Source: Escherichia phage atuna. Taken from it: a stretch of DNA of 50,732 nucleotides. The translations under genes and the position numbers were made by a program. This document shows, one piece after another, positions 1 to 50,732 of the stretch. Position 1 is the first letter of the stretch; every line of letters begins with the position of its first letter. The stretch is taken from sequence record NC_049819.1, one strand, 5' to 3'. Under the pieces are notes generated by a model that made no database searches, was not told where the DNA came from, and was given only the letters and a program-made list of their open reading frames with translations.

Positions 1-279
1 TGCTGCACGCATACTATCAGGAATGTCAACCTTAACCTGCTTGTCAACTTCTTTTTTAGCAACCTGGATATGTTTAGCCAACAAAGCATCACACTCTTTT
101 TTAGTGTACGTTTTCCCCAGGATAACATCTGGTCCGGTGATTCCTGCGCAAACCGTCCATACCCCCGCAATATCTTTGTATGGCTTGTATCTTACCCCTT
201 CGATCTCTTCAAGAAGTGGAGAAGTCAAGGCAACCGCAACGCCAAAGGCCGCAGCCGCTACCCTGTTCTTTATGCTCAT
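1..279 (-). CDS. Endolysin, N-terminal 93 codons (GH24/T4-type lysozyme with hydrophobic SAR-like N-terminus); ORF runs off the window start and continues in frame at 50520-50732
   Basis: ATG at 279-277 on minus strand; translation [49 protein letters not shown] contains Glu/Asp/Thr lysozyme catalytic region; no stop before position 1. Confidence 0.8.
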
Positions 280-494
280 TACTTGCCCCTGATCTCAATA
301 GCTTTTTGAATATCACCTTTTTCGATCGCCTCATGGAATTTTTTACTATCACGCCAGCGAAGGTAAGCGCCCCATGCACCGAATGCAGCCATTAAAACAA
401 AGCTGGCAATAGCAATGGTTAACTGCCCTGTAGCGGCGCTTGCGATAGATGAACCGCCAGATCCGGCGGTAGCTGCGTTAATAAAATCTTTCAT
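279..494 (-). CDS. Holin (pinholin-like, 71 aa)
   Basis: Small protein with weakly hydrophobic Gly/Ala/Ser-rich segment then strong TM segment [21 protein letters not shown] and charged C-terminus; stop overlaps endolysin start (TAATG); position upstream of endolysin. Confidence 0.55.
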
Positions 495-562
495 TTTTAT
501 TCTCCATATTAATTAAAGTCAATATATTGACCGCATGATAAACGCACATGGTAAAAAATTAA

Positions 563-592
563 ACAAAAAAAAGAGGCGACAAACGCCGCCCC
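563..592 (-). terminator. Putative intrinsic terminator (GC dyad followed by T8 on minus strand) between phosphoesterase gene and lysis cassette
   Basis: Plus-strand A-run 563-572 followed by GC-rich dyad gaggcgacaaacgccgcccc; stem is imperfect. Confidence 0.4.
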
Positions 593-639
593 TTTGCAAG
601 TTTTTGATTTAATTTGTCATTGATTTAAATAAAAATTCA

Positions 640-1755
640 TCAATTCATCATTTCTGGATAGTGAACAAATCGCCCGACTTCTCCATGCTCTTTGTCGTAA
701 ATGATAACCGCTGCACGGCGTCGAGATCTCCAGCCACCTCGCGCGGCGTATGCGTCTTTTGCCGCCAGGGTGCTATGCACCTCCACGATGCCAAGCGACG
801 TTTCTGTCACGGTCTGGTGATGCCAGTGCCCTACGTGCGCATACATCGTTTTTGAGTTTCCGAAGTCCTCCCGCCAATCTGACGCGCACATCATTAGCAA
901 AGTCTCCGGTTTACGCACTGTGTGCCCGTGATGGTACGCAAGGAAAGTTTTTCCGTATTGCGTGTGGTGAACAACGCGAGGAGAAACATCAACGTAAACG
1001 CGCGGCTCGTTCTCATATGCTGCCGCCATTGCTGCGCGTAGCCAAATCATTCCTGATTGGTCGTGATTCCCCTCTACGATCTGGACCTCAACATGTTTAT
1101 GCTTTAACAGCATTTTATTAATTGCGCGGCGCATTGCACGTATTGCAACGTAAACCAATTTTGCATATCGGCTATCTTGATCAAGTACGTGACCGCTTGC
1201 AGGTGTCACCGCCTCCAGGCCGTCGCTATGCAGCATATCACCACCAATCAGGATAACAGCCTTTTCGCTGTCCGGTGCGCACATCAAAGCATAGTCGATA
1301 AAGTTATTCATGACGCGCTCTGCCGTCGCAGTATCCCAATTTTCGCCGCATTCGTGCTTATGGGCCATAGCGCCTAAGTGCATGTCAAAGATCGGATACA
1401 ATGAAAGCGTTTCATTATAATTACGCTCCTGCAATGGAACTGGATCTAATCGCGGCACTTCCTCGCTAAACGCCTCCATAGCTGCGCGCATCAGTGCCTC
1501 TAATTGCTCTTTATCCTTGCTGGTTTTGGTCCACTTGAGGATTATATTTCCTTCTTTGTCAGTCATTACTGACTCACCATGAACACCAAAACCAGGCGCT
1601 CCGATGGTCGATAACTGTCCTTGCTTTGCAAGACGCGCCGCGCGACGCTCAACGCTTCTCACATTCATTCCGTACTCTTGAGCGATCTGTTTATATGTCT
1701 TACCTGCCGCCCGTTCGATCTTGAATTGCTCATCTGTAATTTTTACATTTTTCAT
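640..1755 (-). CDS. HTH domain fused to calcineurin-like metallophosphoesterase (Mre11/SbcD/PP-lambda fold)
   Basis: N-terminal HTH-like KQIAQEYGMNVRSVERRAARLAKQG; phosphoesterase motifs DMHLG, GDMLHSDG, GNHD, HHGH, GHWHH; start chosen at internal Met (MKNVK) with upstream AGGT; longer ORF to 1905 possible. Confidence 0.6.
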   Translation of the reverse strand: MKNVKITDEQFKIERAAGKTYKQIAQEYGMNVRSVERRAARLAKQGQLSTIGAPGFGVHGESVMTDKEGNIILKWTKTSKDKEQLEALMRAAMEAFSEEVPRLDPVPLQERNYNETLSLYPIFDMHLGAMAHKHECGENWDTATAERVMNNFIDYALMCAPDSEKAVILIGGDMLHSDGLEAVTPASGHVLDQDSRYAKLVYVAIRAMRRAINKMLLKHKHVEVQIVEGNHDQSGMIWLRAAMAAAYENEPRVYVDVSPRVVHHTQYGKTFLAYHHGHTVRKPETLLMMCASDWREDFGNSKTMYAHVGHWHHQTVTETSLGIVEVHSTLAAKDAYAARGGWRSRRRAAVIIYDKEHGEVGRFVHYPEMMN

Positions 1756-1849
1756 TCTGCTACCTATCTCATCACTATATGGTACATAACTGTAACAGCG
1801 ATGATAACGGGTAACGGTAGAACAAACAAGCGCCACATGATAACTATCC

Positions 1850-2092
1850 TCATTTATAATATTTGCGAGGCTCTCGGATTTTAGCCATTGCCTCTTTGAA
1901 ATCAATTTTTGTTGGAACTGCTGGAACTCTTACCATTTTTCGCGGCCTTTCCTTGAGGAAAGTCATCTTGTCGCCGCTAATTATGCTCACATCTGCAATA
2001 TCAAAGTATTGCGCGATCTTCTTTATATCGTCGGCTATTCCGAATTCTTTAGCGTGATTCCATACCGCATCTCTACCTTGCTCAACCTTCAT
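1850..2092 (-). CDS. Hypothetical protein (80 aa)
   Basis: ORF; start at internal Met MKVEQ overlapping stop of upstream small ORF (ATGA-type coupling). Confidence 0.4.
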   Translation of the reverse strand: MKVEQGRDAVWNHAKEFGIADDIKKIAQYFDIADVSIISGDKMTFLKERPRKMVRVPAVPTKIDFKEAMAKIREPRKYYK

Positions 2093-2261
2093 GCTTATAA
2101 TATGCCTCCGCTTGTTCAATTGGCGCGTGACCGTATGCAACTTTCAGTAAAAACATTGCGATCTCCCAATCAAACTGGAATCCTTCCTTTGAACCGCCAT
2201 CCACTGAACCTTTTGCTACTTCTTGAGCAAGGTTAAAAGCGCGTTTATCGAATACCACCAT
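2082..2261 (-). CDS. Hypothetical small protein (59 aa), not in supplied ORF track
   Basis: ATG preceded by GAGGAAATAAAA Shine-Dalgarno; lies directly downstream of a promoter-like motif module; translation MVVFDKRAFNLAQEVAKGSVDGG... Confidence 0.35.
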   Translation of the reverse strand: MVVFDKRAFNLAQEVAKGSVDGGSKEGFQFDWEIAMFLLKVAYGHAPIEQAEAYYKHEG

Positions 2262-2318
2262 TTTTATTTCCTCATGTTTGCTTCGTTGAAATAATTATGC
2301 CCGACACTAGGCCGGGCG

Positions 2319-2338
2319 TTTTAACAAAAAGTGCTATT
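2319..2338 (-). promoter_or_regulatory. Conserved intergenic motif copy (exact AATAGCACTTTTTGTTAAAA on minus strand) + hairpin + ATAAT
   Basis: Exact 20-mer; followed on minus strand by hairpin cgcccggcctagtgtcgggc and ATAATT 23 nt after TTGTTA. Confidence 0.55.
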
Positions 2339-2594
2339 AGTGGATCATTCCGTGCTGAAAATTCCACGAATCGACAAACTCTTGCATGTCATTTCTGATT
2401 TGTTCGTGCCATTTTTCAAGCGGGAGTTTTCTTGTCTCCTCAAAGCTCATATCTAATGCGCTTGAAAATTCCCACGGATCGCAATCAATCATCTTTTTCA
2501 CGTTAGGGTTTTTATCAAGTGCATCGCACACCATAGCGCGAAATAACAACCACTCGCCAGTTTCATTTAAATAAACGCTTCTCTCTTTTTCCAT
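2337..2594 (-). CDS. Hypothetical protein (85 aa)
   Basis: ORF with stop embedded in conserved motif. Confidence 0.45.
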   Translation of the reverse strand: MEKERSVYLNETGEWLLFRAMVCDALDKNPNVKKMIDCDPWEFSSALDMSFEETRKLPLEKWHEQIRNDMQEFVDSWNFQHGMIH

Positions 2595-2598
2595 CGTG

Positions 2599-3351
2599 TT
2601 AGCTCCGTTTGCGTGCGCGACGTTCGGTTACAGAAGGGCAAATATCGCTGATCTTAACGTATCGCGTTTTCTGCTCCTCGCCTTCTTTAAGTTTGCGCAT
2701 GACAAAAATCACGCTTCCCTTGTTGTTGCCCTGCACAGGCTCGCCAGTCAATCCAGACACAAAGGCGATTCTTCCGGTGCGGGAGTATTCTACTCCACCC
2801 TCTTCGTAAACCTCGCCAGTGATCCAGATGATTTCAGCCGCGTTTTTCTGCGCCTCATAAAACCATGCTGTAGAGTTGTCTGCTGGCAACAAAACATCAA
2901 TTTGGTTGTTGTGCTCCATTTGCTCAATTGCTTTCTTGATAAATGGAGTTGGGTTGCTGTACGGCGGGTTAAGCCACACGTGCTTGTTGCTACCCCACCA
3001 ACGCTTTAAGCAGTTTGTCTCCTTGCTATAGAACTTCTCGCAAACTGCGTTTTCCTGGCTTGCTGCCGCGTCGAGATCGTATTCACCAAATTCTGATTCC
3101 ATCCACTCCACGATCTCTTGAGGTGTGCTCCACATATCGCGCACAACGTCCGGCGTAGTGCTTCCAGCGTATCGGTTTCCGCTTACCTTATAATATTGAT
3201 TTGGCTTTACTGCCTGGTAATGGCCTCCAGTTGCAAGGGCATTCCCTATAAACGTTTCTCTCTCCAACTGCTCAAAGCTAACGAATGCGTTATGGGTGTC
3301 TTTATCTAAAATATCTTTAGCCATTTTCATTTCTCCGCTATTAAAAGCCAT
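2599..3351 (-). CDS. dam: DNA N6-adenine methyltransferase (phage Dam-type)
   Basis: WLNPPYS catalytic motif (N/DPPY) in 250-aa protein; position next to helicase/VRR-NUC as in T1-like phages; GATC specificity is inferred, not seen. Confidence 0.7.
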   Translation of the reverse strand: MAFNSGEMKMAKDILDKDTHNAFVSFEQLERETFIGNALATGGHYQAVKPNQYYKVSGNRYAGSTTPDVVRDMWSTPQEIVEWMESEFGEYDLDAAASQENAVCEKFYSKETNCLKRWWGSNKHVWLNPPYSNPTPFIKKAIEQMEHNNQIDVLLPADNSTAWFYEAQKNAAEIIWITGEVYEEGGVEYSRTGRIAFVSGLTGEPVQGNNKGSVIFVMRKLKEGEEQKTRYVKISDICPSVTERRARKRS

Positions 3352-3389
3352 CTCGTGTTATTGAATTATGGCGCAATCCATCGCGCCAG

Positions 3390-3409
3390 TTTTAACAAAA
3401 AGTGCTATT
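3390..3409 (-). promoter_or_regulatory. Conserved intergenic motif copy (exact) + hairpin + ATAAT upstream of methyltransferase gene
   Basis: Exact 20-mer; minus-strand hairpin ctggcgcgatggattgcgcc then ATAATT at 23-nt spacing. Confidence 0.55.
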
Positions 3410-3824
3410 TAAGCATGTATTCAATAGCCAACTTAAACTGATTGAATCCGTAGGCTACCGCAGCGAATCCTCCTAAGCTGCGAACGCGACGCAAAAAAGC
3501 CTTTTGTTCATCGCTGACTGGTGATGCTTTCCCCTTGCCTGATTTATTCACTCGTTTGATCTCAATCGCTGCAAAGGGGTATTTTCCGTTTAAACCAATC
3601 AGGATGATGAAATCGCTTACTCCCTTAACCAAGCCGGACTGCTGATCAATCATCGCCGTTGCTTTAGACTTCTCATTCTCGTTTACCGTATGCCACGCCA
3701 GCAAATAAGGATGAGCATAAGTCAACCACTGAAAACTATCTATCTGGTGATTAACTTCCCTTCTCGTGTCGGTTGGATCCCTTTCGTAAAACTCAAGATA
3801 ATCGCCTTTATCAGTTATAGCCAT
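3405..3824 (-). CDS. VRR-NUC domain nuclease
   Basis: AIEIKRVNKSGKGKASPVSDEQKAFLRRVRSLGGFAAVAYGF resembles VRR-NUC E-x-K core; 139 aa. Confidence 0.55.
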   Translation of the reverse strand: MAITDKGDYLEFYERDPTDTRREVNHQIDSFQWLTYAHPYLLAWHTVNENEKSKATAMIDQQSGLVKGVSDFIILIGLNGKYPFAAIEIKRVNKSGKGKASPVSDEQKAFLRRVRSLGGFAAVAYGFNQFKLAIEYMLK

Positions 3825-5821
3825 TAAACAAACTCCCGTTTTGCAATGTTATCCTCACCTTTGCCGTTTTTGCGATGCGTTACGCGTACAGGAGGCATGA
3901 TGTGATGAGCGTATGACATTATTTTACGCGCATTTCTATAGCTCGCCACCATACCAGCAATCTTGCGATCCGGTATGTGCTGCAATGCTATTTTTCTCCA
4001 TATCGTCCGGCAAATGTTGCTTTCTGACTCAGGGAAAAATCTTTCGTATGCCTTGAACGTGTCGCCGTTGGCCTCAAGCTCATAGCAAAAAACAATTCCT
4101 TTCTGGTTTTTCGTCATATCAACGCGGAAAGATTTAACGTTGCACCAATCGTTTTTGGTGTAGTGCTTGCCGCTTAACTTCTCGTTAGGATCGACAAGAG
4201 AAATATCGCAACAACGGCAAACTCTCGCCACTACGTCGTTTTTTGTTCCGCAACCGCGCTTGATTATCTTTTTCGTTCTCGGATCTACCTGGTCCTCGCA
4301 AATTCTGTAAGTCCAAAAATGCTCGCATCTCTTCCCGTTATCGTCTACGTGCATACATCGGCGAGCGTAAAAGCTGTTTAGCGTTCCACATATCGGACAA
4401 GTCTTAGGCTCTTTCCCGTTTGTAAATCTCTTTTGGAATTGCGCTTGCTCAAGGATTGGATCGAAATACAAATCCCCTAACTCATCCATAGTACCAGCAA
4501 AATCCAATACAAGATGGTCTTTTTTCTTGAATCCCTGCTCAATGTGCCATTGCTTAAGCAGTCGCATACCGCGCCCCAAAAGCTGGATAAGCAATGTTAG
4601 AGATCCTATCTTTCTCAGTATTACAGAAGTATCCCAAAACGGAACGTTAACGCCAGTGGTAAGCGCCTGTACCTGGAAGATGTATTTTACTTTTCCCTCG
4701 TATGCCTCCCTCAGCCACTCTTTACGCTGATTGTCTCCAGTCTTGCCAGTTATGATCCTGTATTCAACGCCTGGCGGCAGTGCGGCGGCGGCCTCCTTGC
4801 AGTGTCTTTCCCCTGCGCATGTAACTAAAACTCCGTTCCTGTCTTTGCATATCTCATGGACTTTAGCCATGATTTTCTGTGTCATTGTTGCGTCTTGATG
4901 GATCTTTTCTTCCATCTTGCGCAATGTTTTAGCGTCAAAGTCTGAAACGCCATCCTCGCTACTGGCTTCGAACTCTGAAAGGTCATACCCCAGGTCGCCT
5001 ACGTCGCCGAAATTTGTTGGCACTACAGAACCGAATTTGATTAAGTAGTTTGTGTCTATGTTAGTCACCTGCTCACGCCAGAATCCCTTTTTGTTCTTAT
5101 CTTCAACCAGTATTGGAACCACGCCGCGAAATTCAGATCCAGTCATACCGAATATTCGCAATTCGTGCCCGTATGCCTCGCGACACCTGCGCATCATTTC
5201 CATGATTATTACCGTGTACTGTGTGCGTCCTGTTCCGAACATTGGATCGCCATTGGAATCAAATTGCTGTTCTTCTCCAATCAGTACAGGCAAATCCTTC
5301 TTAGTGGTCATCTGCTGGTAAGATTCATTATTTTCTATCGCGTCGGCGAGATCCTCCCAATCCACCTGGTGACATTCATCAATACCGATAACGTGCGGAA
5401 CATAATCACCTAACGACTTAAACAATCCGTTTACCACAGTGCCCTCAGAACCGACTACGATCGGAAAGTATGCGCTTTTTGTTTTCAGTCCGGCGCAATA
5501 GATTGAGTTTGGCACGCCAAGATTGCTGATCTCTTCTGAATCCTGATCAACAATTTCAGCCTGACGAGCAAGCACCATCATTTTCAATCCCATTTTGCGG
5601 CATTGCGCCGCAACCATCGCAAACATCAATGTTTTGCCAGCCGACACAGAAGCCTTAACAAAGAAAGGATGCTCATAGTTTTTCATGCGCTTTGCGATCT
5701 CGGCATACGCAACGCACTGATAAGGATAAGGCACTATATTGCCAACCGTGAATCGCTCTTGGATGCTTTTTATTACTGCCTCGCCTAACGCTGATATTTG
5801 TTTTTCGATATTTGGAATCAT
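3824..5821 (-). CDS. ATP-dependent SF2 helicase (DEAD/DEAH-like)
   Basis: Walker A SVSAGKT and motif II IDECHQ in 665-aa protein. Confidence 0.8.
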   Translation of the reverse strand: MIPNIEKQISALGEAVIKSIQERFTVGNIVPYPYQCVAYAEIAKRMKNYEHPFFVKASVSAGKTLMFAMVAAQCRKMGLKMMVLARQAEIVDQDSEEISNLGVPNSIYCAGLKTKSAYFPIVVGSEGTVVNGLFKSLGDYVPHVIGIDECHQVDWEDLADAIENNESYQQMTTKKDLPVLIGEEQQFDSNGDPMFGTGRTQYTVIIMEMMRRCREAYGHELRIFGMTGSEFRGVVPILVEDKNKKGFWREQVTNIDTNYLIKFGSVVPTNFGDVGDLGYDLSEFEASSEDGVSDFDAKTLRKMEEKIHQDATMTQKIMAKVHEICKDRNGVLVTCAGERHCKEAAAALPPGVEYRIITGKTGDNQRKEWLREAYEGKVKYIFQVQALTTGVNVPFWDTSVILRKIGSLTLLIQLLGRGMRLLKQWHIEQGFKKKDHLVLDFAGTMDELGDLYFDPILEQAQFQKRFTNGKEPKTCPICGTLNSFYARRCMHVDDNGKRCEHFWTYRICEDQVDPRTKKIIKRGCGTKNDVVARVCRCCDISLVDPNEKLSGKHYTKNDWCNVKSFRVDMTKNQKGIVFCYELEANGDTFKAYERFFPESESNICRTIWRKIALQHIPDRKIAGMVASYRNARKIMSYAHHIMPPVRVTHRKNGKGEDNIAKREFV

Positions 5822-5878
5822 CTTAAACCTTTAAAAAATGCCATTTGGAGTATATAATAGACTCATTACAATAAACTG

Positions 5879-5898
5879 TTTTAACAAAAAATGCTATG
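5879..5898 (-). promoter_or_regulatory. Conserved motif variant (TTTTAACAAAAAATGCTATG on plus) in divergent helicase / HTH-gene intergenic region
   Basis: Minus-strand reading gives motif then TATTAT 22 nt after TTGTTA, upstream of helicase; on plus strand the motif abuts the SD (GAGG) of gene 5909. Confidence 0.5.
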
Positions 5899-5908
5899 AG
5901 GTGACTAG

Positions 5909-6385
5909 ATGAAAGATGCACGAATTGCAGTATCTACTGGTGAGATCGACAAGCGCACTATTAACGGTAACAACGGAACGCGACGAGGTAAAGACAAAAA
6001 GCCACGAAAACACCGAACCGGATTTCTTATCCTGCGAGATGAGGTAAAAGCAAGCCTGAAATCTCGCCTTGACATTCTGATCGAGTATTACGGCGGTGTT
6101 CCTGCTATGGCCCGACGTCTGCGCGTATCTCAGCAAGTCGTTAACCAGTGGCGAAAGCGTGGTATGATTTCAGCCGCTGGAGCACAAAAGGTGCATAACG
6201 ACTACAAATATAATGGGTGCAAAGGATACCGCGCATCATTTTGTCGTCCAGATCTGCGGTTTGATTCTAACGGCAAGCCTCTTACTACCCGTTGCGACAA
6301 ATACGAAATGTTGCGCGTAGTCAAAAATTCAGACTACGAACCAGGCGGACGATTCTACAAAGGTGATAACAGCACGAATAGCTAA
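5909..6385 (+). CDS. HTH DNA-binding protein (Cro/YdaS-like motif)
   Basis: VPAMARRLRVSQQVVNQWRKRGMIS helix-turn-helix-like segment; SD gagg upstream. Confidence 0.5.
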   Translation: MKDARIAVSTGEIDKRTINGNNGTRRGKDKKPRKHRTGFLILRDEVKASLKSRLDILIEYYGGVPAMARRLRVSQQVVNQWRKRGMISAAGAQKVHNDYKYNGCKGYRASFCRPDLRFDSNGKPLTTRCDKYEMLRVVKNSDYEPGGRFYKGDNSTNS

Positions 6386-6392
6386 TGATAAG

Positions 6393-6428
6393 GCCCAGCG
6401 AAATGATAATATTTGCTGGGCTTTTTTA
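6393..6428 (+). terminator. Hairpin + T-run between HTH gene and primase-like gene
   Basis: gcccagcg...tgctgggc dyad followed by TTTTTTATT, then SD gagg and ATG 6441. Confidence 0.45.
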
Positions 6429-6440
6429 TTGAGGTTTGCC

Positions 6441-7370
6441 ATGAATACTGAAAACTTTATGACCTATCAGAAAGAAGATGTTTTACCATATATGAAGGGG
6501 TTATGGCGTGAAGCACTACAAAGCATTTGCGGACTGCATAGCGATGTTTTCAACAAAAAGCATCAGCCTTGCCCACACTGCGGCGGCAAGGATCGTTTTA
6601 GATGGACTGATAAGCTAAATGAAGAGGGCGACGGCGGCGCTATCTGCAACGTATGCGGTAACGACACGGGGATCGGTTGGTTAATGAAATTAACTGGCGA
6701 ACCTTACAGCGAGGCCATCAATATTTTGGGTCGCTTCCTCGGAAAAGTGCCGCAGGATTACAGGATCAGAGCAAACAAACGCGCTTCGCGTTCTTCTGGT
6801 TACTCGTTCGGGAAACAGGCAAGTCATGAATGCTGCGAAAAAGTGATGGCAAAAACATTAAAATTCGATCGCACACCTTTAAGCGTTTATGAGGGGATAT
6901 ATCCGACGGAAGGTTGTCATTATGATTGCGGCGTCAAGGATGGTCGATACATTCACGCGCTACCTTGTCACTTGGTGCATGATGACGGGCTTGATGATGA
7001 AATGTGTAACGTGCTTTTCATTGATGAGGATGGAAAGGATTGGTTTTTAGCTCGCGACTACACGCGCGGATCTGTTGTTAAAACAGGTAGCACAGATAAG
7101 ACGATCTATTTGTGCCTTGATTGGGTTGATTCCCAGCATGTTCATTTATCAACTGGTCAAGAGGTGTGGGCTTGCTTTACTCCTTCAAATCTTGAAATGG
7201 TTGCGCATAGATATAAAGGAGAAAGAAGAATGCGAGTAGTCTGCCGGAAAGATGATCGTGATGTGATAATCGCGGCAGAGGAAAGAGGTCTTGACATAAT
7301 GATGCCTGTTGACGATAATTTTAAACAGGGCGTAGAAAGAAAACTCTACAAGCCCGAATCACTACTATAA
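6441..7370 (+). CDS. Putative DNA primase-like protein with N-terminal zinc ribbon
   Basis: CPHCGG...CNVCG zinc-ribbon; start moved from 6363 to ATG 6441 (SD gagg; upstream region forms terminator hairpin); position between helicase and tail fibre. Confidence 0.5.
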   Translation: MNTENFMTYQKEDVLPYMKGLWREALQSICGLHSDVFNKKHQPCPHCGGKDRFRWTDKLNEEGDGGAICNVCGNDTGIGWLMKLTGEPYSEAINILGRFLGKVPQDYRIRANKRASRSSGYSFGKQASHECCEKVMAKTLKFDRTPLSVYEGIYPTEGCHYDCGVKDGRYIHALPCHLVHDDGLDDEMCNVLFIDEDGKDWFLARDYTRGSVVKTGSTDKTIYLCLDWVDSQHVHLSTGQEVWACFTPSNLEMVAHRYKGERRMRVVCRKDDRDVIIAAEERGLDIMMPVDDNFKQGVERKLYKPESLL

Positions 7371-7386
7371 AACTCCGCTAGTATTG

Positions 7387-7411
7387 CCCCGCTTATGCGG
7401 GGTTTTTTTTT
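7387..7411 (+). terminator. Rho-independent terminator after primase-like gene
   Basis: ccccgcttatgcgggg stem followed by T9. Confidence 0.75.
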
Positions 7412-7442
7412 GCATTTGAAAATGCTATTATCTGAATTGTCA

Positions 7443-7460
7443 TTAGCAAAAAGTGCTATT
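7443..7460 (-). promoter_or_regulatory. Conserved motif variant (TTAGCAAAAAGTGCTATT on plus) abutting tail-fibre SD; second partial copy at 7416-7430
   Basis: Sequence match to the 3' half of the motif, in inverted orientation relative to the downstream plus-strand gene. Confidence 0.4.
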
Positions 7461-7476
7461 TAGGAGGATTTTACAA

Positions 7477-9687
7477 ATGGCGATTTACAGACAAGGCCAA
7501 GCGTCTATGGACGCTCAAGGTTATGTAACTGGTTACGACACAAAATGGCGCGAGCAATTAACATTGATTCGCCCAGGTGCAACTATTTTCTTTCTTACTC
7601 AACCTTTGCAAGCTGCCGTGATCACAGAGGTGATTAGCGATACAAGCATTCGCGCAATTACTACTGGCGGCGCGGTAGTCCAGAAGACAAATTACCTGAT
7701 CTTGCTTCATGACTCGTTAACGGTTGACGGGCTTGCGCAGGATGTAGCGGAAACTTTGCGTTATTACCAGAGCAAGGAAACAGAAATTGCAGAAGCAATA
7801 GAGTTTTTTAAAGATTTTGATTTGGATGGCTTAAAGGATCTGGTGAATCAAGTTAAGGAATCTGCGCAACAAGTAGCAACAGATCGCGCAGCCACTGAAC
7901 AATTAAAAAATGACACTCAACAGATAAAGGATTCTGCTGTTGCTGAAACAAACCAGATTAAAGCAGACACTGACGCGATCAAAACTCAAACGCAACAGAT
8001 TAAAGATTCAGCTGTAACCGAAACTGAAGCCATTAAACAAGAGGCTTTCGGTGCTCGCGATCAGGCTGAACTGGCGCGTGATGCTGCTGGAAATCATGCC
8101 GTTGATGCAAATAATGCAAAGGCTGGCGCTGAAACTGCGCGTGATGAAGCTCGCCAGTGGGCGCAACAGGTAAATCCTGAAAATCTATTGCATAAGGATC
8201 AGAACCTTAAAGATCTTTCTGACATTGATGAAGCTCGCAGTACTCTTAGCATTGATTCATTTTTTCAGGATTACGTGCATACTATCTTGTACTCTAGAAA
8301 TAGAGAATATAGGCTCGTTATCAGAAATGATGGTCTTCTTGTTTTCCAGAGGGATGTATCAGGGTCTGGGTCATTTGAAACTGTTCCTTTAGCTATTTCT
8401 TCTGGTGGCACTGGAGCTATTGACGCAAATGGCATCAGAAACAATATAGGACTTGGCGAAAAACATGCACCAAAGTTTTTGAGTCTTAATGTTGAAAACG
8501 AAACGGAAAATGCAACTACTGCAAACGCAGGTATATACCATTCAAAACTAAAGAATACACAAGGTGAAGATATTGGATCTTCTCAGTCTTATTTTGAAAC
8601 TCAAGTAGGCGTAGGAAAGCATACAATAGGCGTATTTCATAATGGGGCATCACAGTATTATCAGTTTAATGAAAATGGTGCTTTTTCAGGAGCGAAAAGC
8701 ATTTCCTTAGCTCCTGGGGCTGGTATTTATGTAGATGGGAATGAGCGAAATGCGTCGCAATTGTTTTCAATTCCAAGTCCACCAATCAACACATGGACTG
8801 GTGTAAGTCGTTACAACTGGTATGACGATTACGCTATCGCTGGTTTAATCAGAAGAGGAGATACACACGTTGAATCTTTTGGAATAGAATTGTATCAAGC
8901 AGGGATACAGTCCTATATGCACAAGTTTTACCCTGACGGCAAAACGCATTCTGCTCAATACACCGGAAGAACTCAACAAATGGGGTGGGACGATCCAAAT
9001 TATTGGGGTAATGCTCTTGTTTGGGGTGAGGTTGTAACCAATAATGATGGCGGCTGGAGTCCTGGGTTATCTTGGGCTACACAATCAACTGGTGGATACC
9101 CGATTCGTGCAACTTGGGGTCTTATCGCACAAGGTAATAATGCATGGCCACTTTGTTCTCTAAGGCTTCGTGGTGATGGTGGTTTTTTCTGCAATTTCCA
9201 GTTTAATCCGGCATCAAACGATATAACTACATGGTCATCAAGTGGAAATTTCATTTTCCAAAAGGCAGCTAACTCTGACAGGGATTTAAAGCACGATATA
9301 ATTTATACAGATGGAAAAGAAAGCTATGATCGCGTTATGCAGTGGCTGCCTACCATGTTTAAATACAATGGAAGCAACATCCAGCGATTCGGGATGATAG
9401 CTCAGGATCTGTTAAAAATAGATCCTGAATATGTAAAGCTAATACCTGGAGGGGACATTTTTGCAGATGTTATAGGCGTTAATGATGAAGGTGAAGAATA
9501 TGTGGATCGTCAGATTGTGGTTGACAAAGCAGATGATACACTAGCTCTTGACAATAACGTTATCATGGCTGATATGGCTTGCGCTATGGTCTACATGGGA
9601 AACAAAATTGAGAAAATGGAGAAAGAGATAGAGGATCTAAAAAAAGCGGTAGCGAAATTAATAAACAATCCAACAGATACAGAATAA
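7477..9687 (+). CDS. Tail fibre protein with C-terminal intramolecular chaperone (peptidase S74-like) domain
   Basis: ATG 7477 after AGGAGG; C-terminal [30 protein letters not shown]...[13 protein letters not shown] resembles self-cleaving chaperone domain of T5-type fibres; coiled-coil ending. Confidence 0.75.
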
Positions 9688-9717
9688 AAAAATCCCCGCT
9701 TGTGCGGGGATTTTTAT
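9686..9717. terminator. Bidirectional terminator between convergent tail fibre and ssb genes
   Basis: A7-atccccgcttgtgcggggat-TTTTATT. Confidence 0.75.
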
Positions 9718-9719
9718 TA

Positions 9720-10172
9720 TTAGAAGGGTATATCGTCGTCAAAGTCAATCGGAGGCTGATTGCTTTGCTGTGGTTGCTGTTGAGTATTTTGTTGCTGTTG
9801 CTGTTGTGGTTGCCACCAGCCTCCTTGCGTTCGCTGTTGATATTGTTGCTGGCTTTCCCCACGCTGGCTAAATAGCAAGTTTGCAAATCCGCCAGGCTGC
9901 ACGGTGCTGTAAATCTTTCCGTTGTATTCTCGCGTTTCAACCCGCAAGGTGTCGCAGGAAACAGAAATAACCTTACCAACCTGGAACGCCTCAGCATACC
10001 AACCATTCAGGCCGTCTGTTTTCGCGTTAAAGAAAAATACATAGTTTGTATACTGCCAATTGCCTTCACGGTCTTTATATCGTTCGGAAAGCTCAACAAC
10101 ATATAGCGTGCTGCCGTTAGGCATTTGCTTTACTTTTGGCTCTTTTCGGATCTCACCTGTAATAACGTGCAT
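9720..10172 (-). CDS. ssb: Single-stranded DNA-binding protein
   Basis: Gln/Pro-rich tail ending DFDDDIPF (canonical SSB C-terminus); start at internal Met MHVITG preceded by AGGAG. Confidence 0.85.
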   Translation of the reverse strand: MHVITGEIRKEPKVKQMPNGSTLYVVELSERYKDREGNWQYTNYVFFFNAKTDGLNGWYAEAFQVGKVISVSCDTLRVETREYNGKIYSTVQPGGFANLLFSQRGESQQQYQQRTQGGWWQPQQQQQQNTQQQPQQSNQPPIDFDDDIPF

Positions 10173-10215
10173 TTTGTTTTCTCCTATGACAAAAGGGGCG
10201 CAAGCGCCCCGTTTA

Positions 10216-10884
<669 letters not shown>

Positions 10885-10945
10885 TTATCTGGTTGGCGAA
10901 TTATATCACCAACCATTATAAAAGTTTAGCTATTTATTTAGTTTG

Positions 10946-12001
10946 TCATAGATACTGCCTGAATTGAGCGCGGACCCAATCAGGAGTATCAAGATCAATT
11001 TCTGGTTGCCCGTTTGCATACGAAGGCCATTCATCTAACTGTTGGCAAACGTTGAACTTGTTGATCACGCTCATGTACTGGATACGCCCGATCTTCAATT
11101 GCTCAATGTTCATGCGGAATGCGAGCGGCAAGTAAGGCTCTTTCTTCTCTTGAGCAAGCAATCTCACAATTACTGGCCTTTCCTCGTCTGGATACGCCTT
11201 TTTAAATAAATCATGCTGCAAAGCCATTTTGAGATAATAGCCGTGATTGTAAGCCAGGCGCTGGAAGTCAACCGGATTTGCGCTAACCGTTGTTTTATAG
11301 TCAGTGATAATCACAGCTTCTGGATAGATGACTTCTTCATAAATCGGTCGGCCTTTTTCGTCGTAACCGTTAATGATTGTGGCCTTTACATCCTTGTTTA
11401 CGTCAACGTGATCAAGGCGCACTTTAACTTTTACGCCATTGATGATCCCGAATATTGACATTTCACGCTGCGCGGTTGGGCTATTCATGCAAGCATTATG
11501 CTCAGGTATTGCCTCAAGTACGCGCCGCATCGCTACACAGGCATCATAATCTTTCGCGTCGATTAGCTGCACGCCGTCCGCTGCGGCCTGGCATTCTGCC
11601 ATCATTTCGATAAGCCACCACACATTGAGATCCTCACCGCACTTGTACAGCATTTCCAGCAATTCAGGGTATTGCTTACCCGTCGTACCTTTCAGGCCAA
11701 AAGATTTCAGCTTTGAGGCTAACGCCGTTTGACTTGTGATCAGATCTTTAAAATCATCCTGCGACGGTGCGCGGCGATATGTTTTTTCGAATAACTCCTT
11801 GCTTTCAAAATTGGTATGCGACTGCGTACCGAAAACAAGTGCCTTAGTTTCCTGGCGAGGCTTGTACTTCCAGTACGCCGGGCAAGTGCTGTAAATCTCC
11901 GCCAAGCTGGAACCGCTGACGTATTCAGCCGTCCACGCGTTAGGATCATGATAAAGCTCATTGCTCATTTCTTCGCTAGTGTAGGCGTTAAAATCACTCA
12001 T
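10946..12001 (-). CDS. Recombination exonuclease (PD-(D/E)XK, RecE/YqaJ-like)
   Basis: 351 aa; VIITDYK-type D-x-K segment; first gene of exo/annealing/SSB cluster. Confidence 0.55.
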   Translation of the reverse strand: MSDFNAYTSEEMSNELYHDPNAWTAEYVSGSSLAEIYSTCPAYWKYKPRQETKALVFGTQSHTNFESKELFEKTYRRAPSQDDFKDLITSQTALASKLKSFGLKGTTGKQYPELLEMLYKCGEDLNVWWLIEMMAECQAAADGVQLIDAKDYDACVAMRRVLEAIPEHNACMNSPTAQREMSIFGIINGVKVKVRLDHVDVNKDVKATIINGYDEKGRPIYEEVIYPEAVIITDYKTTVSANPVDFQRLAYNHGYYLKMALQHDLFKKAYPDEERPVIVRLLAQEKKEPYLPLAFRMNIEQLKIGRIQYMSVINKFNVCQQLDEWPSYANGQPEIDLDTPDWVRAQFRQYL

Positions 12002-12140
12002 CTTTGATGCTCCTTGTTGCTTTGTGTGTGCATTGTAGCCATTTGGTTGATTTAGTCAATAGTTGTTTTGTTTTTTCTGTTTTCTAAACGTTCTTAGATT
12101 GCAAGAAAACAAATTTGAAACGTAAGTCAATGATTAATAT

Positions 12141-12350
12141 GTGTTATTTTTCTTGTTCCATTGTTCTCTCAGATACGCCGGATTATATACATACACATGA
12201 ATGATGGCACATACAGATACTCATAAAGAAAAATCACCACAAACAACCAAAACCACAAGAAACACAGATAACAAGAAAAAACAAATATACATACATAAAT
12301 AAATAAACTATTGATTTTATATGTATATATCTATTTTATTGATTGTTTAT
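12141..12350. repeat. A+C-rich strand-skewed low-complexity element, copy A (homologous to 42196-42510)
   Basis: Shared blocks tttttcttgttcc, cacatacagatac, gataacaa, acataaataaataa with copy B; plus strand almost devoid of G over ~150 bp. Confidence 0.6.
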
Positions 12351-12428
12351 TGCCCTTACGTTGGCTAAAATTTGCGCTAAATTTACGCCGTCTTAAATTC
12401 GATAACGCCGAAAAACAAAAAATAACAA

Positions 12429-12446
12429 GTAGCACTTTTTGCTAAA
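12429..12446 (+). promoter_or_regulatory. Conserved motif variant (GTAGCACTTTTTGCTAAA) + TATAGT upstream of lipoprotein gene
   Basis: Motif then TATAGT 21 nt after TTGCTA, then SD aaggag and ATG 12502. Confidence 0.5.
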
Positions 12447-12501
12447 CGCGCGCATTAAAATCGTGTATAGTTGAACCAACAACAACAAAGGAGATGAAAA
12501 G

Positions 12502-12771
12502 ATGAAAAAGTTAATTGCAGTTATCGCCACCGTAGCCGCTCTGACCGGATGCGCAGCGTCGCCTACTGGCGGCTTCAAAGAGATCGATTGCACGGCAAAA
12601 TTTAACGTTAAAACATTCCCTGTTAACGGATTCCATGAGGTCAAAATTAATGCAGTCCGCGAAAACAGATTCAGCCAAAAGCAATACAGGTTGAGCGTTG
12701 ACAATAAAGAAGTTAAGTTTATCAACCGCTGGCAAAATGAAAGTAAATTTATTGATTTGAGGTGTAATTAA
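12502..12771 (+). CDS. Outer-membrane lipoprotein, candidate superinfection-exclusion protein (Cor/Llp-like)
   Basis: Signal peptide with lipobox LTGC (MKKLIAVIATVAALTGC); small size; location beside tail-fibre genes. Confidence 0.55.
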   Translation: MKKLIAVIATVAALTGCAASPTGGFKEIDCTAKFNVKTFPVNGFHEVKINAVRENRFSQKQYRLSVDNKEVKFINRWQNESKFIDLRCN

Positions 12772-13049
12772 TGGCGCAATATGGTTATGCAATATATGAC
12801 GATCGAGGAAGGGAAGTTACAGGACTTTTAACGCCTGTTTTCTTCCTTGATAAATTCACTCAGCCATCAGGTAGCAAGACTTACCAAAACAGGCCACCAG
12901 GTAAATCATTGAAAGCAATATATGTTGGCATGAATTCCTGGCGTGGTGGCGACCCTGGCGCACCAAACTTAGGGGTAAGTGGCGACACCGTTACATGGAG
13001 TGGGCTTTCTGGATCTGATTCAAGATATATATATACTTTTTGGGGGTGA
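12771..13049 (+). CDS. Hypothetical protein (92 aa)
   Basis: ORF, start overlaps previous stop (TAATG). Confidence 0.4.
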   Translation: MAQYGYAIYDDRGREVTGLLTPVFFLDKFTQPSGSKTYQNRPPGKSLKAIYVGMNSWRGGDPGAPNLGVSGDTVTWSGLSGSDSRYIYTFWG

Positions 13050-13051
13050 TA

Positions 13052-13666
13052 ATGTACGGGATGAGTATAAAAAAATCAGACGGATCGTTATGGTTAAGTC
13101 CAGATTTCACTCCAGTTAATCTAATTGATCGGGCCGTAATATCTGCTAATACCGGAACCGTTTTTACTTCGTCAATTCCTGTTGATAGGGTATGTTTTTT
13201 CTTTGTTAGATTGACTGCTAAATCATACATATCATTTACGCAATTTAACAATGGTGGAAGGCACGCAATAAGAATTGATAGATCTGATAATCAAGGGGAG
13301 GTTATTGTTTATGCTTTTAGTAACATGGTGACTCCTCCAGGTAGTCACGGCATAGCGTTTTATAACGCTCATGGTGAAATGGTTTATCATGGAAAAATGA
13401 GGCCGCTTGATGCAAAGCAAGTTGGTGTGAGCGGGATCGCGTTTGATGTTAACCTGGGCTACCCTTGCGCAATAATGCCATCACTAACAGCGTTAAACTC
13501 TGTACCTAATCCGGCTTTAGGTGGATTTATGATTTTTGAGTCTCAAGCTGCCGCGTATGGTAACGGGATCTACTCTTTTTCTAGGCAGGTTGCACAAACC
13601 CCTGGACCTGTTGGTATTTACACCGCTTCATCTGTTTTGGTTATAAATGCATCACACTATGATTAA
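13052..13666 (+). CDS. Hypothetical protein (about 204 aa)
   Basis: ORF; ATG 13052 chosen over TTG 13040. Confidence 0.4.
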   Translation: MYGMSIKKSDGSLWLSPDFTPVNLIDRAVISANTGTVFTSSIPVDRVCFFFVRLTAKSYISFTQFNNGGRHAIRIDRSDNQGEVIVYAFSNMVTPPGSHGIAFYNAHGEMVYHGKMRPLDAKQVGVSGIAFDVNLGYPCAIMPSLTALNSVPNPALGGFMIFESQAAAYGNGIYSFSRQVAQTPGPVGIYTASSVLVINASHYD

Positions 13667-13669
13667 AAT

Positions 13670-13696
13670 TAAAGGGGGCTACGCCCCCTTTTTTTT
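13670..13696. terminator. Bidirectional terminator between convergent genes
   Basis: gggggctacgccccc stem followed by T8 on plus and T/A-rich run on minus. Confidence 0.75.
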
Positions 13697-16600
13697 ACCA
13701 GATTCCGGTAATCCTTCCGACTTCAACCCTCAATACTCCGTTTGCATCTTTTACCTTCAATCCTTCGTTGGTGAATTTAGTAGCTCCCTCTCCTGGAGTT
13801 GAACCGTAGTTTTCAAATGTTCCGTTTTTATCAAGCCTCCAACCTTGCTGATTTTGAACAAAATTGTTTGACTGAATAAAGTTTCCAATCATGGCATTAG
13901 TTATTGAACCATCTTTCACAAGTAAGCTATTGATGAAAACCTGGTTATTCTCAACCACGAAAGGAAGCGTATATGCCCCGCCGCTAGAACTTGTCATGAT
14001 CGCGAATCTGTTAGCGTCAAACAGAATCTGTGATATTAATCCTTGCGGTGATTGCGTTAACTGCATAACCATTCCGGCGCTGTACTGCTGACCGTTATAG
14101 GTTAGGCCCAGCTTCATTGAATATTGAGCACCAACGGAATCAACGCCAGCCCATGAATCAAGTTTTTCAGTAAGTGCCGACTCAAGATCACCAAACTTTG
14201 CCGTTAATGCAGTATCGGCAGAAACGCGCGCCTCTGTTTCGCTTGCAATCGCTTCCTCAACTCTCGTTAACTGCCCCTGTATATCATCACCAATCTGTGA
14301 TTTTAATTCCTCTATAGCTGTTGCTCGCGTTTCTGATTCTGTTGCGATCGCCTGATCAAGTCTTGTTACTTCGCTAGTTATCTCCTCATCAAATTCTGCT
14401 TTTAATTGCGTTAACGCTATCACCCTTGCTTCTGTTTCATCAGCAATCATCTGTATAGATTGCCTAAATTCAGCTTTCCGTTTCCCATTCTCCTTTTTCA
14501 TAACTCTAACATCAGAATCATTTGCCAAAGCGTTCTGAATGATTGATTGCGCCTGGTCTTTGATTTTGTTGGCGCTGTCTATGGCGTTCTCTTTGATTTC
14601 TTGACCAGCTTCGGTATCAAAAATCTTGTCCAGAATGTCGCCTAAAACAGAATCAACATCATCTGACGCCATGCCGCGAACAAAGTCAGTCCAGCCGGAA
14701 ACATTGCCGATCCTGTCAACGCTACGGATTCTATACCATACAACTTGCCCCGCTGGTAACGTGCCATGCCAATACTCATATTGAGGATACGGGATCAGCG
14801 TAAGCAAACTTGAGTTTTCCACCGTTCCATCTGGCGATTGGTGAAGCTCGATGTAAGCCGTATCTCCTGACCCTTCCGGCATACCCCATTTGACACGAAT
14901 GCCAAAAACTTCATTATCAGAAGCTGTAAGATTAATCGGCGCTCCTGGCTCGCCAACTTTACCTGTCAGGGTTGCGGTTGCAATCTTTGACCACGGGGAA
15001 GTGTTACCGCTTGCAGAAACAGATCTAACCCTTACTTGGTAGTTACCAGAATAAATTCCTTCTACCTCTATCTCTTTGTTAGCTGTCTGCGGCGTATTCA
15101 GCCAGTTGCCATCACCTTTTCGCCATTGCATTTCATACAGTGACGCATAAGGCACTTTATCCCACGACACAACCATAGTCTCAACGCTGACACCCTGCAC
15201 GACGCGAGAATAAGATGAGATTTGCACGTTCTCAGGAGCTGCCATTACGTCAGGCTGAACAATTGAAGTCGGCCTGTCATCAATGTTTACTCCATAATCA
15301 ATCTCGTCGTATTTGTTCGGATCGTACTCTACAGCCGTTATTGAATAGGTAAACTCATTTTCGTCATCACCCTTGCTGATAGTTGTCACAACGTATTGCT
15401 GCAACGCAAGGTCAGTACGGTCAATCGCAAAAACAGTATCAGGCTTAACATCAAAACCAAATCCAATATTTAACTCAATGGTTTTTCCGTCTGCGCTCAC
15501 CTTTGAGATCGTTCGCTTAACTGGCTTGCCGTCCGGCTTGTTGATGATAATAAAATCACCAGGACGAGCATCAACCTTAAACGGAACGAAAACCTGCAAT
15601 CCTGAAACTTCCATCACTCGGCCCGATAGGTTTAACGTTAGGTTGCTGCTCTGAAAATTATCAGCGATAGCAATCACATCACCTATTGATGGAATCATCC
15701 CCTCCAGTCCAGTAGCAAAGTTTACAGTAGTGCTTCTAAGGTTTGTTTTCAAAACCCACCGACCGCGACGATTCGCCTCGCTCCTGCGTGTACACCCGAT
15801 CGCTGTAATGCTTGTTGGATTGTATCCAAATCGTAATGCCGCCTCAGTATCAAAAACCCCCTCTACGTCCTGTTGATACATGTTTTGTTCGTCGTCAAAC
15901 GTCACGTTACACTGCGTGTACATGCTTTTTTCGCTTGCGGTTGTGTACTGAAAATCACCGTTGATGACGTTTTCATTAGTAAACACGTATGATGGATCGC
16001 GCGGCTTATCAATCACGATTGATAAGCTCTCACCATTCCAAAAGCTCATTCCGCGAAAGATTGAGCAAATGTCACGGATTAGCTGATAAGCCTCAACCTG
16101 ATTCTGGATCACCACATCGCATAGGTAGCGAGGCTCTGTACCGCCCTTACCGTCTGGAACTTTCTGATCACAGTAAACGCCTGCCTCGTATAAGCTCCAC
16201 TTGTCGATCTGTATTCCTAACTCTCGCTGGTCAAGTCCATAACGCTGATTCGTCACCAGATCATAAAGAACCCATGCAGGATTATTTGACCACGCTTTTT
16301 TAAAAGTCCCATCCCATGACCCGTGATATTCTCTTGATATTGGATCGTAGTTGCTTGGCACATTAATAATCTTCCATTTCTTTTTTATAGAAATGTTAGG
16401 GATTTGTGTAGGAAACAATTCGCTGTCAAATTCTACAAATACAAGGCCAGTCAGAGGATAACGGAATTTTGCATCCACAACCTCAGCGTAACTTTGCAGT
16501 TTGATTTTATCAGTCACCTTTGAAGATGTGCTATCTGGAGTCAGTCGCTTGACTCTGATTAAAACGCGCTCCTCAAACTTAGGAAGATCAATCCTTCTGC

Positions 16601-17120
16601 TGCGGTCATATCCTGATCTTGTCTTGCCATCAATTACATCTCTCATAACCTCGTTATAAGAACCGCCATCAACAGCCATATCTACGGCATATTGAACCCT
16701 TACACCAACAAGATCGCCGTTATCCTCCTGTTTTATGCCAACTGGCATCAGAATCTTGATTCTGATTGCAGAAAGATTTTTATTTGTTACAGAGATAATA
16801 TAGGGATTGTCTGTTGTAATATCTCGCGAAACTGTCACCTCGCTTGATGTGTCAGTAAACCCCTGGATGTAATCTTGCGTCTGTGTGCCTGGCCTATATT
16901 CAGCCGTTACCCCCTCATAGTTAACAGTGCCATCGCTGGCAATAACCGGAACATCATCAAGATAAAGATCACGCAACGTGAAATCTGGATCGCACTCGCC
17001 ATCAGATACAGCCAGCAAAACTTTAATCTTGTTTATCGAGATCAGGTTATCTTCCATCTCTTTTGGCACGTATGGCTTTTTGCTTCCGCCCTTACTGCCG
17101 CTTATCATATATTTAGCCAT
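13695..17120 (-). CDS. Central tail fibre / host-specificity protein (lambda J-like)
   Basis: 1141-aa protein downstream of I-like gene; start at Met MAKYMISG with upstream AAGG; size and position typical of J. Confidence 0.75.
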   Translation of the reverse strand: MAKYMISGSKGGSKKPYVPKEMEDNLISINKIKVLLAVSDGECDPDFTLRDLYLDDVPVIASDGTVNYEGVTAEYRPGTQTQDYIQGFTDTSSEVTVSRDITTDNPYIISVTNKNLSAIRIKILMPVGIKQEDNGDLVGVRVQYAVDMAVDGGSYNEVMRDVIDGKTRSGYDRSRRIDLPKFEERVLIRVKRLTPDSTSSKVTDKIKLQSYAEVVDAKFRYPLTGLVFVEFDSELFPTQIPNISIKKKWKIINVPSNYDPISREYHGSWDGTFKKAWSNNPAWVLYDLVTNQRYGLDQRELGIQIDKWSLYEAGVYCDQKVPDGKGGTEPRYLCDVVIQNQVEAYQLIRDICSIFRGMSFWNGESLSIVIDKPRDPSYVFTNENVINGDFQYTTASEKSMYTQCNVTFDDEQNMYQQDVEGVFDTEAALRFGYNPTSITAIGCTRRSEANRRGRWVLKTNLRSTTVNFATGLEGMIPSIGDVIAIADNFQSSNLTLNLSGRVMEVSGLQVFVPFKVDARPGDFIIINKPDGKPVKRTISKVSADGKTIELNIGFGFDVKPDTVFAIDRTDLALQQYVVTTISKGDDENEFTYSITAVEYDPNKYDEIDYGVNIDDRPTSIVQPDVMAAPENVQISSYSRVVQGVSVETMVVSWDKVPYASLYEMQWRKGDGNWLNTPQTANKEIEVEGIYSGNYQVRVRSVSASGNTSPWSKIATATLTGKVGEPGAPINLTASDNEVFGIRVKWGMPEGSGDTAYIELHQSPDGTVENSSLLTLIPYPQYEYWHGTLPAGQVVWYRIRSVDRIGNVSGWTDFVRGMASDDVDSVLGDILDKIFDTEAGQEIKENAIDSANKIKDQAQSIIQNALANDSDVRVMKKENGKRKAEFRQSIQMIADETEARVIALTQLKAEFDEEITSEVTRLDQAIATESETRATAIEELKSQIGDDIQGQLTRVEEAIASETEARVSADTALTAKFGDLESALTEKLDSWAGVDSVGAQYSMKLGLTYNGQQYSAGMVMQLTQSPQGLISQILFDANRFAIMTSSSGGAYTLPFVVENNQVFINSLLVKDGSITNAMIGNFIQSNNFVQNQQGWRLDKNGTFENYGSTPGEGATKFTNEGLKVKDANGVLRVEVGRITGIW

Positions 17121-17168
17121 GACTTTTAACCTTTTGTGCTGTTTCTTGGTTTGCACATTATAAATGCA

Positions 17169-17193
17169 CAAAAAAACCAGCGCAATGCTGGTT
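17169..17193 (-). terminator. Hairpin + T8 between HNH endonuclease gene and J-like gene
   Basis: accagcattgcgctggt followed by TTTTTTTT on minus strand. Confidence 0.5.
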
Positions 17194-17197
17194 AAAT

Positions 17198-17674
17198 CTA
17201 CTTTCCGTGGTTTATGTGGAATTTGTTTAAAACTTCAATCTCTATCCTCTTTTCTGCCGCATCCTGAAATGAATCAAAGTAAAATTCATGCCTAACACCA
17301 TCAATCTTTGCTCTTGCAATCCATTTTCCGCGACTAAAGTTTACTCCAGTAATTCCCGTCTTGCTGTTCCTGTAAAGCGACTTATTCTTGTTGTTAACAC
17401 TCATTCTAACAAGTCTTAAGTTTGAAATATTGTCGTTCATTGTGTTGTGATCTATGTGATCAACTTGCATTCCATGCGGTATTTCTCCATTATGAATTTC
17501 CCAAACTATCCTGCTCCTGTAGTATCTTTCTCCATCAATTGATATTCTAACCCTTTCTCCACTCTTCTTGCTTTTGCTTACGCTTCCTGCCTCACTTCCT
17601 TTCTTTATCCTTCTTCCTACGTCTACAGCCCAAAATAACTTACCGTCATTATAATAAAAAATATCACGCCACAT
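17198..17674 (-). CDS. HNH homing endonuclease with AP2 DNA-binding domain
   Basis: HIDHNTMNDNISNLRLV (HNH) and GITGVNFSRGKWIARAKIDGVRHEFYFDSFQDAAEKR (AP2-like); ATG 17674 after AAGGAGGTG. Confidence 0.8.
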   Translation of the reverse strand: MWRDIFYYNDGKLFWAVDVGRRIKKGSEAGSVSKSKKSGERVRISIDGERYYRSRIVWEIHNGEIPHGMQVDHIDHNTMNDNISNLRLVRMSVNNKNKSLYRNSKTGITGVNFSRGKWIARAKIDGVRHEFYFDSFQDAAEKRIEIEVLNKFHINHGK

Positions 17675-17717
17675 GATCACCTCCTTAATTAATTGTAAAG
17701 CGAAAATCCGTTTTCGC

Positions 17718-17737
17718 TTTAACATATTGTGCTATTT
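17718..17737 (-). promoter_or_regulatory. Degenerate motif copy (AATAGCACAATATGTTAAA) + hairpin immediately upstream of HNH gene
   Basis: Motif with TTTTT replaced by AATAT, followed by aaagcgaaaacggattttcgcttt hairpin and SD. Confidence 0.45.
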
Positions 17738-18332
17738 ATGCTTTGTCCTCTGCGTAGCTGCCAGCCGACCAGATCGCGCCGCCTACTGTCCTATATCCAT
17801 ATGGCAAAGGAACCGGATAGCCTGCCGCCGTGGTATTTACTGCGCCGCCGAAAGCGTAAGAAGGCTTGTTTTCTGCTGATTGGCTTTGCAGTTTCATTCC
17901 GCCCTGCTGCGGCGAAATCATTTGCATGACACCCCCAAGCGCGATAGCACCACCCATCATAAATGCGGAAGATGCAAAAGCGCCCATAGCCGCAAGGCTT
18001 GCACCACCAGTAATGAACGCAGTAGCCATAATTACAGCGCCAAAAACAACATTGAACAGGCCGCCGGACTTAGAACCAGTTGGAACGGGAATTATTCTAA
18101 CCTCTCGCGCGCACTTCCATGATTTTTCATCATGCTGACCAATGTTTTTACCGTCAACGAATATAGCATACTTCATGCGCGATCCAACTTCGCTTTGCAT
18201 GTAGTCTTTGAACCCTTCAACCTGGGAAGATAACGCGCGTATTGCTTCGGGGTATGAGTCAACCGCCATTTTGTGAAAGACGCCAAATCTACGCCCCAGG
18301 GAACCAGATAGCTTAATTACTTTCAATGTCAT
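17736..18332 (-). CDS. Tail assembly protein (lambda I-like)
   Basis: 198 aa, Gly/Ala-rich hydrophobic C-terminal half; position between K-like and J-like genes. Confidence 0.6.
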   Translation of the reverse strand: MTLKVIKLSGSLGRRFGVFHKMAVDSYPEAIRALSSQVEGFKDYMQSEVGSRMKYAIFVDGKNIGQHDEKSWKCAREVRIIPVPTGSKSGGLFNVVFGAVIMATAFITGGASLAAMGAFASSAFMMGGAIALGGVMQMISPQQGGMKLQSQSAENKPSYAFGGAVNTTAAGYPVPLPYGYRTVGGAIWSAGSYAEDKA

Positions 18333-19044
18333 ATTTCAGATCCTTATGTCGGCAAATTTTTACAGTGTGCTCCTGATACCATCCAGAATACAAGTCAATG
18401 CGAGATAGCTTTCCAAACGCATGATGTAATAGCTGGTTGTTTCCCAAATATATACCCGCATGATTCCAGACTGGCGATGATAGTTGCATGATAACCATAT
18501 CGCCAGGCTTTGGAGGCTCGTTAGTTTCAATAAATCCCTCTTTTAAATAATTATCCTGGTAAAGATTTTCACCATATTCTGACTTCCACCACTCGTAAGG
18601 CTTTCGGAAGTCATTCAATACTACTCCGTGCTGTTTATGCCACGCCATGATAAGACCCCAGCAATCGAACGACCCAAGCGACCACGGGCGACCGATAAGC
18701 GGCCTCTCCTGCGGCTCGACAATTCTCATATCACCTTCGGGCCATGACACTATAATCCACGACACACCCATTTCATCGCACATACATGAGTCGTGCGCGC
18801 TCGGTATCGTGCTAGCACCATCCCCGCAATGGGAATGCACCACCGCGATTAATTCGCCTTTGTCGAGCGATTCAGCGTATTCTACAGCGTCCATTTCAAA
18901 ATGATTTTCTGGATCGTCATGCACGTTGGTTATGCGGTGATATTTCTGTACCCGTGACTTTTGAGTTATGACGCCGCAAGCCTCTTTAGGGTATTCCTCT
19001 TTAACGTGCTGCATTATTTCAAGTTTAATTTTTGCACTAATCAT
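18313..19044 (-). CDS. Tail assembly protein (lambda K-like; JAB/MPN + NlpC/P60 domains)
   Basis: HSHCGDGAST...SAHD metal-site-like motif and Cys/His/His NlpC/P60 triad (CWGLIMAWH, HAGIYLG, HHAF); start ATG 19044 after GGAGGA overlapping L stop. Confidence 0.8.
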   Translation of the reverse strand: MISAKIKLEIMQHVKEEYPKEACGVITQKSRVQKYHRITNVHDDPENHFEMDAVEYAESLDKGELIAVVHSHCGDGASTIPSAHDSCMCDEMGVSWIIVSWPEGDMRIVEPQERPLIGRPWSLGSFDCWGLIMAWHKQHGVVLNDFRKPYEWWKSEYGENLYQDNYLKEGFIETNEPPKPGDMVIMQLSSPVWNHAGIYLGNNQLLHHAFGKLSRIDLYSGWYQEHTVKICRHKDLKYDIESN

Positions 19045-19805
19045 TATTGATTCCTCCGTAGCAGTGAAGCAACAGCGCAACCGCCGAAATCCAATTCGTT
19101 TTGCTGACCGAACCTCAATTTGCAAGCCGTTACAGTTCCGGCGCAATAGTCTTGTGATGGATCTGTTACTGGCTTATTGTCTTTATCGAACATTGCCGAT
19201 CCGTTATAAGAGCAACCCTTTCCGCTCCTGTACCACCCCCTTTGCGCCCAATAGCAAACGCTTTGAGTGATGCGCGGCGGGATCATTAATCCATCCATAT
19301 CGTAAGGCGATGTCAGATCAAATTTCGCCACCTCTCTATTATACTGGCTTGGGCGCTCAATGTAATAAACCAATTTTCTGTAAGCGCCATCTTTGATTGC
19401 TCCGCCTTCTCCTATAAATTCATTTGCCGTAATCCAGAAAGTCACCTTTGCTTGCATCATGCCATTGTAATTTCTGATCATGGCGCTAACCCTGCTGTCA
19501 AGGTTTGACACTATAAGCTGAGGCTTATCTGCCCTGCCGTTACTTGTGAAGTTAATCCCGCTCACACCGAAAGGCCGCGCTCCGTAAACCTCACCCTGGA
19601 AAATAATATCTTTCGGCGGCAAGATTCCGGTTTGCTGCGCTTGCATTAATTCTTCGGCAGTATAAGAGATATTCTCATTGTGAAATCGGTAAATATTTGC
19701 CCCGAACTTCGTCCCGTCAATCTCTACAAGCGTTATAATTTCTCCTGGGTACAAACTTTGTAGGCAGTTCTCAAATTCAACTCTACCTGATTCTTTATTA
19801 GCCAT
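19044..19805 (-). CDS. Minor tail protein (lambda L-like)
   Basis: 253 aa; synteny M-L-K-I-J. Confidence 0.65.
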   Translation of the reverse strand: MANKESGRVEFENCLQSLYPGEIITLVEIDGTKFGANIYRFHNENISYTAEELMQAQQTGILPPKDIIFQGEVYGARPFGVSGINFTSNGRADKPQLIVSNLDSRVSAMIRNYNGMMQAKVTFWITANEFIGEGGAIKDGAYRKLVYYIERPSQYNREVAKFDLTSPYDMDGLMIPPRITQSVCYWAQRGWYRSGKGCSYNGSAMFDKDNKPVTDPSQDYCAGTVTACKLRFGQQNELDFGGCAVASLLRRNQ

Positions 19806-19867
19806 TTTCTACCTCCTTTTTGCTCATTGTAACATCAAGAAAAAAGCCGCACAAAGGCGGCTTTAAA

Positions 19868-20224
19868 TTACTGCATTGATGTAAATTGCTCCGTAAAAGT
19901 GGCTTTTACTTCCTGAACGGTTGGCGACAGTGGAGTAAGGCCGACGCTGCCGCTTTTCACCCTGAACAATCCAGGGCTTCCATCAGGCATGATCCACAAG
20001 AAAGGTTTTAGCCTGTGCTCATTCAGGAAATTGACAACATCTCTGTAGTCAAGCCCAACGTAAACAATGCTAAACTCTCGCCGGATTGTGTTAAAACCTC
20101 CAGATGCTACCTGTGTGTATCCGTTACCGAATGCAATCTCTCGATCGTTATTCGATGACGTCATGGCCCCGCCGCCATTCTGAACCTGCGTACACCACTT
20201 AAACTGATCCAGCTTCATTATCAA
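19868..20224 (-). CDS. Minor tail protein (lambda M-like)
   Basis: 118 aa, start overlaps tape-measure stop (ATGA). Confidence 0.55.
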   Translation of the reverse strand: MIMKLDQFKWCTQVQNGGGAMTSSNNDREIAFGNGYTQVASGGFNTIRREFSIVYVGLDYRDVVNFLNEHRLKPFLWIMPDGSPGLFRVKSGSVGLTPLSPTVQEVKATFTEQFTSMQ

Positions 20225-22902
20225 CCTCGCTTGCTCATAACAAATTCGTAAACCTCTCCGCCCTGCATACAGGAACGTTTAATCATATCAGTAAAGATCA
20301 TCTTAACGCCAGTTTCGATGCCCTTCGGATCGCTGCCGTTATTGATGCTAACATCAATCCCACCAATGTTAAATTGAGGTGCTCCACCAGTGACAGCGCC
20401 ACCGCCAGTATATCCGGAACTACCAACCGCGCCGCCGTTAGCATAGCCTCGCATCATGCGGTACAAGTTGCCTACCCCGATACGCTGCGTCGCCTCCTTC
20501 GTCATGACAAATTCACCTTTATGGACAATTCCGGCTGGCTCATACTTCCCGCCGTCGCCAGTGTATCCACCGCCAGCAAATCCGCCAATGTTCTTAAGCA
20601 AGCTCCCCATCGTCCAGGTTTGACCACCCATCAGGCCAGATAACGCATTAAAGACAACCATTTTCGTGATCATCTGAATAATCATTTTGATGATAGCCGT
20701 CGAGAAGTCTTTAAAGTTTGCCTTGCCAGTAGCGATAAAATTCGCTAATTGGTTTGTAAGGCCGTTTAACGCCTCGCTTGCGATCTGCTGAACATTGCCA
20801 TAGGCATTGTTTGCATCTTCCGCGAATAGCTCCCATGCGTTTTTTGCTCCTGCCAACCAGTTGCCTTGAACCTCATCCTGTGTCTGATAATACTGCTTAA
20901 GTTTCGCCTCCATTTGCTGAAAAACTTCATCGCTAACGCTTCCTCCTTGCGCCTCGTAGTCGGTGCGCAGCTTGCGTAACTCTAGCTCACGCTCGATCTG
21001 CTTTTCAGTGTAGCCAAGTTGCTTAAGGCCAAGCACATCAATAGCCGCCTGCGTTTCACGGATAAACTTAATGCTATCTTGCTCCAGCTTGTTTTTGCGC
21101 TCCTGCAAAACAATCTGATCCCCTAATTCAGCCTTTTGCCTTGCCATTTCAAGAACGGCTTTTTGCTCGTTTAGTAGCGCCTGTTCCGCTCCTGTCAATT
21201 TACGCTTGCTCTGCGCACCCTCCAGGATCTCGATCTGCTTTTCGATGCTCCATAAAGATTTACGCTGGCGAGAAATAACATCGTTAACAGTGCGATGCTC
21301 TTTAAGAGTTTCCAGTTGCGCTTTTAAAACGTACAACTCTTTATCAAGCTGCTCAGTAGGGCCGCGAACTATTCCACCTTTAGCCTCTTTCTTTTTCTGC
21401 TCCTGCTTCTTGATCTCCTCAAGCTCTTTGCGTCTGAACTCCACGTTTTCAGCCGCGCGCTTTTTCAGTTCTTCATCAGCCGAACGCGCCACGCCCTTCT
21501 GATCTTCAATGGCTTTGTTTAAAGCCTCCTGTGCTGCTCTCACTCTGTTCAAGGCAAGGTTTTCTTTGTCGATTCGCTCCGCTCGTTCAGCCATGTCCTT
21601 ATTCGCATCTTTTACGACCTTTCCAATGTCTTCATAAGTGTTAAGTGCAAACTTAAGCATAGGATTAACATAGCCAAGCTCTTTACCTAACAGGCCGCCG
21701 GACGGGGAAGCGTAATCACGCTTCGCTTTCAAAACTTCATACCACGAGTCGCCCAACTCAAGGACTTTGTTTTTGTGGTTTGCAATTTCGTTATTCAAGC
21801 TGACAAAGCTAGACGCGCCTTTGTACTCGTTGACTTTCTTTTTTGCATCATCATAAGTCATGCCAACGTCAACCAGTTTTTTAATCGCCTCGCTCGCGCC
21901 GTCTTTCGTGGTGATGTAAGCCTTTGCCAGATCTTCTGCGCTTTCGCCTGTCTTGTCGGAAAGCTCCTGGATTCCGGTAGCAATCTTTTCGGCAAAATCA
22001 CCAGTCAAGCCAGTTGTTTCCTGAACGGTTTTTTTAATTGCCTCAAACTCTGTCTGTGTTTTGTAGGCATTATATGCAGCAATTGCCAGCGTGCCGGAAA
22101 GCAAGCCAAAAGCCACGTTTACCGGATTCAGGAAAGATAGCAACGCTTTTAAAGCATTGGATGCGCCACCAAAAGAATCCTTAATCTGTCCGCCCTGCTG
22201 GATTGCGACCAGCCAAACAGGCATACCAGAAGCAAGTGAAGTCACCACGTCTGTGATCTGCATTGGCAATAGCTTCATTGCTTGATTGTATTGGCCTGTA
22301 GAAATCCCAAGTTTTTGAATCTGCTTTTCCTGCTCTTTCAGTCTTGCGATGTAAGGTGCTGCCTCCTGGCTAACTCCAAGCTGTGCCGCTTTCATTTCCA
22401 GTAATTCAGACTTGCTTTTTCCGGCTGCTTCTTCCTGCTCACGCAAAGCCTGGATGAATTTTTTAGCCTCTTCCGCTGCACGCGCTTTGTTCTTTGATTC
22501 CTCAAGCGCCGCGCGGCCTTCCTCTGTCATCGCTTTTTTGGTTGCGATCAGCTTGTTTTGCTGTGTCTCAAGAATTGCCCCAAGCTCAAAAAAAGTCTCA
22601 TCAGGAACAATACCCTTTTTCCATAGCGCATCAAGCTGTGTCGCTGCCTTTCGCAGCTTATCCATCTTTGACGCGGTGGGATCAATTGACTCCTGGATTT
22701 TCTTAAATTCTGCTTTCTGGCGCGCCAATTCTTCGGCAAACTGTTTAGCTTGCTGTCGCGCCACAACCTCAGAATCAACAAATTCATTAACGCTTTTTTT
22801 TGCGTCGTCGTTTGCCTTCTTGAATTGCTGCAATGATTTAACAGCATTATTGACCTGCGACACGTCAACGCCTAGCGTTAGGCCAGCGTATTTCTCAGCC
22901 AT
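20221..22902 (-). CDS. Tail tape measure protein
   Basis: 893 aa, long coiled-coil Ala/Glu/Lys-rich N-terminal two thirds, Gly-rich C-terminus; position. Confidence 0.8.
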   Translation of the reverse strand: MAEKYAGLTLGVDVSQVNNAVKSLQQFKKANDDAKKSVNEFVDSEVVARQQAKQFAEELARQKAEFKKIQESIDPTASKMDKLRKAATQLDALWKKGIVPDETFFELGAILETQQNKLIATKKAMTEEGRAALEESKNKARAAEEAKKFIQALREQEEAAGKSKSELLEMKAAQLGVSQEAAPYIARLKEQEKQIQKLGISTGQYNQAMKLLPMQITDVVTSLASGMPVWLVAIQQGGQIKDSFGGASNALKALLSFLNPVNVAFGLLSGTLAIAAYNAYKTQTEFEAIKKTVQETTGLTGDFAEKIATGIQELSDKTGESAEDLAKAYITTKDGASEAIKKLVDVGMTYDDAKKKVNEYKGASSFVSLNNEIANHKNKVLELGDSWYEVLKAKRDYASPSGGLLGKELGYVNPMLKFALNTYEDIGKVVKDANKDMAERAERIDKENLALNRVRAAQEALNKAIEDQKGVARSADEELKKRAAENVEFRRKELEEIKKQEQKKKEAKGGIVRGPTEQLDKELYVLKAQLETLKEHRTVNDVISRQRKSLWSIEKQIEILEGAQSKRKLTGAEQALLNEQKAVLEMARQKAELGDQIVLQERKNKLEQDSIKFIRETQAAIDVLGLKQLGYTEKQIERELELRKLRTDYEAQGGSVSDEVFQQMEAKLKQYYQTQDEVQGNWLAGAKNAWELFAEDANNAYGNVQQIASEALNGLTNQLANFIATGKANFKDFSTAIIKMIIQMITKMVVFNALSGLMGGQTWTMGSLLKNIGGFAGGGYTGDGGKYEPAGIVHKGEFVMTKEATQRIGVGNLYRMMRGYANGGAVGSSGYTGGGAVTGGAPQFNIGGIDVSINNGSDPKGIETGVKMIFTDMIKRSCMQGGEVYEFVMSKRG

Positions 22903-22941
22903 TTTAAAACCTCCAGATATTAAAAAAGCGCCTTGCGGCGC

Positions 22942-23268
22942 TTATGTTTTGTTTGAATGAATCATTTCTAGCGCCTTTTGTTCCATGATGCGCAAATCAT
23001 TTAGCGCCATCTCCCGATCCTCAATCTTGTAAATGTCAAAAAGCATAGGCAAAACGTTATAGTCGAACCCATACACACTGCCGCTAGTCGATCTCCATTG
23101 CGTCTGCATAGCGCAAAACAGATCCCAAGATTGAAACATTGATTCATCAAAAATTACCTCCGGCGGCTCCTCCCCTTCGTAGTCTGAACGGGATAGGCCG
23201 ACGGCCTCTAATTGTGCGTCAGTTGGCGGCTTGAGGTAAAACAGGTAAACCGCCCGCTTTAGTTTTTT
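22942..23268 (-). CDS. Tail assembly chaperone, -1 frameshift extension (T-like part of G-T fusion)
   Basis: Frame open from slippery A_AAA_AAC (23268-23262) to stop at 22942 in the -1 frame relative to G gene; no SD/ATG of its own at the 5' end. Confidence 0.5.
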   Translation of the reverse strand, partial: KKLKRAVYLFYLKPPTDAQLEAVGLSRSDYEGEEPPEVIFDESMFQSWDLFCAMQTQWRSTSGSVYGFDYNVLPMLFDIYKIEDREMALNDLRIMEQKALEMIHSNKT

Positions 23269-23576
23269 ACCCGCTGCCCCGCAAGTGCTTTCATATAATG
23301 ACCAGTCAGCGATAATGACGCAGAAGGGTAATAATCCAGCAATTTAGCAACGTTTTCCTCGTTAAATTCATCTTCCAGATCCCAACCGGAAGCAAGGAAG
23401 GTGATCATTTCTACGTCGCTCATCGGCTTTTCTGCCGTGTATCGTTCGTGAATCTCGCTTGCCTTCTTGTGGCGCACGGTAAAAACAATAACTTGCTCAT
23501 CACCATTTGGAAGCACAAAAGAAACAGGCAGCTTAAAATCAGGCAGTGGCCCTAACGTTAGCTTCATCTTTGCCAT
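23259..23576 (-). CDS. Tail assembly chaperone (lambda G-like)
   Basis: 105 aa, acidic; directly upstream of tape measure; ends 2 codons after slippery heptamer. Confidence 0.55.
   Translation of the reverse strand: MAKMKLTLGPLPDFKLPVSFVLPNGDEQVIVFTVRHKKASEIHERYTAEKPMSDVEMITFLASGWDLEDEFNEENVAKLLDYYPSASLSLTGHYMKALAGQRVKN
23262..23268 (-). other. Programmed -1 ribosomal frameshift slippery heptamer A_AAA_AAC
   Basis: Heptamer in G frame as gtA AAA AAC immediately before stop; -1 frame continues open into downstream ORF. Confidence 0.55.
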
Positions 23577-23590
23577 CTCAAGATCTCCTT

Positions 23591-23609
23591 ATAGCACTTT
23601 TTGTTAAAA
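23591..23609 (+). promoter_or_regulatory. Conserved motif copy (ATAGCACTTTTTGTTAAAA), inverted relative to flanking minus-strand late genes; abuts SD of G-like gene
   Basis: Exact 19/20 match; plus-strand reading is followed 35-40 nt later by bidirectional hairpin aaggggcgcaacgcccctt + gtttt. Confidence 0.5.
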
Positions 23610-23675
23610 GTGGAATTGATTTATTTGATAGATTGATTTTACAGGAATGAAAAAAGGGGCGCAACGCCCCTTGTT

Positions 23676-24338
23676 TTAATTGATGTCGGAAGATAAGAAC
23701 GTAAATCTACCTTTCAGAGATACGGAAAGGGAAACAGTTTCCATTTCGTTCATAGTGGTTTGCGGAATGTCATTAAAGGACAATACGCCAGCCCAGCAAC
23801 GCATCTCTTTAGCTTTCGGAACATACATACGTAAAGCGGTTACGTCGCCGGATTCCTCAGCCTCGCGTAAGATCGGATAAATCGGATTATCATATTCATG
23901 CGCGAAAGTGTAGGTAAGAGAAACCGCGCTCTTGTAGGTCGGTAACTGCTGCTCCTGGTCATCAGCCAAACACTGATAAGTGTAATACTGTTGCTCGCCT
24001 CCGTCCTGCGCAAGATCCTGTACGCAAGGAATCTCTACCCATGATTTTACTTCTCGGAAGGTTGCTGTATTAGAACCAGCCGGAAACACGTTCTGATCGG
24101 TTGTGTCTACACCTTCAAGGGTAACACTTTCATTGTCGGTAACGGCCTTAACGCGCAACACGCGGCTAACCAACTTACCCCACGAAGACGTTTCAATCAG
24201 AACATAAGCACCCTTCTTGATATTTTTTGTGTCGGTCGCTGTAAATACAGGCTCATTAGCGTTAGTGATAGCCGTAGCCTGAATCGGATCGCCCATATTA
24301 ACGCCGATGAAAATTTGAGAACCATTAGGCAAGTGCAT
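23676..24338 (-). CDS. Major tail protein
   Basis: 220 aa, position upstream of G/T chaperones. Confidence 0.6.
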   Translation of the reverse strand: MHLPNGSQIFIGVNMGDPIQATAITNANEPVFTATDTKNIKKGAYVLIETSSWGKLVSRVLRVKAVTDNESVTLEGVDTTDQNVFPAGSNTATFREVKSWVEIPCVQDLAQDGGEQQYYTYQCLADDQEQQLPTYKSAVSLTYTFAHEYDNPIYPILREAEESGDVTALRMYVPKAKEMRCWAGVLSFNDIPQTTMNEMETVSLSVSLKGRFTFLSSDIN

Positions 24339-24340
24339 GA

Positions 24341-24742
24341 TTATTCCTCCTTTGTATCAAGCCTAACACTGAAACGGATCGGCAAGAACCAACCTGTTTC
24401 ACTTTTTAGTAATGTGTGGACGTTTGCCCCCTCGCTAATATAGCCAGTTTCAATCATTCTACCATCATAGAAAAATCTCGCAATCTCTTTAGCCAGCAAA
24501 CGCGCTTTATCAGTGCCACCGCCAGGAGGAATGACAATCCCAACCTGAACCAAACCGATATAAGAAACACATTTTCTATCAAGAGATATGCGATCCGTGT
24601 CTGCTTCCATGTAGTTAAATTTTAACCACATAGAACCATCTCCAGGCGGCACAAAATCAACGTTTTCATAGGCTATCTTAAATCGTGATTCATATTCAGC
24701 CGCCAGCGCCTTTCTTGCCGCCAACATTAAATCATAGTGCAT
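24341..24742 (-). CDS. Tail completion / tail terminator protein (positional)
   Basis: 133-aa ORF between neck genes and major tail gene. Confidence 0.35.
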   Translation of the reverse strand: MHYDLMLAARKALAAEYESRFKIAYENVDFVPPGDGSMWLKFNYMEADTDRISLDRKCVSYIGLVQVGIVIPPGGGTDKARLLAKEIARFFYDGRMIETGYISEGANVHTLLKSETGWFLPIRFSVRLDTKEE

Positions 24743-25184
24743 TTTTTGCCCTCGAATCCTTTATTGCCTTAGCCATATAAGATCGCAGCTTTACCGCCAC
24801 GATTCCAAGTACGCCGGACGGCGCTTGTTTTGAATGACCGTATTCAAGCGCGTTGGCGTAAATGAGCATGTTTGAAAAATAGATTGACCGCACCGCGCCA
24901 CCGCCACGCATGATTGCATATATTGCTCGCTTACCTTCTGCAATGGTTTTACCACCATCGCGATCGTATTGGTTGAGCGCATATAGCGGCGGCTTGTTTG
25001 CTGTTATCTGCCAGTTGGCTTTATATCGGCCCGTATCAACTGGCGAGCGATTTACAAGATCCTCGTGGACGTTTGTCGCGAACATTTCAACGCAATCAAC
25101 AAGGCCGCTGCTTACTGAATCAATCCACCTGCTTATATCACCGTGAAATTCCCTGATCTTATAATTATCAGCCATGCACAGCAA
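24732..25184 (-). CDS. Neck / tail-attachment protein (positional)
   Basis: 150-aa ORF; start uncertain (Met1 or Met4). Confidence 0.35.
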   Translation of the reverse strand: MLCMADNYKIREFHGDISRWIDSVSSGLVDCVEMFATNVHEDLVNRSPVDTGRYKANWQITANKPPLYALNQYDRDGGKTIAEGKRAIYAIMRGGGAVRSIYFSNMLIYANALEYGHSKQAPSGVLGIVAVKLRSYMAKAIKDSRAKNAL

Positions 25185-25548
25185 TCCTCCTTAATATCGG
25201 ACGATAAGCCGCTGTGATGTTAGTCTGCCTGACTGGTCTTGCTTCAACGACAACATAACGTTCGCCATCAATTTCAATCTGATAACCATTTTTGATCTCA
25301 GTTTCATTGGTGAATATCCCCAACTTGTCGGTTACTCGGATTGTTTCACCGTCAACCTCTCTAGTCCTCGGAGATCTAACAAGCCCCTTTATCATCACTG
25401 AAATCTCCGGCTTGGTAACTTCCTCTCCGCCGATAATCTCAACTCCGCCCTGCTGCGTGATGCACTTAAACATACCGTTAGCGTCGCTGAAAAAGTTAAT
25501 CCCAGCCGTAGCCATTCTTGCAATCTCATTGTAGTTCATCGGCAACAT
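25168..25548 (-). CDS. Head closure protein (positional)
   Basis: 126-aa ORF in head-tail joining cluster. Confidence 0.35.
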
Positions 25549-25955
25549 CTCCGGCGCAATCCAGTTACAAGGCCAAAACCGCCACCGTGCTTACGGTTTA
25601 ACACTTCGTACATTTTTCCCCACGGCGTTTGTCGGATCTGCTTTCCGCTTGTATCGGAAGAGATTCGATCAAACGTCTGACTAAACTCACCAGTCAGAGT
25701 GAACGAGGCGACGCGGCGGGAATAGCTTTCTACGCTTTCACCTTCCTGTTTCATTGCCCCGTCTAAGGTCATAAGGTGAAGAGTGTAAAGCGCAACCGCT
25801 TTCGGGTATGAGTTTTTAAACCTCTTTTTGCAAACAAACTCTTTAGCAAGCTCAATCCATGCCACAATTAAATCGGGATCAACTTGTTGCATTGGCGGCG
25901 CTAACTTTACGATTTGCTGCATGATTTCAGCGTCTGTGTAAAATTCATCTACCAT
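25536..25955 (-). CDS. Head-tail connector / adaptor protein (positional)
   Basis: 139-aa ORF downstream of capsid gene. Confidence 0.4.
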
Positions 25956-26001
25956 TTTGTTTTCTCCAGATGTGACAAAGGGCGCATAAGCGCCCCAATT
26001 A

Positions 26002-26316
26002 TTAATATTCGCCGCCGTCCTCTAGCTCTTTGCGGCTCTTGCCCTCGGTAGGATCTTTTTTGCGCTTCTTCTCCGCTTTCGCCTTGATTTGCTCGTTAAT
26101 TTCTGAATTGTCTTTAACTTCCACATCACCGCGAGCGATCAGGTATTCAACTGCGGAATCATTAATGCGATCGGATTCAATTTCAATTTCATCACCAGGA
26201 TGATAACGCTTACCGTCCATAATAATCATGCAAACGCCAGTTACTTTAAGTTTTAAAGTTTTGCTCATTTTGTGTACTCCATAAATAAAGAAAGGGGAAC
26301 CATTAAGGCTCCCCAT
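26002..26316 (-). CDS. Hypothetical structural protein (104 aa)
   Basis: ORF with basic C-terminus immediately downstream of capsid gene. Confidence 0.4.
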
Positions 26317-26325
26317 GTTATCTAA

Positions 26326-27297
26326 TTAATCAGCTTTTTTCAAGCCAGTAATAAGCACCATCGTAAAAGGACGATAAATCGTAAGGCCAGTACACTTGGA
26401 AGTGCAAGGAACCTTGAAATGTAGGTCTTTTGGCTGCGCCGGAAGCATGTTAAACGCTTCTGGAATCTCAATGCTCATGTTCATTGGATCTTTTTCGTAA
26501 ACCAAGCAACCTTTCGTACCTTTGCCGTCAATATCCTCAAGCTCTGCGATAGAGTCGATAGTGATACCGCCGTTTTGCTTCTGGAAGTATTCCAGATAAC
26601 TTTCAGTGGTATTTTCCATTCGAACCGTCAGGACTTTGCGCATGGACGGCGGGATCAGGATGTTAGTCGCGCGGTGCTGGCCTTTTGTTACTTCCTCGAT
26701 CGTTTCGATTGCGGCCTCCAGTTCATCGCTTGCTACCTGCGGGAACTTGGTATTGCCGTCATTGCTCATCCAGCCTTTGGATGCAATTTTCGTAAGGTTA
26801 GGATGATCGAAAACGGAAACGATCTTATGAGGCTTGGAACCTTTGAACACCAGGAAGTTAATCAACTGATCATGCGCATTTTGCGCAGCGTTAGCCTTGC
26901 GAGTTGACAGGCTCTTGCCAGTTCGCTGACCTGCTTTAATCTCATCAATGGAGATCAGATAAGCGTTACCCAGGCGGAACACTTTGCCAAACTCAGAAGT
27001 CATCAACGCGTCCACAGTCGGCAGATCATCGGTGTAGTCGGCGATAATTTTCGCGTAGCCAACCTTATCAAAAGTCTGATATTCGAAAGTCTTGTCAGTA
27101 TCAGAAAGCTCGTTTGTTACAGGGAATACGCGAAGCGCGGAACCTGCCGGATACTCTTTCTCGTATGCGGTAGAGCGGATCTTGTGTAGCTCTTGAGCGG
27201 TCCAAATACCCATATCAGAAGCGTCGGTCTTAACACCCTGAATCTGCAAATGATTCGCTACAATCGTAGCATCTAGTTCATCATATTTTTTAGCCAT
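26326..27297 (-). CDS. Major capsid protein
   Basis: 323 aa; preceded by strong SD GGAGG; position after scaffold/decoration-like genes. Confidence 0.6.
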   Translation of the reverse strand: MAKKYDELDATIVANHLQIQGVKTDASDMGIWTAQELHKIRSTAYEKEYPAGSALRVFPVTNELSDTDKTFEYQTFDKVGYAKIIADYTDDLPTVDALMTSEFGKVFRLGNAYLISIDEIKAGQRTGKSLSTRKANAAQNAHDQLINFLVFKGSKPHKIVSVFDHPNLTKIASKGWMSNDGNTKFPQVASDELEAAIETIEEVTKGQHRATNILIPPSMRKVLTVRMENTTESYLEYFQKQNGGITIDSIAELEDIDGKGTKGCLVYEKDPMNMSIEIPEAFNMLPAQPKDLHFKVPCTSKCTGLTIYRPFTMVLITGLKKAD

Positions 27298-27343
27298 TTT
27301 GTTTCCTCCATAAAAAAGGCCGTTAAATGTAACGGCCTAGATG

Positions 27344-27361
27344 ATAGCACTTTTTGTTAAA
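27344..27361 (+). promoter_or_regulatory. Conserved motif copy inverted relative to capsid gene, with partial inverted partner at 27370-27386
   Basis: ATAGCACTTTTTGTTAAA then cgtgcaatg then tttttttATGCTATTAG; located between hairpin/T-run/SD of capsid gene and preceding stop. Confidence 0.45.
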
Positions 27362-27387
27362 CGTGCAATGTTTTTTTATGCTATTAG

Positions 27388-28170
27388 TTATTCGCCAGCG
27401 GTTTTCGTAAATACAATATCAAACTGGTCAGCAACTCCAGAACCATCATTAGCAGTCCAGTTGACGTTAACTCTACCTCCTACACCAGTAGGAACAACAA
27501 GACCTGTGCGGCTAACACTGGCAACACTTGGATCTTGTGGATTTGTAATTGTCCACTGACCAGTTTTGTCATCAGCCCAAGTTGGAACAACTGTTACCTT
27601 TAATTGAACGTTATTGATCGTCTCTGTTCCCTCTATGTATCCATTTTCAGCCTCAATGATCGCACCAGTGAGAAGATATTTTCTATGATAAAGCGGCGTT
27701 ATTCTGACTCCGACTATGTTTATTGTTTCATCAAACTTGTAGAAGTCACCAGTAAAAATCCAGCCATCGACGATTTCATCGCCATCACTCTTTGCTACAA
27801 AACCATCATTGTTAACATAAACAAGATCCCCATGCTCAGGGGGAGATTCAATTGTTTGAGTTACACACCATACAACACCTCTTGTCAAAATGTTGATGGC
27901 GTCTCCTTCCTTGTAGTCGGAATACCCGTCTTCCTCGTTAACTGTCGTTGTTATGTTGCTTCTTAGCGCAACACCCGCAACCACAGCACCACCCTCTTTG
28001 TGGTCAACAAATATGTTGTAGCCGTCGATTCTCTCCTTAAAGAAAACAACCTTACCAGCAATGATCGATTCAGAACCACAAACGCCAGTACCATCAATAT
28101 TGTAGCGAGTAGAATCAACCAAACAACCAGGGCAAGAAAGACCCATAACAGATGAATAATCTTTAGCCAT
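27388..28170 (-). CDS. Capsid-associated structural protein (decoration-like), paralog of 28221-28730
   Basis: N-terminal similarity to neighbour (MAK...S..YNIDG.GVC); position before capsid gene. Confidence 0.4.
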   Translation of the reverse strand: MAKDYSSVMGLSCPGCLVDSTRYNIDGTGVCGSESIIAGKVVFFKERIDGYNIFVDHKEGGAVVAGVALRSNITTTVNEEDGYSDYKEGDAINILTRGVVWCVTQTIESPPEHGDLVYVNNDGFVAKSDGDEIVDGWIFTGDFYKFDETINIVGVRITPLYHRKYLLTGAIIEAENGYIEGTETINNVQLKVTVVPTWADDKTGQWTITNPQDPSVASVSRTGLVVPTGVGGRVNVNWTANDGSGVADQFDIVFTKTAGE

Positions 28171-28220
28171 TTCATTTCTCCTTACATAATAAAAAAGGCG
28201 CTCAAGCGAGCGCCTTGATT

Positions 28221-28730
28221 TTAGCTTGGGAAGACCTGAACTTCAAACAAAGTCAACATATTATTGCCAGTTCCAAAAGTGGTTTTATCGCCAGTGTAAA
28301 CCCAGTTTGTATTGATAGCGCCAGCACTTTTCACCTTGCCAGAGTTTTCATCAATTTTTACAGGCTCACGATATTCTGGCTTTTTGCTTTTATCGGAATC
28401 ATCGCCAATCATCCAGACACGGCCCTCAGTCATAACGTTGATTCCGCCGCCAGCCTCATAAACCATTCGACCATTATCAGCCGTAGTTTGAAAGTGCGAA
28501 CGAACGCCAACGCCATAAGGAACATCACCACCACCAGAAATAGCGTCGATCAGCTTATTACCCATTGAGTCAACGCCTTTTAGCTTAACAGCCACGCCAA
28601 CCAGGATTGGGATGCCGTCTTCCTTGTCAAGAACGCAAGCGCCGTCGATGTTATATGCTGACGTGTCGGATACCTGACCAGGAAGCGCACGCGCCATAGT
28701 GTCAAAATAACTTGCTCCAATTTTAGCCAT
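28221..28730 (-). CDS. Capsid-associated structural protein (decoration-like), paralog of 27388-28170
   Basis: Shared N-terminal motif MAKIGASYFD...SAYNIDGACV with neighbour. Confidence 0.4.
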   Translation of the reverse strand: MAKIGASYFDTMARALPGQVSDTSAYNIDGACVLDKEDGIPILVGVAVKLKGVDSMGNKLIDAISGGGDVPYGVGVRSHFQTTADNGRMVYEAGGGINVMTEGRVWMIGDDSDKSKKPEYREPVKIDENSGKVKSAGAINTNWVYTGDKTTFGTGNNMLTLFEVQVFPS

Positions 28731-28742
28731 TTTAATTACTCC

Positions 28743-29858
28743 TTATTTCAGTTTCTCAAAACGAGCGTTAGGATTCAGCTTAGAACCTGCTTCATCCTGT
28801 TTTTCATTCGCGAAAGAGTCACCCTTAATGCTCTTACGCTGCGCCGCCATTTTATCAGAGTTTTTGGCGATGTCGAAAGCTGTTTCGATATAGGCATCAG
28901 TTTTATCGGAAACGTCATTGCCCATAACTTCTTTGATGTATGCAACCTTGATTGCTTTCGCATCCAGGCTGTCGCACTTGATGCCTAACTCTTTAGCGTC
29001 TGCCACTAATTGAGCATATTGCTCGGCATCTTCTTTGGCCTTCTTGACTGCGGCATCAATCTGATCCTGAATGCCATCTACTTTGGTTTGCAGCGCATCG
29101 CGCTCAGCTTCCAGGCCATCCGCCTTTTCTTTCTGTGCTTTGGCATCAGCTTTAAGCGTTTCAATGTGATCCGCAACTGCTTTCGGCACATCAAATTCTA
29201 CAGCGCCATCCAGTTTAATTTTTACAGTCATGATTTGATCCTCTTTGTTGTTAATAACGTCGTCACTATACGGAAAATCTTGCTGGCTATCAAGGTTTAA
29301 TTTTGCAATACCGGCTCGACCTCGGAAAACTAAAGCGATGTGGTTTACCTTGATTTCAGTCTGGATTGCATCAAACTTAACCCAATCAGGAGAGTCAGGT
29401 TTCCAGTCTTCGCTAACATCCTCATCGAAAACGTACTCACCAGTTTTATTATTGCCCCAGCCTGGTTTATCAATATCAACCGATGTGTAACCAACTGAAA
29501 TTTCCGCCGTGTCTCTCTTCTTCGCGCTTTCGATTGCTCGTTTTGAGTAAATGCTTAACGGAACCTCTACGCCGATCCCGTTCGGCACACCAGCGCCAGC
29601 ACAAGAACCAACCACAACCTTTTCTGCGTTTTCTGGCGTTACCGTGACGTGACCAACCGTGACTGGCTTCCCTGCGAAGGTGGCGAGTGAGTCGGCCTTG
29701 AATACTTCGGACGCCGGACGAAATTCTCTGCGCTCACCGAAAGGAGTCTGATAGACTTGTAAACCAATTCGCGCCACGATAGGGCGATCAACTAAAAAAC
29801 CGTTATCATCAAAGTGCGCCTTTACTTTGGCGCTATCAAATCTTTGTTTTGCCTTCAT
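28743..29858 (-). CDS. Scaffolding protein, possibly fused to prohead protease
   Basis: 371 aa with long coiled-coil (KADAKAQKEKADGLEAERDALQTKVDGIQDQIDAAVKKAKEDAEQ); position between head-morphogenesis and capsid genes. Confidence 0.45.
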   Translation of the reverse strand: MKAKQRFDSAKVKAHFDDNGFLVDRPIVARIGLQVYQTPFGERREFRPASEVFKADSLATFAGKPVTVGHVTVTPENAEKVVVGSCAGAGVPNGIGVEVPLSIYSKRAIESAKKRDTAEISVGYTSVDIDKPGWGNNKTGEYVFDEDVSEDWKPDSPDWVKFDAIQTEIKVNHIALVFRGRAGIAKLNLDSQQDFPYSDDVINNKEDQIMTVKIKLDGAVEFDVPKAVADHIETLKADAKAQKEKADGLEAERDALQTKVDGIQDQIDAAVKKAKEDAEQYAQLVADAKELGIKCDSLDAKAIKVAYIKEVMGNDVSDKTDAYIETAFDIAKNSDKMAAQRKSIKGDSFANEKQDEAGSKLNPNARFEKLK

Positions 29859-29868
29859 TTAACACCTC

Positions 29869-30624
29869 TTAACTGTTCCAATCTGGTATGGCCCAACAAC
29901 GACAACCGAAAGGCTCACCAGGAAAATCATGTTCAGAATCTAGCGCAATGCGCTTACCTTCCCATTGTACATGCTGCAATCGTTCTCTGTCATCAAGCAT
30001 ACCATGCCAAAAATAATGAGTTACTTTTGCATCATAAAGACGCTGGCGCATAAGCCTACTATTCCAAGCGCCTATGATATTTTCAGCCCTTGTCTTACCC
30101 CAAGAGCTATACACTGCGAACCTCTTACCAGCCAATTCATTAACCTGACTATCTCTCATTCCGCGAAAGTTTGCCGATCTGATATTGGTTGACCAGTCAG
30201 ACACGATGTTTCCAAATAGCTTTTGAAGAGATGCGATCGTCATGTCATGCCATTGACCGTATAGCGTCCTATACCAACTCTCATTCGCATTGGCCCCAAT
30301 AGCCATAAGGATGATAACGGCGGAATTTGACTTACCTCCCGTTGATTTCGCTACGTTAATAAATTGCTTTGCGTTGAATTTATAAACAGCAAGGCCGATA
30401 GCCGGAAGTGATGCGGCGATGCCAGCTATTAGCTTTAACGCGAAGCTACTAATCTCATCCTCTGCGGCGTTGATTTCTTCGGTGTCCGCGTCAAATTTCA
30501 TTTCCTTTGTTTTGCTGCGCATCAGCACAACAAGATCCCTTATCGCCTCCTGAATTGAGCGGCGCAATTGCCGCTCGCTTGCTTCAGGAAAGCGCCATTG
30601 TTTAACGACGCCTTTCACTATCAT
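29869..30624 (-). CDS. Head morphogenesis protein (Mu F / SPP1 gp7-like, positional)
   Basis: 251-aa ORF immediately downstream of portal, start overlapping. Confidence 0.5.
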   Translation of the reverse strand: MIVKGVVKQWRFPEASERQLRRSIQEAIRDLVVLMRSKTKEMKFDADTEEINAAEDEISSFALKLIAGIAASLPAIGLAVYKFNAKQFINVAKSTGGKSNSAVIILMAIGANANESWYRTLYGQWHDMTIASLQKLFGNIVSDWSTNIRSANFRGMRDSQVNELAGKRFAVYSSWGKTRAENIIGAWNSRLMRQRLYDAKVTHYFWHGMLDDRERLQHVQWEGKRIALDSEHDFPGEPFGCRCWAIPDWNS

Positions 30625-31919
30625 TGATTGCTACCCTCGGTTGTTCCTGGCTCCGGCTCTACGTCCTGCTCAGGTAATTTAATGTTATTGCCGTCTTTTA
30701 GTTTAACGTTAGGCGCAATGGCTCGCAATGTGTCGCGCGCCTCCTCTGTATCCATGAATTGACCGTCAATAGCCTTGCTCAAAGAATCAATATTCTTGTT
30801 CAAGATCTCGGCCTGGTCCTTTTCGCTTGGAACGCTTAACGGCGCAAACTGAATACTCCATTCTTCCTCTTGAATCAGGAACGGGATCAGAAATTCAAGG
30901 ATTGGTTTGTATTCTTCCTTTCGCTTTCGGTCGATCAGCTTGTAGAAGGTTTCAAGCGCCGTGTTTTGGCTCGCGCTAACACCGCCAACGTTCTTGTTTT
31001 TGAGGATGATTTCATGGATGCCGGAAAGAGATACAATGCGATCCATCTTCTTTTCCAAGAACGAATCGACGGCAGAAATATCAGAATTTAAAACATCATA
31101 TTCCTCATCTTCCGCATCAATGCCGATCGCACGGCCTACGCCACCCTCATCATCAACTTGAGCAAGTCGCAAACGTGCGGCACTAACACCATCATCATCA
31201 TCACAAAGATCAGCAAGACCTTTAACTTTCCATACCGCCTGTTGCTTACGTCGCAACAATTGAGTTGCTAAGTTTTCGCAGTAGTTATAATCACAAATAG
31301 CCTCAACAAGTCGCTTATTCAGGATCGACTCACCCCACCCATCATTTGATTGACGCCGCTGATTCGGTAGCCGCTCACCGTCGATGATACAGACTCGCGA
31401 ATAGTGAACCTGGTATTCTGGCAAGTCGGCACCAGGTGCAATGGTGTAAATTAATGGCTCACCATATCGTACCTTGCGTGGATTAGTTTCTCGCTTTTCT
31501 ACGCGAACCTGAAAGCGATCGTAAACGCGAACATCTTCAAGGATTGCACCAGGCGCTACAGGTGACTTTAACGACCTGCCATCCTGAACGATTGCCACGA
31601 TTGCCGCGCCACCAAAAAGACGCGACCAGCAAAGCGCATCAATGATTTTATCGTTTAGTCGCTTCTCATCCCACAAAGATCTAAAACTCTCCTCATCTTC
31701 CACGCCATCAATATTAAATCCAGGTGTCACCATTTCTTCTGGAACAACGTCGATAATTCGTTTTGCTAGGCCGTCGCGAATGTAAAAATCAGCGTGCGTG
31801 GTGTATTCGAACCCTTGCATAAAGAAAGGCAACTCCACACGCCCATTGCCATTGCTACCCTTGAAAATCTCGTTGTATCCATCGGCCTTAACTAGCCTTG
31901 TTTTTTCACTCATCGTCAA
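30621..31919 (-). CDS. Portal protein
   Basis: 432 aa, acidic C-terminus, position after terminase large subunit. Confidence 0.7.
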   Translation of the reverse strand: MTMSEKTRLVKADGYNEIFKGSNGNGRVELPFFMQGFEYTTHADFYIRDGLAKRIIDVVPEEMVTPGFNIDGVEDEESFRSLWDEKRLNDKIIDALCWSRLFGGAAIVAIVQDGRSLKSPVAPGAILEDVRVYDRFQVRVEKRETNPRKVRYGEPLIYTIAPGADLPEYQVHYSRVCIIDGERLPNQRRQSNDGWGESILNKRLVEAICDYNYCENLATQLLRRKQQAVWKVKGLADLCDDDDGVSAARLRLAQVDDEGGVGRAIGIDAEDEEYDVLNSDISAVDSFLEKKMDRIVSLSGIHEIILKNKNVGGVSASQNTALETFYKLIDRKRKEEYKPILEFLIPFLIQEEEWSIQFAPLSVPSEKDQAEILNKNIDSLSKAIDGQFMDTEEARDTLRAIAPNVKLKDGNNIKLPEQDVEPEPGTTEGSNQ

Positions 31920-31970
31920 ATCTCCATAATAAAAAAAGGCTGGAAAAATCCAGCCTTGATTATATAACTT

Positions 31971-31990
31971 TTTAGCAATTAGTGCTATTT
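31971..31990 (-). promoter_or_regulatory. Motif variant (AATAGCACTAATTGCTAAAA) + TATAAT + hairpin/T-run upstream of portal gene
   Basis: Minus-strand reading: variant motif, TATATAAT, hairpin aaggctggatttttccagcctt, T7, ATTATGGAG, ATG. Confidence 0.5.
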
Positions 31991-33553
31991 ATTGCGTAGA
32001 CCTGCCAGCTTTTTCATCCTTGCCACCGGATCATCTGCCAAATTCATTTCGACGTTAACAGCATCAACTATATTATCGACAATATCATCATGGGGATGAG
32101 AATCATCAAAAGTGAATGCTGCAACCTCTGCCAGTATCTCAGGCAGCATGGGGTGATTTTCTGGCAGTGCCACACGTCCGGCCCTCATCACTGGCGCGGC
32201 GTCCATTGCTCGCGTTACCTTGTCATTGCTTCGCTGAACGGGATTTATATCAATCGGGATCTTCTTTTTGGCCCCCTGAATTAAACCCGTGCCGCTGGCC
32301 TTGTCCTCAATGTGGATACGTCGCAAGCTGCCACACTCCTTATTGCGCTTCCAGCACTGGTTAACGAAGGCAATAAAATTTAATTCAAGATCCGGCGCTT
32401 CCCACTTTCCGCGAATGCCATCAATGAAGTAAACGCGATTCTTATACATCCCCCAATAACAAAAAACTGAATAGTCGTTAAGCTCTCCGGCCTTCTGTGC
32501 GGTATCTCCAGTGATAAATGTGTATTCAAAGCGATCCGGTTTAGGAAGTGCGCATTTTTCGCCGCTGCCGTAATACTGGAACCACTCTGTTTTAAACACG
32601 TTCCCGCCCAGCGCGATTGGTTGCTGTTGGTATTGGCTGGCGAACGTGTAAGGATCTGCATTGCGCAATGCAAGCAATTCCTCCGCGCTTTCCTTTGCAG
32701 GCCAAAATGAATAATGAGCAACGCCATCTATCATCACTGGCTTACTTGATAGCACATCACGATCAAATTCAGGCTTCAACCAATCAGGAAGCGTTTCGCG
32801 GTATTCTTTCGTAACCAGCGCCGGAATGCTCACGACTTTAAACTCAATACCACCCATCCCGCCATTAAGCATGAACCAAGTGGAATCATTAACGTGTAGT
32901 CGCTGTTGCACCATAACAATTGGCGTGGTGTCTTTCATTCGACGCGATCGCACTGTGTTTTTTAACCGCATGTGAATAGCCTCGCGCTTGACCTTAGAAA
33001 GCATATCATCCGGCTTGTCTGGATCGTCAAGAACCAGCATACCAGTAAAACCATCGTCCATATAGCCGCCACGCAAACCTGTTACCTGGCCGCCAATAGA
33101 TCGTGAGTTAACTTGCAATTTAACCTTGCCGCCTTCGGTGACTATCAGATCTTTAGCGCTCGCCTTTGCCAGTTTTCCAGGCCATAGCTCTTGCCACTCA
33201 GGAGAACCAATAATCTCCTTTATCCTGTTGCTGTTTTGCTGGACAAGGCCATCACTAAACGAAAGGTTAAGGTTTCTCACCTTCCGGCTTTTCAATGACG
33301 CGTAGGGTGACATGTGGATCGAGAAAATCTCAGTCTTACCGCTACCTGGCGTAATGTTGAAAATCACATTCTGCGACTCTCCATTGATGATCTTCTCTAC
33401 CTCACTGCACAATAAGCTAAAATGCCAGTTGCTCTGGAATTTTTGCCCCTGTAATAGTTGGAACCAGATCCTGATCATCTTTTCGAATGAATGCTCACTG
33501 ATTTCTTTAATGGCTCGCTTTTGCGCCGCCGTCAAATCTTCCCATATGATCAT
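31985..33553 (-). CDS. Terminase large subunit
   Basis: 522 aa; Walker A-like PGSGKT; position after small subunit. Confidence 0.75.
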   Translation of the reverse strand: MIIWEDLTAAQKRAIKEISEHSFEKMIRIWFQLLQGQKFQSNWHFSLLCSEVEKIINGESQNVIFNITPGSGKTEIFSIHMSPYASLKSRKVRNLNLSFSDGLVQQNSNRIKEIIGSPEWQELWPGKLAKASAKDLIVTEGGKVKLQVNSRSIGGQVTGLRGGYMDDGFTGMLVLDDPDKPDDMLSKVKREAIHMRLKNTVRSRRMKDTTPIVMVQQRLHVNDSTWFMLNGGMGGIEFKVVSIPALVTKEYRETLPDWLKPEFDRDVLSSKPVMIDGVAHYSFWPAKESAEELLALRNADPYTFASQYQQQPIALGGNVFKTEWFQYYGSGEKCALPKPDRFEYTFITGDTAQKAGELNDYSVFCYWGMYKNRVYFIDGIRGKWEAPDLELNFIAFVNQCWKRNKECGSLRRIHIEDKASGTGLIQGAKKKIPIDINPVQRSNDKVTRAMDAAPVMRAGRVALPENHPMLPEILAEVAAFTFDDSHPHDDIVDNIVDAVNVEMNLADDPVARMKKLAGLRNK

Positions 33554-34122
33554 TAAAGTTGCTCCAGAATATCAATCACAGCCTCTTTCACCTCATCGGC
33601 AGTTACTGCGTCAATGCTTGCATTAGCTGCCGCGCTCGCTTCAACGCTCACTGTTGCTGGCTTCTCTACTCCGATCTCTTTACCGATAAATCCAGCGTTA
33701 ATCATGTTATTTGCCGCAAGCTGGAATTTTTGCTCGTAAATTACTTTATCAACAAACTCCATCACATCGCAGAATCCAGGCTCTTTACGCCATTTGCTTA
33801 CAGCCGCCTCAGTAACGCCGAGATACAAGCTGAATCCGTTAACCGTGAAAACGCGAGGCTTGTAAACTCTGCTCTCGTACACGTCACCCTGAAAGGAAGC
33901 AGTTTCAGCCGCCTGGATGTGATTCTCTTCGGCCCAAGTGAAATAGCGGATCGCCATATCAAAAACCTGTTCCGGCGTGTACTTGTGGCGGTTGTTTAGC
34001 GTAACAATATCTCCATAAGTTTTATTGTATAACTCTTTGAAATTTAATGCCTTTACAGCAGGCTCAACATTTTTAGCCATTGTTAATCCTCCTTTTGTTA
34101 GATGCCTGATTATACCAGACAA
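33553..34122 (-). CDS. Terminase small subunit (positional)
   Basis: 189-aa ORF overlapping TerL start (ATGA); preceded by SD AAGGAGG. Confidence 0.5.
   Translation of the reverse strand: MSGIIRHLTKGGLTMAKNVEPAVKALNFKELYNKTYGDIVTLNNRHKYTPEQVFDMAIRYFTWAEENHIQAAETASFQGDVYESRVYKPRVFTVNGFSLYLGVTEAAVSKWRKEPGFCDVMEFVDKVIYEQKFQLAANNMINAGFIGKEIGVEKPATVSVEASAAANASIDAVTADEVKEAVIDILEQL
34109..34117 (-). promoter_or_regulatory. Extended -10 promoter element TGGTATAAT upstream of terminase genes
   Basis: TGnTATAAT on minus strand about 25 nt upstream of SD; preceded by terminator hairpin. Confidence 0.5.
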
Positions 34123-34128
34123 TGGGCA

Positions 34129-34158
34129 ATAAAAAACCCGCCGTTCGGCGGGTGATTT
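34129..34158 (-). terminator. Rho-independent terminator upstream of terminase promoter
   Basis: cacccgccgaacggcgggt stem followed by TTTTTT on minus strand. Confidence 0.65.
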
Positions 34159-34383
34159 TTAAGCTGTATATTTTACTTTTCCATCTTTGGCTCGAATGGA
34201 ATTTAGGATCTTGCTGCCGATCATCAGGTATTGACCACGTACAAGCCATTTCTTTTGTTTTTCGCTCCAGATTGCAGAAGCGTACCAGCCTTTATTAATA
34301 ACGAACTTATAAGCAAAGCGCATGACAACGGAAAAGATAATGATAGCCATGATAAAACCAATGCAGAAAGATAATGCGATCAT
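34159..34383 (-). CDS. Small membrane protein (74 aa)
   Basis: N-terminal TM segment IALSFCIGFIMAIIIFSVV. Confidence 0.45.
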   Translation of the reverse strand: MIALSFCIGFIMAIIIFSVVMRFAYKFVINKGWYASAIWSEKQKKWLVRGQYLMIGSKILNSIRAKDGKVKYTA

Positions 34384-34547
34384 TGTAAAGCCCTCACAAG
34401 GTTAATTGAAAATTGATGTGTTTCAGGATTAGCGCCCGATTGCTCTTTTGCTTTTGCTACTGCTTCCAGTTCATCAAGAGCATCAACTACGCATTCATAT
34501 TCCTGTTTGCATGATTGGCAATTACGCCCCATTCGCCGGATCGTCAT
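34380..34547 (-). CDS. Small Cys-containing protein (55 aa)
   Basis: Start at internal Met (MTIRRM) overlapping upstream stop; CQSCKQEYEC motif. Confidence 0.35.
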   Translation of the reverse strand: MTIRRMGRNCQSCKQEYECVVDALDELEAVAKAKEQSGANPETHQFSINLVRALQ

Positions 34548-34755
34548 CTTCACTTTGTAATTCATCAGCGACAACCTCACGCTTAATGCTGGTAATGTTG
34601 TGAATCGGGTAAGCAACATTTCCAATAGAAATGCAAGTTTCGTCACCGTCTAGCTGATCCTCTGTAACTTCTACTGTAAAGCTGTTAACAAAGCTATTGT
34701 AGAAAGGATGAATAACGGTATCACGGAAAGAAACGGTTAATTTGTATTTGATCAT
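34522..34755 (-). CDS. Hypothetical protein (77 aa)
   Basis: ORF preceded by T-run and SD GGAG. Confidence 0.4.
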   Translation of the reverse strand: MIKYKLTVSFRDTVIHPFYNSFVNSFTVEVTEDQLDGDETCISIGNVAYPIHNITSIKREVVADELQSEDDDPANGA

Positions 34756-34917
34756 TTTGAATCTCCATTAAAAAAGGCGATACGTCTTACGGATTATTTT
34801 GCATTGCAAAAACCTCCTGCATATCGCCGTTGTTGTGTGACTATCGCGTCACGCGTTCGGACTAAGCCGCTCTTATGTAAACGACGCCATGCTAACCAAT
34901 CAGGAAAGAGTTGTCAA

Positions 34918-35148
34918 TCATTCCCTGTCGAAAGCGTTCCCCCAACGTCCACGCAAGTAACCACATAGCCAAATGAATTGAGTGATCGTCAACATTGGCG
35001 CGATTGGCTGGTAGTGTTCTGCAATGATGCCCTTCATTACTTCATCAACATACTTCCCGCGCTTTTCCACATCCGCTTTCATCGCCTCGCCGCACTTTTT
35101 AGCCTGGCGTTTAGCTGCGTTGAATTGCGCCTCATTCATGCCGAACAT
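34918..35148 (-). CDS. Hypothetical protein (76 aa)
   Basis: Start at Met MFGMNEAQ overlapping upstream stop (TGATG). Confidence 0.4.
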   Translation of the reverse strand: MFGMNEAQFNAAKRQAKKCGEAMKADVEKRGKYVDEVMKGIIAEHYQPIAPMLTITQFIWLCGYLRGRWGNAFDRE

Positions 35149-35276
35149 CAGTATCCTCTCCCCTTCCATTCTTCCGCAAGTTTGAAATAGTTCATAGCTT
35201 CTTCCACATCTCCGCGCTCCAGTGCCTCTTCTTGCTTCTCTTTGCACCACTGCGAAGGTTGTTTGTACTCATCCAT
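35148..35276 (-). CDS. Hypothetical small protein (42 aa), not in ORF track
   Basis: ATG preceded by AAGGTGA SD; translation MDEYKQPSQWCKEKQEEALERGDVEEAMNYFKLAEEWKGRGY. Confidence 0.3.
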   Translation of the reverse strand: MDEYKQPSQWCKEKQEEALERGDVEEAMNYFKLAEEWKGRGY

Positions 35277-35346
35277 TAAATCACCTTACCAGAAAAATAG
35301 CTCGTTAGAATGCGATTGAGGCGCTCTAACTGCTATGCGTTTTTAA

Positions 35347-35661
35347 TTAAAAACCGTCGAGAATCTCTCGAAAGTTGTTTAGCGTCTTAACTTTGGCCTT
35401 ATCCCACGTTACAGATCCTGCATCTTCCCACGGGGAACCAGGGCCGTGATTTGTCATATCATCAATCAAGCAAGAGATCTCATCAATAACAACATCTTTT
35501 AAATGCTCGCGGTACTCAATATCTTCCACAGGCTCAAAAGCCTGAATGACGCCGCCTAAAACCTGTTGCTGGGCCTTTGCCTTGTCCAAATCATCGTGGA
35601 TGAAACGATGCTCTTTTTTGTTCTCGTTAGTTCCTATTTGGTAGTAGTGAATGTAAATCAT
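35347..35661 (-). CDS. Hypothetical protein (104 aa)
   Basis: Start at Met overlapping upstream stop (ATGA). Confidence 0.4.
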   Translation of the reverse strand: MIYIHYYQIGTNENKKEHRFIHDDLDKAKAQQQVLGGVIQAFEPVEDIEYREHLKDVVIDEISCLIDDMTNHGPGSPWEDAGSVTWDKAKVKTLNNFREILDGF

Positions 35662-35921
35662 AAACCTGATTCCTCCATAGTCTCGTTTATGCGCTTCCAG
35701 TTTTCGACTTGCTGATCTCTGTATCCGTTCTCTCCGAACCATGCGGCAGTTTCCGCTTGCTCAGTCCCAGCAGGATCAAATGCGTGTTCTAGCTGGCTGA
35801 AAACTTCACGCGCCACTGGCTCATAAATTTTAACTGTGGCCTGTAAACCGTCATTGTCTCGCCAACCGAAGGCCGACAACATAATGCGCGCTTGCTGCTC
35901 TGACAGGTTAATCGTGATCAT
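35658..35921 (-). CDS. Hypothetical protein (87 aa)
   Basis: Start ATG overlapping upstream stop (ATGA). Confidence 0.4.
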   Translation of the reverse strand: MITINLSEQQARIMLSAFGWRDNDGLQATVKIYEPVAREVFSQLEHAFDPAGTEQAETAAWFGENGYRDQQVENWKRINETMEESGL

Positions 35922-36130
35922 TCTTCTACTACCTCGCATTCGTCATGGTTAACACTAATATTGTCGCCAGCCTTGATAAACTCGCTGTTACGCGGCGCAA
36001 TAACACAATAAGATCCGTCGCTGAAATGTCCGTCAACTTCCAGCACATCACCAACAACCAAACCGCATTGCTCAAGAGTGATTGATCCGTCTCCGTTGAT
36101 AGTGTCGATTTTGGTGATTTTGATTTTCAT
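35918..36130 (-). CDS. Small acidic protein (70 aa)
   Basis: Asp/Glu-rich; first gene downstream of a motif module. Confidence 0.45.
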   Translation of the reverse strand: MKIKITKIDTINGDGSITLEQCGLVVGDVLEVDGHFSDGSYCVIAPRNSEFIKAGDNISVNHDECEVVEE

Positions 36131-36187
36131 TGCGCTTTCCTCTGTTTCGCTTCAATAAGGGCACTTTATCAAATGCCCCTGCGGAAG

Positions 36188-36207
36188 TTTTAACAAAAAG
36201 TGCTATT
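36188..36207 (-). promoter_or_regulatory. Conserved intergenic motif copy (exact) + hairpin
   Basis: Exact 20-mer; hairpin ggggcatttgataaagtgccc follows on minus strand; leader GAAGCGAAACAGAGG. Confidence 0.5.
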
Positions 36208-36496
36208 AGCTCAGATAGTAAAGCTCATCGCGCGCGAAGTCATCAAAATCTAGCTGTGTCAGCGGTCGATCCTCTCGCGCCGCTTCCTCTATCATGTTGA
36301 TCAAAAAATCGCCCATCGCTCCTAGTCCGCCATCCGGCATATAGCAAGCTGCGAAAGCTCGCGCCCATGAACGAGCATTTTTGAATCCGGCGCGCTTCAT
36401 TGTGACTGGCGAGTGTTTAGAGTCGTTCCACTTGTTACACTGCGCGATGTTTTCAAAAGCGTTAACCAGTAGTTTGCGGTAAGTTTTGTTTGCCAT
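36206..36496 (-). CDS. Hypothetical protein (96 aa)
   Basis: ORF. Confidence 0.45.
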   Translation of the reverse strand: MANKTYRKLLVNAFENIAQCNKWNDSKHSPVTMKRAGFKNARSWARAFAACYMPDGGLGAMGDFLINMIEEAAREDRPLTQLDFDDFARDELYYLS

Positions 36497-36507
36497 TTCA
36501 GATCCCC

Positions 36508-36690
36508 TTATTTTTGTTTAAGCCCCATCAGCATCTTGCGAACGCCGTCCTTTTTCCCGTCAGAGTAGCCAGTAATTGAACCAGCGGCAAACACCATCAA
36601 GTTGCCCCAAAAGGCCATAATGCCCTCATAGTTAATGGTTAAATGGCTGCCGAAAAGGATCAGGAAAAGAACAATAATACCAGTTTTCAT
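36508..36690 (-). CDS. Small membrane protein (60 aa)
   Basis: Start at Met MKTGII preceded by GAGGTG; two hydrophobic segments. Confidence 0.4.
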   Translation of the reverse strand: MKTGIIVLFLILFGSHLTINYEGIMAFWGNLMVFAAGSITGYSDGKKDGVRKMLMGLKQK

Positions 36691-36697
36691 TTTCACC

Positions 36698-36946
36698 TCA
36701 GTAACAATCATTAACGTGAATCAGTACGGAAAAACGACACTTGCGTAAGCTGTGGCGCTTCTTGACGTACATATAAGCATCACTGTAATACTTAAATTCA
36801 GTGGCAATGATGCCGAAAAAGTCGTCTGTAACATAGTGCCAATTGCCTCCTAAGCTGCGTCGCTGCACATGATAAGTAGAACAGTCGCGGCAAAATACGA
36901 TCCGGTATTCCGGCTTAAACAGTCGTTTCAATGCGTTAAAAACCAT
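36698..36946 (-). CDS. Hypothetical protein (82 aa)
   Basis: ORF. Confidence 0.4.
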   Translation of the reverse strand: MVFNALKRLFKPEYRIVFCRDCSTYHVQRRSLGGNWHYVTDDFFGIIATEFKYYSDAYMYVKKRHSLRKCRFSVLIHVNDCY

Positions 36947-37045
36947 AGTAGCGCCCTCATGCTATAAAGAAAAAGTAGCATTGATAATACCGCAATCATT
37001 GCGGAATGAAAATCAAAAGGTGGCTTAGGATTCGTTGCGTTATTG

Positions 37046-37426
37046 TTATTTCCCAGCATTGCGCGCAATCCTCTTGTATCCATAGTAGAAATCATCGCCT
37101 ACGCCACGGAATTTTAACGCGTTACGCGCCAGGCGGCGGATTCGACGATTATCCAGTTTGCCGTAATTTATTGGCGCTTTAATCGTCTTGATTGGACAAC
37201 CGCGATGATTAGTGATTCGCTTAAGAGTGGCAACAATACCCTCAAGCGCACGGATAGCGAAGCCGTCGAATCCAAGATCTTTATTGATTAGATAGCCATT
37301 GATACCAGGGATTCCGAACCTTTTGCTATCAACCTTAACAATCTGGCCCTTCTTCATTCCGCTATCGGGAATTGCATAAGTAACTAAGAATTTAGTGCCG
37401 ACGCGGATTTTTCGGATGTTAACCAT
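37046..37426 (-). CDS. Hypothetical basic protein (126 aa)
   Basis: ORF downstream of a motif module with TATAAT. Confidence 0.45.
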   Translation of the reverse strand: MVNIRKIRVGTKFLVTYAIPDSGMKKGQIVKVDSKRFGIPGINGYLINKDLGFDGFAIRALEGIVATLKRITNHRGCPIKTIKAPINYGKLDNRRIRRLARNALKFRGVGDDFYYGYKRIARNAGK

Positions 37427-37482
37427 TGTAATTTCCTCTTGCTTGTTGATGTGCGCATTATAGCGGGGCAGATAACCCCGCG

Positions 37483-37502
37483 TTTAGCAATTCGTGCTAT
37501 TT
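37483..37502 (-). promoter_or_regulatory. Motif variant (AAATAGCACGAATTGCTAAA) + hairpin + TATAAT
   Basis: Minus strand: variant motif, hairpin cggggttatctgccccg, TATAAT 22 nt after TTGCTA, SD agagg, ATG 37426. Confidence 0.55.
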
Positions 37503-38087
37503 AATCTGTGTGTGCTTCCATTTGACCGTATTGACGATCTCGTTTACAGCCATTTCCGGCTTGCCGTCCTGCAATTGGAAGTCATAGTGATGGATTCGAT
37601 AGTGATAACCGCTCAGGTCAATGTAGTCTCTCGAATCGCCAGCAAACGTGAAGCCGTCGCGATGCAATCGGCAAATATGCACTTCATGCCCTGCCTTAAC
37701 CAGCGGTTTGATTTCTTCGGGGAACCCGCCATCACTGATCACAACCGCCAAATCTCGGTACATCTCGTGAATCTCTTCAACCATTCGACGCCCGAAATAG
37801 TGATCCCCAAAAACTGGCTTCATTACATCCTCGCTAATCCAGATCATGAATTGTCGAGGTGACTTGCCGCCTAAGATAACTTGAGGCTTTTCTTTTTGCT
37901 CTCGGTCGTTGTACAGGTCCATAAATTCATCGTATCGAGTCGGGCCAAGCATAGAAAAAGCAATGTCGAACATAGGTTGCTTGAATGATGCCTTAACCGC
38001 TGGGTAACGATGGCCTGTTAGGTAAGCTGCAATAGTGTCCTTCCCGCAACCTGGAGGCCCATTAAGGATGATAATGTCTCGTTTCAT
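37497..38087 (-). CDS. P-loop kinase, dNMP-kinase-like (GKDT-type Walker A)
   Basis: ILNGPPGCGKDT Walker A with GKDT signature recalled from phage deoxynucleoside monophosphate kinases. Confidence 0.6.
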   Translation of the reverse strand: MKRDIIILNGPPGCGKDTIAAYLTGHRYPAVKASFKQPMFDIAFSMLGPTRYDEFMDLYNDREQKEKPQVILGGKSPRQFMIWISEDVMKPVFGDHYFGRRMVEEIHEMYRDLAVVISDGGFPEEIKPLVKAGHEVHICRLHRDGFTFAGDSRDYIDLSGYHYRIHHYDFQLQDGKPEMAVNEIVNTVKWKHTQIK

Positions 38088-38089
38088 GA

Positions 38090-38281
38090 TTACTCTCCCC
38101 TTGCTTTCAAGACGGTAATTTCTGTTGTCTCGCTTAAAACCTTGAAATTTCTATTCTCGCTTTTGATCGTCATATTGACAATCATAACCTGACCGCGCTC
38201 TATCATGTCGGCAAGCTCTCGAAGGTGACATGCAGTTTTGGCAATCTCTTCGCTTTTTTTGTCAAATGGTGGCAATTGCAT
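38090..38281 (-). CDS. Hypothetical protein (63 aa)
   Basis: ORF. Confidence 0.4.
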   Translation of the reverse strand: MQLPPFDKKSEEIAKTACHLRELADMIERGQVMIVNMTIKSENRNFKVLSETTEITVLKARGE

Positions 38282-38425
38282 TTATTTTTCTCCATAGCGT
38301 GAGTTGATATTACGCAGCATTTCGCGTCTATGGCGCTTCTTGCGCTGTTTGTTCACAAACTCCACATGCTCATCGTACCCGCGACGCTTCTTTTTGGTAA
38401 TGATTTTTTCAAAGTTACGCATCAT
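38282..38425 (-). CDS. Small basic protein (47 aa), not in ORF track
   Basis: ATG preceded by AAGGGGGAAATG SD; stop abuts next start; Lys/Arg-rich. Confidence 0.3.
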   Translation of the reverse strand: MMRNFEKIITKKKRRGYDEHVEFVNKQRKKRHRREMLRNINSRYGEK

Positions 38426-38662
38426 TTCCCCCTTTATGTTTTCTCAACATGGCGCACTGCATGAATGCGCCATAGCAAGAATCACCAATCAAATTTCTGT
38501 TTGTCTCTGATAATCTCGTAAATTGCTAACCACACCCAAACAAACCAGAAAGCGAGAACGATTTTATCTTCTTTGTCTGTCGTGTCAGAATATTTCACCA
38601 ACGCGCGGAACGTAAACAAGCCTGAAATGTAAAGAAAAACAACCAAAAAGCAAGTAACCAAA

Positions 38663-38926
38663 TCATTTATTTTCTCCTTCTACTACCAGAGTGTAAAGCA
38701 GAACAGGCTCTACCATGTCGCGGCGGCGCGGCTCTCGTGGCGAATCGGGCCATGCACATTTCCCGTTTGCCACAACATGACCTACCAGGTCACTAAGTTT
38801 TGAGATTCCATCTCGACGGATAACGTTATACCCAATATCCTTGCCGTCAATAGAATGGATAGCGAAGAAGCTAGGCGCACCATCAATAATGTCTACCGCT
38901 TTAAAAAACTCGATCTTGTTAGCCAT
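38663..38926 (-). CDS. Hypothetical protein (87 aa)
   Basis: ORF downstream of a motif module. Confidence 0.45.
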   Translation of the reverse strand: MANKIEFFKAVDIIDGAPSFFAIHSIDGKDIGYNVIRRDGISKLSDLVGHVVANGKCAWPDSPREPRRRDMVEPVLLYTLVVEGENK

Positions 38927-38982
38927 GATTTAATCCTAGTTTGTTGTTGATGGGCCTACTATACCGCAGGCCGTAAAGTTGA

Positions 38983-39002
38983 TTTTAACAAAAAGTGCTA
39001 TT
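38983..39002 (-). promoter_or_regulatory. Conserved intergenic motif copy (exact) + hairpin containing ATAGTA
   Basis: Exact 20-mer; ATAGTA 23 nt after TTGTTA on minus strand; leader CCCATCAACAACAAAC. Confidence 0.55.
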
Positions 39003-39297
39003 TGCGCGCCATTTTGCGAAGCTGGCGGCTGGTTAGTTTGCGCGGATCGACTACGTGACTGGCAACAATTCGGCCTCCTGCAATCAATACTTTATTCCAA
39101 TGGTTATGGTTGCTTTGTTCTGTTGCATGCCATCTAAACATGAAGAACGCAGGAGAAATTCTGCCACGCAGAGAAGGCCTACACTTCCCGCGAGCGTCGC
39201 GATACATCGCGATTGAGGTGTTGCCTTTATGGTTTACGTGGTAAAGGTGAACCCCCATCTCGTTTGTGAATTTATAAATCGCATTGCGTACTAACAT
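38998..39297 (-). CDS. Hypothetical basic protein (99 aa)
   Basis: ORF downstream of a motif module. Confidence 0.45.
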   Translation of the reverse strand: MLVRNAIYKFTNEMGVHLYHVNHKGNTSIAMYRDARGKCRPSLRGRISPAFFMFRWHATEQSNHNHWNKVLIAGGRIVASHVVDPRKLTSRQLRKMARK

Positions 39298-39353
39298 CGC
39301 CGTTTCCTCTTTCGTTGTTGATGGGCTTACTATACCGCAAGCCCGATAATCTG

Positions 39354-39373
39354 TTTTTGCAAAAAGTGCTATT
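39354..39373 (-). promoter_or_regulatory. Motif variant (AATAGCACTTTTTGCAAAAA) + hairpin containing ATAGTA
   Basis: Near-duplicate of module at 38983, including hairpin gggcttgcggtatagtaagccc. Confidence 0.5.
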
Positions 39374-39560
39374 CTTTAATCTCAAAGCAATCCGTATCAT
39401 CTTCAAAAATCCACGGATCGCCATTATCATCAATCATAGATATGTTGCCAAAACTGGTTAAAGATGCGCTGTATGATTTCTCAATGGTGAAGCATTCGCG
39501 AACCTCTTCATCTTCACTGCCCTTAAATACAACAATCATTTGATGCATAAAGTCAGCCAT
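39369..39560 (-). CDS. Small acidic protein (63 aa)
   Basis: Asp/Glu-rich ORF. Confidence 0.4.
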   Translation of the reverse strand: MADFMHQMIVVFKGSEDEEVRECFTIEKSYSASLTSFGNISMIDDNGDPWIFEDDTDCFEIKE

Positions 39561-40097
39561 CTATAATTTCTCCACGCCGTGAGATTGTATGTGAGCGTGT
39601 GGCTTGTCGTATTCCGTGACCTGATAGGTTGTGATCCCCAAGCTGCGGAAGTGCTTAACCACGTTAGGCGAATCGTCAAAGGCGCAAACAATGTTGTCCA
39701 GGCCAATAGCGCGCAAGGCTTCTTCTTTAATAACCGTATCCTTTCGGTTGTCCTCCTGGCGGCGCATGATGATTTCGTCAAACTTCACGCCGTTCTCATT
39801 CAACCATTTGCAGGTTTCATAGCGAACCTCGTCGCTGCGTCCGGTCAAGATGACGATGGCAAATCCAGACACCCATAAACCGTTAATAACCGCGATCGTG
39901 CTTTTAATCGGTGAATCTCCGGCGGCGGCCCTGTTAAACTCGCGCCACGATTCCGTAAGGTGCAAGTTTTCAGTTGGCAGCAAATGCAAGCGATGCGATC
40001 CGTCCGATAGTGTGCCGTCCAGGTCAACGATAACAATCGGCTTACTGGTCATTAATTCGTACTTCTTGCCCCACAGTTCGAAAGTGTATTTTTTCAT
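39561..40097 (-). CDS. HAD-superfamily phosphatase (nucleotidase / polynucleotide phosphatase-like)
   Basis: Motif I VIVDLDGTLSDG (DxDGT), downstream LTGR and FDDS motifs; ATG after GAGGCG. Confidence 0.65.
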   Translation of the reverse strand: MKKYTFELWGKKYELMTSKPIVIVDLDGTLSDGSHRLHLLPTENLHLTESWREFNRAAAGDSPIKSTIAVINGLWVSGFAIVILTGRSDEVRYETCKWLNENGVKFDEIIMRRQEDNRKDTVIKEEALRAIGLDNIVCAFDDSPNVVKHFRSLGITTYQVTEYDKPHAHIQSHGVEKL

Positions 40098-40303
40098 TGC
40101 ATCGCCTCAATCTTTGCCGCCAGTTTATTTAACACGTTCGCCATGCGGCGAGCGCTCTCTGCCGAAAGTATTCCCCGAAAGTCTGGCATCCGCCCATATT
40201 CGAAAGTGCCATCTATGAAGATCTGATTTCCACGCTGATAAACGTCGATAGTGTCTCCGTAGTCGTCGGTGAATTTATATTTTGCTGTTTTGTTCTGGTC
40301 CAT
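40094..40303 (-). CDS. Hypothetical protein (69 aa)
   Basis: ORF. Confidence 0.4.
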   Translation of the reverse strand: MDQNKTAKYKFTDDYGDTIDVYQRGNQIFIDGTFEYGRMPDFRGILSAESARRMANVLNKLAAKIEAMQ

Positions 40304-40305
40304 GA

Positions 40306-40665
40306 TTAATCCTTAAACGCGTGAGCAATTTTGCTGTTAACCTTCGCTTTGATAATCGCGACGCAATAATCAGCCAGTCCGCCGCTTGCAATGCGCGATT
40401 GCTGATTATTAAATTCAATGATGGCCTCGCCAGTTTCGCCATCAATGAATCGCTCGCGTCCCCAATTGTCTGATATGCGAGCTACACGGGAAACAGCCAA
40501 GTAGGGATCGTCAATCCCGTAAAATTCCTTGACGGCCTTTTTGGTTAGCTCGTCCTTTTTCGCTACGATTTTCATCGCCACATTGTGACCAATCTGATCT
40601 ACTGACTGGTTGCGTTCGATGATATGGCTTACGCGAAAATCAACGTCTTTGTAGCTCTTGAACAT
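40306..40665 (-). CDS. Hypothetical protein (119 aa)
   Basis: ORF. Confidence 0.45.
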   Translation of the reverse strand: MFKSYKDVDFRVSHIIERNQSVDQIGHNVAMKIVAKKDELTKKAVKEFYGIDDPYLAVSRVARISDNWGRERFIDGETGEAIIEFNNQQSRIASGGLADYCVAIIKAKVNSKIAHAFKD

Positions 40666-40892
40666 TATTTGACTTCCTCAAAGGTTGCGATAAGGTCTGC
40701 GTAAGCGCAAATTGCGTTGCCGTTTTGACCGTTCAGGAACATACGGAATCCTTGATTGTTATTGACGTAAAACGATCCGGTTGATGTTCTCATTTTCTGC
40801 GCGGAGTAGATATGCCCCACTGTGAACATAAAGCCGCAACCTGGCGCTACACTGACACACTTCATTTTTTTCTGGATGATTAAACTTTCCAT
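40665..40892 (-). CDS. Hypothetical protein (75 aa)
   Basis: Start moved to ATG (MESLII) after GGGA SD; the ORF-track TTG start lies inside the promoter motif. Confidence 0.4.
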   Translation of the reverse strand: MESLIIQKKMKCVSVAPGCGFMFTVGHIYSAQKMRTSTGSFYVNNNQGFRMFLNGQNGNAICAYADLIATFEEVK

Positions 40893-40946
40893 CGCGTTTC
40901 CCATCTCGTTGAAAGTAGGGCCATTATACCTGGCCCCACATTTGAG

Positions 40947-40966
40947 TTTTAACAAAAAGTGCTATT
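40947..40966 (-). promoter_or_regulatory. Conserved intergenic motif copy (exact) + TATAAT
   Basis: Exact 20-mer; TATAAT 21 nt after TTGTTA on minus strand. Confidence 0.55.
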
Positions 40967-41151
40967 TAGAATTTTACCTCTTCCACAAGCTCAACCATCT
41001 TGTAACCAAGACGATAAGAGTCACCGAACAACAAGATCCCCATAAATTCATCGTGGCTTATTGACTCTTTGCCAACCGTTCTAAGCTCTCCGTTGTGAAT
41101 AACAGTATCGCCGATCTTGATTTCTGATTTATGGACTAATTTCGTTTTCAT
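40966..41151 (-). CDS. Hypothetical protein (61 aa)
   Basis: ORF. Confidence 0.4.
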   Translation of the reverse strand: MKTKLVHKSEIKIGDTVIHNGELRTVGKESISHDEFMGILLFGDSYRLGYKMVELVEEVKF

Positions 41152-41166
41152 TTATTCACCTGTTAA

Positions 41167-41352
41167 TTAAAAGAACGCTACATAGTTTGCAATGCCTTTG
41201 GCGTCGTCGTTTGGCATTGCTTTCACAGCCAGGTCATAACCCGCCTCTACCTTCTGCTTTGCTGTTTCTTCGTTGTAGCCCCAGATAACCAGGATTTTAA
41301 CTACGTTTTCTTTGTTCAGGACTTTAAGGTCTTTGGTGATGCGACGTGCCAT
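41167..41352 (-). CDS. Hypothetical protein (61 aa)
   Basis: ORF downstream of a motif module. Confidence 0.4.
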   Translation of the reverse strand: MARRITKDLKVLNKENVVKILVIWGYNEETAKQKVEAGYDLAVKAMPNDDAKGIANYVAFF

Positions 41353-41409
41353 TTTTGTTTCCTCAATCTCGTTTCGATGAGGCTATTATGCCAGGCTTTG
41401 CGCCTGGCG

Positions 41410-41429
41410 TTTTAACAAAAAGTGCTATT
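41410..41429 (-). promoter_or_regulatory. Conserved intergenic motif copy (exact) + hairpin + ATAAT + leader CATCGAAACGAG
   Basis: Exact 20-mer, hairpin cgccaggcgcaaagcctggc, ATAAT 23 nt after TTGTTA. Confidence 0.55.
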
Positions 41430-41685
41430 TAATATCTGTTGTGACTTGCTGGTGCATTACGTTCTTTCCGCTGTTGTACGTGCTATCCGTTGCGCCTTTG
41501 CAATTGGTGTAATAGATCGCGCGACCGTTATCATAGAATCTGTATGCTGTGCATCCGTCAACAGTGAACAGGCGGCCGACTTTGAAATCTGACTCCACGC
41601 CTACGACAACCGTTGATTCTGATGCCTTTTCGCATCCGGTCAGGAGTGTCATTGCCACCAAAACACCGATTAACGCCTTTTTCAT
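41425..41685 (-). CDS. Lipoprotein (86 aa)
   Basis: Signal peptide with lipobox LTGC (MKKALIGVLVAMTLLTGC). Confidence 0.55.
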   Translation of the reverse strand: MKKALIGVLVAMTLLTGCEKASESTVVVGVESDFKVGRLFTVDGCTAYRFYDNGRAIYYTNCKGATDSTYNSGKNVMHQQVTTDIK

Positions 41686-42146
41686 TGTTCATCCTCCAGG
41701 AAAGTTTTTTTGATCATCGCGTGAAAGTCAGCGACGGCCTTTGATAATGTTTCATACTCTTCCGGCGCATAGTTTGCCAGGTTTGGCGACATATCAATGA
41801 TCGCCTCTGCAACCTTGCGCTTAGCCTGGCGCACCGCCCTTTCCAGTGCCTCTTTGTTGTAAACCTTGCGACGGCCTTCAACAATCCGCACCTCGTAGAA
41901 AGTGCTACCGAAGTTTTCATCTTCCGGCCCGTAAACGCCACGGGTAACGGATACGCGCCCCCGCTCGGCGACTTCTGGCACTCGACTCATGATCTGGCGA
42001 ATGTAGGCCGCCGGATTGCTTGCCGACTTCTTGCCGAACATGTGGACCTGCAAATACGCGTCAGGAATCTTGATCGTCTCTTCCTCGCCATTAGCCAGCA
42101 TAATAGCGGCACGGCGCAGCGTGTCAGTGAATGATTGCTCGCTCAT
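41682..42146 (-). CDS. Hypothetical early protein (154 aa)
   Basis: Start at ATG (MSEQSF) after CAGGAGGTAG; first gene of leftward early arm. Confidence 0.5.
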   Translation of the reverse strand: MSEQSFTDTLRRAAIMLANGEEETIKIPDAYLQVHMFGKKSASNPAAYIRQIMSRVPEVAERGRVSVTRGVYGPEDENFGSTFYEVRIVEGRRKVYNKEALERAVRQAKRKVAEAIIDMSPNLANYAPEEYETLSKAVADFHAMIKKTFLEDEQ

Positions 42147-42174
42147 TTCTACCTCCTGGTTGTTAGGTGTGGGC

Positions 42175-42203
42175 ATTATCAATAATGCTATTTAATGTGT
42201 CAA
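42175..42203 (-). promoter_or_regulatory. Sigma70-type promoter (TTGACA-N17-GATAAT) for leftward early arm
   Basis: Exact TTGACA, 17-nt spacer, GATAAT on minus strand about 30 nt upstream of SD of gene 41682-42146. Confidence 0.6.
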
Positions 42204-42510
42204 CTGTTTTTTCTTGTTCCCGCGTGTTTTATCAATTTTACATGGTGGCACAATAACAATATAGGCGTTATTTTTCCTTATAAATCAATGTTATCATTGC
42301 CTGTTATCTAAGTTTTCTCGCGGAAAGTGCCATATAGATATATATACCCCTACATACCCATACACACATACAGATACACAAAAACTATATACCCCCACCA
42401 AATACCACAATAACCAAGATAACAAAAGAGAATATATAGATACATATAAATAAATAATCCTTATTTTTCAATGTATTATATAGGTATTGTTTGTTATTTT
42501 TTGTTATCGT
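42196..42510. repeat. A+C-rich strand-skewed low-complexity element, copy B (homologous to 12141-12350, with about 100-bp extra segment)
   Basis: Shared blocks with copy A; sits in the 640-bp non-coding region between divergent early arms. Confidence 0.6.
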
Positions 42511-42741
42511 ATTTTGCGGAAGGTCAACAAAAGAACAGGCGGGAACGTAACATAACAACCACTGACAGCCAGGCGGAAAAGTGAGGCAAGAGGGGAAGGT
42601 TTCACTATCTCCCATGCAACCAATGATTAAACGTGATTGCTTTTCTCATCAAATTTGCAAAGGCAATCATCATTTTGACGTGATTTGATTACGAATGATT
42701 ACTTTTGATTATTTCGATCACAATCCTGGCGCTAACCGTCA

Positions 42742-42761
42742 AATAGCACTTTTTGTTAAAA
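42742..42761 (+). promoter_or_regulatory. Conserved intergenic motif copy (exact) + leader CATCGAAACGAA for rightward early arm
   Basis: Exact 20-mer about 60 nt upstream of ATG 42821. Confidence 0.55.
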
Positions 42762-42820
42762 CTCAGGCCACCTGATCGGGTACATTACACACATCGAAAC
42801 GAACCGCTCAGGAGATAGCA

Positions 42821-43093
42821 ATGAACATCAGCAAAACCACTTTCAACTTCGCTAAGCGTCACGGTCTGGATCTGACTGTTGAAGATTTTGGCGATGTTCT
42901 GCAACTCTGCATTTGGGAAGCAGATAACGATTGCGAGTGGCTTTGCTCTTATCGTATCAACTACGATTGCTTGACCTGGCACGGCAATATCTATCTGCCG
43001 CAAGAAGTGAAAGAAGAATTGCCAGCGACTATCAACAACGAGGTTTTCTTGCGTCAGGTGCTGAAATTTATCAGTGAGGAGATCAAGAAGTAA
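42821..43093 (+). CDS. Hypothetical early protein (90 aa)
   Basis: ORF with SD caggagatag. Confidence 0.45.
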   Translation: MNISKTTFNFAKRHGLDLTVEDFGDVLQLCIWEADNDCEWLCSYRINYDCLTWHGNIYLPQEVKEELPATINNEVFLRQVLKFISEEIKK

Positions 43094-43359
43094 TGGCGGT
43101 GATTACCGAAAATGATTTGGATCTGGCGGAGGCATTTTGCAGGGCCGCCAGGGCTAACCTGGATGTGGCTACTAAATTTCTTCCGGCGCGACCACTCTTT
43201 TCGTGTGCGCCCGTGAATAAACCGACTCGCGTAATGATCGTGATTGAAGGTGATGGCCTGTACGCTGAAAAGACGTTTCACATCAGCAACATTAAGGGCC
43301 GTGCTGATTTTATCAATGATGTTTGCTTATTGCAGGAGAAGAAAAAATGTTGGATGTGA
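43093..43359 (+). CDS. Hypothetical early protein (88 aa)
   Basis: ORF, start overlaps previous stop. Confidence 0.4.
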   Translation: MAVITENDLDLAEAFCRAARANLDVATKFLPARPLFSCAPVNKPTRVMIVIEGDGLYAEKTFHISNIKGRADFINDVCLLQEKKKCWM

Positions 43360-43556
43360 TCAAGAAAGCACATGAGATGGGTATGGATGTTTCAATCTGC
43401 GACGCTTCCGCGCGCCACCCGTCAGCGCCTGAAAATATGGTTGTTGTCATCGTGCATAATCACCGCTATGAGTGCCGTGCGATGTTTGAGAAACAGGATA
43501 AAGAGTCTCAACGCTGTTTTATCAACGAAGTCTGTGATCTGTATGGGCGTATCTGA
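43347..43556 (+). CDS. Hypothetical early protein (69 aa)
   Basis: Start at ATG after GGAGAAGAAAAA. Confidence 0.35.
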   Translation: MLDVIKKAHEMGMDVSICDASARHPSAPENMVVVIVHNHRYECRAMFEKQDKESQRCFINEVCDLYGRI

Positions 43557-43557
43557 A

Positions 43558-43770
43558 ATGTTCAAGAAATTGTTATGGCTGTACCGCTCCAGGCGCAACA
43601 AGGGATATTGCAGGGGCACGGAAAGGAATCTTGACCGCGCTTATAAATACTGCCTGTTGTTGCTCGCCAGTCTGCCGGAAAACAGGAAGGAATATATTGC
43701 ACTGCGAGAAATAACAATGCGGATATATAGTTACCGCAATAAACTATACGTCTTTAAATCTTTACGATAA
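43558..43770 (+). CDS. Small basic protein (70 aa)
   Basis: Translationally coupled (TGAAATG); the longer overlapping ORF 43372-43770 is rejected. Confidence 0.35.
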   Translation: MFKKLLWLYRSRRNKGYCRGTERNLDRAYKYCLLLLASLPENRKEYIALREITMRIYSYRNKLYVFKSLR

Positions 43771-43782
43771 GGAGTAATAACC

Positions 43783-44046
43783 ATGAAAATTAATGCACCT
43801 ATTCCAGTTAAGCGCAAAGCACGTTTGCTCAATAACGGATGTTACGCCCTGCGGCCTGCATTTAAGGATCGCACATTTCCGGTTATCGTTAACGTGTCTC
43901 ACGTAAGCCGTAGCGGAAACCTGGTATTCGTTAAAGGTGAAGATCTGACGGCTCTTGGATTCTATGGCGGTGTTCACGGCGAAGCGCTCGGATTCTGGCT
44001 TGTGGATCCGTTAACTGGAGAGCGTGAAATCGAATTCCTGGACTAA
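43783..44046 (+). CDS. Hypothetical early protein (87 aa)
   Basis: SD TAAGGAG upstream. Confidence 0.45.
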   Translation: MKINAPIPVKRKARLLNNGCYALRPAFKDRTFPVIVNVSHVSRSGNLVFVKGEDLTALGFYGGVHGEALGFWLVDPLTGEREIEFLD

Positions 44047-44065
44047 ATAGCACTTTTTGTTAAAA
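44046..44065 (+). promoter_or_regulatory. Conserved intergenic motif copy (exact) + hairpin with TGGTATAGT + leader CATCGAAACGAAAC
   Basis: Exact 20-mer starting in the stop codon of upstream gene; TATAGT 22 nt after TTGTTA. Confidence 0.6.
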
Positions 44066-44123
44066 ACGATGCGCTGCTGATTGGTATAGTAAGCGCATCG
44101 AAACGAAACAGAGGATTTTCAAA

Positions 44124-44351
44124 ATGTCAGTAGTCGCCAACCAGAAAGCAATCGACCAGACAAACGACAAACGTTTTGCGATTTTCATCACTCGCAACCA
44201 TAAGCGCTACGCTGTTAAGGCTATCCCTGGCGGTTATGCTACATACATGGAATTGAGCGGCGGCTGGTATCGTTGTGAGAATCTCTCAAACTTCCTGGTA
44301 TGGAATGCGGAATTCCAGGGCTTTGATGATATTTCTTCAATCACTTACTAA
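44124..44351 (+). CDS. Hypothetical early protein (75 aa)
   Basis: ORF with SD cagagg. Confidence 0.45.
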   Translation: MSVVANQKAIDQTNDKRFAIFITRNHKRYAVKAIPGGYATYMELSGGWYRCENLSNFLVWNAEFQGFDDISSITY

Positions 44352-44365
44352 CAGGAGATCAAAAA

Positions 44366-44773
44366 ATGGTATCGCAGTCTCTTAAATTCATTGGCGAAAA
44401 CACCAGTCACGCATGGACTTTCACAAAAGGCGCTGAATACGCCGTATTGCGCGATGAAAAATATGGCGATGAGTATGTTCTTGATGATTATCGCGAACCT
44501 CTTTACATCTCGCGTGACGATGATAACCGATTCTATGGCACTGGCTTTGAAAGTTACGCTTTCCGACCAGTATTTGAAGAGGAATTACGGCCTATTTACC
44601 GCGTAATTGCAACTAATCGCGAGAATGGACGGGCCACCCTTTGTTATGCAGGCCATTTTAAAAAGAGAGCGCAAAATTGCTACAATGGCCTGAAAGATAA
44701 AGAATCAATTATTCGCGATCATCGTGTGACGCTCCAGGAGTTGCGGCCAATCACTATCGACACCACGGAATAA
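44366..44773 (+). CDS. Hypothetical early protein (135 aa)
   Basis: ORF with SD caggag. Confidence 0.5.
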   Translation: MVSQSLKFIGENTSHAWTFTKGAEYAVLRDEKYGDEYVLDDYREPLYISRDDDNRFYGTGFESYAFRPVFEEELRPIYRVIATNRENGRATLCYAGHFKKRAQNCYNGLKDKESIIRDHRVTLQELRPITIDTTE

Positions 44774-44792
44774 AAAGCACTTTTTGTTAAAA
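44773..44792 (+). promoter_or_regulatory. Motif variant (AAAAGCACTTTTTGTTAAAA) + hairpin with TGGTATATT + leader CATCGACAACAAAC
   Basis: 19/20 match, same architecture as 44046. Confidence 0.55.
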
Positions 44793-44848
44793 GTCGTATG
44801 CGGTAAGTTGGTATATTTACCGCATCGACAACAAACGAGGATTTAAAG

Positions 44849-45046
44849 ATGGAAAATCAGGTTGATGTTAAAGTTGTTAAGCGCGACAAGTCTCACGAAA
44901 AAGGTTTGTTTAAGAAAGGTGCTGAAATCACCATTGACCTTGATGATATGGAGGCGTACCACTCAGGGCTAACTTGGAACGTGCGCAAATGTGAAAACGG
45001 CCTGTTCAAGTTAAATGGCTTTGAAACATACATGGAGATCATTTAA
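44849..45046 (+). CDS. Hypothetical early protein (65 aa)
   Basis: ORF. Confidence 0.45.
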   Translation: MENQVDVKVVKRDKSHEKGLFKKGAEITIDLDDMEAYHSGLTWNVRKCENGLFKLNGFETYMEII

Positions 45047-45327
45047 TGGCATACGAAAAGAATGATTTCAATAGCGCAAGAGAAAAAATCAAGGCGGCGC
45101 GAATTAAACAGCGCGCCTTTAGATTCTGGCTTGACTATCGCGATCTAAGAAAAGAGATGGATACGCTTATTAAGACTGGTAGCGCATTCTGCTCTAATAG
45201 AACGGTTTGGCGAAATATGAATGCGCAGTACGGCCAGGGTAAAATTCGTGTATTTGGCGGCGCTGTTGATGCTTATGTATTTAGCGCAACAAAGGCTGTA
45301 AGTTTTAACGTAACTGGGATCGCATAA
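45046..45327 (+). CDS. Hypothetical early protein (93 aa)
   Basis: ORF, TAATG coupling. Confidence 0.45.
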   Translation: MAYEKNDFNSAREKIKAARIKQRAFRFWLDYRDLRKEMDTLIKTGSAFCSNRTVWRNMNAQYGQGKIRVFGGAVDAYVFSATKAVSFNVTGIA

Positions 45328-45539
45328 TGGCAAAGCAATTAAAACTTAAATGCGTAGAAACTTATAACTCAATTTGGAAATTTACGCGCGGAAAAGAATA
45401 TCCACTAATGGGAAATCTCAAAGAAGATCCTCATGTAATTTCAGATAATGGTCTTCACCTTTATTTAATGGAATACAACGATGGGTATATTGGCGCTGGT
45501 GTTACAGGTCATAAATTTAAGCTGAAAAATAAGAAATGA
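45327..45539 (+). CDS. Hypothetical early protein (70 aa)
   Basis: ORF, TAATG coupling. Confidence 0.45.
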   Translation: MAKQLKLKCVETYNSIWKFTRGKEYPLMGNLKEDPHVISDNGLHLYLMEYNDGYIGAGVTGHKFKLKNKK

Positions 45540-45647
45540 GGCTATTTATTTTCAAAAACGCTTGGATGGTGGCGGTTGCAAATGACCATTACGGCGGCGA
45601 CGGAAAAAGAGCGCCACGTCATTCATATTTCAATTGAGGATATTTAA

Positions 45648-45875
45648 ATGAAAGCAAAAGTTTTAAACATTATGGCAACTATTGACGCTCATCACCGCGT
45701 GGCTGTAAAACTTGATAAGTCCTGCGGAATTAGCCAAATCACTATCACCGAGGGCAAAGGCGGCTATCTTATTGGTATCCATCCAGGCGGTAAGGTGCGC
45801 AAATACAATAAAGATCAGGTAAAAGAATTACTGGAAGAAAACGCTTTCTATATTCAAAGTTGGCGCTCTCTTTAA
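45648..45875 (+). CDS. Hypothetical early protein (75 aa)
   Basis: ORF. Confidence 0.45.
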   Translation: MKAKVLNIMATIDAHHRVAVKLDKSCGISQITITEGKGGYLIGIHPGGKVRKYNKDQVKELLEENAFYIQSWRSL

Positions 45876-45883
45876 TTAATCTG

Positions 45884-45904
45884 GCGGCGTTTTGCCGCCT
45901 TTTA
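45884..45904 (+). terminator. Hairpin + T-run (possible attenuating terminator)
   Basis: ggcggcgttttgccgcc followed by TTTT, then SD gaggtgg. Confidence 0.45.
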
Positions 45905-45917
45905 AATGAGGTGGAAA

Positions 45918-46034
45918 ATGATAGATAAAGCTATTGATTTCTTTTTTTATTCGATTATTGGCGCGGTTGGTTTTTTGGTTACTGCTGCTGGCCTGGCTAT
46001 TATCTTGGCTGTTATTAAGGGAGTTATGCGATGA
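45918..46034 (+). CDS. Small membrane peptide (38 aa), not in ORF track
   Basis: ATG after GAGGTGG; hydrophobic FFFYSIIGAVGFLVTAAGLAIILAVI; stop overlaps next start (ATGA). Confidence 0.3.
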   Translation: MIDKAIDFFFYSIIGAVGFLVTAAGLAIILAVIKGVMR

Positions 46035-46255
46035 GTCAGGACGGTTTTTTTGAGCGCCTTCAAATGGCAGAAGATGCCGGACTAAATAAAGAGGCGGCGC
46101 TTGAAGTGGCATATAAAATTAAGACTCTTGATGAGGCTTTAGGTGATATGGATATGGATCTTGAATCAAGCGCAATATTTGCAGATCCCACTATGATTGT
46201 TAATGATTGTGGATGCGATTTCGATCCTAGTTGTCCGCGCTGTTTTCCGTTTTGA
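46031..46255 (+). CDS. Small acidic protein (74 aa)
   Basis: Asp/Glu-rich, C-terminal Cys cluster CGCDFDPSCPRC; coupled to downstream methyltransferase-like gene. Confidence 0.45.
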   Translation: MSQDGFFERLQMAEDAGLNKEAALEVAYKIKTLDEALGDMDMDLESSAIFADPTMIVNDCGCDFDPSCPRCFPF

Positions 46256-46265
46256 GGTAATGACG

Positions 46266-46976
46266 ATGTATAAAGGTTTAATATTCTCCCTATTTGATGG
46301 ATCTGGTAAAGCCGTTAAAGATTGGGCTGATAATGGATATAAGTGCATTTGCTTTAATGCTGACGGTGGCGATCACGGTGATTACCAGTCAGTGCGCATA
46401 CAGCATGAGAATATCGAATACGTTAACGTCTGGATTGATGAAAGATTTTACCACCGCGCGCGCTGGGAGGAATGGGGCATTCCTGACTTTATTATGGCAT
46501 TTCCGCCGTGCACCGACCTTGCAAATAGCGGATCTCGCCATTGGGCCAAAAAACGCCTTGAGAATCCATCGTTCCAGGATGAGGCCGCCGACACTTGCAG
46601 AATCGCGGCTGATATAGCTGATTATTTCGGTGTTCCTTACATGATCGAAAATCCGGTTGGCAAGTTGTCAACGTTATGGCGAAAGCCTGATTATACGTTC
46701 CATCCGTGCGATTACGCTGGCTATCTGCCGGAAGATGATAAACATCCCGACTTCCCTGATATTATTCCGGCACGGGATCGCTATTTTAAGAAAACGTGCC
46801 TCTGGACTGGCAACGGCTTTGTTATTCCTCCTCGCGCTTTAATCCTGCCGAAAGAGGAAGACAAAGATAATCCAGGCTGGGCCAAAACTGGCGGTAAGTC
46901 ATCGCGCACAAAGATGATCCGCTCCCTCACTCCGCGCGGCTTTGCTCGCGCCGTCTTTGAGTCAAACTCAAAATAG
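46266..46976 (+). CDS. C5-cytosine methyltransferase-like protein (compact, about 237 aa)
   Basis: Motif I IFSLFDGSG, motif IV-like FPPC (catalytic Cys), motif VI-like ENPVG; no obvious large target-recognition domain; start ATG 46266 chosen for SD spacing. Confidence 0.55.
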   Translation: MYKGLIFSLFDGSGKAVKDWADNGYKCICFNADGGDHGDYQSVRIQHENIEYVNVWIDERFYHRARWEEWGIPDFIMAFPPCTDLANSGSRHWAKKRLENPSFQDEAADTCRIAADIADYFGVPYMIENPVGKLSTLWRKPDYTFHPCDYAGYLPEDDKHPDFPDIIPARDRYFKKTCLWTGNGFVIPPRALILPKEEDKDNPGWAKTGGKSSRTKMIRSLTPRGFARAVFESNSK

Positions 46977-46991
46977 CACTTTTTGTTAAAA
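46972..46991 (+). promoter_or_regulatory. Conserved intergenic motif copy (exact) + hairpin + CATAAT + leader CACATCGAACAAAC
   Basis: Exact 20-mer overlapping stop of upstream gene; ATAAT 23 nt after TTGTTA. Confidence 0.6.
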
Positions 46992-47045
46992 GCCAGGTGT
47001 AAAAACCTGGCATAATCACATCGAACAAACAAAGGAGATCTGATC

Positions 47046-47432
47046 ATGAATGTTATCTGTAATGAAACCAACGTATTGATGAAAGGCCGTTTTAAAACGG
47101 TTTATCAGAAGATTGCAGGAAGTGATGATGTGATCGAGGTGGAAGAGTTCCAGGTTAAGACGCTTGTTAAGGGTAGCCGCTGGCTTCCAGCAAACCGAGA
47201 TGATTACCGCGCCATTAACACAAAAACCGTTCTTTGCACGTTTGTAGATCATAACATGCCGTGCAAAAAGCACTTTAAGCAGGGCAAGCGATACCAGATC
47301 GAGAAAGGGCGACCGCTTGGAAGCGTTGCGGGTTATGTTTTTGATGAGTGCGGCGACCGCTGGAACCTGTACCGTGAAGAGGTCGGATTCTCTGCTGGCG
47401 GCTGTTATCTGTTTGAGGGCAAATATCTGTGA
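47046..47432 (+). CDS. Hypothetical early protein (128 aa)
   Basis: ORF with SD aaggag. Confidence 0.45.
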   Translation: MNVICNETNVLMKGRFKTVYQKIAGSDDVIEVEEFQVKTLVKGSRWLPANRDDYRAINTKTVLCTFVDHNMPCKKHFKQGKRYQIEKGRPLGSVAGYVFDECGDRWNLYREEVGFSAGGCYLFEGKYL

Positions 47433-47650
47433 TAAACAGTGAAAACCGTTACAAAGTAACGCATTCTACCACAAAGACTTTCAAGCCTGGCGATATAGTC
47501 AGGCCCATCAAAAAAACGGCGGTAGGTTGGCTGATTGGTTTTTCATATCATAAGGCGCTTTACTTTACGTTTAAGGATGGGATTACAGGAGAATGCTACA
47601 GCGACCGCCAGCCTGATCGACTTCTGGTTGCAATAGAGCGGATCAAATAG
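47429..47650 (+). CDS. Hypothetical early protein (73 aa)
   Basis: ORF, ATGA coupling. Confidence 0.45.
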   Translation: MINSENRYKVTHSTTKTFKPGDIVRPIKKTAVGWLIGFSYHKALYFTFKDGITGECYSDRQPDRLLVAIERIK

Positions 47651-47665
47651 CACTTTTTGACAAAA
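47646..47665 (+). promoter_or_regulatory. Motif variant (AATAGCACTTTTTGACAAAA) + hairpin upstream of P-loop NTPase operon
   Basis: Variant creates exact TTGACA; hairpin tgggccgttaaaatttacggccca follows. Confidence 0.55.
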
Positions 47666-47718
47666 CGGGGTAGTATTGGGCCGTTAAAATTTACGGCCCA
47701 CAAAGGAGAAGCTAACGA

Positions 47719-49299
47719 ATGTTTTCATTAGAAACGAACAAATTAACTCCACAGCAAATAATCGCTATGGCTGAAAGCCAGAACCTTTCACCAGTTCGCG
47801 TATCAATTCAGGCTAACGGCTATCGCCAGTCGTCCAGCTTTTGGGGCGACGTGAAGGATGTAAATAGCGGTCACGATCGCTACCCCGTAATTTCTCTTGG
47901 TAATGATATTGATGTTGTCGGCAAGCTATCACGCAGTATTGCGCGATCCGTTCAATTCCCTGAATCATCGGCTTACATGCACTTTATCGGCTGCATTTCT
48001 GCCGCCATGCTTGGACGCTTTACGGTTGACTATCACGGGACCGATCAGCCGACTGCGCTTTACGTAGTTACAAGCCAGCCGCCGTCAACTGGTAAATCTG
48101 CGATCAACAGTATGGCTATTGCTCCGATGATTGCGGAAGTTGAGAAGATCAACGAGCAACGCCGCAAGGAAAGAAAGAAAATACAGGCAAAGTTGGCAGG
48201 TCTTGCAAAGGAGATGAAAAGCGAAAGATCAGGCGCTGATATGGAATCTCTATACCAGGAAAAAGAGGATCTGGAGGAGAAGCTGGAAAAGATGTGTGAT
48301 ATAACTTTCCCTGTTTCAGATACAACTCCAGAAGGCTTGGCAAAAATCAACAACAAGCAAGGTAACTTTGCCGTAATATCTGACGAAGCAACAAGTATTA
48401 ACAGTCTGTTAGGCTTGACCTATGCCAATAGCGAAAGGAAGACTAACAGTGAGCTAGTGCTTAAGGCGTGGGATAATGGTCACGTATCAATTGCCCGTGC
48501 TAATGCTGACAATAACATGAGTTTTCGCGCGCTTGGATGTATGAGCGTTATAGCCCAGGATGAAACGATAAGCGGAATCATGGATGCTGGATCTCGCGGT
48601 ATCGGTGTGAGTGAGCGCTTTTTGTTGGTCCGTGAGGAATCATTCTTAGGCCGTCGCTCATTCATTGATGAAAATGGTGATTCTACCTATGAGGCGGTGG
48701 ATCCTGAATTGAAGGCCCAATATTATCAATTGGTGCATAACATCATGAGCGAATCAAATATATCGCTGAAAATAAGCCGTTCAGCTATGCGAGTGCTCAA
48801 CATTGCTCGCCAGGATATGGAACCGCATCTTGCAGACGGCGGAAAGTATTCTCATACAATGTTACGCGGTGCGCTGGGTAAAATGGATAAACAGGTGATC
48901 AGGCTTGCTTCCGTCCTGCATGTTATCCGCAACTGGTTTAATCCTGCCGGATACCCGCAGAAGTCGAAAGAGATCGACGTGGAAACAATGCAAGAGGCGC
49001 TGATCATGTTTCAGGAATTGAGCAAAACATACATTAGCGCCGCCAATGCTTCTGGTTATGCTGGTGATGATGCTGAAATGGGTAAATTGATTGAATTGAT
49101 CACTAGACACGGCAAGGCTAATAAAGGGATTCTGAATATCCGCGCCCTGTACGAATCAGCGAGAAAGGTAAAACCTTTCGTTGGTCAGGCTGGCGTAATG
49201 AAGAGGATAGAGGGGCACTTGCTGCCAATGCTGGAAGAAAGAAATTATGTTTGCGTGATTAATGGTGTTATTTTTGTCAATCCAATACTGCTGGGATGA
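47719..49299 (+). CDS. P-loop NTPase-like protein of unknown function (526 aa)
   Basis: Degenerate Walker A PPSTGKS and Walker B-like FAVISDEAT; internal coiled-coil; largest early-arm gene. Confidence 0.55.
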   Translation: MFSLETNKLTPQQIIAMAESQNLSPVRVSIQANGYRQSSSFWGDVKDVNSGHDRYPVISLGNDIDVVGKLSRSIARSVQFPESSAYMHFIGCISAAMLGRFTVDYHGTDQPTALYVVTSQPPSTGKSAINSMAIAPMIAEVEKINEQRRKERKKIQAKLAGLAKEMKSERSGADMESLYQEKEDLEEKLEKMCDITFPVSDTTPEGLAKINNKQGNFAVISDEATSINSLLGLTYANSERKTNSELVLKAWDNGHVSIARANADNNMSFRALGCMSVIAQDETISGIMDAGSRGIGVSERFLLVREESFLGRRSFIDENGDSTYEAVDPELKAQYYQLVHNIMSESNISLKISRSAMRVLNIARQDMEPHLADGGKYSHTMLRGALGKMDKQVIRLASVLHVIRNWFNPAGYPQKSKEIDVETMQEALIMFQELSKTYISAANASGYAGDDAEMGKLIELITRHGKANKGILNIRALYESARKVKPFVGQAGVMKRIEGHLLPMLEERNYVCVINGVIFVNPILLG

Positions 49300-49691
49300 T
49301 TATGTTTTTGCTTGATCTGTATAAATGGTGTGAGTCATACGACTGGTTTAACAGGCAGCACATAGCCAAATTTATCTATCAGCATAGAGAATGTGAGCGG
49401 CTCGCACGGGCCGCCGGACTTACTCCGCGAATGTTCTCCAGCCTTACATCTAAGGAATTTTGCGCAAGAATGATGACGGCTGGCTATATAGATGGGGTCT
49501 GCGGTAAATACTGGTCCAAAGGATCGTCAAAGCGGCCTTTCGGATTCGAATTGTATAGCCTGGATGGTATGCGCAACGACTGGGTCAGGGATATGGCTAG
49601 AATAGGGGAGATGGGCGATGATGAATTGTTCCAGGCAAAAGCTAATAGACAAGATCTTGAAGCACTGCGCCGTAAATTCAATATCACATGA
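49296..49691 (+). CDS. Hypothetical protein (131 aa), coupled to P-loop NTPase gene
   Basis: Start overlaps upstream stop (ATGA). Confidence 0.45.
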   Translation: MIMFLLDLYKWCESYDWFNRQHIAKFIYQHRECERLARAAGLTPRMFSSLTSKEFCARMMTAGYIDGVCGKYWSKGSSKRPFGFELYSLDGMRNDWVRDMARIGEMGDDELFQAKANRQDLEALRRKFNIT

Positions 49692-49807
49692 GGATTTTAT
49701 TCATGCTTTACTTACGCTACTTTATTCAGATATGCGCGCTTTTAGCACCACTGAACATGTTTTATGCAATGATGATGGTGTATTACTGGTTACGGTAAAG
49801 CGTATGG

Positions 49808-49827
49808 AATAGCATTTTTTGTTAAAA
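49808..49827 (+). promoter_or_regulatory. Motif variant (AATAGCATTTTTTGTTAAAA) + hairpin + leader CATCGAAACGAAAT
   Basis: Hairpin cgcccggcctagtgtcgggt is the inverted counterpart of the hairpin at 2300-2318. Confidence 0.55.
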
Positions 49828-49888
49828 CGCCCGGCCTAGTGTCGGGTATATTTGTTTCATCGAAACGAAATAACCAAAAGGTAAAATT

Positions 49889-50113
49889 ATGTCCAGCAAG
49901 TTTTTAGTAGTTCGCGTATATAATCATGACAACGGATCTTCTGCTGAAATCCCGACAATTTATGACAGGGATTTTGGATGGAGTGAGCAATCGGCTGTTG
50001 AAAATGAGCGCAAGATTGCAGAAATGTATGGCGACACTTGCAGCATTGAAGTAAGGCAGTACGACGAATCGAACAAGCCAACAAACGAAACTCATATGTG
50101 GCCCGACGCATAA
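49889..50113 (+). CDS. Hypothetical early protein (74 aa)
   Basis: ORF with SD aaaagg; last gene of rightward arm. Confidence 0.45.
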   Translation: MSSKFLVVRVYNHDNGSSAEIPTIYDRDFGWSEQSAVENERKIAEMYGDTCSIEVRQYDESNKPTNETHMWPDA

Positions 50114-50135
50114 AAATAAAGGAGGCATTAAGCCT
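50103..50135. terminator. Bidirectional terminator between rightward early arm and spanin gene
   Basis: A-run, aaggaggcattaagcctcctt hairpin, T-run. Confidence 0.7.
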
Positions 50136-50523
50136 CCTTTTTCTTTTCTCTCCAGTAAAGACAAATCAGCACAATTAACACAACCACGCATATGATTACC
50201 GGATCGTACCATCTGCCGTTATTACCCTGCACGACCTGAATTTTGTCTGCCTTGATGGTATTGGCCTGAATGGTTGATGTTGTGAAATCCTTCTTGCTGG
50301 ACGTGTCCACCTTGTCAACCGCAGATTCCTTTATTGTGGTTTTCTGTTTTGTGCTGGCGTCCTGCTTTGCTGTAATGCCAACTGTCTGCTTCACGTTCTC
50401 CGCGCCAGCCTGTGCTGTGATTTCCGGCTTACTGCCGATTAATCCGGTCAGTGGCGTAACGCTTGAACATCCAGACAAGATCACCGCCATTGCGATTGGT
50501 GTAAGTAAAAATTTCTTCATCAT
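50128..50523 (-). CDS. Unimolecular spanin (outer-membrane lipoprotein with C-terminal transmembrane anchor)
   Basis: Signal peptide with lipobox LSGC ([19 protein letters not shown]), Ser/Thr/Lys-rich linker, C-terminal [19 protein letters not shown] then basic tail; start overlaps endolysin stop (ATGA). Confidence 0.7.
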
Positions 50524-50732
50524 TTCAGATCCATTGTGCAATATTTGTATTCGACCTTGCGCCTGTTAAGTAAGCCTTTAGACTTCTCGCGCCTTCCTGT
50601 TTTGGGGTTATGGTAATACGTCCAACGATAAAGCTGATCGCAAGCCTCGTTTAATTTCCCCTGGTTGATGAGTTTCAGCATTGTTGAATTTCTGAAAGCT
50701 CCCACGCCTGCATTATAAGTGAATGAGTACAT
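50520..50732 (-). CDS. Endolysin, C-terminal 70 codons (continuation of ORF at 1-279 across the window junction)
   Basis: Translation [36 protein letters not shown] matches C-terminal lobe of T4/P22/P21-type lysozymes; in frame with 1-279 when the window is circularised. Confidence 0.8.

What the first reader, a model, noticed from the sequence alone, without database searches (positions are those of the whole stretch)
22942..23576. Programmed -1 frameshift site (A_AAA_AAC) joining G-like and T-like tail chaperone ORFs
The G-like ORF ends two codons after the slippery heptamer at 23268-23262 on the minus strand. The -1 frame is open from the heptamer through the downstream ORF to 22942, whose own first ATG lacks an SD. 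This matches the conserved G/GT expression strategy of long-tailed phages.
Basis: partly seen in the sequence, partly recalled or inferred. Interest (0 to 1): 0.4.

Follow-up and report, generated by a model that had tools for sequence, protein, structure and literature searches.

The report
Tail chaperone G/GT frameshift site
This is the standard -1 ribosomal frameshift site that lets a T1-like coliphage make a short and a long tail assembly chaperone from one message; it is real and strongly conserved, but it is an ordinary, already described feature.

Summary
On the minus strand a 105-aa ORF (23576..23259, Pfam Phage_TAC_4) ends GTA AAA AAC TAA. This puts the heptamer A_AAA_AAC (23268..23262) in the correct X_XXY_YYZ phase. 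The -1 frame is open from the heptamer to 22942 and encodes a DUF1799/TfmB-like domain that starts 57 nt upstream of the only ATG (23139).

The window is a Warwickvirus (Drexlerviridae, T1-like). The pair sits between the tail tube and tape measure genes, as lambda G/T does.

In 101 related loci a slippery motif always lies in the last 1-3 codons of G: A_AAA_AAC in 63, the rest A_AAA_G, A_AAG or G_GGA_AAC. The -1 frame stays open about 310-320 nt in 99 of them. The 120-nt "gap" evolves as coding sequence only in the -1 frame: 1157 synonymous to 1004 nonsynonymous changes, against 144/1953 and 200/1862, with 0 stops against 217 and 327.

The orthologous site is annotated as a joined CDS in phage Stevie and is described in papers on T1-like phages.

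A predicted downstream hairpin is not supported by covariation.

Verdict: correct, already known, low interest. The closest GenBank records do not annotate the fusion.

The parts
23259..23576 (-). G-like tail assembly (tape measure) chaperone ORF, 105 aa. It is the product of standard 0-frame decoding.
   Evidence: ORF list and translation. Pfam PF08748 Phage_TAC_4, E 5.2e-31, 107.9 bits against a cutoff of 21.1, covering residues 1-105. AAGGAG lies 8 nt upstream of the ATG.
23262..23268 (-). Slippery heptamer A_AAA_AAC. The 0-frame codons are gtA AAA AAC and the stop TAA (23261-23259) follows directly.
   Evidence: Sequence read. Identical heptamer plus adjacent stop in 63 of 101 related loci. 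The codon before it changes amino acid (GTA, GCA, GAA) but always keeps the final A. A -1-frame TGA abuts the heptamer in Maverick, L014.
22942..23262 (-). -1-frame T-like extension. It is decoded from the re-read C at 23262 (CTA = Leu) through to TAA at 22944-22942, 106 aa. Added to G it gives a 211-aa GT fusion.
   Evidence: The -1 frame is open here. phrog_17368 matches the fusion at 1-211 of 213 positions, E 2.5e-99. The protein is conserved from the junction onward in 86 distinct sequences.
22960..23196 (-). DUF1799 (TfmB-like) domain in the -1 frame. It begins 57 nt upstream of the only ATG (23139).
   Evidence: Pfam PF08809, E 1.6e-12, 47.9 bits against a cutoff of 26, residues 25-103 of the segment that starts at 23268. 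phrog_680 matches from residue 11.
23140..23258 (-). The 'gap' between the G stop and the first ATG of the T ORF. It is coding in the -1 frame only and has no start codon of its own.
   Evidence: Synonymous/nonsynonymous codon differences are 1157/1004 in the -1 frame, 144/1953 in the 0 frame and 200/1862 in the +1 frame. Stops number 0, 217 and 327. Third-position divergence is 0.53 against 0.27 and 0.25 for positions 1 and 2.
23225..23254 (-). Candidate downstream hairpin, GGCGGUUU-N14-AAGCCGCC, starting 7 nt after the heptamer. It is not established as a stimulator.
   Evidence: It is in the MFE fold at -13.2 kcal/mol but z is only -1.3. In 30 relatives 87% of cells pair, but only 2 pairs change on both sides and 104 of 500 shuffles do as well. 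Several lineages break it with synonymous changes. Both arms encode conserved R-A-V and K-P-P.
23654..23672 (-). Intrinsic-terminator-like hairpin plus T run, between the tail tube gene and G.
   Evidence: The equivalent site is annotated as a terminator in T1 and vB_Eco_Sip.
22926..22943 (-). Intrinsic-terminator-like hairpin plus T run at the end of T, before the tape measure gene (start 22902).
   Evidence: The equivalent site is annotated as a terminator in T1 and vB_Eco_Sip.

Best explanation
This is a programmed -1 ribosomal frameshift of the lambda G/GT type in the tape measure chaperone genes of a T1-like phage (Warwickvirus, Drexlerviridae).

Most ribosomes translate the 105-aa G-like chaperone and terminate at TAA (23261-23259). 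A minority slip back one nucleotide on A_AAA_AAC (23268-23262). In that slip the P-site tRNA-Lys re-pairs AAA to AAA and the A-site tRNA-Asn re-pairs AAC to AAA. A single tRNA-Asn slip while the adjacent stop codon waits in the A site is also possible. The ribosome then reads CUA and continues in the -1 frame to 22942. The result is a 211-aa GT fusion with junction ...GQRVKN-LKRAVYL....

By analogy with lambda, G and the G part of GT coat the tape measure protein, and the T domain (DUF1799) recruits the tail tube protein. On that analogy the fixed low shift rate would set the G:GT ratio.

Shown here: the sequence anatomy, the conservation of the site, coding in the -1 frame across the junction, the lack of an independent start, and the gene order.

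Inferred: that slippage actually occurs, its rate, the tRNA details, and the chaperone roles.
For: - Anatomy and phase of the heptamer, and the open -1 frame.
- Pfam Phage_TAC_4 on G. DUF1799 on the -1 segment starts 19 residues before the ATG.
- phrog_17368 covers the conceptual fusion end to end, E 2.5e-99.
- tblastn of the fusion finds 1123 phage records. Of these 1081 cover at least 80% of it, and nearly all of the 60 records listed match as two pieces in two frames.
- In 101 loci the last 1-3 codons of G always hold a slippery motif: A_AAA_AAC 63, A_AAA_G 26, A_AAG 8, G_GGA_AAC 2. Two more carry an A5 variant. In 99 of 101 the -1 frame stays open 308-323 nt.
- The base before AAA AAC stays A while the amino acid changes among V, A and E. 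This points to selection on the nucleotides.
- In Maverick the -1 frame opens only at the heptamer.
- The gap region shows coding-type substitutions and no stops only in the -1 frame.
- Gene order is tail terminator, tube, G, T, TMP, M-like, as in lambda U-V-G-T-H.
- The ortholog in Stevie is annotated as a 2-piece join at the identical GTA AAA AAC TAA. [quoted passage not shown] See also PMC8104045 and PMC3496638.
- The lambda mechanism is reviewed in PMC5009743.
- X_XXZ_ZZN heptamers and Z_ZZN tetramers are the accepted -1 motifs in E. coli, and an IS cluster using A_AAA_AAC is called a proven case with no established stimulator (PMC4066793).
Against: - There is no experimental evidence for this phage or genus.
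- AAC is a 'heterogeneous' ZZN codon, which is expected to shift less well than AAG or AAA in E. coli (PMC4066793). That is compatible with a low rate but means the rate is unknown.
- No stimulatory element could be established. The hairpin has z -1.3 and non-significant covariation. Synonymous-site conservation around the site dips only modestly, to 0.32-0.35 against a mean of 0.46, and similar dips occur elsewhere.
- None of the eight close or T1-type GenBank records inspected annotates a join.
- There is no detectable sequence similarity to lambda G or T, so the functional roles rest on position and on family names.
Confidence: 0.93

Rival explanations
1. G and T are two independent genes. 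T is translated on its own from ATG 23139 as a 65-aa protein, as most GenBank records of relatives annotate it, and the heptamer is coincidental.
For: Relatives are annotated this way. An ATG exists at 23139, and a GGAGG lies upstream at 23161-23157.
Against: - The GGAGG is 17 nt from the ATG.
- The Met is not conserved. Webervirus has Thr there and others lack it.
- The first in-frame start codon falls at very different places in relatives: +119, +47, +62, -82 and others.
- The Pfam and PHROG domains start 19-33 residues upstream of the ATG.
- The 120 nt upstream of the ATG are under purifying selection as -1-frame codons, with 0 stops in 81 sequences.
Confidence: 0.03
2. The fusion is made by transcriptional slippage. 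RNA polymerase would add or drop an A in the A6 run, rather than the ribosome slipping.
For: The site contains a homopolymeric A6 run, and A7 in Maverick.
Against: From established knowledge, efficient transcriptional slippage in E. coli needs runs of about 8-9 or more A or T. Six is short. Orthologous sites in other lineages have no homopolymer run (G_GGA_AAC, CAA_AAG, GCA_AAG_G) yet keep the same two-frame architecture. This fits tRNA re-pairing rules, not polymerase stuttering. To reach the T frame the mRNA would have to gain one A.
Confidence: 0.03
3. The two frames are an artefact, such as a sequencing indel in the A run, or a decaying gene. The native gene would be a single in-frame GT ORF or a pseudogene.
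For: Two IMG/VR genomes differ in A-run length, A5 instead of A6. This shows that such errors or variants occur at this homopolymer.
Against: The same frame offset is found in 99 of 101 loci and in about 1100 GenBank phage genomes from independent laboratories and platforms. Both parts are under purifying selection. The two A5 variants do not produce an in-frame fusion either; they put T in the +1 frame.
Confidence: 0.01

Closest known systems
Bacteriophage lambda G / GT tail assembly chaperones (Levin, Hendrix and Casjens 1993; Xu, Hendrix and Duda 2004, 2013, 2014; reviewed in PMC5009743)
   Same: The genes lie between the tail tube and tape measure genes. The downstream ORF is in the -1 frame with no start of its own. 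A slippery heptamer sits near the end of G. Two products share an N-terminus.
   Different: The heptamer is A_AAA_AAC rather than G_GGA_AAG. The 0-frame stop directly follows the heptamer here, whereas in lambda it is 5 codons later. The proteins are smaller: 105 and 211 aa against 140 aa for lambda G plus a 144-aa T extension. There is no detectable sequence similarity (hhalign probability 0.1% and 0.7%); the Pfam families are PF08748 and PF08809.
Tape measure chaperones of T1-like phages: T1 gp40/gp39, TLS TfmA/TfmB, Stevie CPT_Stevie15/16, U136B
   Same: These are orthologous proteins, 56-71% identical in G. They have the identical GTA/GCA AAA AAC TAA site. Stevie annotates the 2-piece join. 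The literature notes the conserved frameshift (PMC4319613, PMC8104045).
   Different: Only the genus differs (Warwickvirus). The nearest Warwickvirus records (MikeNSara, FritzSarasin, Sip, tunzivis) leave the fusion unannotated, and one omits T altogether.
IS-element and dnaX -1 frameshift sites in E. coli (A_AAA_AAG or A_AAA_AAC heptamers; PMC4066793)
   Same: They use the same class of heptamer and the same tRNA-Lys-based slippage in the same host. An IS cluster using A_AAA_AAC is a proven case with no established stimulator.
   Different: dnaX and IS911 use an upstream SD-like element plus a 3' hairpin or pseudoknot for high efficiency. No such stimulator could be validated here.

Membership tests
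G/GT-type tail assembly chaperone pair expressed by -1 PRF (Xu et al. 2004 definition) | The two ORFs lie between the major tail (tube) gene and the tape measure gene. | tested here: met
   Phage_tail_3 at 24338..23676, then G, then T, then TMP_2/Tape_meas_lam_C at 22902..20221.
G/GT-type tail assembly chaperone pair expressed by -1 PRF (Xu et al. 2004 definition) | The downstream ORF overlaps the end of the upstream ORF in the -1 frame. | tested here: met
   The -1 frame is open from 85 nt before the end of G to 22942.
G/GT-type tail assembly chaperone pair expressed by -1 PRF (Xu et al. 2004 definition) | A canonical slippery sequence lies in the correct phase inside the overlap. | tested here: met
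   A_AAA_AAC at 23268-23262, with 0-frame codons gtA AAA AAC.
G/GT-type tail assembly chaperone pair expressed by -1 PRF (Xu et al. 2004 definition) | The slip site and the two-frame arrangement are conserved in relatives. | tested here: met
   101 loci and 1123 GenBank records.
G/GT-type tail assembly chaperone pair expressed by -1 PRF (Xu et al. 2004 definition) | The downstream part has no independent initiation, and coding continues across the junction. | tested here: met
   No start codon between the frame opening and 23139. The SD-like motif is 17 nt away. Codon-type selection acts in the gap. The domain starts upstream of the ATG.
G/GT-type tail assembly chaperone pair expressed by -1 PRF (Xu et al. 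2004 definition) | The fusion protein is made at a low fixed ratio and is required for tail assembly. | not testable with these tools
   This needs a western blot or mass spectrometry of infected cells, plus genetics.
Pfam PF08748 Phage_TAC_4 | hmmscan score above the gathering threshold over the full profile. | tested here: met
   107.9 bits against 21.1, profile positions 1-124 of 124.
Pfam PF08809 DUF1799 (TfmB-like T domain) | hmmscan score above the gathering threshold. | tested here: met
   47.9 bits against 26, profile positions 3-80 of 80, on the -1-frame segment.
Lambda gpG / gpT sequence families | Detectable sequence or profile similarity to lambda G and to lambda T. | tested here: not met
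   hhalign probability 0.1% for G and 0.7% for T. A fold comparison was not possible because the single-sequence AF2 model has pLDDT 43.6.
Stimulated bacterial -1 PRF (dnaX / IS911 / IS3 type) | A 3' stem-loop or pseudoknot 5-8 nt after the heptamer, supported by conservation or covariation. | tested here: inconclusive
   An 8-bp hairpin lies 7 nt downstream and is 87% paired in 30 relatives. Covariation is not above the shuffles and several lineages break the hairpin.
Stimulated bacterial -1 PRF (dnaX / IS911 / IS3 type) | An upstream SD-like element about 10-14 nt before the site. | not tested
   Only a GGGG from the conserved Gly codon, 8 nt upstream, was noted by eye. Synonymous-site variability upstream of the site is not reduced.
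Transcriptional slippage sites | A homopolymer run long enough for RNA polymerase slippage (about 8-9 or more A or T), conserved as a run. | tested here: not met
   The run is A6 here. Orthologous sites in other lineages have no run: G_GGA_AAC and CAA_AAG.

The most novel reading that the evidence does not exclude
The T1-type site may differ mechanistically from lambda's stimulator-independent site. The 0-frame stop codon abutting the heptamer is conserved in all 63 A_AAA_AAC loci. Its one variant, TAA to TGA, is also synonymous in the T frame (CTA to CTG). This stop, and/or the GGCGG...CCGCC hairpin 7 nt downstream, could act as the pause element that sets the G:GT ratio. Lineage-specific swaps of the motif (heptamer to the A_AAA_G or A_AAG_G tetramer in Webervirus and Rogunavirinae) could retune that ratio.
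Probability: 0.2. Interest if true: 0.3.

Novelty: already known. Interest (0 to 1): 0.1.

Why it matters
The main value is for annotation. The closest public genomes (Warwickvirus MikeNSara, FritzSarasin, Sip, tunzivis), and even T1 and lambda RefSeq, list G and T as separate or missing CDSs. The 211-aa GT product should therefore be added with a ribosomal_slippage join at 23262. The site adds no new biology: the G/GT frameshift is conserved across long-tailed phages and has already been noted for T1-like phages. A minor comparative point is that the slip motif changes between Drexlerviridae lineages while its position stays fixed. That could be used to study how the chaperone ratio is tuned.

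Tried and rejected
1. Downstream hairpin as stimulator. It is predicted, but z is -1.3 and covariation is not above the shuffles. I keep it only as a candidate.

2. Synonymous-site conservation scan along GT, to reveal a hidden RNA element. There is only a modest dip at the site, comparable to dips elsewhere.

3. Fold comparison of G. The single-sequence AlphaFold2 model has pLDDT 43.6 and is unusable.

4. The search for homologous proteins with the fusion returned only 3 T-like hits and no full-length fusion entries, so it was uninformative.

5. PDB sequence search: no relative found.

6. hhalign against lambda G and T: no similarity.

7. Other heptamer plus long -1 extension candidates in the window. 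These are spurious ORFs nested in real genes (for example 46294..46617 inside 46197..46976) or ordinary neighbouring genes.

8. I looked for join annotations in eight close or T1-type records and found none. One was found in Stevie.

Full report
**What the window is.** A 1.2-kb query around the finding matches 99 phage records. The best matches are at 99% identity to Escherichia phages MikeNSara, vB_Eco_mar001J1 and FritzSarasin. These belong to Warwickvirus, Tempevirinae, Drexlerviridae, which are T1-like siphophages.

**The observation.** The minus strand reads as follows.
- An AAGGAG lies 8 nt before ATG 23576.
- A 105-aa ORF follows, ending ...CAG CGG GTA AAA AAC TAA (stop at 23261-23259).
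- The heptamer A_AAA_AAC occupies 23268-23262 in exact X_XXY_YYZ phase.
- The stop follows it directly.
- Translating from 23268 in the -1 frame gives 108 codons with no stop until TAA at 22944-22942. This frame is in phase with the ATG at 23139.
- It opens 85 nt before the end of G and has no ATG, GTG or TTG before 23139.
- The nearest SD-like motif, GGAGGT at 23161-23156, is 17 nt from that ATG.

In-frame canonical heptamers occur at 0.4% of codons in this window's ORFs. About 0.01 would be expected by chance in the last three codons of a given gene.

**What the proteins are.**
- G matches Pfam Phage_TAC_4 over its full length (E 5e-31).
- The -1 segment matches DUF1799 from its residue 25, which is 19 residues (57 nt) upstream of the ATG.
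- In PHROGs, a 213-position profile (phrog_17368) matches the conceptual fusion from 1 to 211 with E 2.5e-99. phrog_680 matches the -1 segment from residue 11.
- The flanking genes are a tail terminator (24742..24341), a tail tube protein (Phage_tail_3, 24338..23676), a tape measure protein (TMP_2 plus Tape_meas_lam_C, 22902..20221) and an M-like minor tail protein.
- This is the same order as lambda U-V-G-T-H.

**Comparative test of the site.** tblastn with the fusion finds 1123 phage records. Of these, 1081 cover at least 80% of it, and nearly all of the 60 records listed match as two pieces in two frames, down to about 27% identity. I collected 20 GenBank loci from different genera and 80 IMG/VR loci and analysed the end of G in each.

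| Motif at the end of G | Loci | Lineages |
|---|---|---|
| [GTA/GCA/GAA] AAA AAC followed directly by TAA or TGA | 63 | Tempevirinae, Tunavirinae including T1, Guelphvirus, Eclunavirus, Dhillonvirus |
| GCA AAA GTY/GCC TAA | 26 | Webervirus |
| GCA AAG GTC TAA | 6 | Rogunavirinae |
| CAA AAG | 2 | NewHawk, Taid |
| G_GGA_AAC | 2 | Ralstonia and Pseudomonas phages |
| A5 instead of A6 | 2 | IMG/VR genomes L027 and L075 |

- A heptamer or tetramer of the accepted -1 classes (PMC4066793) therefore always sits within the last 1-3 codons.
- In 99 of 101 loci the -1 frame then runs 308-323 nt.
- The codon before AAA AAC changes its amino acid (Val, Ala, Glu) but never its final A. This is a nucleotide-level constraint.
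- In Maverick the -1 frame has a TGA immediately before the heptamer, so the shift can only occur on the heptamer.
- The first possible start codon in the -1 frame lies at very different positions in different lineages. The Met at 23139 is not conserved.

**Is the gap translated?** I used a codon alignment of 81 distinct Drexlerviridae sequences covering the stretch between the heptamer and the ATG (window 23262..23140) and compared each with the window.

| Frame | Synonymous / nonsynonymous codon differences | Stops |
|---|---|---|
| -1 frame | 1157 / 1004 | 0 |
| 0 frame | 144 / 1953 | 217 |
| +1 frame | 200 / 1862 | 327 |

Pairwise divergence by codon position is 0.27, 0.25 and 0.53. The stretch is therefore a protein-coding sequence that has no initiation codon of its own. 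The only supply of ribosomes in that frame is a shift out of G.

**Mechanism.** The best-supported model is the classic one. With tRNA-Lys on AAA in the P site and tRNA-Asn on AAC in the A site, both re-pair one base back on AAA AAA. Alternatively tRNA-Asn slips alone while the adjacent stop waits in the A site. Decoding resumes at CUA. The fusion is then G(1-105) plus LKRAVYL...NKT, 211 aa in total. According to the rules in PMC4066793, AAC is a less slippery A-site codon than AAG or AAA. That fits a low-level shift such as lambda's 30:1 ratio (PMC5009743), but the rate here is unknown. The functional roles are inferred from lambda (PMC5009743): G and GT bind the tape measure protein, and the T domain recruits the tube protein.

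**Stimulators.** An 8-bp hairpin, GGCGGUUU-N14-AAGCCGCC (23254-23225), starts 7 nt after the heptamer and appears in the MFE fold. Its z-score is only -1.3.
- In 30 relatives 87% of cells pair.
- Only two pairs show double changes, and 104 of 500 shuffles do as well.
- Several lineages break the stem by synonymous changes.
- Both arms encode conserved R-A-V and K-P-P.
- Synonymous-site variability dips only modestly at the site.

I do not consider a stimulator established.

**Rivals.**
- Independent initiation of a 65-aa T is contradicted by the domain boundaries, the coding signature of the gap and the non-conserved start.
- Transcriptional slippage is unlikely on A6 and cannot explain orthologous sites that lack a run.
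- A sequencing artefact is excluded by the number of independent genomes.

**Comparison with known systems.** There is no sequence similarity to lambda G or T. A fold test failed for lack of a confident model. The pair therefore works like lambda G/GT but belongs to the PF08748/PF08809 families of T1-like phages (TfmA/TfmB).

The orthologous site is already annotated as a two-piece join in Citrobacter phage Stevie, with the identical GTA AAA AAC TAA. [quoted passage not shown] A 2026 preprint refers to the long and short TAC isoforms made by programmed frameshifting as common knowledge (10.64898/2026.01.04.697583).

The eight close or T1-type records I inspected, and lambda RefSeq as well, do not annotate the join. 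This is an annotation gap, not a novelty.

**Verdict.** The feature is already known and of low interest.

Noticed in passing
window 23672..23654 and 22943..22926 (minus strand): The G/T cassette is bracketed by two intrinsic-terminator-like hairpins with T runs. One lies between the tail tube gene and G. The other overlaps the T stop, just before the tape measure gene. The same sites are annotated as terminators in T1 and vB_Eco_Sip. This suggests stepwise attenuation of transcription from tube to chaperones to TMP.
   Followed up: partly
L027 (IMGVR_UViG_2974632794_000001) about 1215-1225; L075 (IMGVR_UViG_2974785742_000001) about 1215-1225: Two T1-like genomes carry GTAAAAACTAA (A5 instead of A6) at the shift site. 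This puts T in the +1 frame relative to G. These are most likely homopolymer sequencing errors, but this was not verified.
   Followed up: partly
L007, L020 and L077-L100 (Webervirus); L019 and L053-L059 (Rogunavirinae); L017 and L018: The slip motif differs by lineage while its position at the end of G is fixed. Webervirus has GCA_AAA_GTY_TAA, Rogunavirinae has GCA_AAG_GTC_TAA, and the Ralstonia and Pseudomonas phages have G_GGA_AAC. The first two are tetramer-type motifs with one sense codon before the stop.
   Followed up: partly
window 23146..23144 (minus strand): An ATG in the third frame lies 8 nt after GGAGGT (23161-23156). It heads only the tail of a 49-aa ORF (23150..23001, listed from a TTG start) inside the T coding region. 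This is probably chance, because the GGAGG encodes part of the conserved EGEEPPE stretch.
   Followed up: no
window 46294..46617 (+), 9639..9645 (+), 17231..17225 (-): Other in-frame X_XXY_YYZ heptamers with long -1 extensions turned up in the window-wide scan. The first lies in a spurious ORF nested in the real 259-aa gene 46197..46976. The other two were not examined further. The third probably reflects an ordinary downstream gene in the -1 frame.
   Followed up: partly
L102 (lambda NC_001416 9711..10549): The lambda RefSeq record itself lists G and T as separate CDSs without a ribosomal-slippage join. The absence of a join in phage records therefore says nothing about whether the frameshift exists.
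   Followed up: yes

Follow-up and report, generated by a model that had tools for sequence, protein, structure and literature searches.

Why does a repeated motif of a T1-like phage lie backwards beside late genes? We examined this in the 50,732-nt genome of Escherichia phage atuna (NC_049819.1; hereafter the window), a T1-like phage (Drexlerviridae, Warwickvirus) that is 98% identical to phage FritzSarasin. The original prediction placed motif copies at 23591, 27344 and 7443 antisense to the neighbouring late gene and offered two explanations, namely short antisense or attenuated RNAs started from the motif, or a factor that binds it in either orientation. At stake is how early and late transcription are put in order by Drexlerviridae, which have neither a polymerase nor a sigma factor of their own. 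They are very common as coliphages and Klebsiella phages, and T1, from the classic set of seven T phages, belongs to them. The literature we searched holds no transcriptome, start-site, expression or binding data for any T1-like phage.

The repeat itself is already known. In phage TLS it was described as 21-nt direct repeats DR1–DR18 of the family aaATAGCACnnnTTGnTAAAA, with ~20 intergenic copies, and the same family was reported for T1, Rtp and Rogue1 (PMC11447400). That 2024 paper assigned no function to the repeat, suggested a UP-like enhancer, and stated that the repeats are all oriented with transcription, ~76 nt upstream of the start codon (PMC11447400). The three copies considered here are arranged otherwise: all are reversed relative to the adjacent gene, at distances of 14 nt (23591), 46 nt (27344) and 17 nt (7443) from its start codon. 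In the TLS listing DR7 is on the negative strand (15044–15024; PMC11447400), and we find it to be the counterpart of the 27344 copy. The claim that the repeats all point with transcription is thereby corrected. New here, and not described in the TLS paper (PMC11447400), are a 22-nt spacing rule, a −42 geometry and the reversed copies within late promoters.

A symmetric motif at a fixed distance from −10 elements

The 17-base motif ATAGCACnnnTTGnTAA occurs 20 times in the window at up to three mismatches, against 0.28 copies expected by chance. The predicted opposite-strand copies could all be located: ATAGCACTTTTTGTTAA is exact at 23591–23607 and 27344–27360 (both plus strand), and ATAGCACTTTTTGCTAA at 7443–7459 (minus strand) has one mismatch, the common GCTAA variant; all three thus match the published T1-like consensus. 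The motif is a dyad, TAGCA-N5-TGYTA, with half-site centres 10 bp apart. Its centre varies (TTT, GAA or TAA) between invariant flanks, and position 14 is C or T about equally often, C giving a perfect dyad. G4, C5 and G13 are the same in 74 of 74 copies, an invariance that the search pattern itself favours; the GAA-centred class is conserved as well as the others, and the motif is unchanged across E. coli and Klebsiella phages. We consider this symmetric motif to be probably a protein-binding site.

A motif-type promoter was defined by a −10-like hexamer with A at position 2, T at position 6 and at least four of six matches, 21–22 nt after TTGNTA, and spacings were counted in four genomes (the window, T1, TLS and KP36). 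Such a hexamer lies 21–22 nt downstream of the motif in 64 of the 74 copies, against a background rate of 3–5%. At the −35 distance of 16–18 nt, the best match is three of six or fewer in 60 of 61 motif-type promoters. A motif 21–22 nt upstream of the −10 has its dyad centre at about −42 (−42 or −41), an activator position, and with the −35 weak or absent this is the geometry of a class II activator-dependent promoter. CRP- and FNR-dependent promoters of class II are defined by a dyad near −41.5, a poor −35 and a good −10, and the motif-type promoters share all three features, whereas the presumed activator here would be phage-encoded and unrelated to CRP. The ten exceptions to the 22-nt rule include every deviating late-gene copy: capsid (four genomes), tail fibre (two), portal and T1 terS.

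These regularities also bear on a reading that needs no phage protein, in which the motif would be a polymerase-contact site resembling a UP element, or the site of a host factor common to E. coli and Klebsiella, and the reversed copies would be backward promoters or neutral passengers. The TLS authors proposed such an enhancer (PMC11447400), the T-type motif is A/T-rich, and the sameness of the motif in E. coli and Klebsiella phages would suit a host factor; most early promoters carry the motif, which would be handy if the start of infection needs no phage protein. We nevertheless think this reading improbable, as the site is a dyad with centres 10 bp apart, G4, C5 and G13 are specific, and GAA-centred copies are equally conserved. 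A UP element, by contrast, is an A/T-rich tract at −40 to −60 without specific G or C positions, and it would serve no purpose within a leader or the spacer of a promoter. We know of no E. coli factor with the motif's consensus.

The reversed copies and the late promoters

The copy beside the tape-measure chaperone gene lies among these features:

23591–23607, plus strand: motif copy, adjoining the chaperone gene and reversed to it; ~−51 to −35 of a putative backward plus-strand promoter (its upstream element) and ~+23 to +39 of the sense leader
23585–23590 and 23574–23576, minus strand: SD AAGGAG and start codon of the tape-measure chaperone gene (23259–23576)
23629–23634, plus strand: antisense −10-like TAGATT, exactly 22 nt after TTGTTA, with a predicted start at ~23641
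23636–23664, minus strand: sense late promoter of the chaperone gene, with −35 TTGCGC (23659–23664), a 17-nt spacer and −10 TAAAAT (23636–23641)
23654–23672, both strands: two-way terminator hairpin that ends the major tail gene transcript, fold −15.8 kcal/mol

The sense promoter has its predicted start at A 23629 and its −35 inside the terminator loop. A sense −10 (TAAAAT, TACAAT, TAGAAT, TAATAT, CATAAT or TATAAT) follows right after the terminator in 15 of 15 lineages examined, and the record of phage Rogue1 has a promoter annotated at this place. On the other strand, the plus-strand start that had been proposed for this copy is plausible from the order of motif, −10, start and hairpin listed above. 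An antisense TANNNT stands at an invariant 28-nt spacing in 8/8 lineages with the motif and 0/7 without it, counts that ignore shared ancestry. The 19-nt TTTTAACAAAAAGTGCTAT is identical in seven of the eight motif-bearing lineages (LHE71 has one substitution), flanks and intervening sequence diverge, and relatives have anything from 0 to 9 nt between motif and SD. Because motif and antisense −10 co-occur and their spacing is invariant, the 23591 copy appears to be a real backward promoter overlapping the sense late promoter; the antisense TANNNT at 23629–23634 overlaps the sense start region, and its conservation could partly reflect the sense promoter. In this phage the hairpin would also stop the backward RNA after ~37 nt, with the tail UUGUUUU. 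In the antisense direction the window and PHB17 have a U-tract after the hairpin, T1, LHE71 and L099 have none, and because T1-type lineages are without it, the short terminated RNA is not a conserved feature.

At the major capsid gene the features are:

27344–27360, plus strand: motif copy upstream of the gene
27341–27368, minus strand: sense sigma-70-type promoter, with −35 TTGCAC (27363–27368), a 16-nt spacer, TGC and −10 TATCAT (27341–27346)
27317–27338, minus strand: hairpin with T-run between the promoter and the SD; terminates the upstream head operon

Read on the gene strand, the motif makes up the promoter spacer with the TGn and runs into the −10 as far as its third base, and its dyad centre falls at about −18. 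Among 72 distinct upstream regions of relatives whose capsid proteins are 53–99% identical, 64 have the layout TTG(A/C)(A/C/G)(C/G)-16-TAT(CAT/TCT/ATT/TAT); the −35 and −10 persist in relatives where the motif has degenerated, and the KP36 record has a promoter annotated at the same place. The start is predicted at 27333–27337, inside the 5' arm of the hairpin, whose fold is worth −13.1 kcal/mol for a transcript starting at 27338 and weakens to −5.5 kcal/mol for one starting at 27333. By eye, the stem changes in sequence among relatives yet keeps its pairing.

The tail-fibre leader is arranged as follows:

7443–7459, minus strand: motif copy, reversed to the gene, at ~+6 to +22 of the sense promoter
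7423–7431, plus strand: sense extended −10 TGCTATTAT of the tail-fibre gene, start ~7438

This copy is a perfect dyad (TAGCA-N5-TGCTA), and the same arrangement is found at T1 34902. Relatives keep the extended −10 whether or not they carry the motif, and T1 has TGATAAAAT in its place; TLS and three further lineages (L108, L112 and L113) have no motif copy at the tail-fibre leader. The partial inverted partner that had been seen beside the 27344 copy is there (27378–27387) but is not conserved in relatives. Near 7443 relatives do preserve a similar sequence, ATGCTATTAT, which is the tail-fibre gene's sense promoter; what had been read as the motif's partner is TGCTATTAT. The chaperone and tail-fibre copies are dispensable add-ons, because TLS and KP36 are both without them.

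Direct contact with the SD, expected at all three genes, was found at 23591, nearly so at 7443 (a 2-nt gap to the SD at 7462–7467), but not at 27344, where the 22-nt hairpin and T-run separate the motif from the SD at 27305–27309. The motif end that faces the SD is the 5' end, ATAGCAC, and not the 3' end as first described. Beyond these three genes, the copy at 5881–5897 abuts the SD of a regulator gene. Among leader copies, those of the tail-fibre, chaperone and regulator genes are reversed, and direct ones are found at the J gene (17126–17142 in the window; T1 25021; TLS 24908) and at T1 terS.

For the proposed short RNAs this leaves the 23591 copy, with its motif–22 nt–TANNNT layout, and not the other two: neither 27344 nor 7443 has an antisense −10 at 21–22 nt, and the hexamers at 16–17 nt are not conserved (T1, TLS and IMG/VR relatives). 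As a class, then, the reversed copies do not look like small-RNA genes; they are, as far as layout can tell, the same symmetric site, placed within three late-gene promoters or immediately behind them, and the 23591 copy alone also forms a predicted backward-facing promoter. The other proposal, a factor that binds independently of orientation, would fit all copies, the motif being a dyad that late leaders carry in both orientations.

A candidate regulator and a model for one operator

A possible binder is encoded next to one of the copies:

5909–6385, plus strand: candidate motif-binding regulator, 158 aa, with a Cro-like helix-turn-helix at residues 53–92
5881–5897, minus strand: motif copy between the helicase and regulator genes, abutting the regulator SD (5898–5903; ATG at 5909)
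5830–5858, plus strand: canonical sigma-70-like regulator promoter, TTTAAA-17-TATAAT

The protein matches the Pfam families YdaS_toxin (E = 1.2e-6) and P22_Cro (E = 6.5e-4), both below curated cut-offs, as well as phrog_2856, 'transcriptional regulator' (E = 1.6e-72), and the Cro proteins 5w8y and 3bd1, and it is conserved in T1, TLS and KP36. It is a candidate binder by position and fold family. The 5881–5897 copy is direct to the helicase promoter (−10 TATTAT, 5854–5859, minus strand) and reversed to the regulator gene, whose −10 overlaps the helicase −10 on the opposite strand. This layout is found in all lineages examined but one (L143, a partial match in which no motif was found). The regulator promoter corresponds to TLS P57, one of only three canonical TLS promoters (PMC11447400).

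Sequence and comparison show how the sites are arranged, where the sense promoters lie, and that motif and antisense −10 occur together. From these we infer binding of a protein to the motif, the identity of the binder, its activating or repressing effect and its timing. We lean, with some reserve, towards a model in which a dimeric Cro-like phage regulator acts on one operator, activating at −42 and repressing or diverting RNA polymerase at late promoters. The motif would be a 15–17 bp dyad operator, probably bound by a regulator dimer, for which the 5909–6385 protein is the best candidate. In ~85% of copies the dyad is centred near −42 of a promoter with a −10 and no −35, which would be the activating position, and these promoters would drive early and DNA-metabolism genes. 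At late promoters the bound protein would hinder host RNA polymerase, and orientation would be irrelevant there because the site is symmetric. At 27344 the protein would cover the capsid promoter's spacer and some of its −10, and at 7443 it would cover ~+6 to +22 of the tail-fibre promoter. At 23591 a complete backward motif-type promoter would lie with its motif ~23–39 nt downstream of the sense chaperone start and with its −10 and start overlapping the sense −10 and start, so that a polymerase recruited there would exclude the sense promoter; its product in this phage would be only the ~37-nt RNA stopped at the two-way terminator. The same layout at 5830–5897 would let the regulator repress itself. 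The model requires the regulator's activity to drop late in infection.

Phage lambda offers a close parallel. In the CI/Cro system at OR (PRM, PR), a helix-turn-helix dimer bound to a dyad operator switches on one promoter from about −42, shuts off a divergent one and controls its own gene, and the motif half-site TAGCAC is one base away from lambda TATCAC. In contrast to lambda, the phage here is virulent with ~20 proposed activating sites, each measuring 15 bp (6+3+6) and not 17 bp, the two −10s overlap on opposite strands, and binding is a prediction. At coliphage 186 pR/pL and P2 Pe/Pc, overlapping polymerase footprints exclude joint occupancy and a regulator can tip the balance; unlike these, the competing promoter at the chaperone locus has no gene of its own and runs into a terminator or reads the major tail gene in antisense. 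Many copies of one site across a genome, some of them downstream of promoters, also recall the stoperators of the temperate mycobacteriophage L5, which are repressor sites, asymmetric, in one orientation and in transcribed regions. The motif is not of this type, being a dyad, mostly at a fixed promoter position, with leader copies in both orientations.

A broader scheme, which we put forward only tentatively and think rather doubtful as a whole, would have one Cro-like protein and one dyad time the entire T1-type lytic programme: ~20 early and middle promoters activated at −42, the capsid and tail-fibre promoters blocked, the gene-less chaperone promoter serving as a decoy that only keeps polymerase off the late promoter, late genes switched on as the regulator is diluted over replicated genomes, and possibly early-mRNA motifs pairing with reversed copies in late leaders. 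The geometry itself gives a testable hypothesis, one regulator and one site with opposite outcomes by position, including an unusual backward promoter laid over a late promoter, and it provides compact, portable promoter and operator parts.

Readings without a bound protein at the late genes

Control could also act on RNA. Direct copies overlap the stop codons of upstream genes, with a hairpin next, and early mRNAs that read through these copies would carry AUAGCACUUUUUGUUAA in their 3' regions. This is perfectly complementary to UUAACAAAAAGUGCUAU, which lies beside the SD in the leaders of the chaperone, tail-fibre and regulator genes, and a duplex between the two would stop translation or lead to cleavage. 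Three reversed copies do lie 0–2 nt from the SD inside predicted leaders, and relatives keep the reversed copy within the leader, 0–9 nt from the SD. However, the capsid copy is upstream of its own start site, the direct J-gene and T1 terS leader copies could not pair in this way, no known RNA family in Rfam matches the window, and the dyad symmetry, the 22-nt rule and the invariant 28-nt chaperone spacing would be left unexplained. We judge this mechanism unlikely.

That all three reversed copies are promoters of functional small antisense RNAs seems to us very unlikely: the complete layout at 23591, with a terminator ~37 nt on in this phage, would suit it, but the chaperone-site antisense terminator is not conserved, 27344 and 7443 are without a conserved antisense −10, and Rfam again gives no match. 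Least credible is that recombination has scattered the reversed copies as remnants without a function: TLS, KP36 and several other genera do lack those at the chaperone and tail-fibre genes, but against this stand a 19-nt sequence kept at invariant spacing between diverging flanks and a capsid copy that is near-universal.

Motif copies in the window and a published repeat

Over an 8-kb query around the finding, the window is 98.3% identical to Escherichia phage FritzSarasin, a member of the T1-like siphovirus group (Drexlerviridae, Tempevirinae, Warwickvirus). The motif, a 17-nt repeat with the dyad TAGCA-N5-TGYTA, was searched as ATAGCACTTTTTGTTAA and gave 20 matches in the window at ≤3 mismatches, compared with 0.28 expected by chance. 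Copies are named here by their start coordinates; direct copies point with transcription and reversed copies lie opposite to the adjacent gene. The original prediction that three late genes carry reversed copies was largely right, and a fourth reversed copy is found at the gene of a Cro-like protein (the regulator, 5909-6385).

23259-23576, minus: tape-measure chaperone gene, adjoining copy 23591
23591-23607, plus: motif copy, reversed relative to the chaperone gene
26326-27297, minus: major capsid protein gene, adjoining copy 27344
27344-27360, plus: motif copy, reversed relative to the capsid gene
7477-9687, plus: lateral tail fibre gene, adjoining copy 7443
7443-7459, minus: motif copy, reversed relative to the tail-fibre gene
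5881-5897: fourth reversed motif copy, touching the SD of the regulator gene (ATG 5909)
5830-5858: canonical regulator promoter TTTAAA-17-TATAAT; the reversed motif begins after a further 22 nt and precedes the SD and ATG

Each late-gene copy had also been described as abutting an SD, which is true of 23591, which touches it; copy 7443 is 2 nt away, but at 27344 a 22-nt hairpin and T-run lie between.

The motif corresponds to a 21-nt "direct repeat", aaATAGCACnnnTTGnTAAAA, described in 2024 in phage TLS and noted in T1, Rtp and Rogue1 as well, whose role was left undecided, with a stoperator, enhancer or UP element proposed (PMC11447400). The text of that paper states that the repeats are all oriented with transcription; however, its Supplementary Table S1 is at odds with this, listing DR7 (15044-15024) on the negative strand amid plus-strand head genes, beside terminator T35 and upstream of the capsid gene (PMC11447400). 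DR7 is the TLS counterpart of copy 27344. Our search of the literature on T1-like phages found no transcriptome, start-site or binding study, and an Rfam scan of the whole window gave no match.

Direct copies and the candidate regulator

Among the copies in the window, T1, TLS and Klebsiella phage KP36, 64/74 have a -10-like hexamer 21-22 nt after the motif end TTGNTA (the 22-nt rule), most commonly at exactly 22 nt; the background frequency of such a hexamer at these positions is 3-5%. At ordinary copies the -10 is followed by a conserved CATCGAAACGA-like start region and then the SD. These motif promoters lack a -35: in 60 of 61, the closest match at 16-18 nt is no better than 3/6. The ten exceptions to the rule include every late-gene copy that departs from it (capsid in 4/4 genomes, tail fibre (2), the window's portal and T1 terS), and the others are a pair of T1 copies at 23 nt and a copy at the T1 genome end.

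The flanks of the motif are invariant and its centre varies (TTT, GAA or TAA); with C at position 14 it becomes the dyad TAGCA-N5-TGCTA, whose half-sites are centred 10 bp from each other. At motif promoters the dyad is centred at -42 or -41, where class II activators bind, as does lambda CI at PRM. The TTGTTA of the motif was ruled out as a sigma-70 -35, since the spacer would be 21-22 nt, and in an informal comparison of consensus sequences by eye, none of sigma-54, sigma-32, IHF, Fis and CRP fitted the motif. We also considered reversed copies as extended -10 elements of their own (TGCTATnnn). At the chaperone, tail-fibre and regulator genes this was ruled out, as transcription would then start beyond a well-placed SD; the opposite strand of direct copies bears the same TGCTATTTA/TAG. 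Only for the capsid gene, with its conserved -35, do we accept a putative extended -10 within the reversed copy.

On the strand opposite to the regulator promoter, the motif is followed after 21-22 nt by the helicase -10, which overlaps the regulator's -10, and this helicase-regulator layout is the same in every lineage examined except L143, a partial match. The TLS counterpart, P57, is one of just three canonical sigma-70 promoters found in that genome (PMC11447400). The regulator carries a Cro-like helix-turn-helix and is conserved in T1, TLS and KP36; together with the leader layout, these features make it, by position and fold family, the leading candidate for a protein that binds the motif. 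Host polymerase would transcribe its gene first; the protein would next activate the motif promoters and would then silence its own promoter. A Pfam scan of ten early ORFs, which was not exhaustive, found no second DNA-binding protein. Outside the helix-turn-helix, the regulator alignment (A1) shows a basic stretch near the N terminus that is invariant (DKR..NGNNG..RGKD.K.R), and its C-terminal region, which contains Cys, is also conserved (GCKGYRASFCRPDLRFDSNGKP...RC).

At many direct promoters the -10 hexamer lies within or against a GC-rich hairpin, as at window 6369-6440 (+) and at 38985, 39356, 40949, 44047 and 44774; the hairpin at the primase gene forms a full terminator whose loop contains TAATAT. 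The layout resembles a promoter set within a terminator, in which upstream transcripts would meet the hairpin and transcripts begun inside it would be without its 5' arm. Separately, a canonical TTGACA-16-TGATAAT at about 42185-42215 (-), ahead of the DUF7174 gene (41682-42182), holds an ATAGCAT half-site in its spacer and may be an immediate-early promoter that is shut off later.

Reversed copies at the three late genes

23659-23664 (TTGCGC, in the terminator loop), 17 nt, 23636-23641 (TAAAAT): chaperone sense promoter, predicted start 23629
23629-23634, plus: -10 of a backward promoter, predicted start near 23641
27363-27368 (-35, TTGCAC), 16-nt spacer, TGC, 27341-27346 (-10, TATCAT), minus: capsid sense promoter
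27317-27338: 22-nt hairpin with T-run, between copy 27344 and the SD
7423-7431: sense extended -10 of the tail-fibre gene, TGCTATTAT, after the primase terminator

At the chaperone gene, the sense -10 lies directly 3' of the major-tail terminator in all 15 lineages examined, and the reversed motif is present in eight (the window, T1, LHE71, PHB17, L086, L099, L101 and L102). In 8/8 of these, exactly 28 nt separate the sense -10 from the motif, despite diverged intervening sequence, whereas the motif-to-SD distance varies from 0 to 9 nt. An antisense TANNNT lies exactly 22 nt from TTGTTA in all eight (TAGATT, TAAGAT, TACGAT, TAGGAT, TATCAT, TAGAGT, TACAGT and TAGAGT) and at that place in 0/7 motif-free lineages (TLS, KP36, K50_evo26, ESP2949-1, Rogue1, HCF1 and Ec_L1), counts that take no account of shared ancestry; its conservation is to be read with the caveat that the hexamer coincides partly with the sense start region. 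Copy 23591 thus follows the motif-promoter rule, directed away from the chaperone gene, and because the backward -10 and start overlap the sense -10 and start, the two promoters could not be occupied together. A short transcript ended by a hairpin had been proposed here, and in the window the backward RNA is indeed predicted to be about 37 nt, ending at a two-way hairpin. However, the antisense U-tract is absent from T1, LHE71 and L099, so the short RNA is not the conserved feature. Comparison of these lineages indicates that the conserved feature is the overlap of the two predicted promoters, and the backward promoter likely serves promoter competition, not production of the RNA itself.

For the capsid gene we compared 79 loci, representing 72 distinct upstream regions, whose capsid proteins share 53-99% identity with that of the window. 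The gene-strand layout TTG(A/C)(A/C/G)(C/G)-16 nt-TAT(CAT/TCT/ATT/TAT) is found in 64 of them. At this promoter the spacer, TGn and the first three -10 bases come from the reversed motif. In Webervirus the capsid motif has decayed to ATATCACGAATCGTTAA, yet the -35 and -10 are retained; KP36 direct copies keep the normal consensus, and the KP36 record annotates a promoter at the capsid site. The proposed antisense promoter did not withstand comparison with TLS and IMG/VR relatives, in which no conserved antisense -10 was found and the sigma-70 candidate TTGTTA-17-TATGCT is not kept; the TATGCT that the window has at 17 nt is lineage-specific, as is the inverted "partner" ATGCTATTAG. The capsid dyad is centred at about -18, so a protein bound there would lie over the core promoter. 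Transcription is predicted to start within the 5' arm of the hairpin, from which we infer that upstream transcripts would end at the hairpin and capsid transcripts would be without the full stem; shifting the start from 27338 to 27333 weakens the predicted fold from -13.1 to -5.5 kcal/mol.

The portal gene shares this promoter-then-hairpin order (31938-31988): a direct copy at 31972-31988 (-) overlaps the -35 and spacer of TATAAT 31959-31964, which is followed by a hairpin with a T-run (31938-31955) and then the SD. In KP36 a promoter plus stem-loop is annotated ahead of the portal gene.

At the tail-fibre gene, the sequence that resembles a "partial partner" of copy 7443 is the actual sense promoter, whose extended -10 (TGATAAAAT in T1) is kept in relatives with and without the motif, in a thin comparison of 6 loci only in IMG/VR. 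The copy spans about +6 to +22 of this promoter, and an antisense -10 at 21-22 nt from it is absent in the window and T1. The small-RNA reading is thereby confined to 23591; neither 27344 nor 7443 has such a conserved -10. The primase gene contains, at its 3' end, a TTGACA-17-GATAAT (7291-7319 (+), 11/12 to consensus) ~65 nt ahead of the 7386-7403 terminator and the tail-fibre gene; this element is kept in close relatives L109-L112 and could be an attenuated second tail-fibre promoter.

Orientation and a proposed shared mechanism

Late-gene leaders contain the motif in either orientation: the tail-fibre, chaperone and regulator genes have reversed copies, and the J gene (window 17126-17142, T1 25021, TLS 24908) and T1 terS have direct ones, a mixture that suits a symmetric protein site and not an orientation-dependent RNA signal. 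The orientation-independent factor offered in the original prediction would fit all copies, given this mixture and the symmetry of the dyad. One dyad would activate from -42 and repress at late promoters, in a variation on the familiar designs of lambda OR and class II activators. We lean only slightly towards this mechanism, because its basis is sequence geometry and comparison alone. Other explanations accord less well with the dyad and the 22-nt rule, and with the conservation of the sense promoters: a host factor or UP element accounting for the motif; pairing of direct with reversed copies at the RNA level; a functional small RNA from each of the three reversed copies, for which 23591 has the promoter geometry; and reversed copies as functionless remnants.

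The direct J-gene copy at 17126-17142 (-) is A-centred (ACAGCACAAAAGGTTAA) and lies 14 nt after TATAAT 17157-17162, with the SD within the copy, an arrangement common to T1 and TLS. Between the tail-assembly and J genes is an extra 158-aa ORF (17198-17674 (-)) with its own motif-22-TACAAT promoter (motif 17719-17735) and hairpin. The corresponding stretch of FritzSarasin is just 79 nt long, so we read the ORF as an insertion, and its HNH-endonuclease-like sequence HIDHNTMNDNISNLRL makes it look like a homing-endonuclease insertion.

What the first reader, a model, noticed from the sequence alone, without database searches (positions are those of the whole stretch)
34159..46255. Dense arms of translationally coupled small ORFs, including several strongly acidic proteins, as a pool of candidate host-takeover or anti-defence factors
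Both early arms consist mostly of 40-135-aa ORFs with overlapping stop/start codons (ATGA, TAATG, TGATG). Several are markedly Asp/Glu-rich (35918-36130, 39369-39560, 46031-46255), a property of DNA-mimic anti-restriction proteins. Others are short membrane peptides or Lys/Arg-rich (38282-38425, 43558-43770). None could be assigned by motif.
Basis: inference. Interest (0 to 1): 0.4.

Follow-up and report, generated by a model that had tools for sequence, protein, structure and literature searches.

The report
T1-like phage terminal small-gene arms
The region is the well-known pair of small-gene arms at the genome ends of a T1-like coliphage: the 42 little genes are real and conserved, but nothing supports the idea that the acidic ones are DNA-mimic anti-restriction proteins.

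Summary
The window is a Warwickvirus (Drexlerviridae, T1-like), about 98% identical to FritzSarasin/Bas04 and SECphi27. Positions 34159-46255 are its two divergent terminal arms, matching T1 genes ST77-ST55 and ST1-ST7.

There are 42 genes with a median of 75 aa. 15 of 39 junctions overlap (scored on the interim 41-gene model). Pooled dN/dS is 0.11. All flagged coordinates are correct.

"None could be assigned" is wrong:
- 44849-45046 is a Gp54-family beta-barrel. Its Bas11 homologue triggers the CapRel defence protein; this allele is identical to the non-triggering SECphi27 one.
- 38282-38425 belongs to the T7 gp1.1 family.
- 39561-40097 is a PNKP-type phosphatase and 37497-38087 a dNMP-kinase-like NTPase.

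The DNA-mimic idea finds no support. No sequence, profile or fold match exists. The acidic proteins are more constrained than the neighbouring enzymes. The genome strongly avoids type I and II restriction sites, and Bas04 is restricted wherever it has sites.

New leads:
- The acidic Cys4 protein at 46031-46255 is translationally coupled to the Dcm-like methylase in 22 of 24 loci.
- A rigid 16-nt promoter-like box (20 copies against 1.4 expected) heads the gene cassettes.

Verdict: ordinary and already known as a region. Individual functions remain open.

The parts
41682..42146 (-). m28, 154 aa, first gene of the minus arm; DUF7174
   Evidence: Pfam PF23796 5.6e-27. The AGGAGG SD and promoter position fix the start at 42146. 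Allelic: 29% identical to Bas04/SECphi27, 100% to Bas05.
41425..41685 (-). m27, 86-aa lipoprotein (signal peptide plus LTGC lipobox)
   Evidence: Read from the sequence. DUF4884 is below threshold at 24.7 bits against 30. ATGA overlap with m28.
41167..41352 (-). m26, 61 aa, DUF7421
   Evidence: Pfam PF24196 3e-40. Together with m25 it forms a cassette exchanged recently between subfamilies: pS 0.16-0.40 against about 0.8 in the flanks.
40966..41151 (-). m25, 61 aa, unknown function
   Evidence: phrog_3623; dN/dS 0.10; horizontal-exchange signal.
40665..40892 (-). m24, 75 aa, unknown function (start uncertain)
   Evidence: 58-60% identical to Bas04 gp69. The start was moved to the nearest ATG.
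40306..40665 (-). m23, 119 aa, variable cassette
   Evidence: Absent from Bas04-07 and SECphi27. 35% identical to T1 ST1, which sits on the other arm in T1.
40094..40303 (-). m22, 69 aa, unknown function
   Evidence: phrog_14011; ATGA overlap with m21.
39561..40097 (-). m21, 178-aa HAD phosphatase of the PNKP type, with no kinase domain
   Evidence: Pfam PF25109 8.4e-20 and phrog_415 3e-66. Matches PDB Pnkp1 and T4 Pnk phosphatase domains. Has the DLDGT motif and no P-loop (sequence). Core gene, in 48 of 51 loci.
39369..39560 (-). m20, 63-aa acidic protein (25% D/E, net -12); flagged by the finder
   Evidence: Found in 62 phage records, always next to the phosphatase. Only 6 clusters among 5.8 billion proteins. 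pS 0.97 and pN 0.085. AF2 pLDDT 56. No PDB or Pfam hit. Absent from Bas04-07.
38998..39297 (-). m19, 99 aa, very basic (net +15), variable cassette
   Evidence: Found in 4 of 51 loci.
38663..38926 (-). m18, 87 aa, unknown function
   Evidence: Found in 26 of 51 loci; dN/dS 0.15.
38482..38661 (-). m17, 59-aa membrane peptide (TTG start)
   Evidence: Hydropathy 2.11; phrog_9755.
38282..38425 (-). m16, 47-aa Lys/Arg-rich peptide of the T7 gene 1.1 family; flagged by the finder
   Evidence: Pfam PF08200 at 22.6 bits against a gathering cut-off of 21, E 1.4e-4. It scored 16.3 bits inside the concatenated query, so membership is borderline.
38090..38281 (-). m15, 63 aa, unknown function
   Evidence: phrog_16293. 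Annotated as a 'putative DNA-binding protein' in Bas07.
37497..38087 (-). m14, 196-aa P-loop NTPase resembling dNMP kinase
   Evidence: phrog_139 3e-50. Found in 50 of 51 loci. 46% identical to T1 ST62.
37046..37426 (-). m13, 126 aa, very basic (net +20)
   Evidence: No family hit.
36928..37059 (-). m12, 43-aa membrane peptide
   Evidence: Hydropathy 2.0. Conserved in 19 loci.
36698..36946 (-). m11, 82 aa, contains 4 Cys
   Evidence: dN/dS 0.10.
36508..36690 (-). m10, 60-aa hydrophobic peptide
36206..36496 (-). m09, 96 aa, unknown function
   Evidence: phrog_8758. Found in 30 of 51 loci.
35918..36130 (-). m08, 70-aa acidic protein (net -9) with an invariant C-terminal ECEVVE; flagged by the finder
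   Evidence: Found in 401 phage records, about 87% identical even in Klebsiella phages. pN 0.073 at pS 0.57. DUF5666 is below threshold at 19.7 bits against 27. No PDB hit. Alignment A3.
35658..35921 (-). m07, 87 aa, DUF7180; core gene
   Evidence: Pfam PF23805 7e-29. Found in 43 of 51 loci. 40% identical to T1 ST60.
35347..35661 (-). m06, 104 aa, acidic (net -9)
   Evidence: phrog_11192.
35148..35276 (-). m05, 42 aa, 26% D/E
   Evidence: phrog_1312. 9 synonymous against 1 non-synonymous change.
34918..35148 (-). m04, 76 aa; core gene
   Evidence: phrog_303. Found in 44 of 51 loci. 99% amino-acid identity at pS 0.67.
34522..34755 (-). m03, 77 aa, acidic (net -9); not flagged by the finder
   Evidence: No family hit.
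34380..34565 (-). m02, 61 aa, contains a CxxC motif; core gene
   Evidence: phrog_2919. Found in 45 of 51 loci. 48% identical to T1 ST56.
34159..34383 (-). m01, 74-aa membrane protein, DUF7299; last gene of the minus arm
   Evidence: Pfam PF23973 2e-27; hydropathy 2.82.
34136..34153 (.). Bidirectional intrinsic terminator separating the minus arm from TerS
   Evidence: 7-bp stem with 6 GC pairs, followed by a T-run. T1 carries an annotated terminator at the same position.
42175..42203 (-). Near-consensus sigma-70 promoter at the head of the minus arm (TTGACA, 17 nt, GATAAT)
   Evidence: 11 of 12 matches.
42147..42820 (.). AT-rich non-coding gap between the arms; corresponds to T1's physical genome ends
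   Evidence: The ORF at 42385-42615 has dN/dS about 1.1 and no SD, so it is not a gene.
42821..43093 (+). p01, 90 aa, first gene of the plus arm
   Evidence: phrog_6147; dN/dS 0.06.
43093..43359 (+). p02, 88 aa
   Evidence: Present in Bas04 and Bas05 and absent from Bas06 and Bas07.
43347..43556 (+). p03a, 69 aa
   Evidence: This frame is intact in 4 relatives and frameshifted in the Bas04 record.
43558..43770 (+). p03b, 70-aa Lys/Arg-rich protein (net +13); flagged by the finder
   Evidence: 98.6-100% identical in 4 loci. No family hit.
43783..44046 (+). p04, 87 aa
   Evidence: phrog_9595. 52% identical to T1 ST71, which sits on the opposite arm in T1.
44124..44351 (+). p05, 75 aa
   Evidence: phrog_11449. 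71% identical to T1 ST75.
44366..44773 (+). p06, 135 aa
44849..45046 (+). p07, 65 aa, Gp54 family (the 'phage antiviral trigger protein')
   Evidence: Pfam PF25180 7.6e-37 over its full length. PDB 9AXB/9ERV at 6e-15. 100% identical to the SECphi27 homologue, which does not activate CapRel-SJ46 (PMC11578894).
45046..45327 (+). p08, 93 aa, basic
45327..45539 (+). p09, 70 aa
   Evidence: Present in Bas04 and Bas05 and absent from Bas06, Bas07 and SECphi27.
45536..45637 (+). p10, 33 aa
   Evidence: phrog_32259. 5 synonymous against 0 non-synonymous changes.
45648..45875 (+). p11, 75 aa
   Evidence: phrog_4344. 38% identical to T1 ST5.
45883..45899 (+). Intrinsic terminator inside the plus arm, just before p12
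   Evidence: 7-bp stem with 6 GC pairs, followed by a T-run.
45918..46034 (+). p12, 38-aa membrane peptide
   Evidence: Hydropathy 2.51; ATGA overlap with p13.
46031..46255 (+). p13, 74-aa acidic protein (net -11) with an invariant C-terminal Cys4 cluster; flagged by the finder
   Evidence: Found in 448 phage records. C60, C62, C68 and C71 are invariant. AF2 pLDDT 66: three helices, an acidic linker and a Cys knuckle. No PDB fold or profile hit. Ends 4 nt before the methylase ATG, and the linkage holds in 22 of 24 loci.
46260..46976 (+). Dcm-like methyltransferase, just outside the finder's range; forms a translationally coupled unit with p12 and p13
   Evidence: phrog_757 6e-85. No Pfam or PDB hit. 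Annotated as Dcm-like in the Bas04-07 records.
36188..36203 (-). Promoter-like box GCACTTTTTGTTAAAA upstream of m08
38983..38998 (-). Promoter-like box upstream of m18
39354..39369 (-). Promoter-like box (2 mismatches) upstream of m19
40947..40962 (-). Promoter-like box upstream of m24
   Evidence: Also found by the promoter scan.
41410..41425 (-). Promoter-like box upstream of m26
42746..42761 (+). Promoter-like box at the head of the plus arm, upstream of p01
44050..44065 (+). Promoter-like box upstream of p05
44777..44792 (+). Promoter-like box upstream of p07 (the Gp54 homologue)

Best explanation
The region is the pair of divergently transcribed, non-structural small-gene arms that flank the genome ends of a T1-like coliphage (genus Warwickvirus). 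It holds 42 real protein-coding genes under purifying selection.

Shown:
- The genes are packed into about a dozen short cassettes whose members are linked by overlapping or abutting stop and start codons.
- The minus arm begins at a near-consensus sigma-70 promoter and ends at a strong terminator just before the terminase genes.
- Inside both arms, most cassettes are headed by one conserved element: a 16-nt box, then a 19-nt spacer that is usually a hairpin, then a -10-like hexamer.
- The same element also heads the replication and methylase genes. It never heads a structural gene in sense orientation.
- The gene content has a small conserved core: a dNMP-kinase-like NTPase, a PNKP-type phosphatase, and m02, m04 and m07.
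- That core is embedded in cassettes that are gained, lost, replaced by unrelated genes, or exchanged between subfamilies.

Inferred:
- The arms are expressed before the late genes.
- Their products adjust the host cell in several ways: the nucleotide pool (kinase plus phosphatase), the envelope (several membrane peptides and a lipoprotein, probably for exclusion or lysis timing), phage DNA methylation (the p12-p13-methylase unit), and host proteins or defence sensors (the Gp54-family barrel, the T7 gp1.1-like peptide, and small Cys-rich acidic and basic proteins).
- The three flagged acidic proteins are most likely tight binders of conserved partners. For p13 that partner is probably the adjacent methylase; for m08 and m20 it is probably a conserved host or phage protein. 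They are unlikely to be DNA mimics.
For: - Identity and architecture: 98% identity to Bas04 and MikeNSara; taxonomy and gene maps; T1 map with terminal repeat, arms and terminator; gene-by-gene matches to T1 and SECphi27.
- Real genes: pooled dN/dS 0.11; 37 of 42 with an SD core; wide distribution.
- Coupling: 15 of 39 junctions overlap.
- Transcription signals: promoter at 42203-42175, terminators at 34136-34153 and 45883-45899.
- Box element: 20 copies against 1.4 expected; contexts; conserved in T1; 148 of 160 unique copies have the -10-like hexamer exactly 19 nt after the box, and the spacer folds at -9.0 against -4.0 kcal/mol for shuffles.
- Family assignments.
- Core versus cassette pattern. 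Recent exchange of m25-m26 and strong constraint on m08, m20 and p13.
- Natural loss of the m19-m26 block in Bas05.
- p13-methylase coupling.
- Gp54 is non-essential and is a CapRel trigger: PMC11578894.
Against: - No expression data for any T1-like phage were found, so the 'early' timing and the promoter function of the box are not shown.
- The box-to-hexamer distance is longer than a normal sigma-70 spacer (19 nt after TTAAAA). The element may need a phage factor, which would make the arms 'middle' rather than 'early'.
- No function was demonstrated for 36 of the 42 proteins.
- Both structure models were of low or moderate confidence.
- The partner-binding idea rests only on constraint and synteny.
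Confidence: 0.7

Rival explanations
1. The finder's reading. The Asp/Glu-rich proteins (35918-36130, 39369-39560, 46031-46255) would be DNA mimics that block restriction enzymes, as Ocr and ArdA block type I systems.
For: - They are acidic, with net charge -9 to -12 over 63-74 aa.
- They lie in arms that also carry other defence-related genes.
- The excess of strongly charged proteins over shuffles is real: 5 against 0.74.
- Bas04 and Bas05 were described as unusually RM-resistant for unexplained reasons (PMC8594841).
Against: - No Pfam match appears at E up to 10.
- No profile match to any solved structure, Ocr and ArdA included.
- The p13 model has no PDB fold match.
- In p13 the invariant residues are a helical core and four cysteines, not an acidic surface.
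- These proteins change 2-4 times more slowly than the neighbouring enzymes.
- m08 and p13 are also present in Bas06 and Bas07, and m20 is absent from Bas04 and Bas05.
- The window has 0 EcoKI, 2 EcoBI and 0 EcoAI sites against 6.5, 9.3 and 3.8 expected. That implies continuing selection by type I systems.
- The 'resistance' of Bas04 tracks its site counts. It is restricted about 100-fold by EcoRI and 1,000- to 10,000-fold by EcoCFT_II.
Confidence: 0.06
2. p13 (46031-46255) would be a small zinc-binding partner of the atypical Dcm-like methylase, acting as a subunit, specificity factor or regulator. It would then contribute to anti-restriction through methylation rather than mimicry.
For: - Its stop codon lies 4 nt before the methylase ATG, and the methylase SD overlaps that stop codon.
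- The same arrangement holds in 22 of 24 loci, down to 45% methylase identity.
- The methylase is short (238 aa) and matches no Pfam model or PDB chain.
- CCWGG is enriched 2.3-fold in the genome.
- The Cys4 cluster is invariant.
- In Tunavirus, where only the N-terminal half of p13 survives, it is not next to the methylase.
Against: - Synteny alone does not show an interaction.
- An HNH gene is inserted between the two genes in Bas05 and JLBYU10.
- No p13-methylase fusion exists among 1.84 billion representative proteins.
- The p13 model has only moderate confidence.
Confidence: 0.2
3. Many of the small ORFs would be annotation noise rather than genes.
For: - Records disagree on several calls (43347-43770).
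- The 76-codon ORF at 42385-42615 has dN/dS about 1.1 and no SD.
Against: - Pooled dN/dS is 0.11, and every retained gene with enough substitutions scores below 0.6.
- 37 of 42 genes have an SD core.
- Even the 33-aa and 42-aa ORFs show only synonymous or nearly only synonymous change.
Confidence: 0.02

Closest known systems
Terminal small-gene arms of coliphage T1 (ST77-ST55 and ST1-ST7) and other Drexlerviridae
   Same: - Same position relative to the genome ends, TerS and the terminator.
- Same divergent layout.
- Shared core genes: m02~ST56, m04~ST59, m07~ST60, m14~ST62, m21~ST64, p11~ST5, p13 N-terminal half~ST6.
- The same promoter-like box is present.
- From my own recollection, the T1 genome paper (Roberts et al., Virology 2004) already noted many small genes without homologues at the termini. 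PMC13164509 repeats that about half of T1 proteins, mostly small ORFs, are of unknown function.
   Different: - Cassette content differs, and only about 10 of 42 genes have a detectable T1 counterpart.
- Some homologues sit on the opposite arm (m23~ST1, p04~ST71, p05~ST75).
- T1's left arm carries an HNH gene (ST63) next to the phosphatase that has no counterpart in the window's minus arm.
- T1 keeps only the N-terminal half of p13 (ST6), and there it is not next to a methylase.
Gp54 of phage Bas11 (PF25180; PDB 9AXB and 9ERV), a trigger of the CapRel-SJ46 defence protein
   Same: - p07 matches the family model over its full length and matches the solved protein.
- It has the same size and the same genomic neighbourhood.
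- The family is non-essential and its native function is unknown.
   Different: p07 is identical to the SECphi27 allele. That allele did not activate CapRel-SJ46 when tested.
Ocr (T7 gp0.3), ArdA and other DNA-mimic anti-restriction proteins
   Same: - Small, acidic proteins.
- Encoded among the first genes near a genome end.
   Different: - No sequence, profile or fold similarity.
- Much smaller net charge.
- The host genome avoids type I sites.
- p13 carries a Cys4 cluster, and m08 is predicted by sequence pattern to be beta-rich.
T7 gene 1.1 protein (PF08200)
   Same: m16 is a very basic peptide of 47 aa that passes the family's gathering score. It lies among non-structural genes.
   Different: - The score is borderline: 22.6 bits alone and 16.3 bits inside a concatenated query.
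- The function of T7 gp1.1 is itself unknown, so membership explains nothing.
T4 middle promoters (a MotA box replacing the -35 element); a resemblance only, recalled from memory
   Same: A highly conserved box at a fixed, non-canonical distance upstream of a good -10 hexamer, repeated in front of many non-structural genes.
   Different: - The box sequence and its distance differ.
- No MotA or AsiA homologue was looked for.
- The spacer carries a hairpin.
- No experimental data exist.

Membership tests
DNA-mimic anti-restriction proteins (Ocr, ArdA) | Sequence or profile similarity to a known mimic family | tested here: not met
   No Pfam hit at E up to 10 for m03, m08, m20 or p13, apart from a sub-threshold DUF5666 hit for m08. 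PDB profile searches found nothing below E 0.25 and no mimic.
DNA-mimic anti-restriction proteins (Ocr, ArdA) | A fold that displays carboxylates in a B-DNA-like pattern | tested here: inconclusive
   p13 model: pLDDT 66, no PDB match below E 3. m20 model: pLDDT 56, unusable.
DNA-mimic anti-restriction proteins (Ocr, ArdA) | Inhibition of type I restriction in vivo | not testable with these tools
   Indirect evidence points against it. Type I sites are depleted: EcoKI 0 against 6.5, EcoBI 2 against 9.3. Bas04 has no EcoKI sites, so published plating data are uninformative for type I.
Gp54 family (PF25180) | Full-length match above the gathering score | tested here: met
   p07 scores 125.4 bits against a cut-off of 27, covering 1-65 of 65. 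PDB 9AXB at E 6e-15.
Gp54 family (PF25180) | Activates CapRel-SJ46 | not testable with these tools
   The identical SECphi27 protein was reported not to activate it (PMC11578894).
T7 gene 1.1 protein (PF08200) | Match above the gathering score | tested here: met
   m16 scores 22.6 bits against a cut-off of 21. This is borderline: 16.3 bits when scanned inside a concatenated query.
Polynucleotide kinase-phosphatase (T4 Pnk type) | HAD phosphatase domain | tested here: met
   m21 matches PF25109 at 71.8 bits against a cut-off of 27.6. It has the DxDGT motif (sequence).
Polynucleotide kinase-phosphatase (T4 Pnk type) | P-loop 5'-kinase domain in the same protein | tested here: not met
   m21 is 178 aa with no P-loop. 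Its matches cover only the phosphatase part of Pnkp1 and T4 Pnk. The common 'polynucleotide kinase' label therefore overstates what is there.
T1-type terminal small-gene arms (Drexlerviridae) | Synteny: genome end, small genes, terminator, TerS on one side; genome end, small genes, helicase/methylase on the other | tested here: met
C5-cytosine methyltransferase (for the gene coupled to p13) | Match to PF00145 or to a solved C5-MTase | tested here: not met
   No Pfam hit at E up to 0.01 and no PDB hit. Only phrog_757 'DNA methyltransferase' and motif-level resemblance (FDGSG, FPPC) support the label.

The most novel reading that the evidence does not exclude
At least one of the three hyper-constrained acidic proteins would have a new, specific role. 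The best candidate is p13, as a zinc-binding partner that the atypical Dcm-like methylase needs for activity or specificity. That would be a two-component phage methylase used for anti-restriction. Alternatively, m08 or m20 could be inhibitors of a conserved host protein. Separately, the 16-nt box could define an activator-dependent promoter class organising Drexlerviridae non-structural transcription, with conserved antisense copies inside the late operon.
Probability: 0.15. Interest if true: 0.5.

Novelty: already known. Interest (0 to 1): 0.22.

Why it matters
As a region it changes little. Hundreds of T1-like genomes carry the same arms, annotated as hypothetical proteins, and the idea that such genes act on the host or its defences is standard.

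The value of this check is in narrowing the field:
- It removes the DNA-mimic reading.
- It shows that this lineage's visible answer to restriction is site avoidance plus its own methylases.
- It links one gene to the known CapRel trigger family.
- It corrects gene calls that differ between records.
- It leaves three concrete, testable leads: the p12-p13-methylase unit; p02 and p09 as the only arm genes that track the mild EcoP1 restriction of Bas04 and Bas05; and the repeated promoter-like box.

Tried and rejected
- **Longest-ORF gene calls.** Several starts were too far upstream (m02, m04, m06, m07, m10, m12, m24, m28). I corrected them against Bas04 and SD motifs.
- **A single 132-aa ORF at 43372-43770.** Rejected because its first 62 codons carry stop codons in three relatives. 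The finder's start at 43558 is right.
- **ORF 42385-42615 in the terminal gap.** Rejected as a gene: dN/dS about 1.1 and no SD.
- **Concatenating proteins with X linkers** to save searches worked, but it lowered one borderline score (m16), so flagged proteins were rescanned alone.
- **NCBIfam** gave nothing useful. PADLOC was not run.
- **AlphaFold2 on m20 and p13** gave pLDDT 56 and 66. The m20 model was not searched. p13 had no PDB match and matched only uncharacterised relatives in BFVD.
- **Exhaustive profile search for p13** found 31 small relatives and no methylase fusion.
- **Literature.** No paper in the library contains the box sequence, and none gives T1-like expression timing. The RAZR trigger in SECphi27 is Erf (Gp77), outside the arms.
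- **Bas04/Bas05 'RM resistance' as evidence for an inhibitor.** Rejected for types I and II because it follows site counts.
- **Reading the hairpins as terminators in the sense direction.** Rejected because no T-run follows them.

Full report
**What the window is.**
- The 12.1-kb stretch is 97-98% identical to Escherichia phages MikeNSara, FritzSarasin (Bas04), BEK12A and tonnikala. It matches 266 phage records in all.
- These are Drexlerviridae, subfamily Tempevirinae, genus Warwickvirus.
- Gene by gene, most proteins are 95-100% identical to SECphi27.
- In the T1 reference record the terminal repeat lies at the left end. It is followed by 23 small genes (ST77-ST55), a terminator and TerS. 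A second set of small genes (ST1-ST7) runs inward from the right end.
- The window has the same layout in circularly permuted form.
- The minus arm (42146 down to 34159) ends at a strong bidirectional terminator (34136-34153), just before TerS (33553-34080).
- The plus arm (42821 to 46255) runs into a methylase and a helicase.
- The 674-nt AT-rich gap between the arms corresponds to T1's genome ends.

- I corrected start codons against Bas04 and SD motifs and arrived at 42 genes.
- Median length is 75 aa, and 35 genes are 100 aa or shorter.
- 91% of the span is coding outside the gap, and 37 of 42 genes have an SD core.
- On the interim 41-gene model, 15 of 39 junctions overlap (7 ATGA, 5 one-base overlaps) and 12 more have gaps of 0-15 nt.
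- The finder's own refutation test was lack of conservation. It fails clearly.
- Against 51 related loci, pooled dN/dS is 0.11 over 1,716 substitutions.
- Even the 33-aa and 42-aa ORFs show almost only synonymous change.
- One ORF I had included (42385-42615) is not a gene: dN/dS is about 1.1 and it has no SD.
- The ORF I first called at 43372-43770 is really two genes. The finder's coordinates 43558-43770 are the correct second one.

**Charge.**
- The three flagged proteins have net charges of -9, -12 and -11. Two more (34522-34755 and 35347-35661) also reach -9.
- Five such proteins is more than residue shuffling gives (mean 0.74, maximum 4 in 2000).
- Real proteomes are always over-dispersed in charge, however. 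Only 39369-39560 beats a per-protein binomial test for D/E content.

**'None could be assigned by motif' is wrong.**
- 44849-45046 is a full-length member of Pfam PF25180, 'Phage antiviral trigger protein Gp54' (7.6e-37). It matches the solved Gp54 of Bas11 (PDB 9AXB).
- Gp54 of Bas11 is a non-essential six-stranded beta-barrel that directly activates the CapRel-SJ46 defence protein. Its authors suggest it may inhibit another defence system (PMC11578894).
- The window's protein is identical to the SECphi27 homologue, which did not activate CapRel-SJ46.
- 38282-38425 passes the gathering score of the T7 gene 1.1 family, though narrowly.
- 39561-40097 is a PNKP-type HAD phosphatase without a kinase domain.
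- 37497-38087 is a dNMP-kinase-like P-loop protein.
- 41425-41685 is a lipoprotein.
- Four further genes match DUF families.

**The DNA-mimic idea.**
- None of the acidic proteins matches any Pfam family, even at E up to 10.
- None matches any solved structure by profile search.
- The p13 model (pLDDT 66) has three N-terminal helices, a disordered acidic linker and a C-terminal knuckle with four invariant cysteines. It matches nothing in PDB and only uncharacterised relatives among viral models.
- The m20 model was too poor to use.
- Evolution points the same way. At synonymous divergence that is saturated for m20 and p13 and high for m08 (pS 0.57), the acidic proteins have pN of 0.07-0.13. 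The neighbouring enzymes have 0.20-0.37.
- These are among the most constrained proteins in the arms. That suits a fixed partner better than an arms race.
- m08 and p13 are near-core genes, in 401 and 448 records. m20 is patchy, in 62 records, always beside the phosphatase.

**Published phenotypes.**
- The BASEL paper reports that most Drexlerviridae are very RM-sensitive, while Bas04 and Bas05 are highly resistant for unknown reasons.
- Its supplementary tables show the likely reason. Bas04 has 0 EcoKI, 0 EcoCFT_I and 0 EcoRV sites and plates at about 1 on those systems.
- Bas04 is restricted about 100-fold by EcoRI (8 sites) and 1,000- to 10,000-fold by EcoCFT_II (52 sites).
- The window shows the same avoidance:

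| Site | Observed | Expected |
|---|---|---|
| EcoKI | 0 | 6.5 |
| EcoBI | 2 | 9.3 |
| EcoRI | 4 | 20.7 |
| EcoRV | 0 | 11.2 |
| HindIII | 0 | 23 |
| PstI | 0 | 12 |
| EcoP1 | 24 | 51 |
| CCWGG (Dcm) | 120 | 52 |
| GATC (Dam) | 306 | 186 |

- The visible anti-restriction strategy is therefore passive: site avoidance plus the phage's own Dam-like and Dcm-like methylases.
- Depletion of type I sites implies that type I systems still select on this lineage. That argues against an efficient Ocr-like inhibitor.
- One oddity remains. Bas04 and Bas05 are barely restricted by EcoP1 (EOP 0.1-1 with 20-28 sites), whereas Bas06 is (about 0.001 with 42 sites).
- Among the arm genes, only p02 and p09 are present in Bas04 and Bas05 and absent from Bas06 and Bas07.
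- None of the acidic genes tracks that phenotype.
- This is a weak correlation. It rests on four phages, arm genes only, and I did not read the Bas07 plating data.

**How the arms are built and expressed.**
- Eleven junctions have gaps above 50 nt, most of them 70-82 nt. Eight of these gaps carry one element.
- The element reads: (T)AGCACTTTTTGTTAAAA, a 19-nt spacer that is usually a GC hairpin of variable sequence, a -10-like hexamer (TATAAT, TATAGT or CATAAT), CATCGAAAC, the SD and the ATG.
- The 16-nt box occurs 20 times in the window against 1.4 expected.
- Besides the arm cassettes it heads the Dam-like methylase, both helicases and other non-structural genes. It never heads a structural gene in sense orientation.
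- It is conserved in T1 (9 copies), although synonymous sites between these subfamilies are saturated.
- Among 172 unique copies, 160 had a recognisable -10-like hexamer, and 148 of those place it exactly 19 nt after the box. The spacer folds at -9.0 kcal/mol against -4.0 for shuffles.
- I read it as the promoter class for non-structural genes. The non-canonical spacing leaves open whether host RNA polymerase needs a phage factor.
- The minus arm also has a near-consensus sigma-70 promoter at its head.
- No paper in the searchable library contains the box sequence, and no expression data were found.
- Timing therefore remains an inference.

**Core and cassettes.**
- Across 51 loci, m14, m21, m02, m04 and m07 are nearly universal. 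Many other genes occur only in close relatives.
- Bas04 has an unrelated gene in the m20 slot, and two other genes where the window has m23.
- Bas05 lacks the whole m19-m26 block, including the phosphatase.
- The m25-m26 cassette has pS of 0.16-0.40 in phages whose flanking genes are saturated. It therefore moved between subfamilies fairly recently.
- Homologues also change arms between subfamilies.

**The p12-p13-methylase unit.**
- p12 (a 38-aa membrane peptide) overlaps p13 by ATGA.
- p13 ends 4 nt before the ATG of the Dcm-like methylase, whose SD overlaps the p13 stop codon.
- The same arrangement is found in 22 of 24 loci, down to 45% methylase identity.
- In Tunavirus, where only the N-terminal half of p13 survives, it is not beside the methylase.
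- The methylase is short. It matches only a PHROG family, with no Pfam model or solved structure.
- No fused form exists among 1.84 billion representative proteins.
- A partner role for p13 is the most specific hypothesis these data allow. It rests on synteny only.

**Verdict.**
The generic interpretation is reasonable but standard.
- The DNA-mimic interpretation is not supported.
- The region is a known feature of T1-like genomes, so interest is low.
- The side results may be worth a bench test: the promoter-like box, the p13-methylase coupling, and site avoidance as the explanation for the Bas04 phenotype.

Noticed in passing
window 2319, 3390, 5879, 12432, 36188, 38983, 39354, 40947, 41410, 42746, 44050, 44777, 46976, 47650, 49812 (16-nt box start positions): A rigid promoter-like element: GCACTTTTTGTTAAAA, a 19-nt hairpin spacer, then a -10-like hexamer. 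It occurs 20 times against 1.4 expected. It heads non-structural genes across the whole genome and is conserved in T1. No paper in the searchable library contains its sequence.
   Followed up: partly
window 23594-23609 (+) and 27347-27362 (+): Two copies of the same box lie antisense to the late genes, next to the major tail and major capsid/scaffold genes. T1 has copies at the equivalent places (T1 18847 and 15083). They may be antisense promoters that damp late genes early in infection.
   Followed up: no
whole window: Very strong avoidance of restriction sites: EcoKI 0 against 6.5 expected, EcoRV 0 against 11, HindIII 0 against 23, PstI 0 against 12, EcoRI 4 against 21, EcoP1 24 against 51. 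In contrast, CCWGG and GATC are enriched about 2-fold, matching the phage's Dcm-like and Dam-like methylases.
   Followed up: yes
window 40966-41352 (m25-m26): This two-gene cassette with its own box is 92-98% identical in Tunavirus-like phages whose flanking genes are only about 46% identical. Its pS is 0.3-0.4 against 0.8 in the flanks, which indicates recent exchange between subfamilies.
   Followed up: partly
window 43347-43770; L001 10195-10617: Public records disagree here. Bas04 annotates one 140-aa fusion caused by a frameshift, JLBYU10 annotates two overlapping ORFs, and SECphi27 annotates only the first gene. Conservation supports two genes, at 43347-43556 and 43558-43770.
   Followed up: yes
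L052 (Bas05) 43032-43104 compared with window 38927-41424: Bas05 naturally lacks the whole m19-m26 block, including the PNKP-type phosphatase. Those eight genes are therefore dispensable for growth on E. coli K-12.
   Followed up: partly
window 43093-43359 (p02) and 45327-45539 (p09): These are the only arm genes present in Bas04 and Bas05, which are barely restricted by EcoP1 despite 20-28 sites. Both are absent from Bas06 and Bas07. The correlation is weak: four phages, and the Bas07 plating data were not read.
   Followed up: partly
window 42330-42460: The terminal gap contains odd purine-poor repeats (TATATACCCCTAC, ATACACACATACAGATACAC) and many short inverted repeats. It may be related to the packaging site or the genome ends.
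   Followed up: no
L052 38894-39421; L002 11202-11693: In Bas05 and JLBYU10 an HNH-type gene is inserted exactly between p13 and the methylase, breaking the otherwise conserved coupling.
   Followed up: no
window 40306-40665, 43783-44046, 44124-44351: Homologues of these genes lie on the opposite arm in T1 (ST1, ST71, ST75). Genes therefore move across the genome-end junction between subfamilies.
   Followed up: partly
window 39561-40097: The gene is widely annotated as 'polynucleotide kinase', but it has only the phosphatase domain. A separate P-loop protein lies 1.5 kb downstream, at 37497-38087.
   Followed up: partly

What the first reader, a model, noticed from the sequence alone, without database searches (positions are those of the whole stretch)
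45918..46976. Compact C5-cytosine-methyltransferase-like protein co-transcribed with an acidic Cys-cluster protein and a membrane peptide
46266-46976 carries motif I (IFSLFDGSG), a PC-type catalytic motif (FPPC) and an ENV-like motif (ENPVG), but is only about 237 aa with no obvious large target-recognition domain. It is translationally coupled to an upstream 74-aa acidic protein (46031-46255, CGCDFDPSCPRC) and a 38-aa hydrophobic peptide. With the Dam-type enzyme at 2599-3351 the phage would carry two DNA methyltransferase folds. The small size and the acidic partner raise the possibility of an anti-restriction module or a non-canonical modification activity rather than a standard Dcm.
Basis: partly seen in the sequence, partly recalled or inferred. 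Interest (0 to 1): 0.6.

Follow-up and report, generated by a model that had tools for sequence, protein, structure and literature searches.

The report
Compact phage cytosine-5 DNA methyltransferase
This is the small "Dcm-like" cytosine methyltransferase of T1-like coliphages, already shown in a 91%-identical relative to methylate DNA and set off the bacterial retron Ec86 defence, while its two small upstream neighbours appear to be unrelated early genes, so the finding is real but ordinary.

Summary
The three ORFs and all quoted motifs are at the stated coordinates. The window is a Warwickvirus (Drexlerviridae) genome about 99.7% identical to SECphi27.

The protein is 91% identical, without gaps, to the "Dcm-like" protein of phage KarlJaspers. 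Its close relative K42 Dcm was shown experimentally to raise 5mC on retron Ec86 msDNA and to trigger that defence. So the methyltransferase is already known.

The "module" idea is not supported:
- The 74-aa acidic gene is adjacent only in close relatives.
- It is split from the methyltransferase gene by an HNH gene in some phages.
- It lies 2.3-2.8 kb away in T1-like phages.
- It is undetected in 54 of 82 related methyltransferase loci.
- K42 Dcm works alone.

One small lead remains. The acidic protein's conserved C-terminus (acidic run, then F/I/M-P-F/W) resembles the SSB C-terminal tip, DDDIPF.

The parts
45883..45899 (+). Terminator-like hairpin (GGCGGC-GTTTT-GCCGCC followed by TTTT) just upstream of the three-gene group
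   Evidence: 7 pairs, 6 of them G-C. Sequence read.
45918..46034 (+). 38-aa single-pass hydrophobic peptide of unknown function. GAGGTGG lies upstream, and its stop overlaps the next start (ATGA).
   Evidence: tblastn finds it in only 62 phage records, all close relatives. No Pfam, PHROG or NCBIfam hit.
46031..46255 (+). 74-aa acidic protein (pI 4.05): a conserved three-helix N-terminal part plus a low-confidence C-terminal tail with CxCx5CxxC, ending in FPF. Function unknown.
   Evidence: phrog_9323 E 2e-37, unknown function. 448 phage records, those listed being about 47-52 kb genomes. Alignment. AlphaFold pLDDT 66.5, helices at 6-15, 20-27 and 33-41.
46254..46257 (+). GAGG Shine-Dalgarno of the methyltransferase gene, overlapping the upstream stop codon
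   Evidence: In KarlJaspers the same GAGG has its third base 9 nt upstream of the ATG. That is the position where two K42 retron-escaper mutants carry a point mutation.
46266..46976 (+). 236-aa orphan C5-cytosine DNA methyltransferase ('Dcm-like'; phrog_757), orthologue of the retron Ec86/Eco1 trigger
   Evidence: for the protein; for the published work.
46281..46307 (+). Motif I (IFSLFDGSG), the AdoMet-binding loop after strand beta-1
46500..46511 (+). Motif IV (FPPC) with the catalytic Cys82
   Evidence: C82 is invariant in 53 sequences. C82 was one of four residues mutated together (C82A/E128A/K175A/K176A) in the K42 quadruple mutant that no longer raised msDNA 5mC.
46647..46661 (+). Motif VI (ENPVG), with Glu128
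   Evidence: E128 and P130 are invariant.
2599..3351 (-). Context only: the phage's second methyltransferase, a T1-type Dam (N6-adenine)
   Evidence: Pfam PF05869 E 1e-61, phrog_111 E 3e-87.

Best explanation
46266-46976 encodes a stand-alone (orphan), AdoMet-dependent DNA cytosine-C5 methyltransferase of a large, phage-specific family of very small enzymes.

By analogy with all C5 methyltransferases, Cys82 of the PC motif attacks C6 of a flipped-out cytosine, Glu128 of the ENV-like motif protonates N3, and the methyl group of AdoMet is transferred to C5. DNA recognition must rely on a short insert of roughly 40 residues instead of a large target-recognition domain, as in DNMT3.

The most likely target is the Dcm/EcoRII site CCWGG. 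The most likely benefit is keeping rapidly replicating phage DNA fully methylated, and so protected from CCWGG- and CCNGG-cutting restriction enzymes, whatever the host's dcm status. The known cost is that the same activity methylates the DNA stem-loop of retron Ec86 (Eco1) msDNA and switches on that abortive-infection system.

The peptide and the acidic protein upstream are separate small early genes that share the transcript and are translationally coupled. They are not needed for methylation.

What is shown and what is inferred:
- Shown here: fold, motifs, orthology, gene layout.
- Shown in the literature for a close orthologue: 5mC formation and retron triggering.
- Inferred: CCWGG specificity, the anti-restriction role, and independence from the neighbouring genes in this particular phage.
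For: Fold and motifs:
- AlphaFold model with pLDDT 94.5 and pTM 0.91.
- The listed top 50 Foldseek PDB hits are all DNMT3-family (3A/3B/3C) catalytic domains, best E 3.5e-8.
- BFVD matches are phage cytosine methylases.
- C82, E128 and P130 are invariant in 53 homologues of 33-57% identity.

Orthology to the characterised enzyme:
- 214/236 identical with no gaps to KarlJaspers Bas06 'Dcm-like C5 cytosine methyltransferase'.
- K42, which is 95.4% identical to Bas06 genome-wide, has a 711-bp dcm with C82, E128, K175 and K176. The gene length and the residue numbers are the same as here.
- Four retron-Ec86 escaper phages all disrupt that gene. Two carry a mutation 9 bp upstream of the ATG, which falls in the GAGG Shine-Dalgarno seen here and in KarlJaspers.
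- K42 Dcm alone, but not the C82A/E128A/K175A/K176A mutant, raises 5mC in msDNA by LC-MS.
- Mutating the CCTGG site in the msDNA stem-loop abolishes defence.
- The published version is cited as Wang et al., Cell Rep 2024;43:114857.

Site statistics:
- The window does not avoid CCWGG (120 observed, 128 expected) or GATC (306 observed, 302 expected).
- T7, used as the comparison phage (taken as methyltransferase-free from my own knowledge, not searched here), has 2 against 56 and 6 against 141.
- The window strongly avoids several unprotected palindromes.
Against: - No Pfam or NCBIfam hit. A family profile finds no methyltransferase among PDB sequences. hhalign to E. coli Dcm lines up the PC-to-ENV stretch, but at only 3% probability.
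- The nearly invariant family Asp at position 31 (motif II region) is Asn in this clade.
- Target specificity has not been measured directly in anything I could read. The CCWGG assignment in the preprint rests on the name 'Dcm' plus msDNA mutants.
- It also leaves a paradox. The experiments were done in MG1655, which carries its own dcm gene, yet msDNA 5mC was low without the phage enzyme.
- A roughly 40-residue recognition insert is small for a 5-bp site.
- The BASEL study found no simple link between Drexlerviridae methyltransferase genes and restriction resistance.
- Non-avoidance of CCWGG could equally be explained by host Dcm.
Confidence: 0.85

Rival explanations
1. The three genes form a functional module. 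The acidic Cys-cluster protein would be a specificity or regulatory subunit, or a DNA-mimic anti-restriction partner, of the TRD-poor methyltransferase, and the membrane peptide would anchor or regulate the pair.
For: - Overlapping or abutting stop and start signals join all three ORFs.
- The acidic gene sits 8-26 nt upstream of the methyltransferase gene in the closest Drexlerviridae relatives, and also in Klebsiella phages with only 43-48% identity.
- From my own knowledge, two-subunit C5 methyltransferases exist (M.AquI, M.EcoHK31I).
Against: - The acidic-protein homologue is not detected in 54 of 82 methyltransferase loci.
- It is separated by 111-244 nt (room for an extra ORF) in others, and lies 2.3-2.8 kb downstream in T1-like loci.
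- An HNH gene is inserted between the two genes in JLBYU10.
- The methyltransferase is in 1524 phage records, against 448 for the acidic protein and 62 for the peptide.
- The Cys cluster is not conserved in the family.
- K42 Dcm alone is active in vivo.
- AlphaFold gives no confident fold for the tail.
Confidence: 0.07
2. The enzyme carries out a non-canonical reaction. Candidates are a different C5 adduct (for example carboxymethyl), m5C on RNA/tRNA as DNMT2 does, or methylation with a specificity or substrate form unlike host Dcm (short motif, single-stranded or hairpin DNA).
For: - The recognition insert is tiny.
- msDNA is poorly methylated in MG1655, which carries dcm, unless the phage enzyme is present. 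This hints that the two enzymes do not have the same substrate range.
Against: - LC-MS against a 5mC standard detected 5mC.
- The best structural matches are DNA enzymes of the DNMT3 type.
- CCWGG is not avoided in the genome.
- These phages plate on K-12 (hosts listed). From my own knowledge, that argues against dense methylation in McrBC-sensitive RmC contexts.
Confidence: 0.1
3. The motif resemblance is coincidental, or the protein is an inactive relic.
For: No Pfam or NCBIfam hit. Asn replaces the family's near-invariant Asp31.
Against: - Confident C5-methyltransferase fold.
- Invariant catalytic Cys and Glu across 53 homologues.
- 1175 clusters at 50% identity match at E<=0.001, indicating a large, conserved family.
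- The 91%-identical clade member with the same Asn31 belongs to the lineage shown to be active.
Confidence: 0.01

Closest known systems
Dcm of phage K42 / KarlJaspers (Bas06), the trigger of retron Ec86 (Eco1). Sources: Wang et al., bioRxiv 10.1101/2023.08.16.553469; Cell Rep 2024;43:114857.
   Same: - Same gene: 711 bp and 236 aa, 91% identical to the Bas06 protein without gaps.
- Same C82, E128, K175 and K176.
- Same GAGG Shine-Dalgarno.
- Same upstream peptide and acidic-protein genes and the same downstream genes.
   Different: 22 substitutions, mostly in residues 23-70. The genus differs (Warwickvirus against Hanrivervirus). Nothing has been tested in this phage itself.
Catalytic domain of mammalian DNMT3A/DNMT3B
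   Different: Only 14-18% identity. The phage enzyme has no regulatory domains and is about 50 residues shorter than even the DNMT3 catalytic domain. DNMT3 recognises CpG and works as a dimer or tetramer; neither is known here.
E. coli Dcm / M.EcoRII (CCWGG, Pfam PF00145)
   Same: Presumed same product (5mC), and possibly the same site. The PC-to-ENV stretch and an RxLTPR motif IX-like stretch can be lined up.
   Different: 472 aa against 236 aa. There is no significant sequence similarity (BLASTP E 2.5; hhalign probability 3%). The phage enzyme has no large TRD, no vsr partner, and is not a member of PF00145 by Pfam's threshold.
Heterodimeric C5 methyltransferases M.AquI / M.EcoHK31I (from my own knowledge)
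   Same: A small polypeptide encoded next to, or overlapping, the catalytic gene.
   Different: In those enzymes the second polypeptide supplies conserved methyltransferase motifs or part of the TRD and is always present. Here the neighbour is dispensable, is not co-inherited, and is largely unstructured.
C-terminal tip of bacterial SSB (DDDIPF; PMC5872125)
   Same: The acidic protein family ends in an acidic stretch followed by F/I/M-P-F/W...DFDPSCPRCFPF here, and ...DDDDYIPW or ...FDDGIPF in variants. Pro73 is invariant. The phage's own SSB ends in DFDDDIPF.
   Different: This is motif resemblance only. The protein has no OB fold and binding was not tested. In this window the acidic run is interrupted by the Cys cluster.

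Membership tests
C5-cytosine DNA methyltransferases (structural superfamily) | Class I AdoMet-methyltransferase fold with C5-methyltransferase topology | tested here: met
C5-cytosine DNA methyltransferases (structural superfamily) | Motif I (FxGxG-type AdoMet loop), motif IV (Pro-Cys with the catalytic Cys) and motif VI (ENV with Glu), in that order | tested here: met
   F10-D-G-S-G14, P81-C82 and E128-N-P-V131. C82 and E128 are invariant in 53 sequences.
C5-cytosine DNA methyltransferases (structural superfamily) | Formation of 5-methylcytosine in DNA | not testable with these tools
   Reported by LC-MS for K42 Dcm and lost in the C82A/E128A/K175A/K176A mutant. The window protein is 91% identical to the Bas06 orthologue.
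Pfam PF00145 DNA_methylase | Score above Pfam's gathering threshold | tested here: not met
   No hit at E<=1. Only 4 of 53 family members give weak hits, best E 0.0039.
E. coli Dcm / M.EcoRII family | Detectable sequence homology, including the large CCWGG-reading TRD | tested here: not met
   BLASTP E 2.5. hhalign probability 3%. 236 aa against 472 aa.
E. coli Dcm / M.EcoRII family | Methylation of the inner C of CCWGG | not testable with these tools
   Indirect evidence only: msDNA CCTGG mutants, and CCWGG is not avoided in the window, unlike in T7.
phrog_757 (compact phage 'DNA methyltransferase') | Full-length profile match | tested here: met
   E 2.1e-84, residues 2-235. 1524 phage records hold a homologue. 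1175 clusters at 50% identity match, mostly 210-260 aa.
Retron Ec86/Eco1 trigger (phage Dcm) | Orthology to the K42 dcm gene: same locus, length and catalytic residues | tested here: met
   Searches compared. The K42 sequence itself is not available; Bas06 was used as a proxy.
Retron Ec86/Eco1 trigger (phage Dcm) | Activation of the retron by this phage's own protein | not testable with these tools
   No experiment on SECphi27-type Dcm was found in the papers I could read.
   Record counts are 1524, 448 and 62.
Zinc-ribbon / zinc-knuckle protein (74-aa ORF) | Four conserved metal-ligand Cys in a confidently folded knuckle | tested here: not met
   The Cys are invariant among close relatives but are replaced by acidic residues in T1-like members. 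The tail has pLDDT 50-70 and no secondary structure. Metal binding in this sub-clade is not excluded.
SSB-Ct mimic (74-aa ORF) | C-terminal acidic run plus hydrophobic-Pro-aromatic carboxy terminus that binds SSB-partner pockets | tested here: inconclusive
   The motif is present and conserved. A single such ORF end is not improbable by chance: my estimate is about 0.4 expected among 349 ORFs. Binding is not testable here.

The most novel reading that the evidence does not exclude
The 74-aa acidic early protein is a decoy of the SSB C-terminal tail. Its conserved helical head would present an acidic tail ending in F/I/M-P-F/W that occupies the SSB-Ct binding pockets of host proteins (for example ExoI, RecQ, PriA, or the chi subunit of Pol III). 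This would divert or block them during infection, independently of the methyltransferase next door. A second, weaker open point is that the compact methyltransferase may not share host Dcm's substrate range.
Probability: 0.15. Interest if true: 0.5.

Novelty: already known. Interest (0 to 1): 0.15.

Why it matters
It matters little as a discovery. The gene is annotated as a Dcm-like methyltransferase in curated phage genomes, and a close orthologue has been characterised as the trigger of retron Ec86/Eco1.

The value of this check lies in four points:
1. It ties this SECphi27-type genome to that published mechanism.
2. It shows that standard profile libraries (Pfam, NCBIfam) miss a family present in about 3% of sequenced phage records. 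A 'no profile hit' test would therefore wrongly dismiss it.
3. It shows that the neighbouring small genes should not be read as partners.
4. It points out that the enzyme's true recognition sequence has apparently never been mapped directly.

Tried and rejected
Searches that found nothing useful:
- Pfam and NCBIfam scans of all three proteins gave nothing.
- A family-profile search of PDB sequences returned only chance hits.
- BLASTP and hhalign against E. coli Dcm were not significant.
- Literature searches for direct methylome data on these phages, and for phage SSB-tail mimics, found nothing relevant. The Druantia preprint was irrelevant.

An 11-sequence alignment worked.
A shallower alignment of database hits gave only a low-confidence model, so no fold search was run on it.
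- The Cell Reports and Molecular Cell papers are not in the library. The preprint and later citing papers were used instead.

Ideas considered and dropped:
- The CCSGG depletion (3 observed, 20.6 expected) is not a signature of the methyltransferase. It is not seen in the pooled early-region loci of other phages that carry the methyltransferase (O/E 0.93-0.94), so it is reported only as an aside.
- The longer annotated start (ATG 46203, 257 aa) is not the true start. Most homologues are 227-235 aa, KarlJaspers is annotated at 236 aa, and the escaper mutations hit the GAGG before the short start.

Full report
**What is there**

The window is a complete-genome-sized piece of a Drexlerviridae phage. 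The 1.5 kb around the finding is 99.7% identical to Escherichia phage SECphi27, and 96-99% identical to many Warwickvirus isolates.

On the + strand, inside a long run of small early genes (about 42.8-49.8 kb), lie three tightly packed ORFs:
- A 38-aa hydrophobic peptide (45918-46034), preceded by GAGGTGG.
- A 74-aa acidic protein (46031-46255), with pI 4.05 and four Cys.
- A 236-aa protein (46266-46976).

The first two ORFs overlap as ATGA. The stop of the second overlaps a GAGG that lies 8 nt before the third start. A strong terminator-like hairpin (45883-45899) precedes the group, and nothing promoter- or terminator-like separates its members.

**What the 236-aa protein is**

Curated profile libraries miss it: Pfam and NCBIfam give no hit. 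PHROGs places it full-length in phrog_757, 'DNA methyltransferase' (E 2e-84). A plain sequence search of the PDB gives only a borderline match of motifs I-IV to DNMT3B (E about 0.05).

The family is large. It includes 3033 clusters at 90% identity, 1175 clusters at 50% identity and 1524 of 50,697 phage records. Nearly all members are 210-260 aa.

In an alignment of 53 members only 33-57% identical to the query, C82, E128, P130, P147, Y173, W180 and P188 are invariant, and the FPPCT and ENP blocks are almost so.

With that alignment AlphaFold gives a confident model (pLDDT 94.5, pTM 0.91):
- Foldseek's listed top 50 PDB hits are all DNMT3-family (3A/3B/3C) catalytic domains (best E 3.5e-8).
- Viral structure matches are phage cytosine methylases.

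So it is a true C5-methyltransferase catalytic domain with only about 40 residues left over for DNA recognition.

It is not a recognisable sequence relative of E. coli Dcm. BLASTP gives E 2.5, aligning only an RxLTPR stretch. hhalign lines up the PC-to-ENV region at 3% probability. A family profile finds no methyltransferase among PDB sequences, and only 4 of 53 members touch PF00145 weakly.

**It is already known**

Curated BASEL genomes annotate the gene as 'Dcm-like C5 cytosine methyltransferase'. The window protein is 214/236 identical, without gaps, to that of KarlJaspers Bas06.

A preprint (10.1101/2023.08.16.553469), later published as Wang et al., Cell Rep 2024;43:114857 (citations seen), studied phage K42, which is 95.4% identical to Bas06. 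It reports the following:
- All four mutants escaping retron Ec86 disrupt a 711-bp dcm gene. [quoted passage not shown]
- Dcm expressed alone is toxic only in cells carrying the retron.
- A C82A/E128A/K175A/K176A mutant is inert.
- msDNA from Dcm-expressing cells contains much more 5mC by LC-MS.
- Changing the CCTGG in the msDNA stem-loop abolishes defence.
- 34 of 35 Ec86-sensitive phages encode Dcm.

Gene length and all four residue numbers are identical in the window protein by my count on the translation. Base 451 of the window gene is a G.

In KarlJaspers the base 9 nt upstream of the ATG is the third base of the same GAGG found here. The escaper point mutations are therefore best read as Shine-Dalgarno knock-downs. 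This also settles the true start at 46266, rather than the 257-aa start that many GenBank records use.

Later papers treat 'phage Dcm methylates msDNA and activates Eco1 filaments' as established.

**Mechanism, and how sure each step is**

- Shown here: fold, catalytic motifs, orthology and gene layout.
- Shown in the literature for the orthologue: 5mC formation in vivo that depends on the catalytic residues, and retron triggering.
- Inferred from the general chemistry of the superfamily: Cys82 attack on C6, Glu128 protonation of N3, and base flipping.
- Inferred and less certain: the target site.

CCWGG is plausible. The window keeps CCWGG (120 observed, 128 expected) and GATC (306 observed, 302 expected) at expected frequency. 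T7, taken as methyltransferase-free (my own knowledge), has 2 against 56 and 6 against 141. The window also strongly avoids several 6-bp palindromes, including AAGCTT 0 of 16, GATATC 0 of 14, GGCGCC 0 of 17 and TCCGGA 1 of 20.

Three points count against certainty:
- Host Dcm could explain the CCWGG tolerance equally well.
- A roughly 40-residue recognition insert is small for a 5-bp site.
- The preprint's experiments were done in MG1655, which carries its own dcm gene. Yet msDNA there was poorly methylated without the phage enzyme. The two enzymes may therefore not have the same substrate range.

No direct methylome of such a phage turned up. The BASEL authors saw no simple link between these genes and restriction resistance. 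I put about 0.85 on 'orphan C5 DNA methyltransferase, orthologue of the retron trigger' and about 0.55 on CCWGG as the site.

**The neighbours**

The 74-aa protein belongs to phrog_9323/9085, of unknown function. It is found in 448 phage records, those listed being about 47-52 kb genomes. Only 99 database clusters were found.

Across 82 methyltransferase loci, covering 80 viral contigs plus two GenBank phages, tblastn and an iterated HMM search gave this picture:
- It lies 8-26 nt upstream of the methyltransferase gene in the closest relatives.
- It lies 111-244 nt upstream, with room for an extra ORF, in others.
- It lies 2.3-2.8 kb downstream in three T1-like loci.
- It was not detected in 54 loci.

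In JLBYU10 an HNH endonuclease gene sits between the two genes.

The family alignment shows a conserved helical N-terminal 45 residues and a variable tail. The CxCx5CxxC cluster of this clade is replaced by a plain acidic run in T1-like variants. AlphaFold predicts three short helices and an unstructured tail, at low confidence (pLDDT 66.5).

The 38-aa peptide is detectable only in 62 close relatives.

Together with the fact that K42 Dcm works alone, this argues that the three genes are neighbours in an early operon and not a module. I give the module idea about 0.07.

**A small lead**

All 17 aligned members of the acidic family end in hydrophobic-Pro-aromatic after acidic residues. Examples are ...DFDPSCPRCFPF...DDDDYIPW and ...FDDGIPF, and Pro73 is invariant. 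This resembles the SSB C-terminal tip DDDIPF, which docks many genome-maintenance proteins (PMC5872125, seen).

Only two of 349 ORFs of at least 40 aa in the window end this way. The other is the phage's own SSB (9720-10223, - strand; phrog_44 E 2e-22), which ends DFDDDIPF. One such ending could arise by chance. Its conservation across the family is what makes it worth a test. This is speculation at about 0.15.

**Verdict**

However, it is already annotated, and a close orthologue has been functionally characterised. The proposed partnership with the acidic protein and the peptide is not supported. Novelty: already known. Interest: low.

Noticed in passing
window 46031-46255; window 9720-10223 (- strand): The 74-aa acidic protein family ends in an acidic stretch followed by F/I/M-P-F/W, resembling the SSB C-terminal tip DDDIPF. 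The phage's own SSB (phrog_44) ends in DFDDDIPF. These are the only 2 of 349 ORFs of at least 40 aa in the window with such an ending.
   Followed up: partly
whole window: There is strong avoidance of several 6-bp palindromes: AAGCTT 0 of 15.7, GATATC 0 of 14.3, GGCGCC 0 of 16.7, TCCGGA 1 of 20.4, AGGCCT 1 of 16.4 and GCCGGC 0 of 10.3. CCSGG is also avoided (3 of 20.6). GATC and CCWGG are at expectation. A 50-kb E. coli K-12 sample has CCSGG at expectation, and T7 lacks both GATC and CCWGG. The CCSGG depletion is not seen in the pooled early regions of related phages.
   Followed up: partly
window 46992-47011: Immediately after the methyltransferase stop codon there is a 6-bp-stem hairpin, GCCAGG-N8-CCTGGC. 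Its two arms are each a CCWGG site (positions 46993 and 47006). No T-run follows, so the scan did not call it a terminator.
   Followed up: no
window 46203-46976; L002 (JLBYU26) 2549-3156: There are annotation artefacts in public records. Many give the methyltransferase a 257-aa form starting at ATG 46203, overlapping the upstream gene by 53 nt. Some records label the 74-aa acidic ORF 'putative cytosine DNA methylase', the 38-aa peptide 'TamB translocation/assembly module', and the 75-aa ORF upstream 'polyribonucleotide nucleotidyltransferase'.
   Followed up: partly
L085 (JLBYU10) 2034-2561; also hit H191 (phage Kalemo): An HNH (homing-type) endonuclease gene is inserted between the acidic-protein gene and the methyltransferase gene in otherwise near-identical phages. 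This marks the junction as an insertion hot-spot.
   Followed up: partly
window 46356-46358 (residue 31 of the methyltransferase): The family's nearly invariant Asp31 (end of strand beta-2, motif II region, expected to bind the AdoMet ribose) is Asn in this protein. It is also Asn in KarlJaspers, the clade whose enzyme was shown to be active.
   Followed up: no
GenBank MG0656xx records: About 20-40 records named 'Campylobacter phage' (host C. jejuni) carry this coliphage-type locus at 85-88% nucleotide identity and have Drexlerviridae-like or rV5-like genome sizes. They look like coliphages, or like mislabelled or contaminated records.
   Followed up: no
P0210 (453 aa), P0224 (401 aa), P0245 (414 aa), P0260 (563 aa); BFVD A0A6J5SE15 (1397 aa): A few family members carry the compact methyltransferase domain fused to other regions, including a helicase/UvrB-like protein in an uncultured phage.
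   Followed up: no
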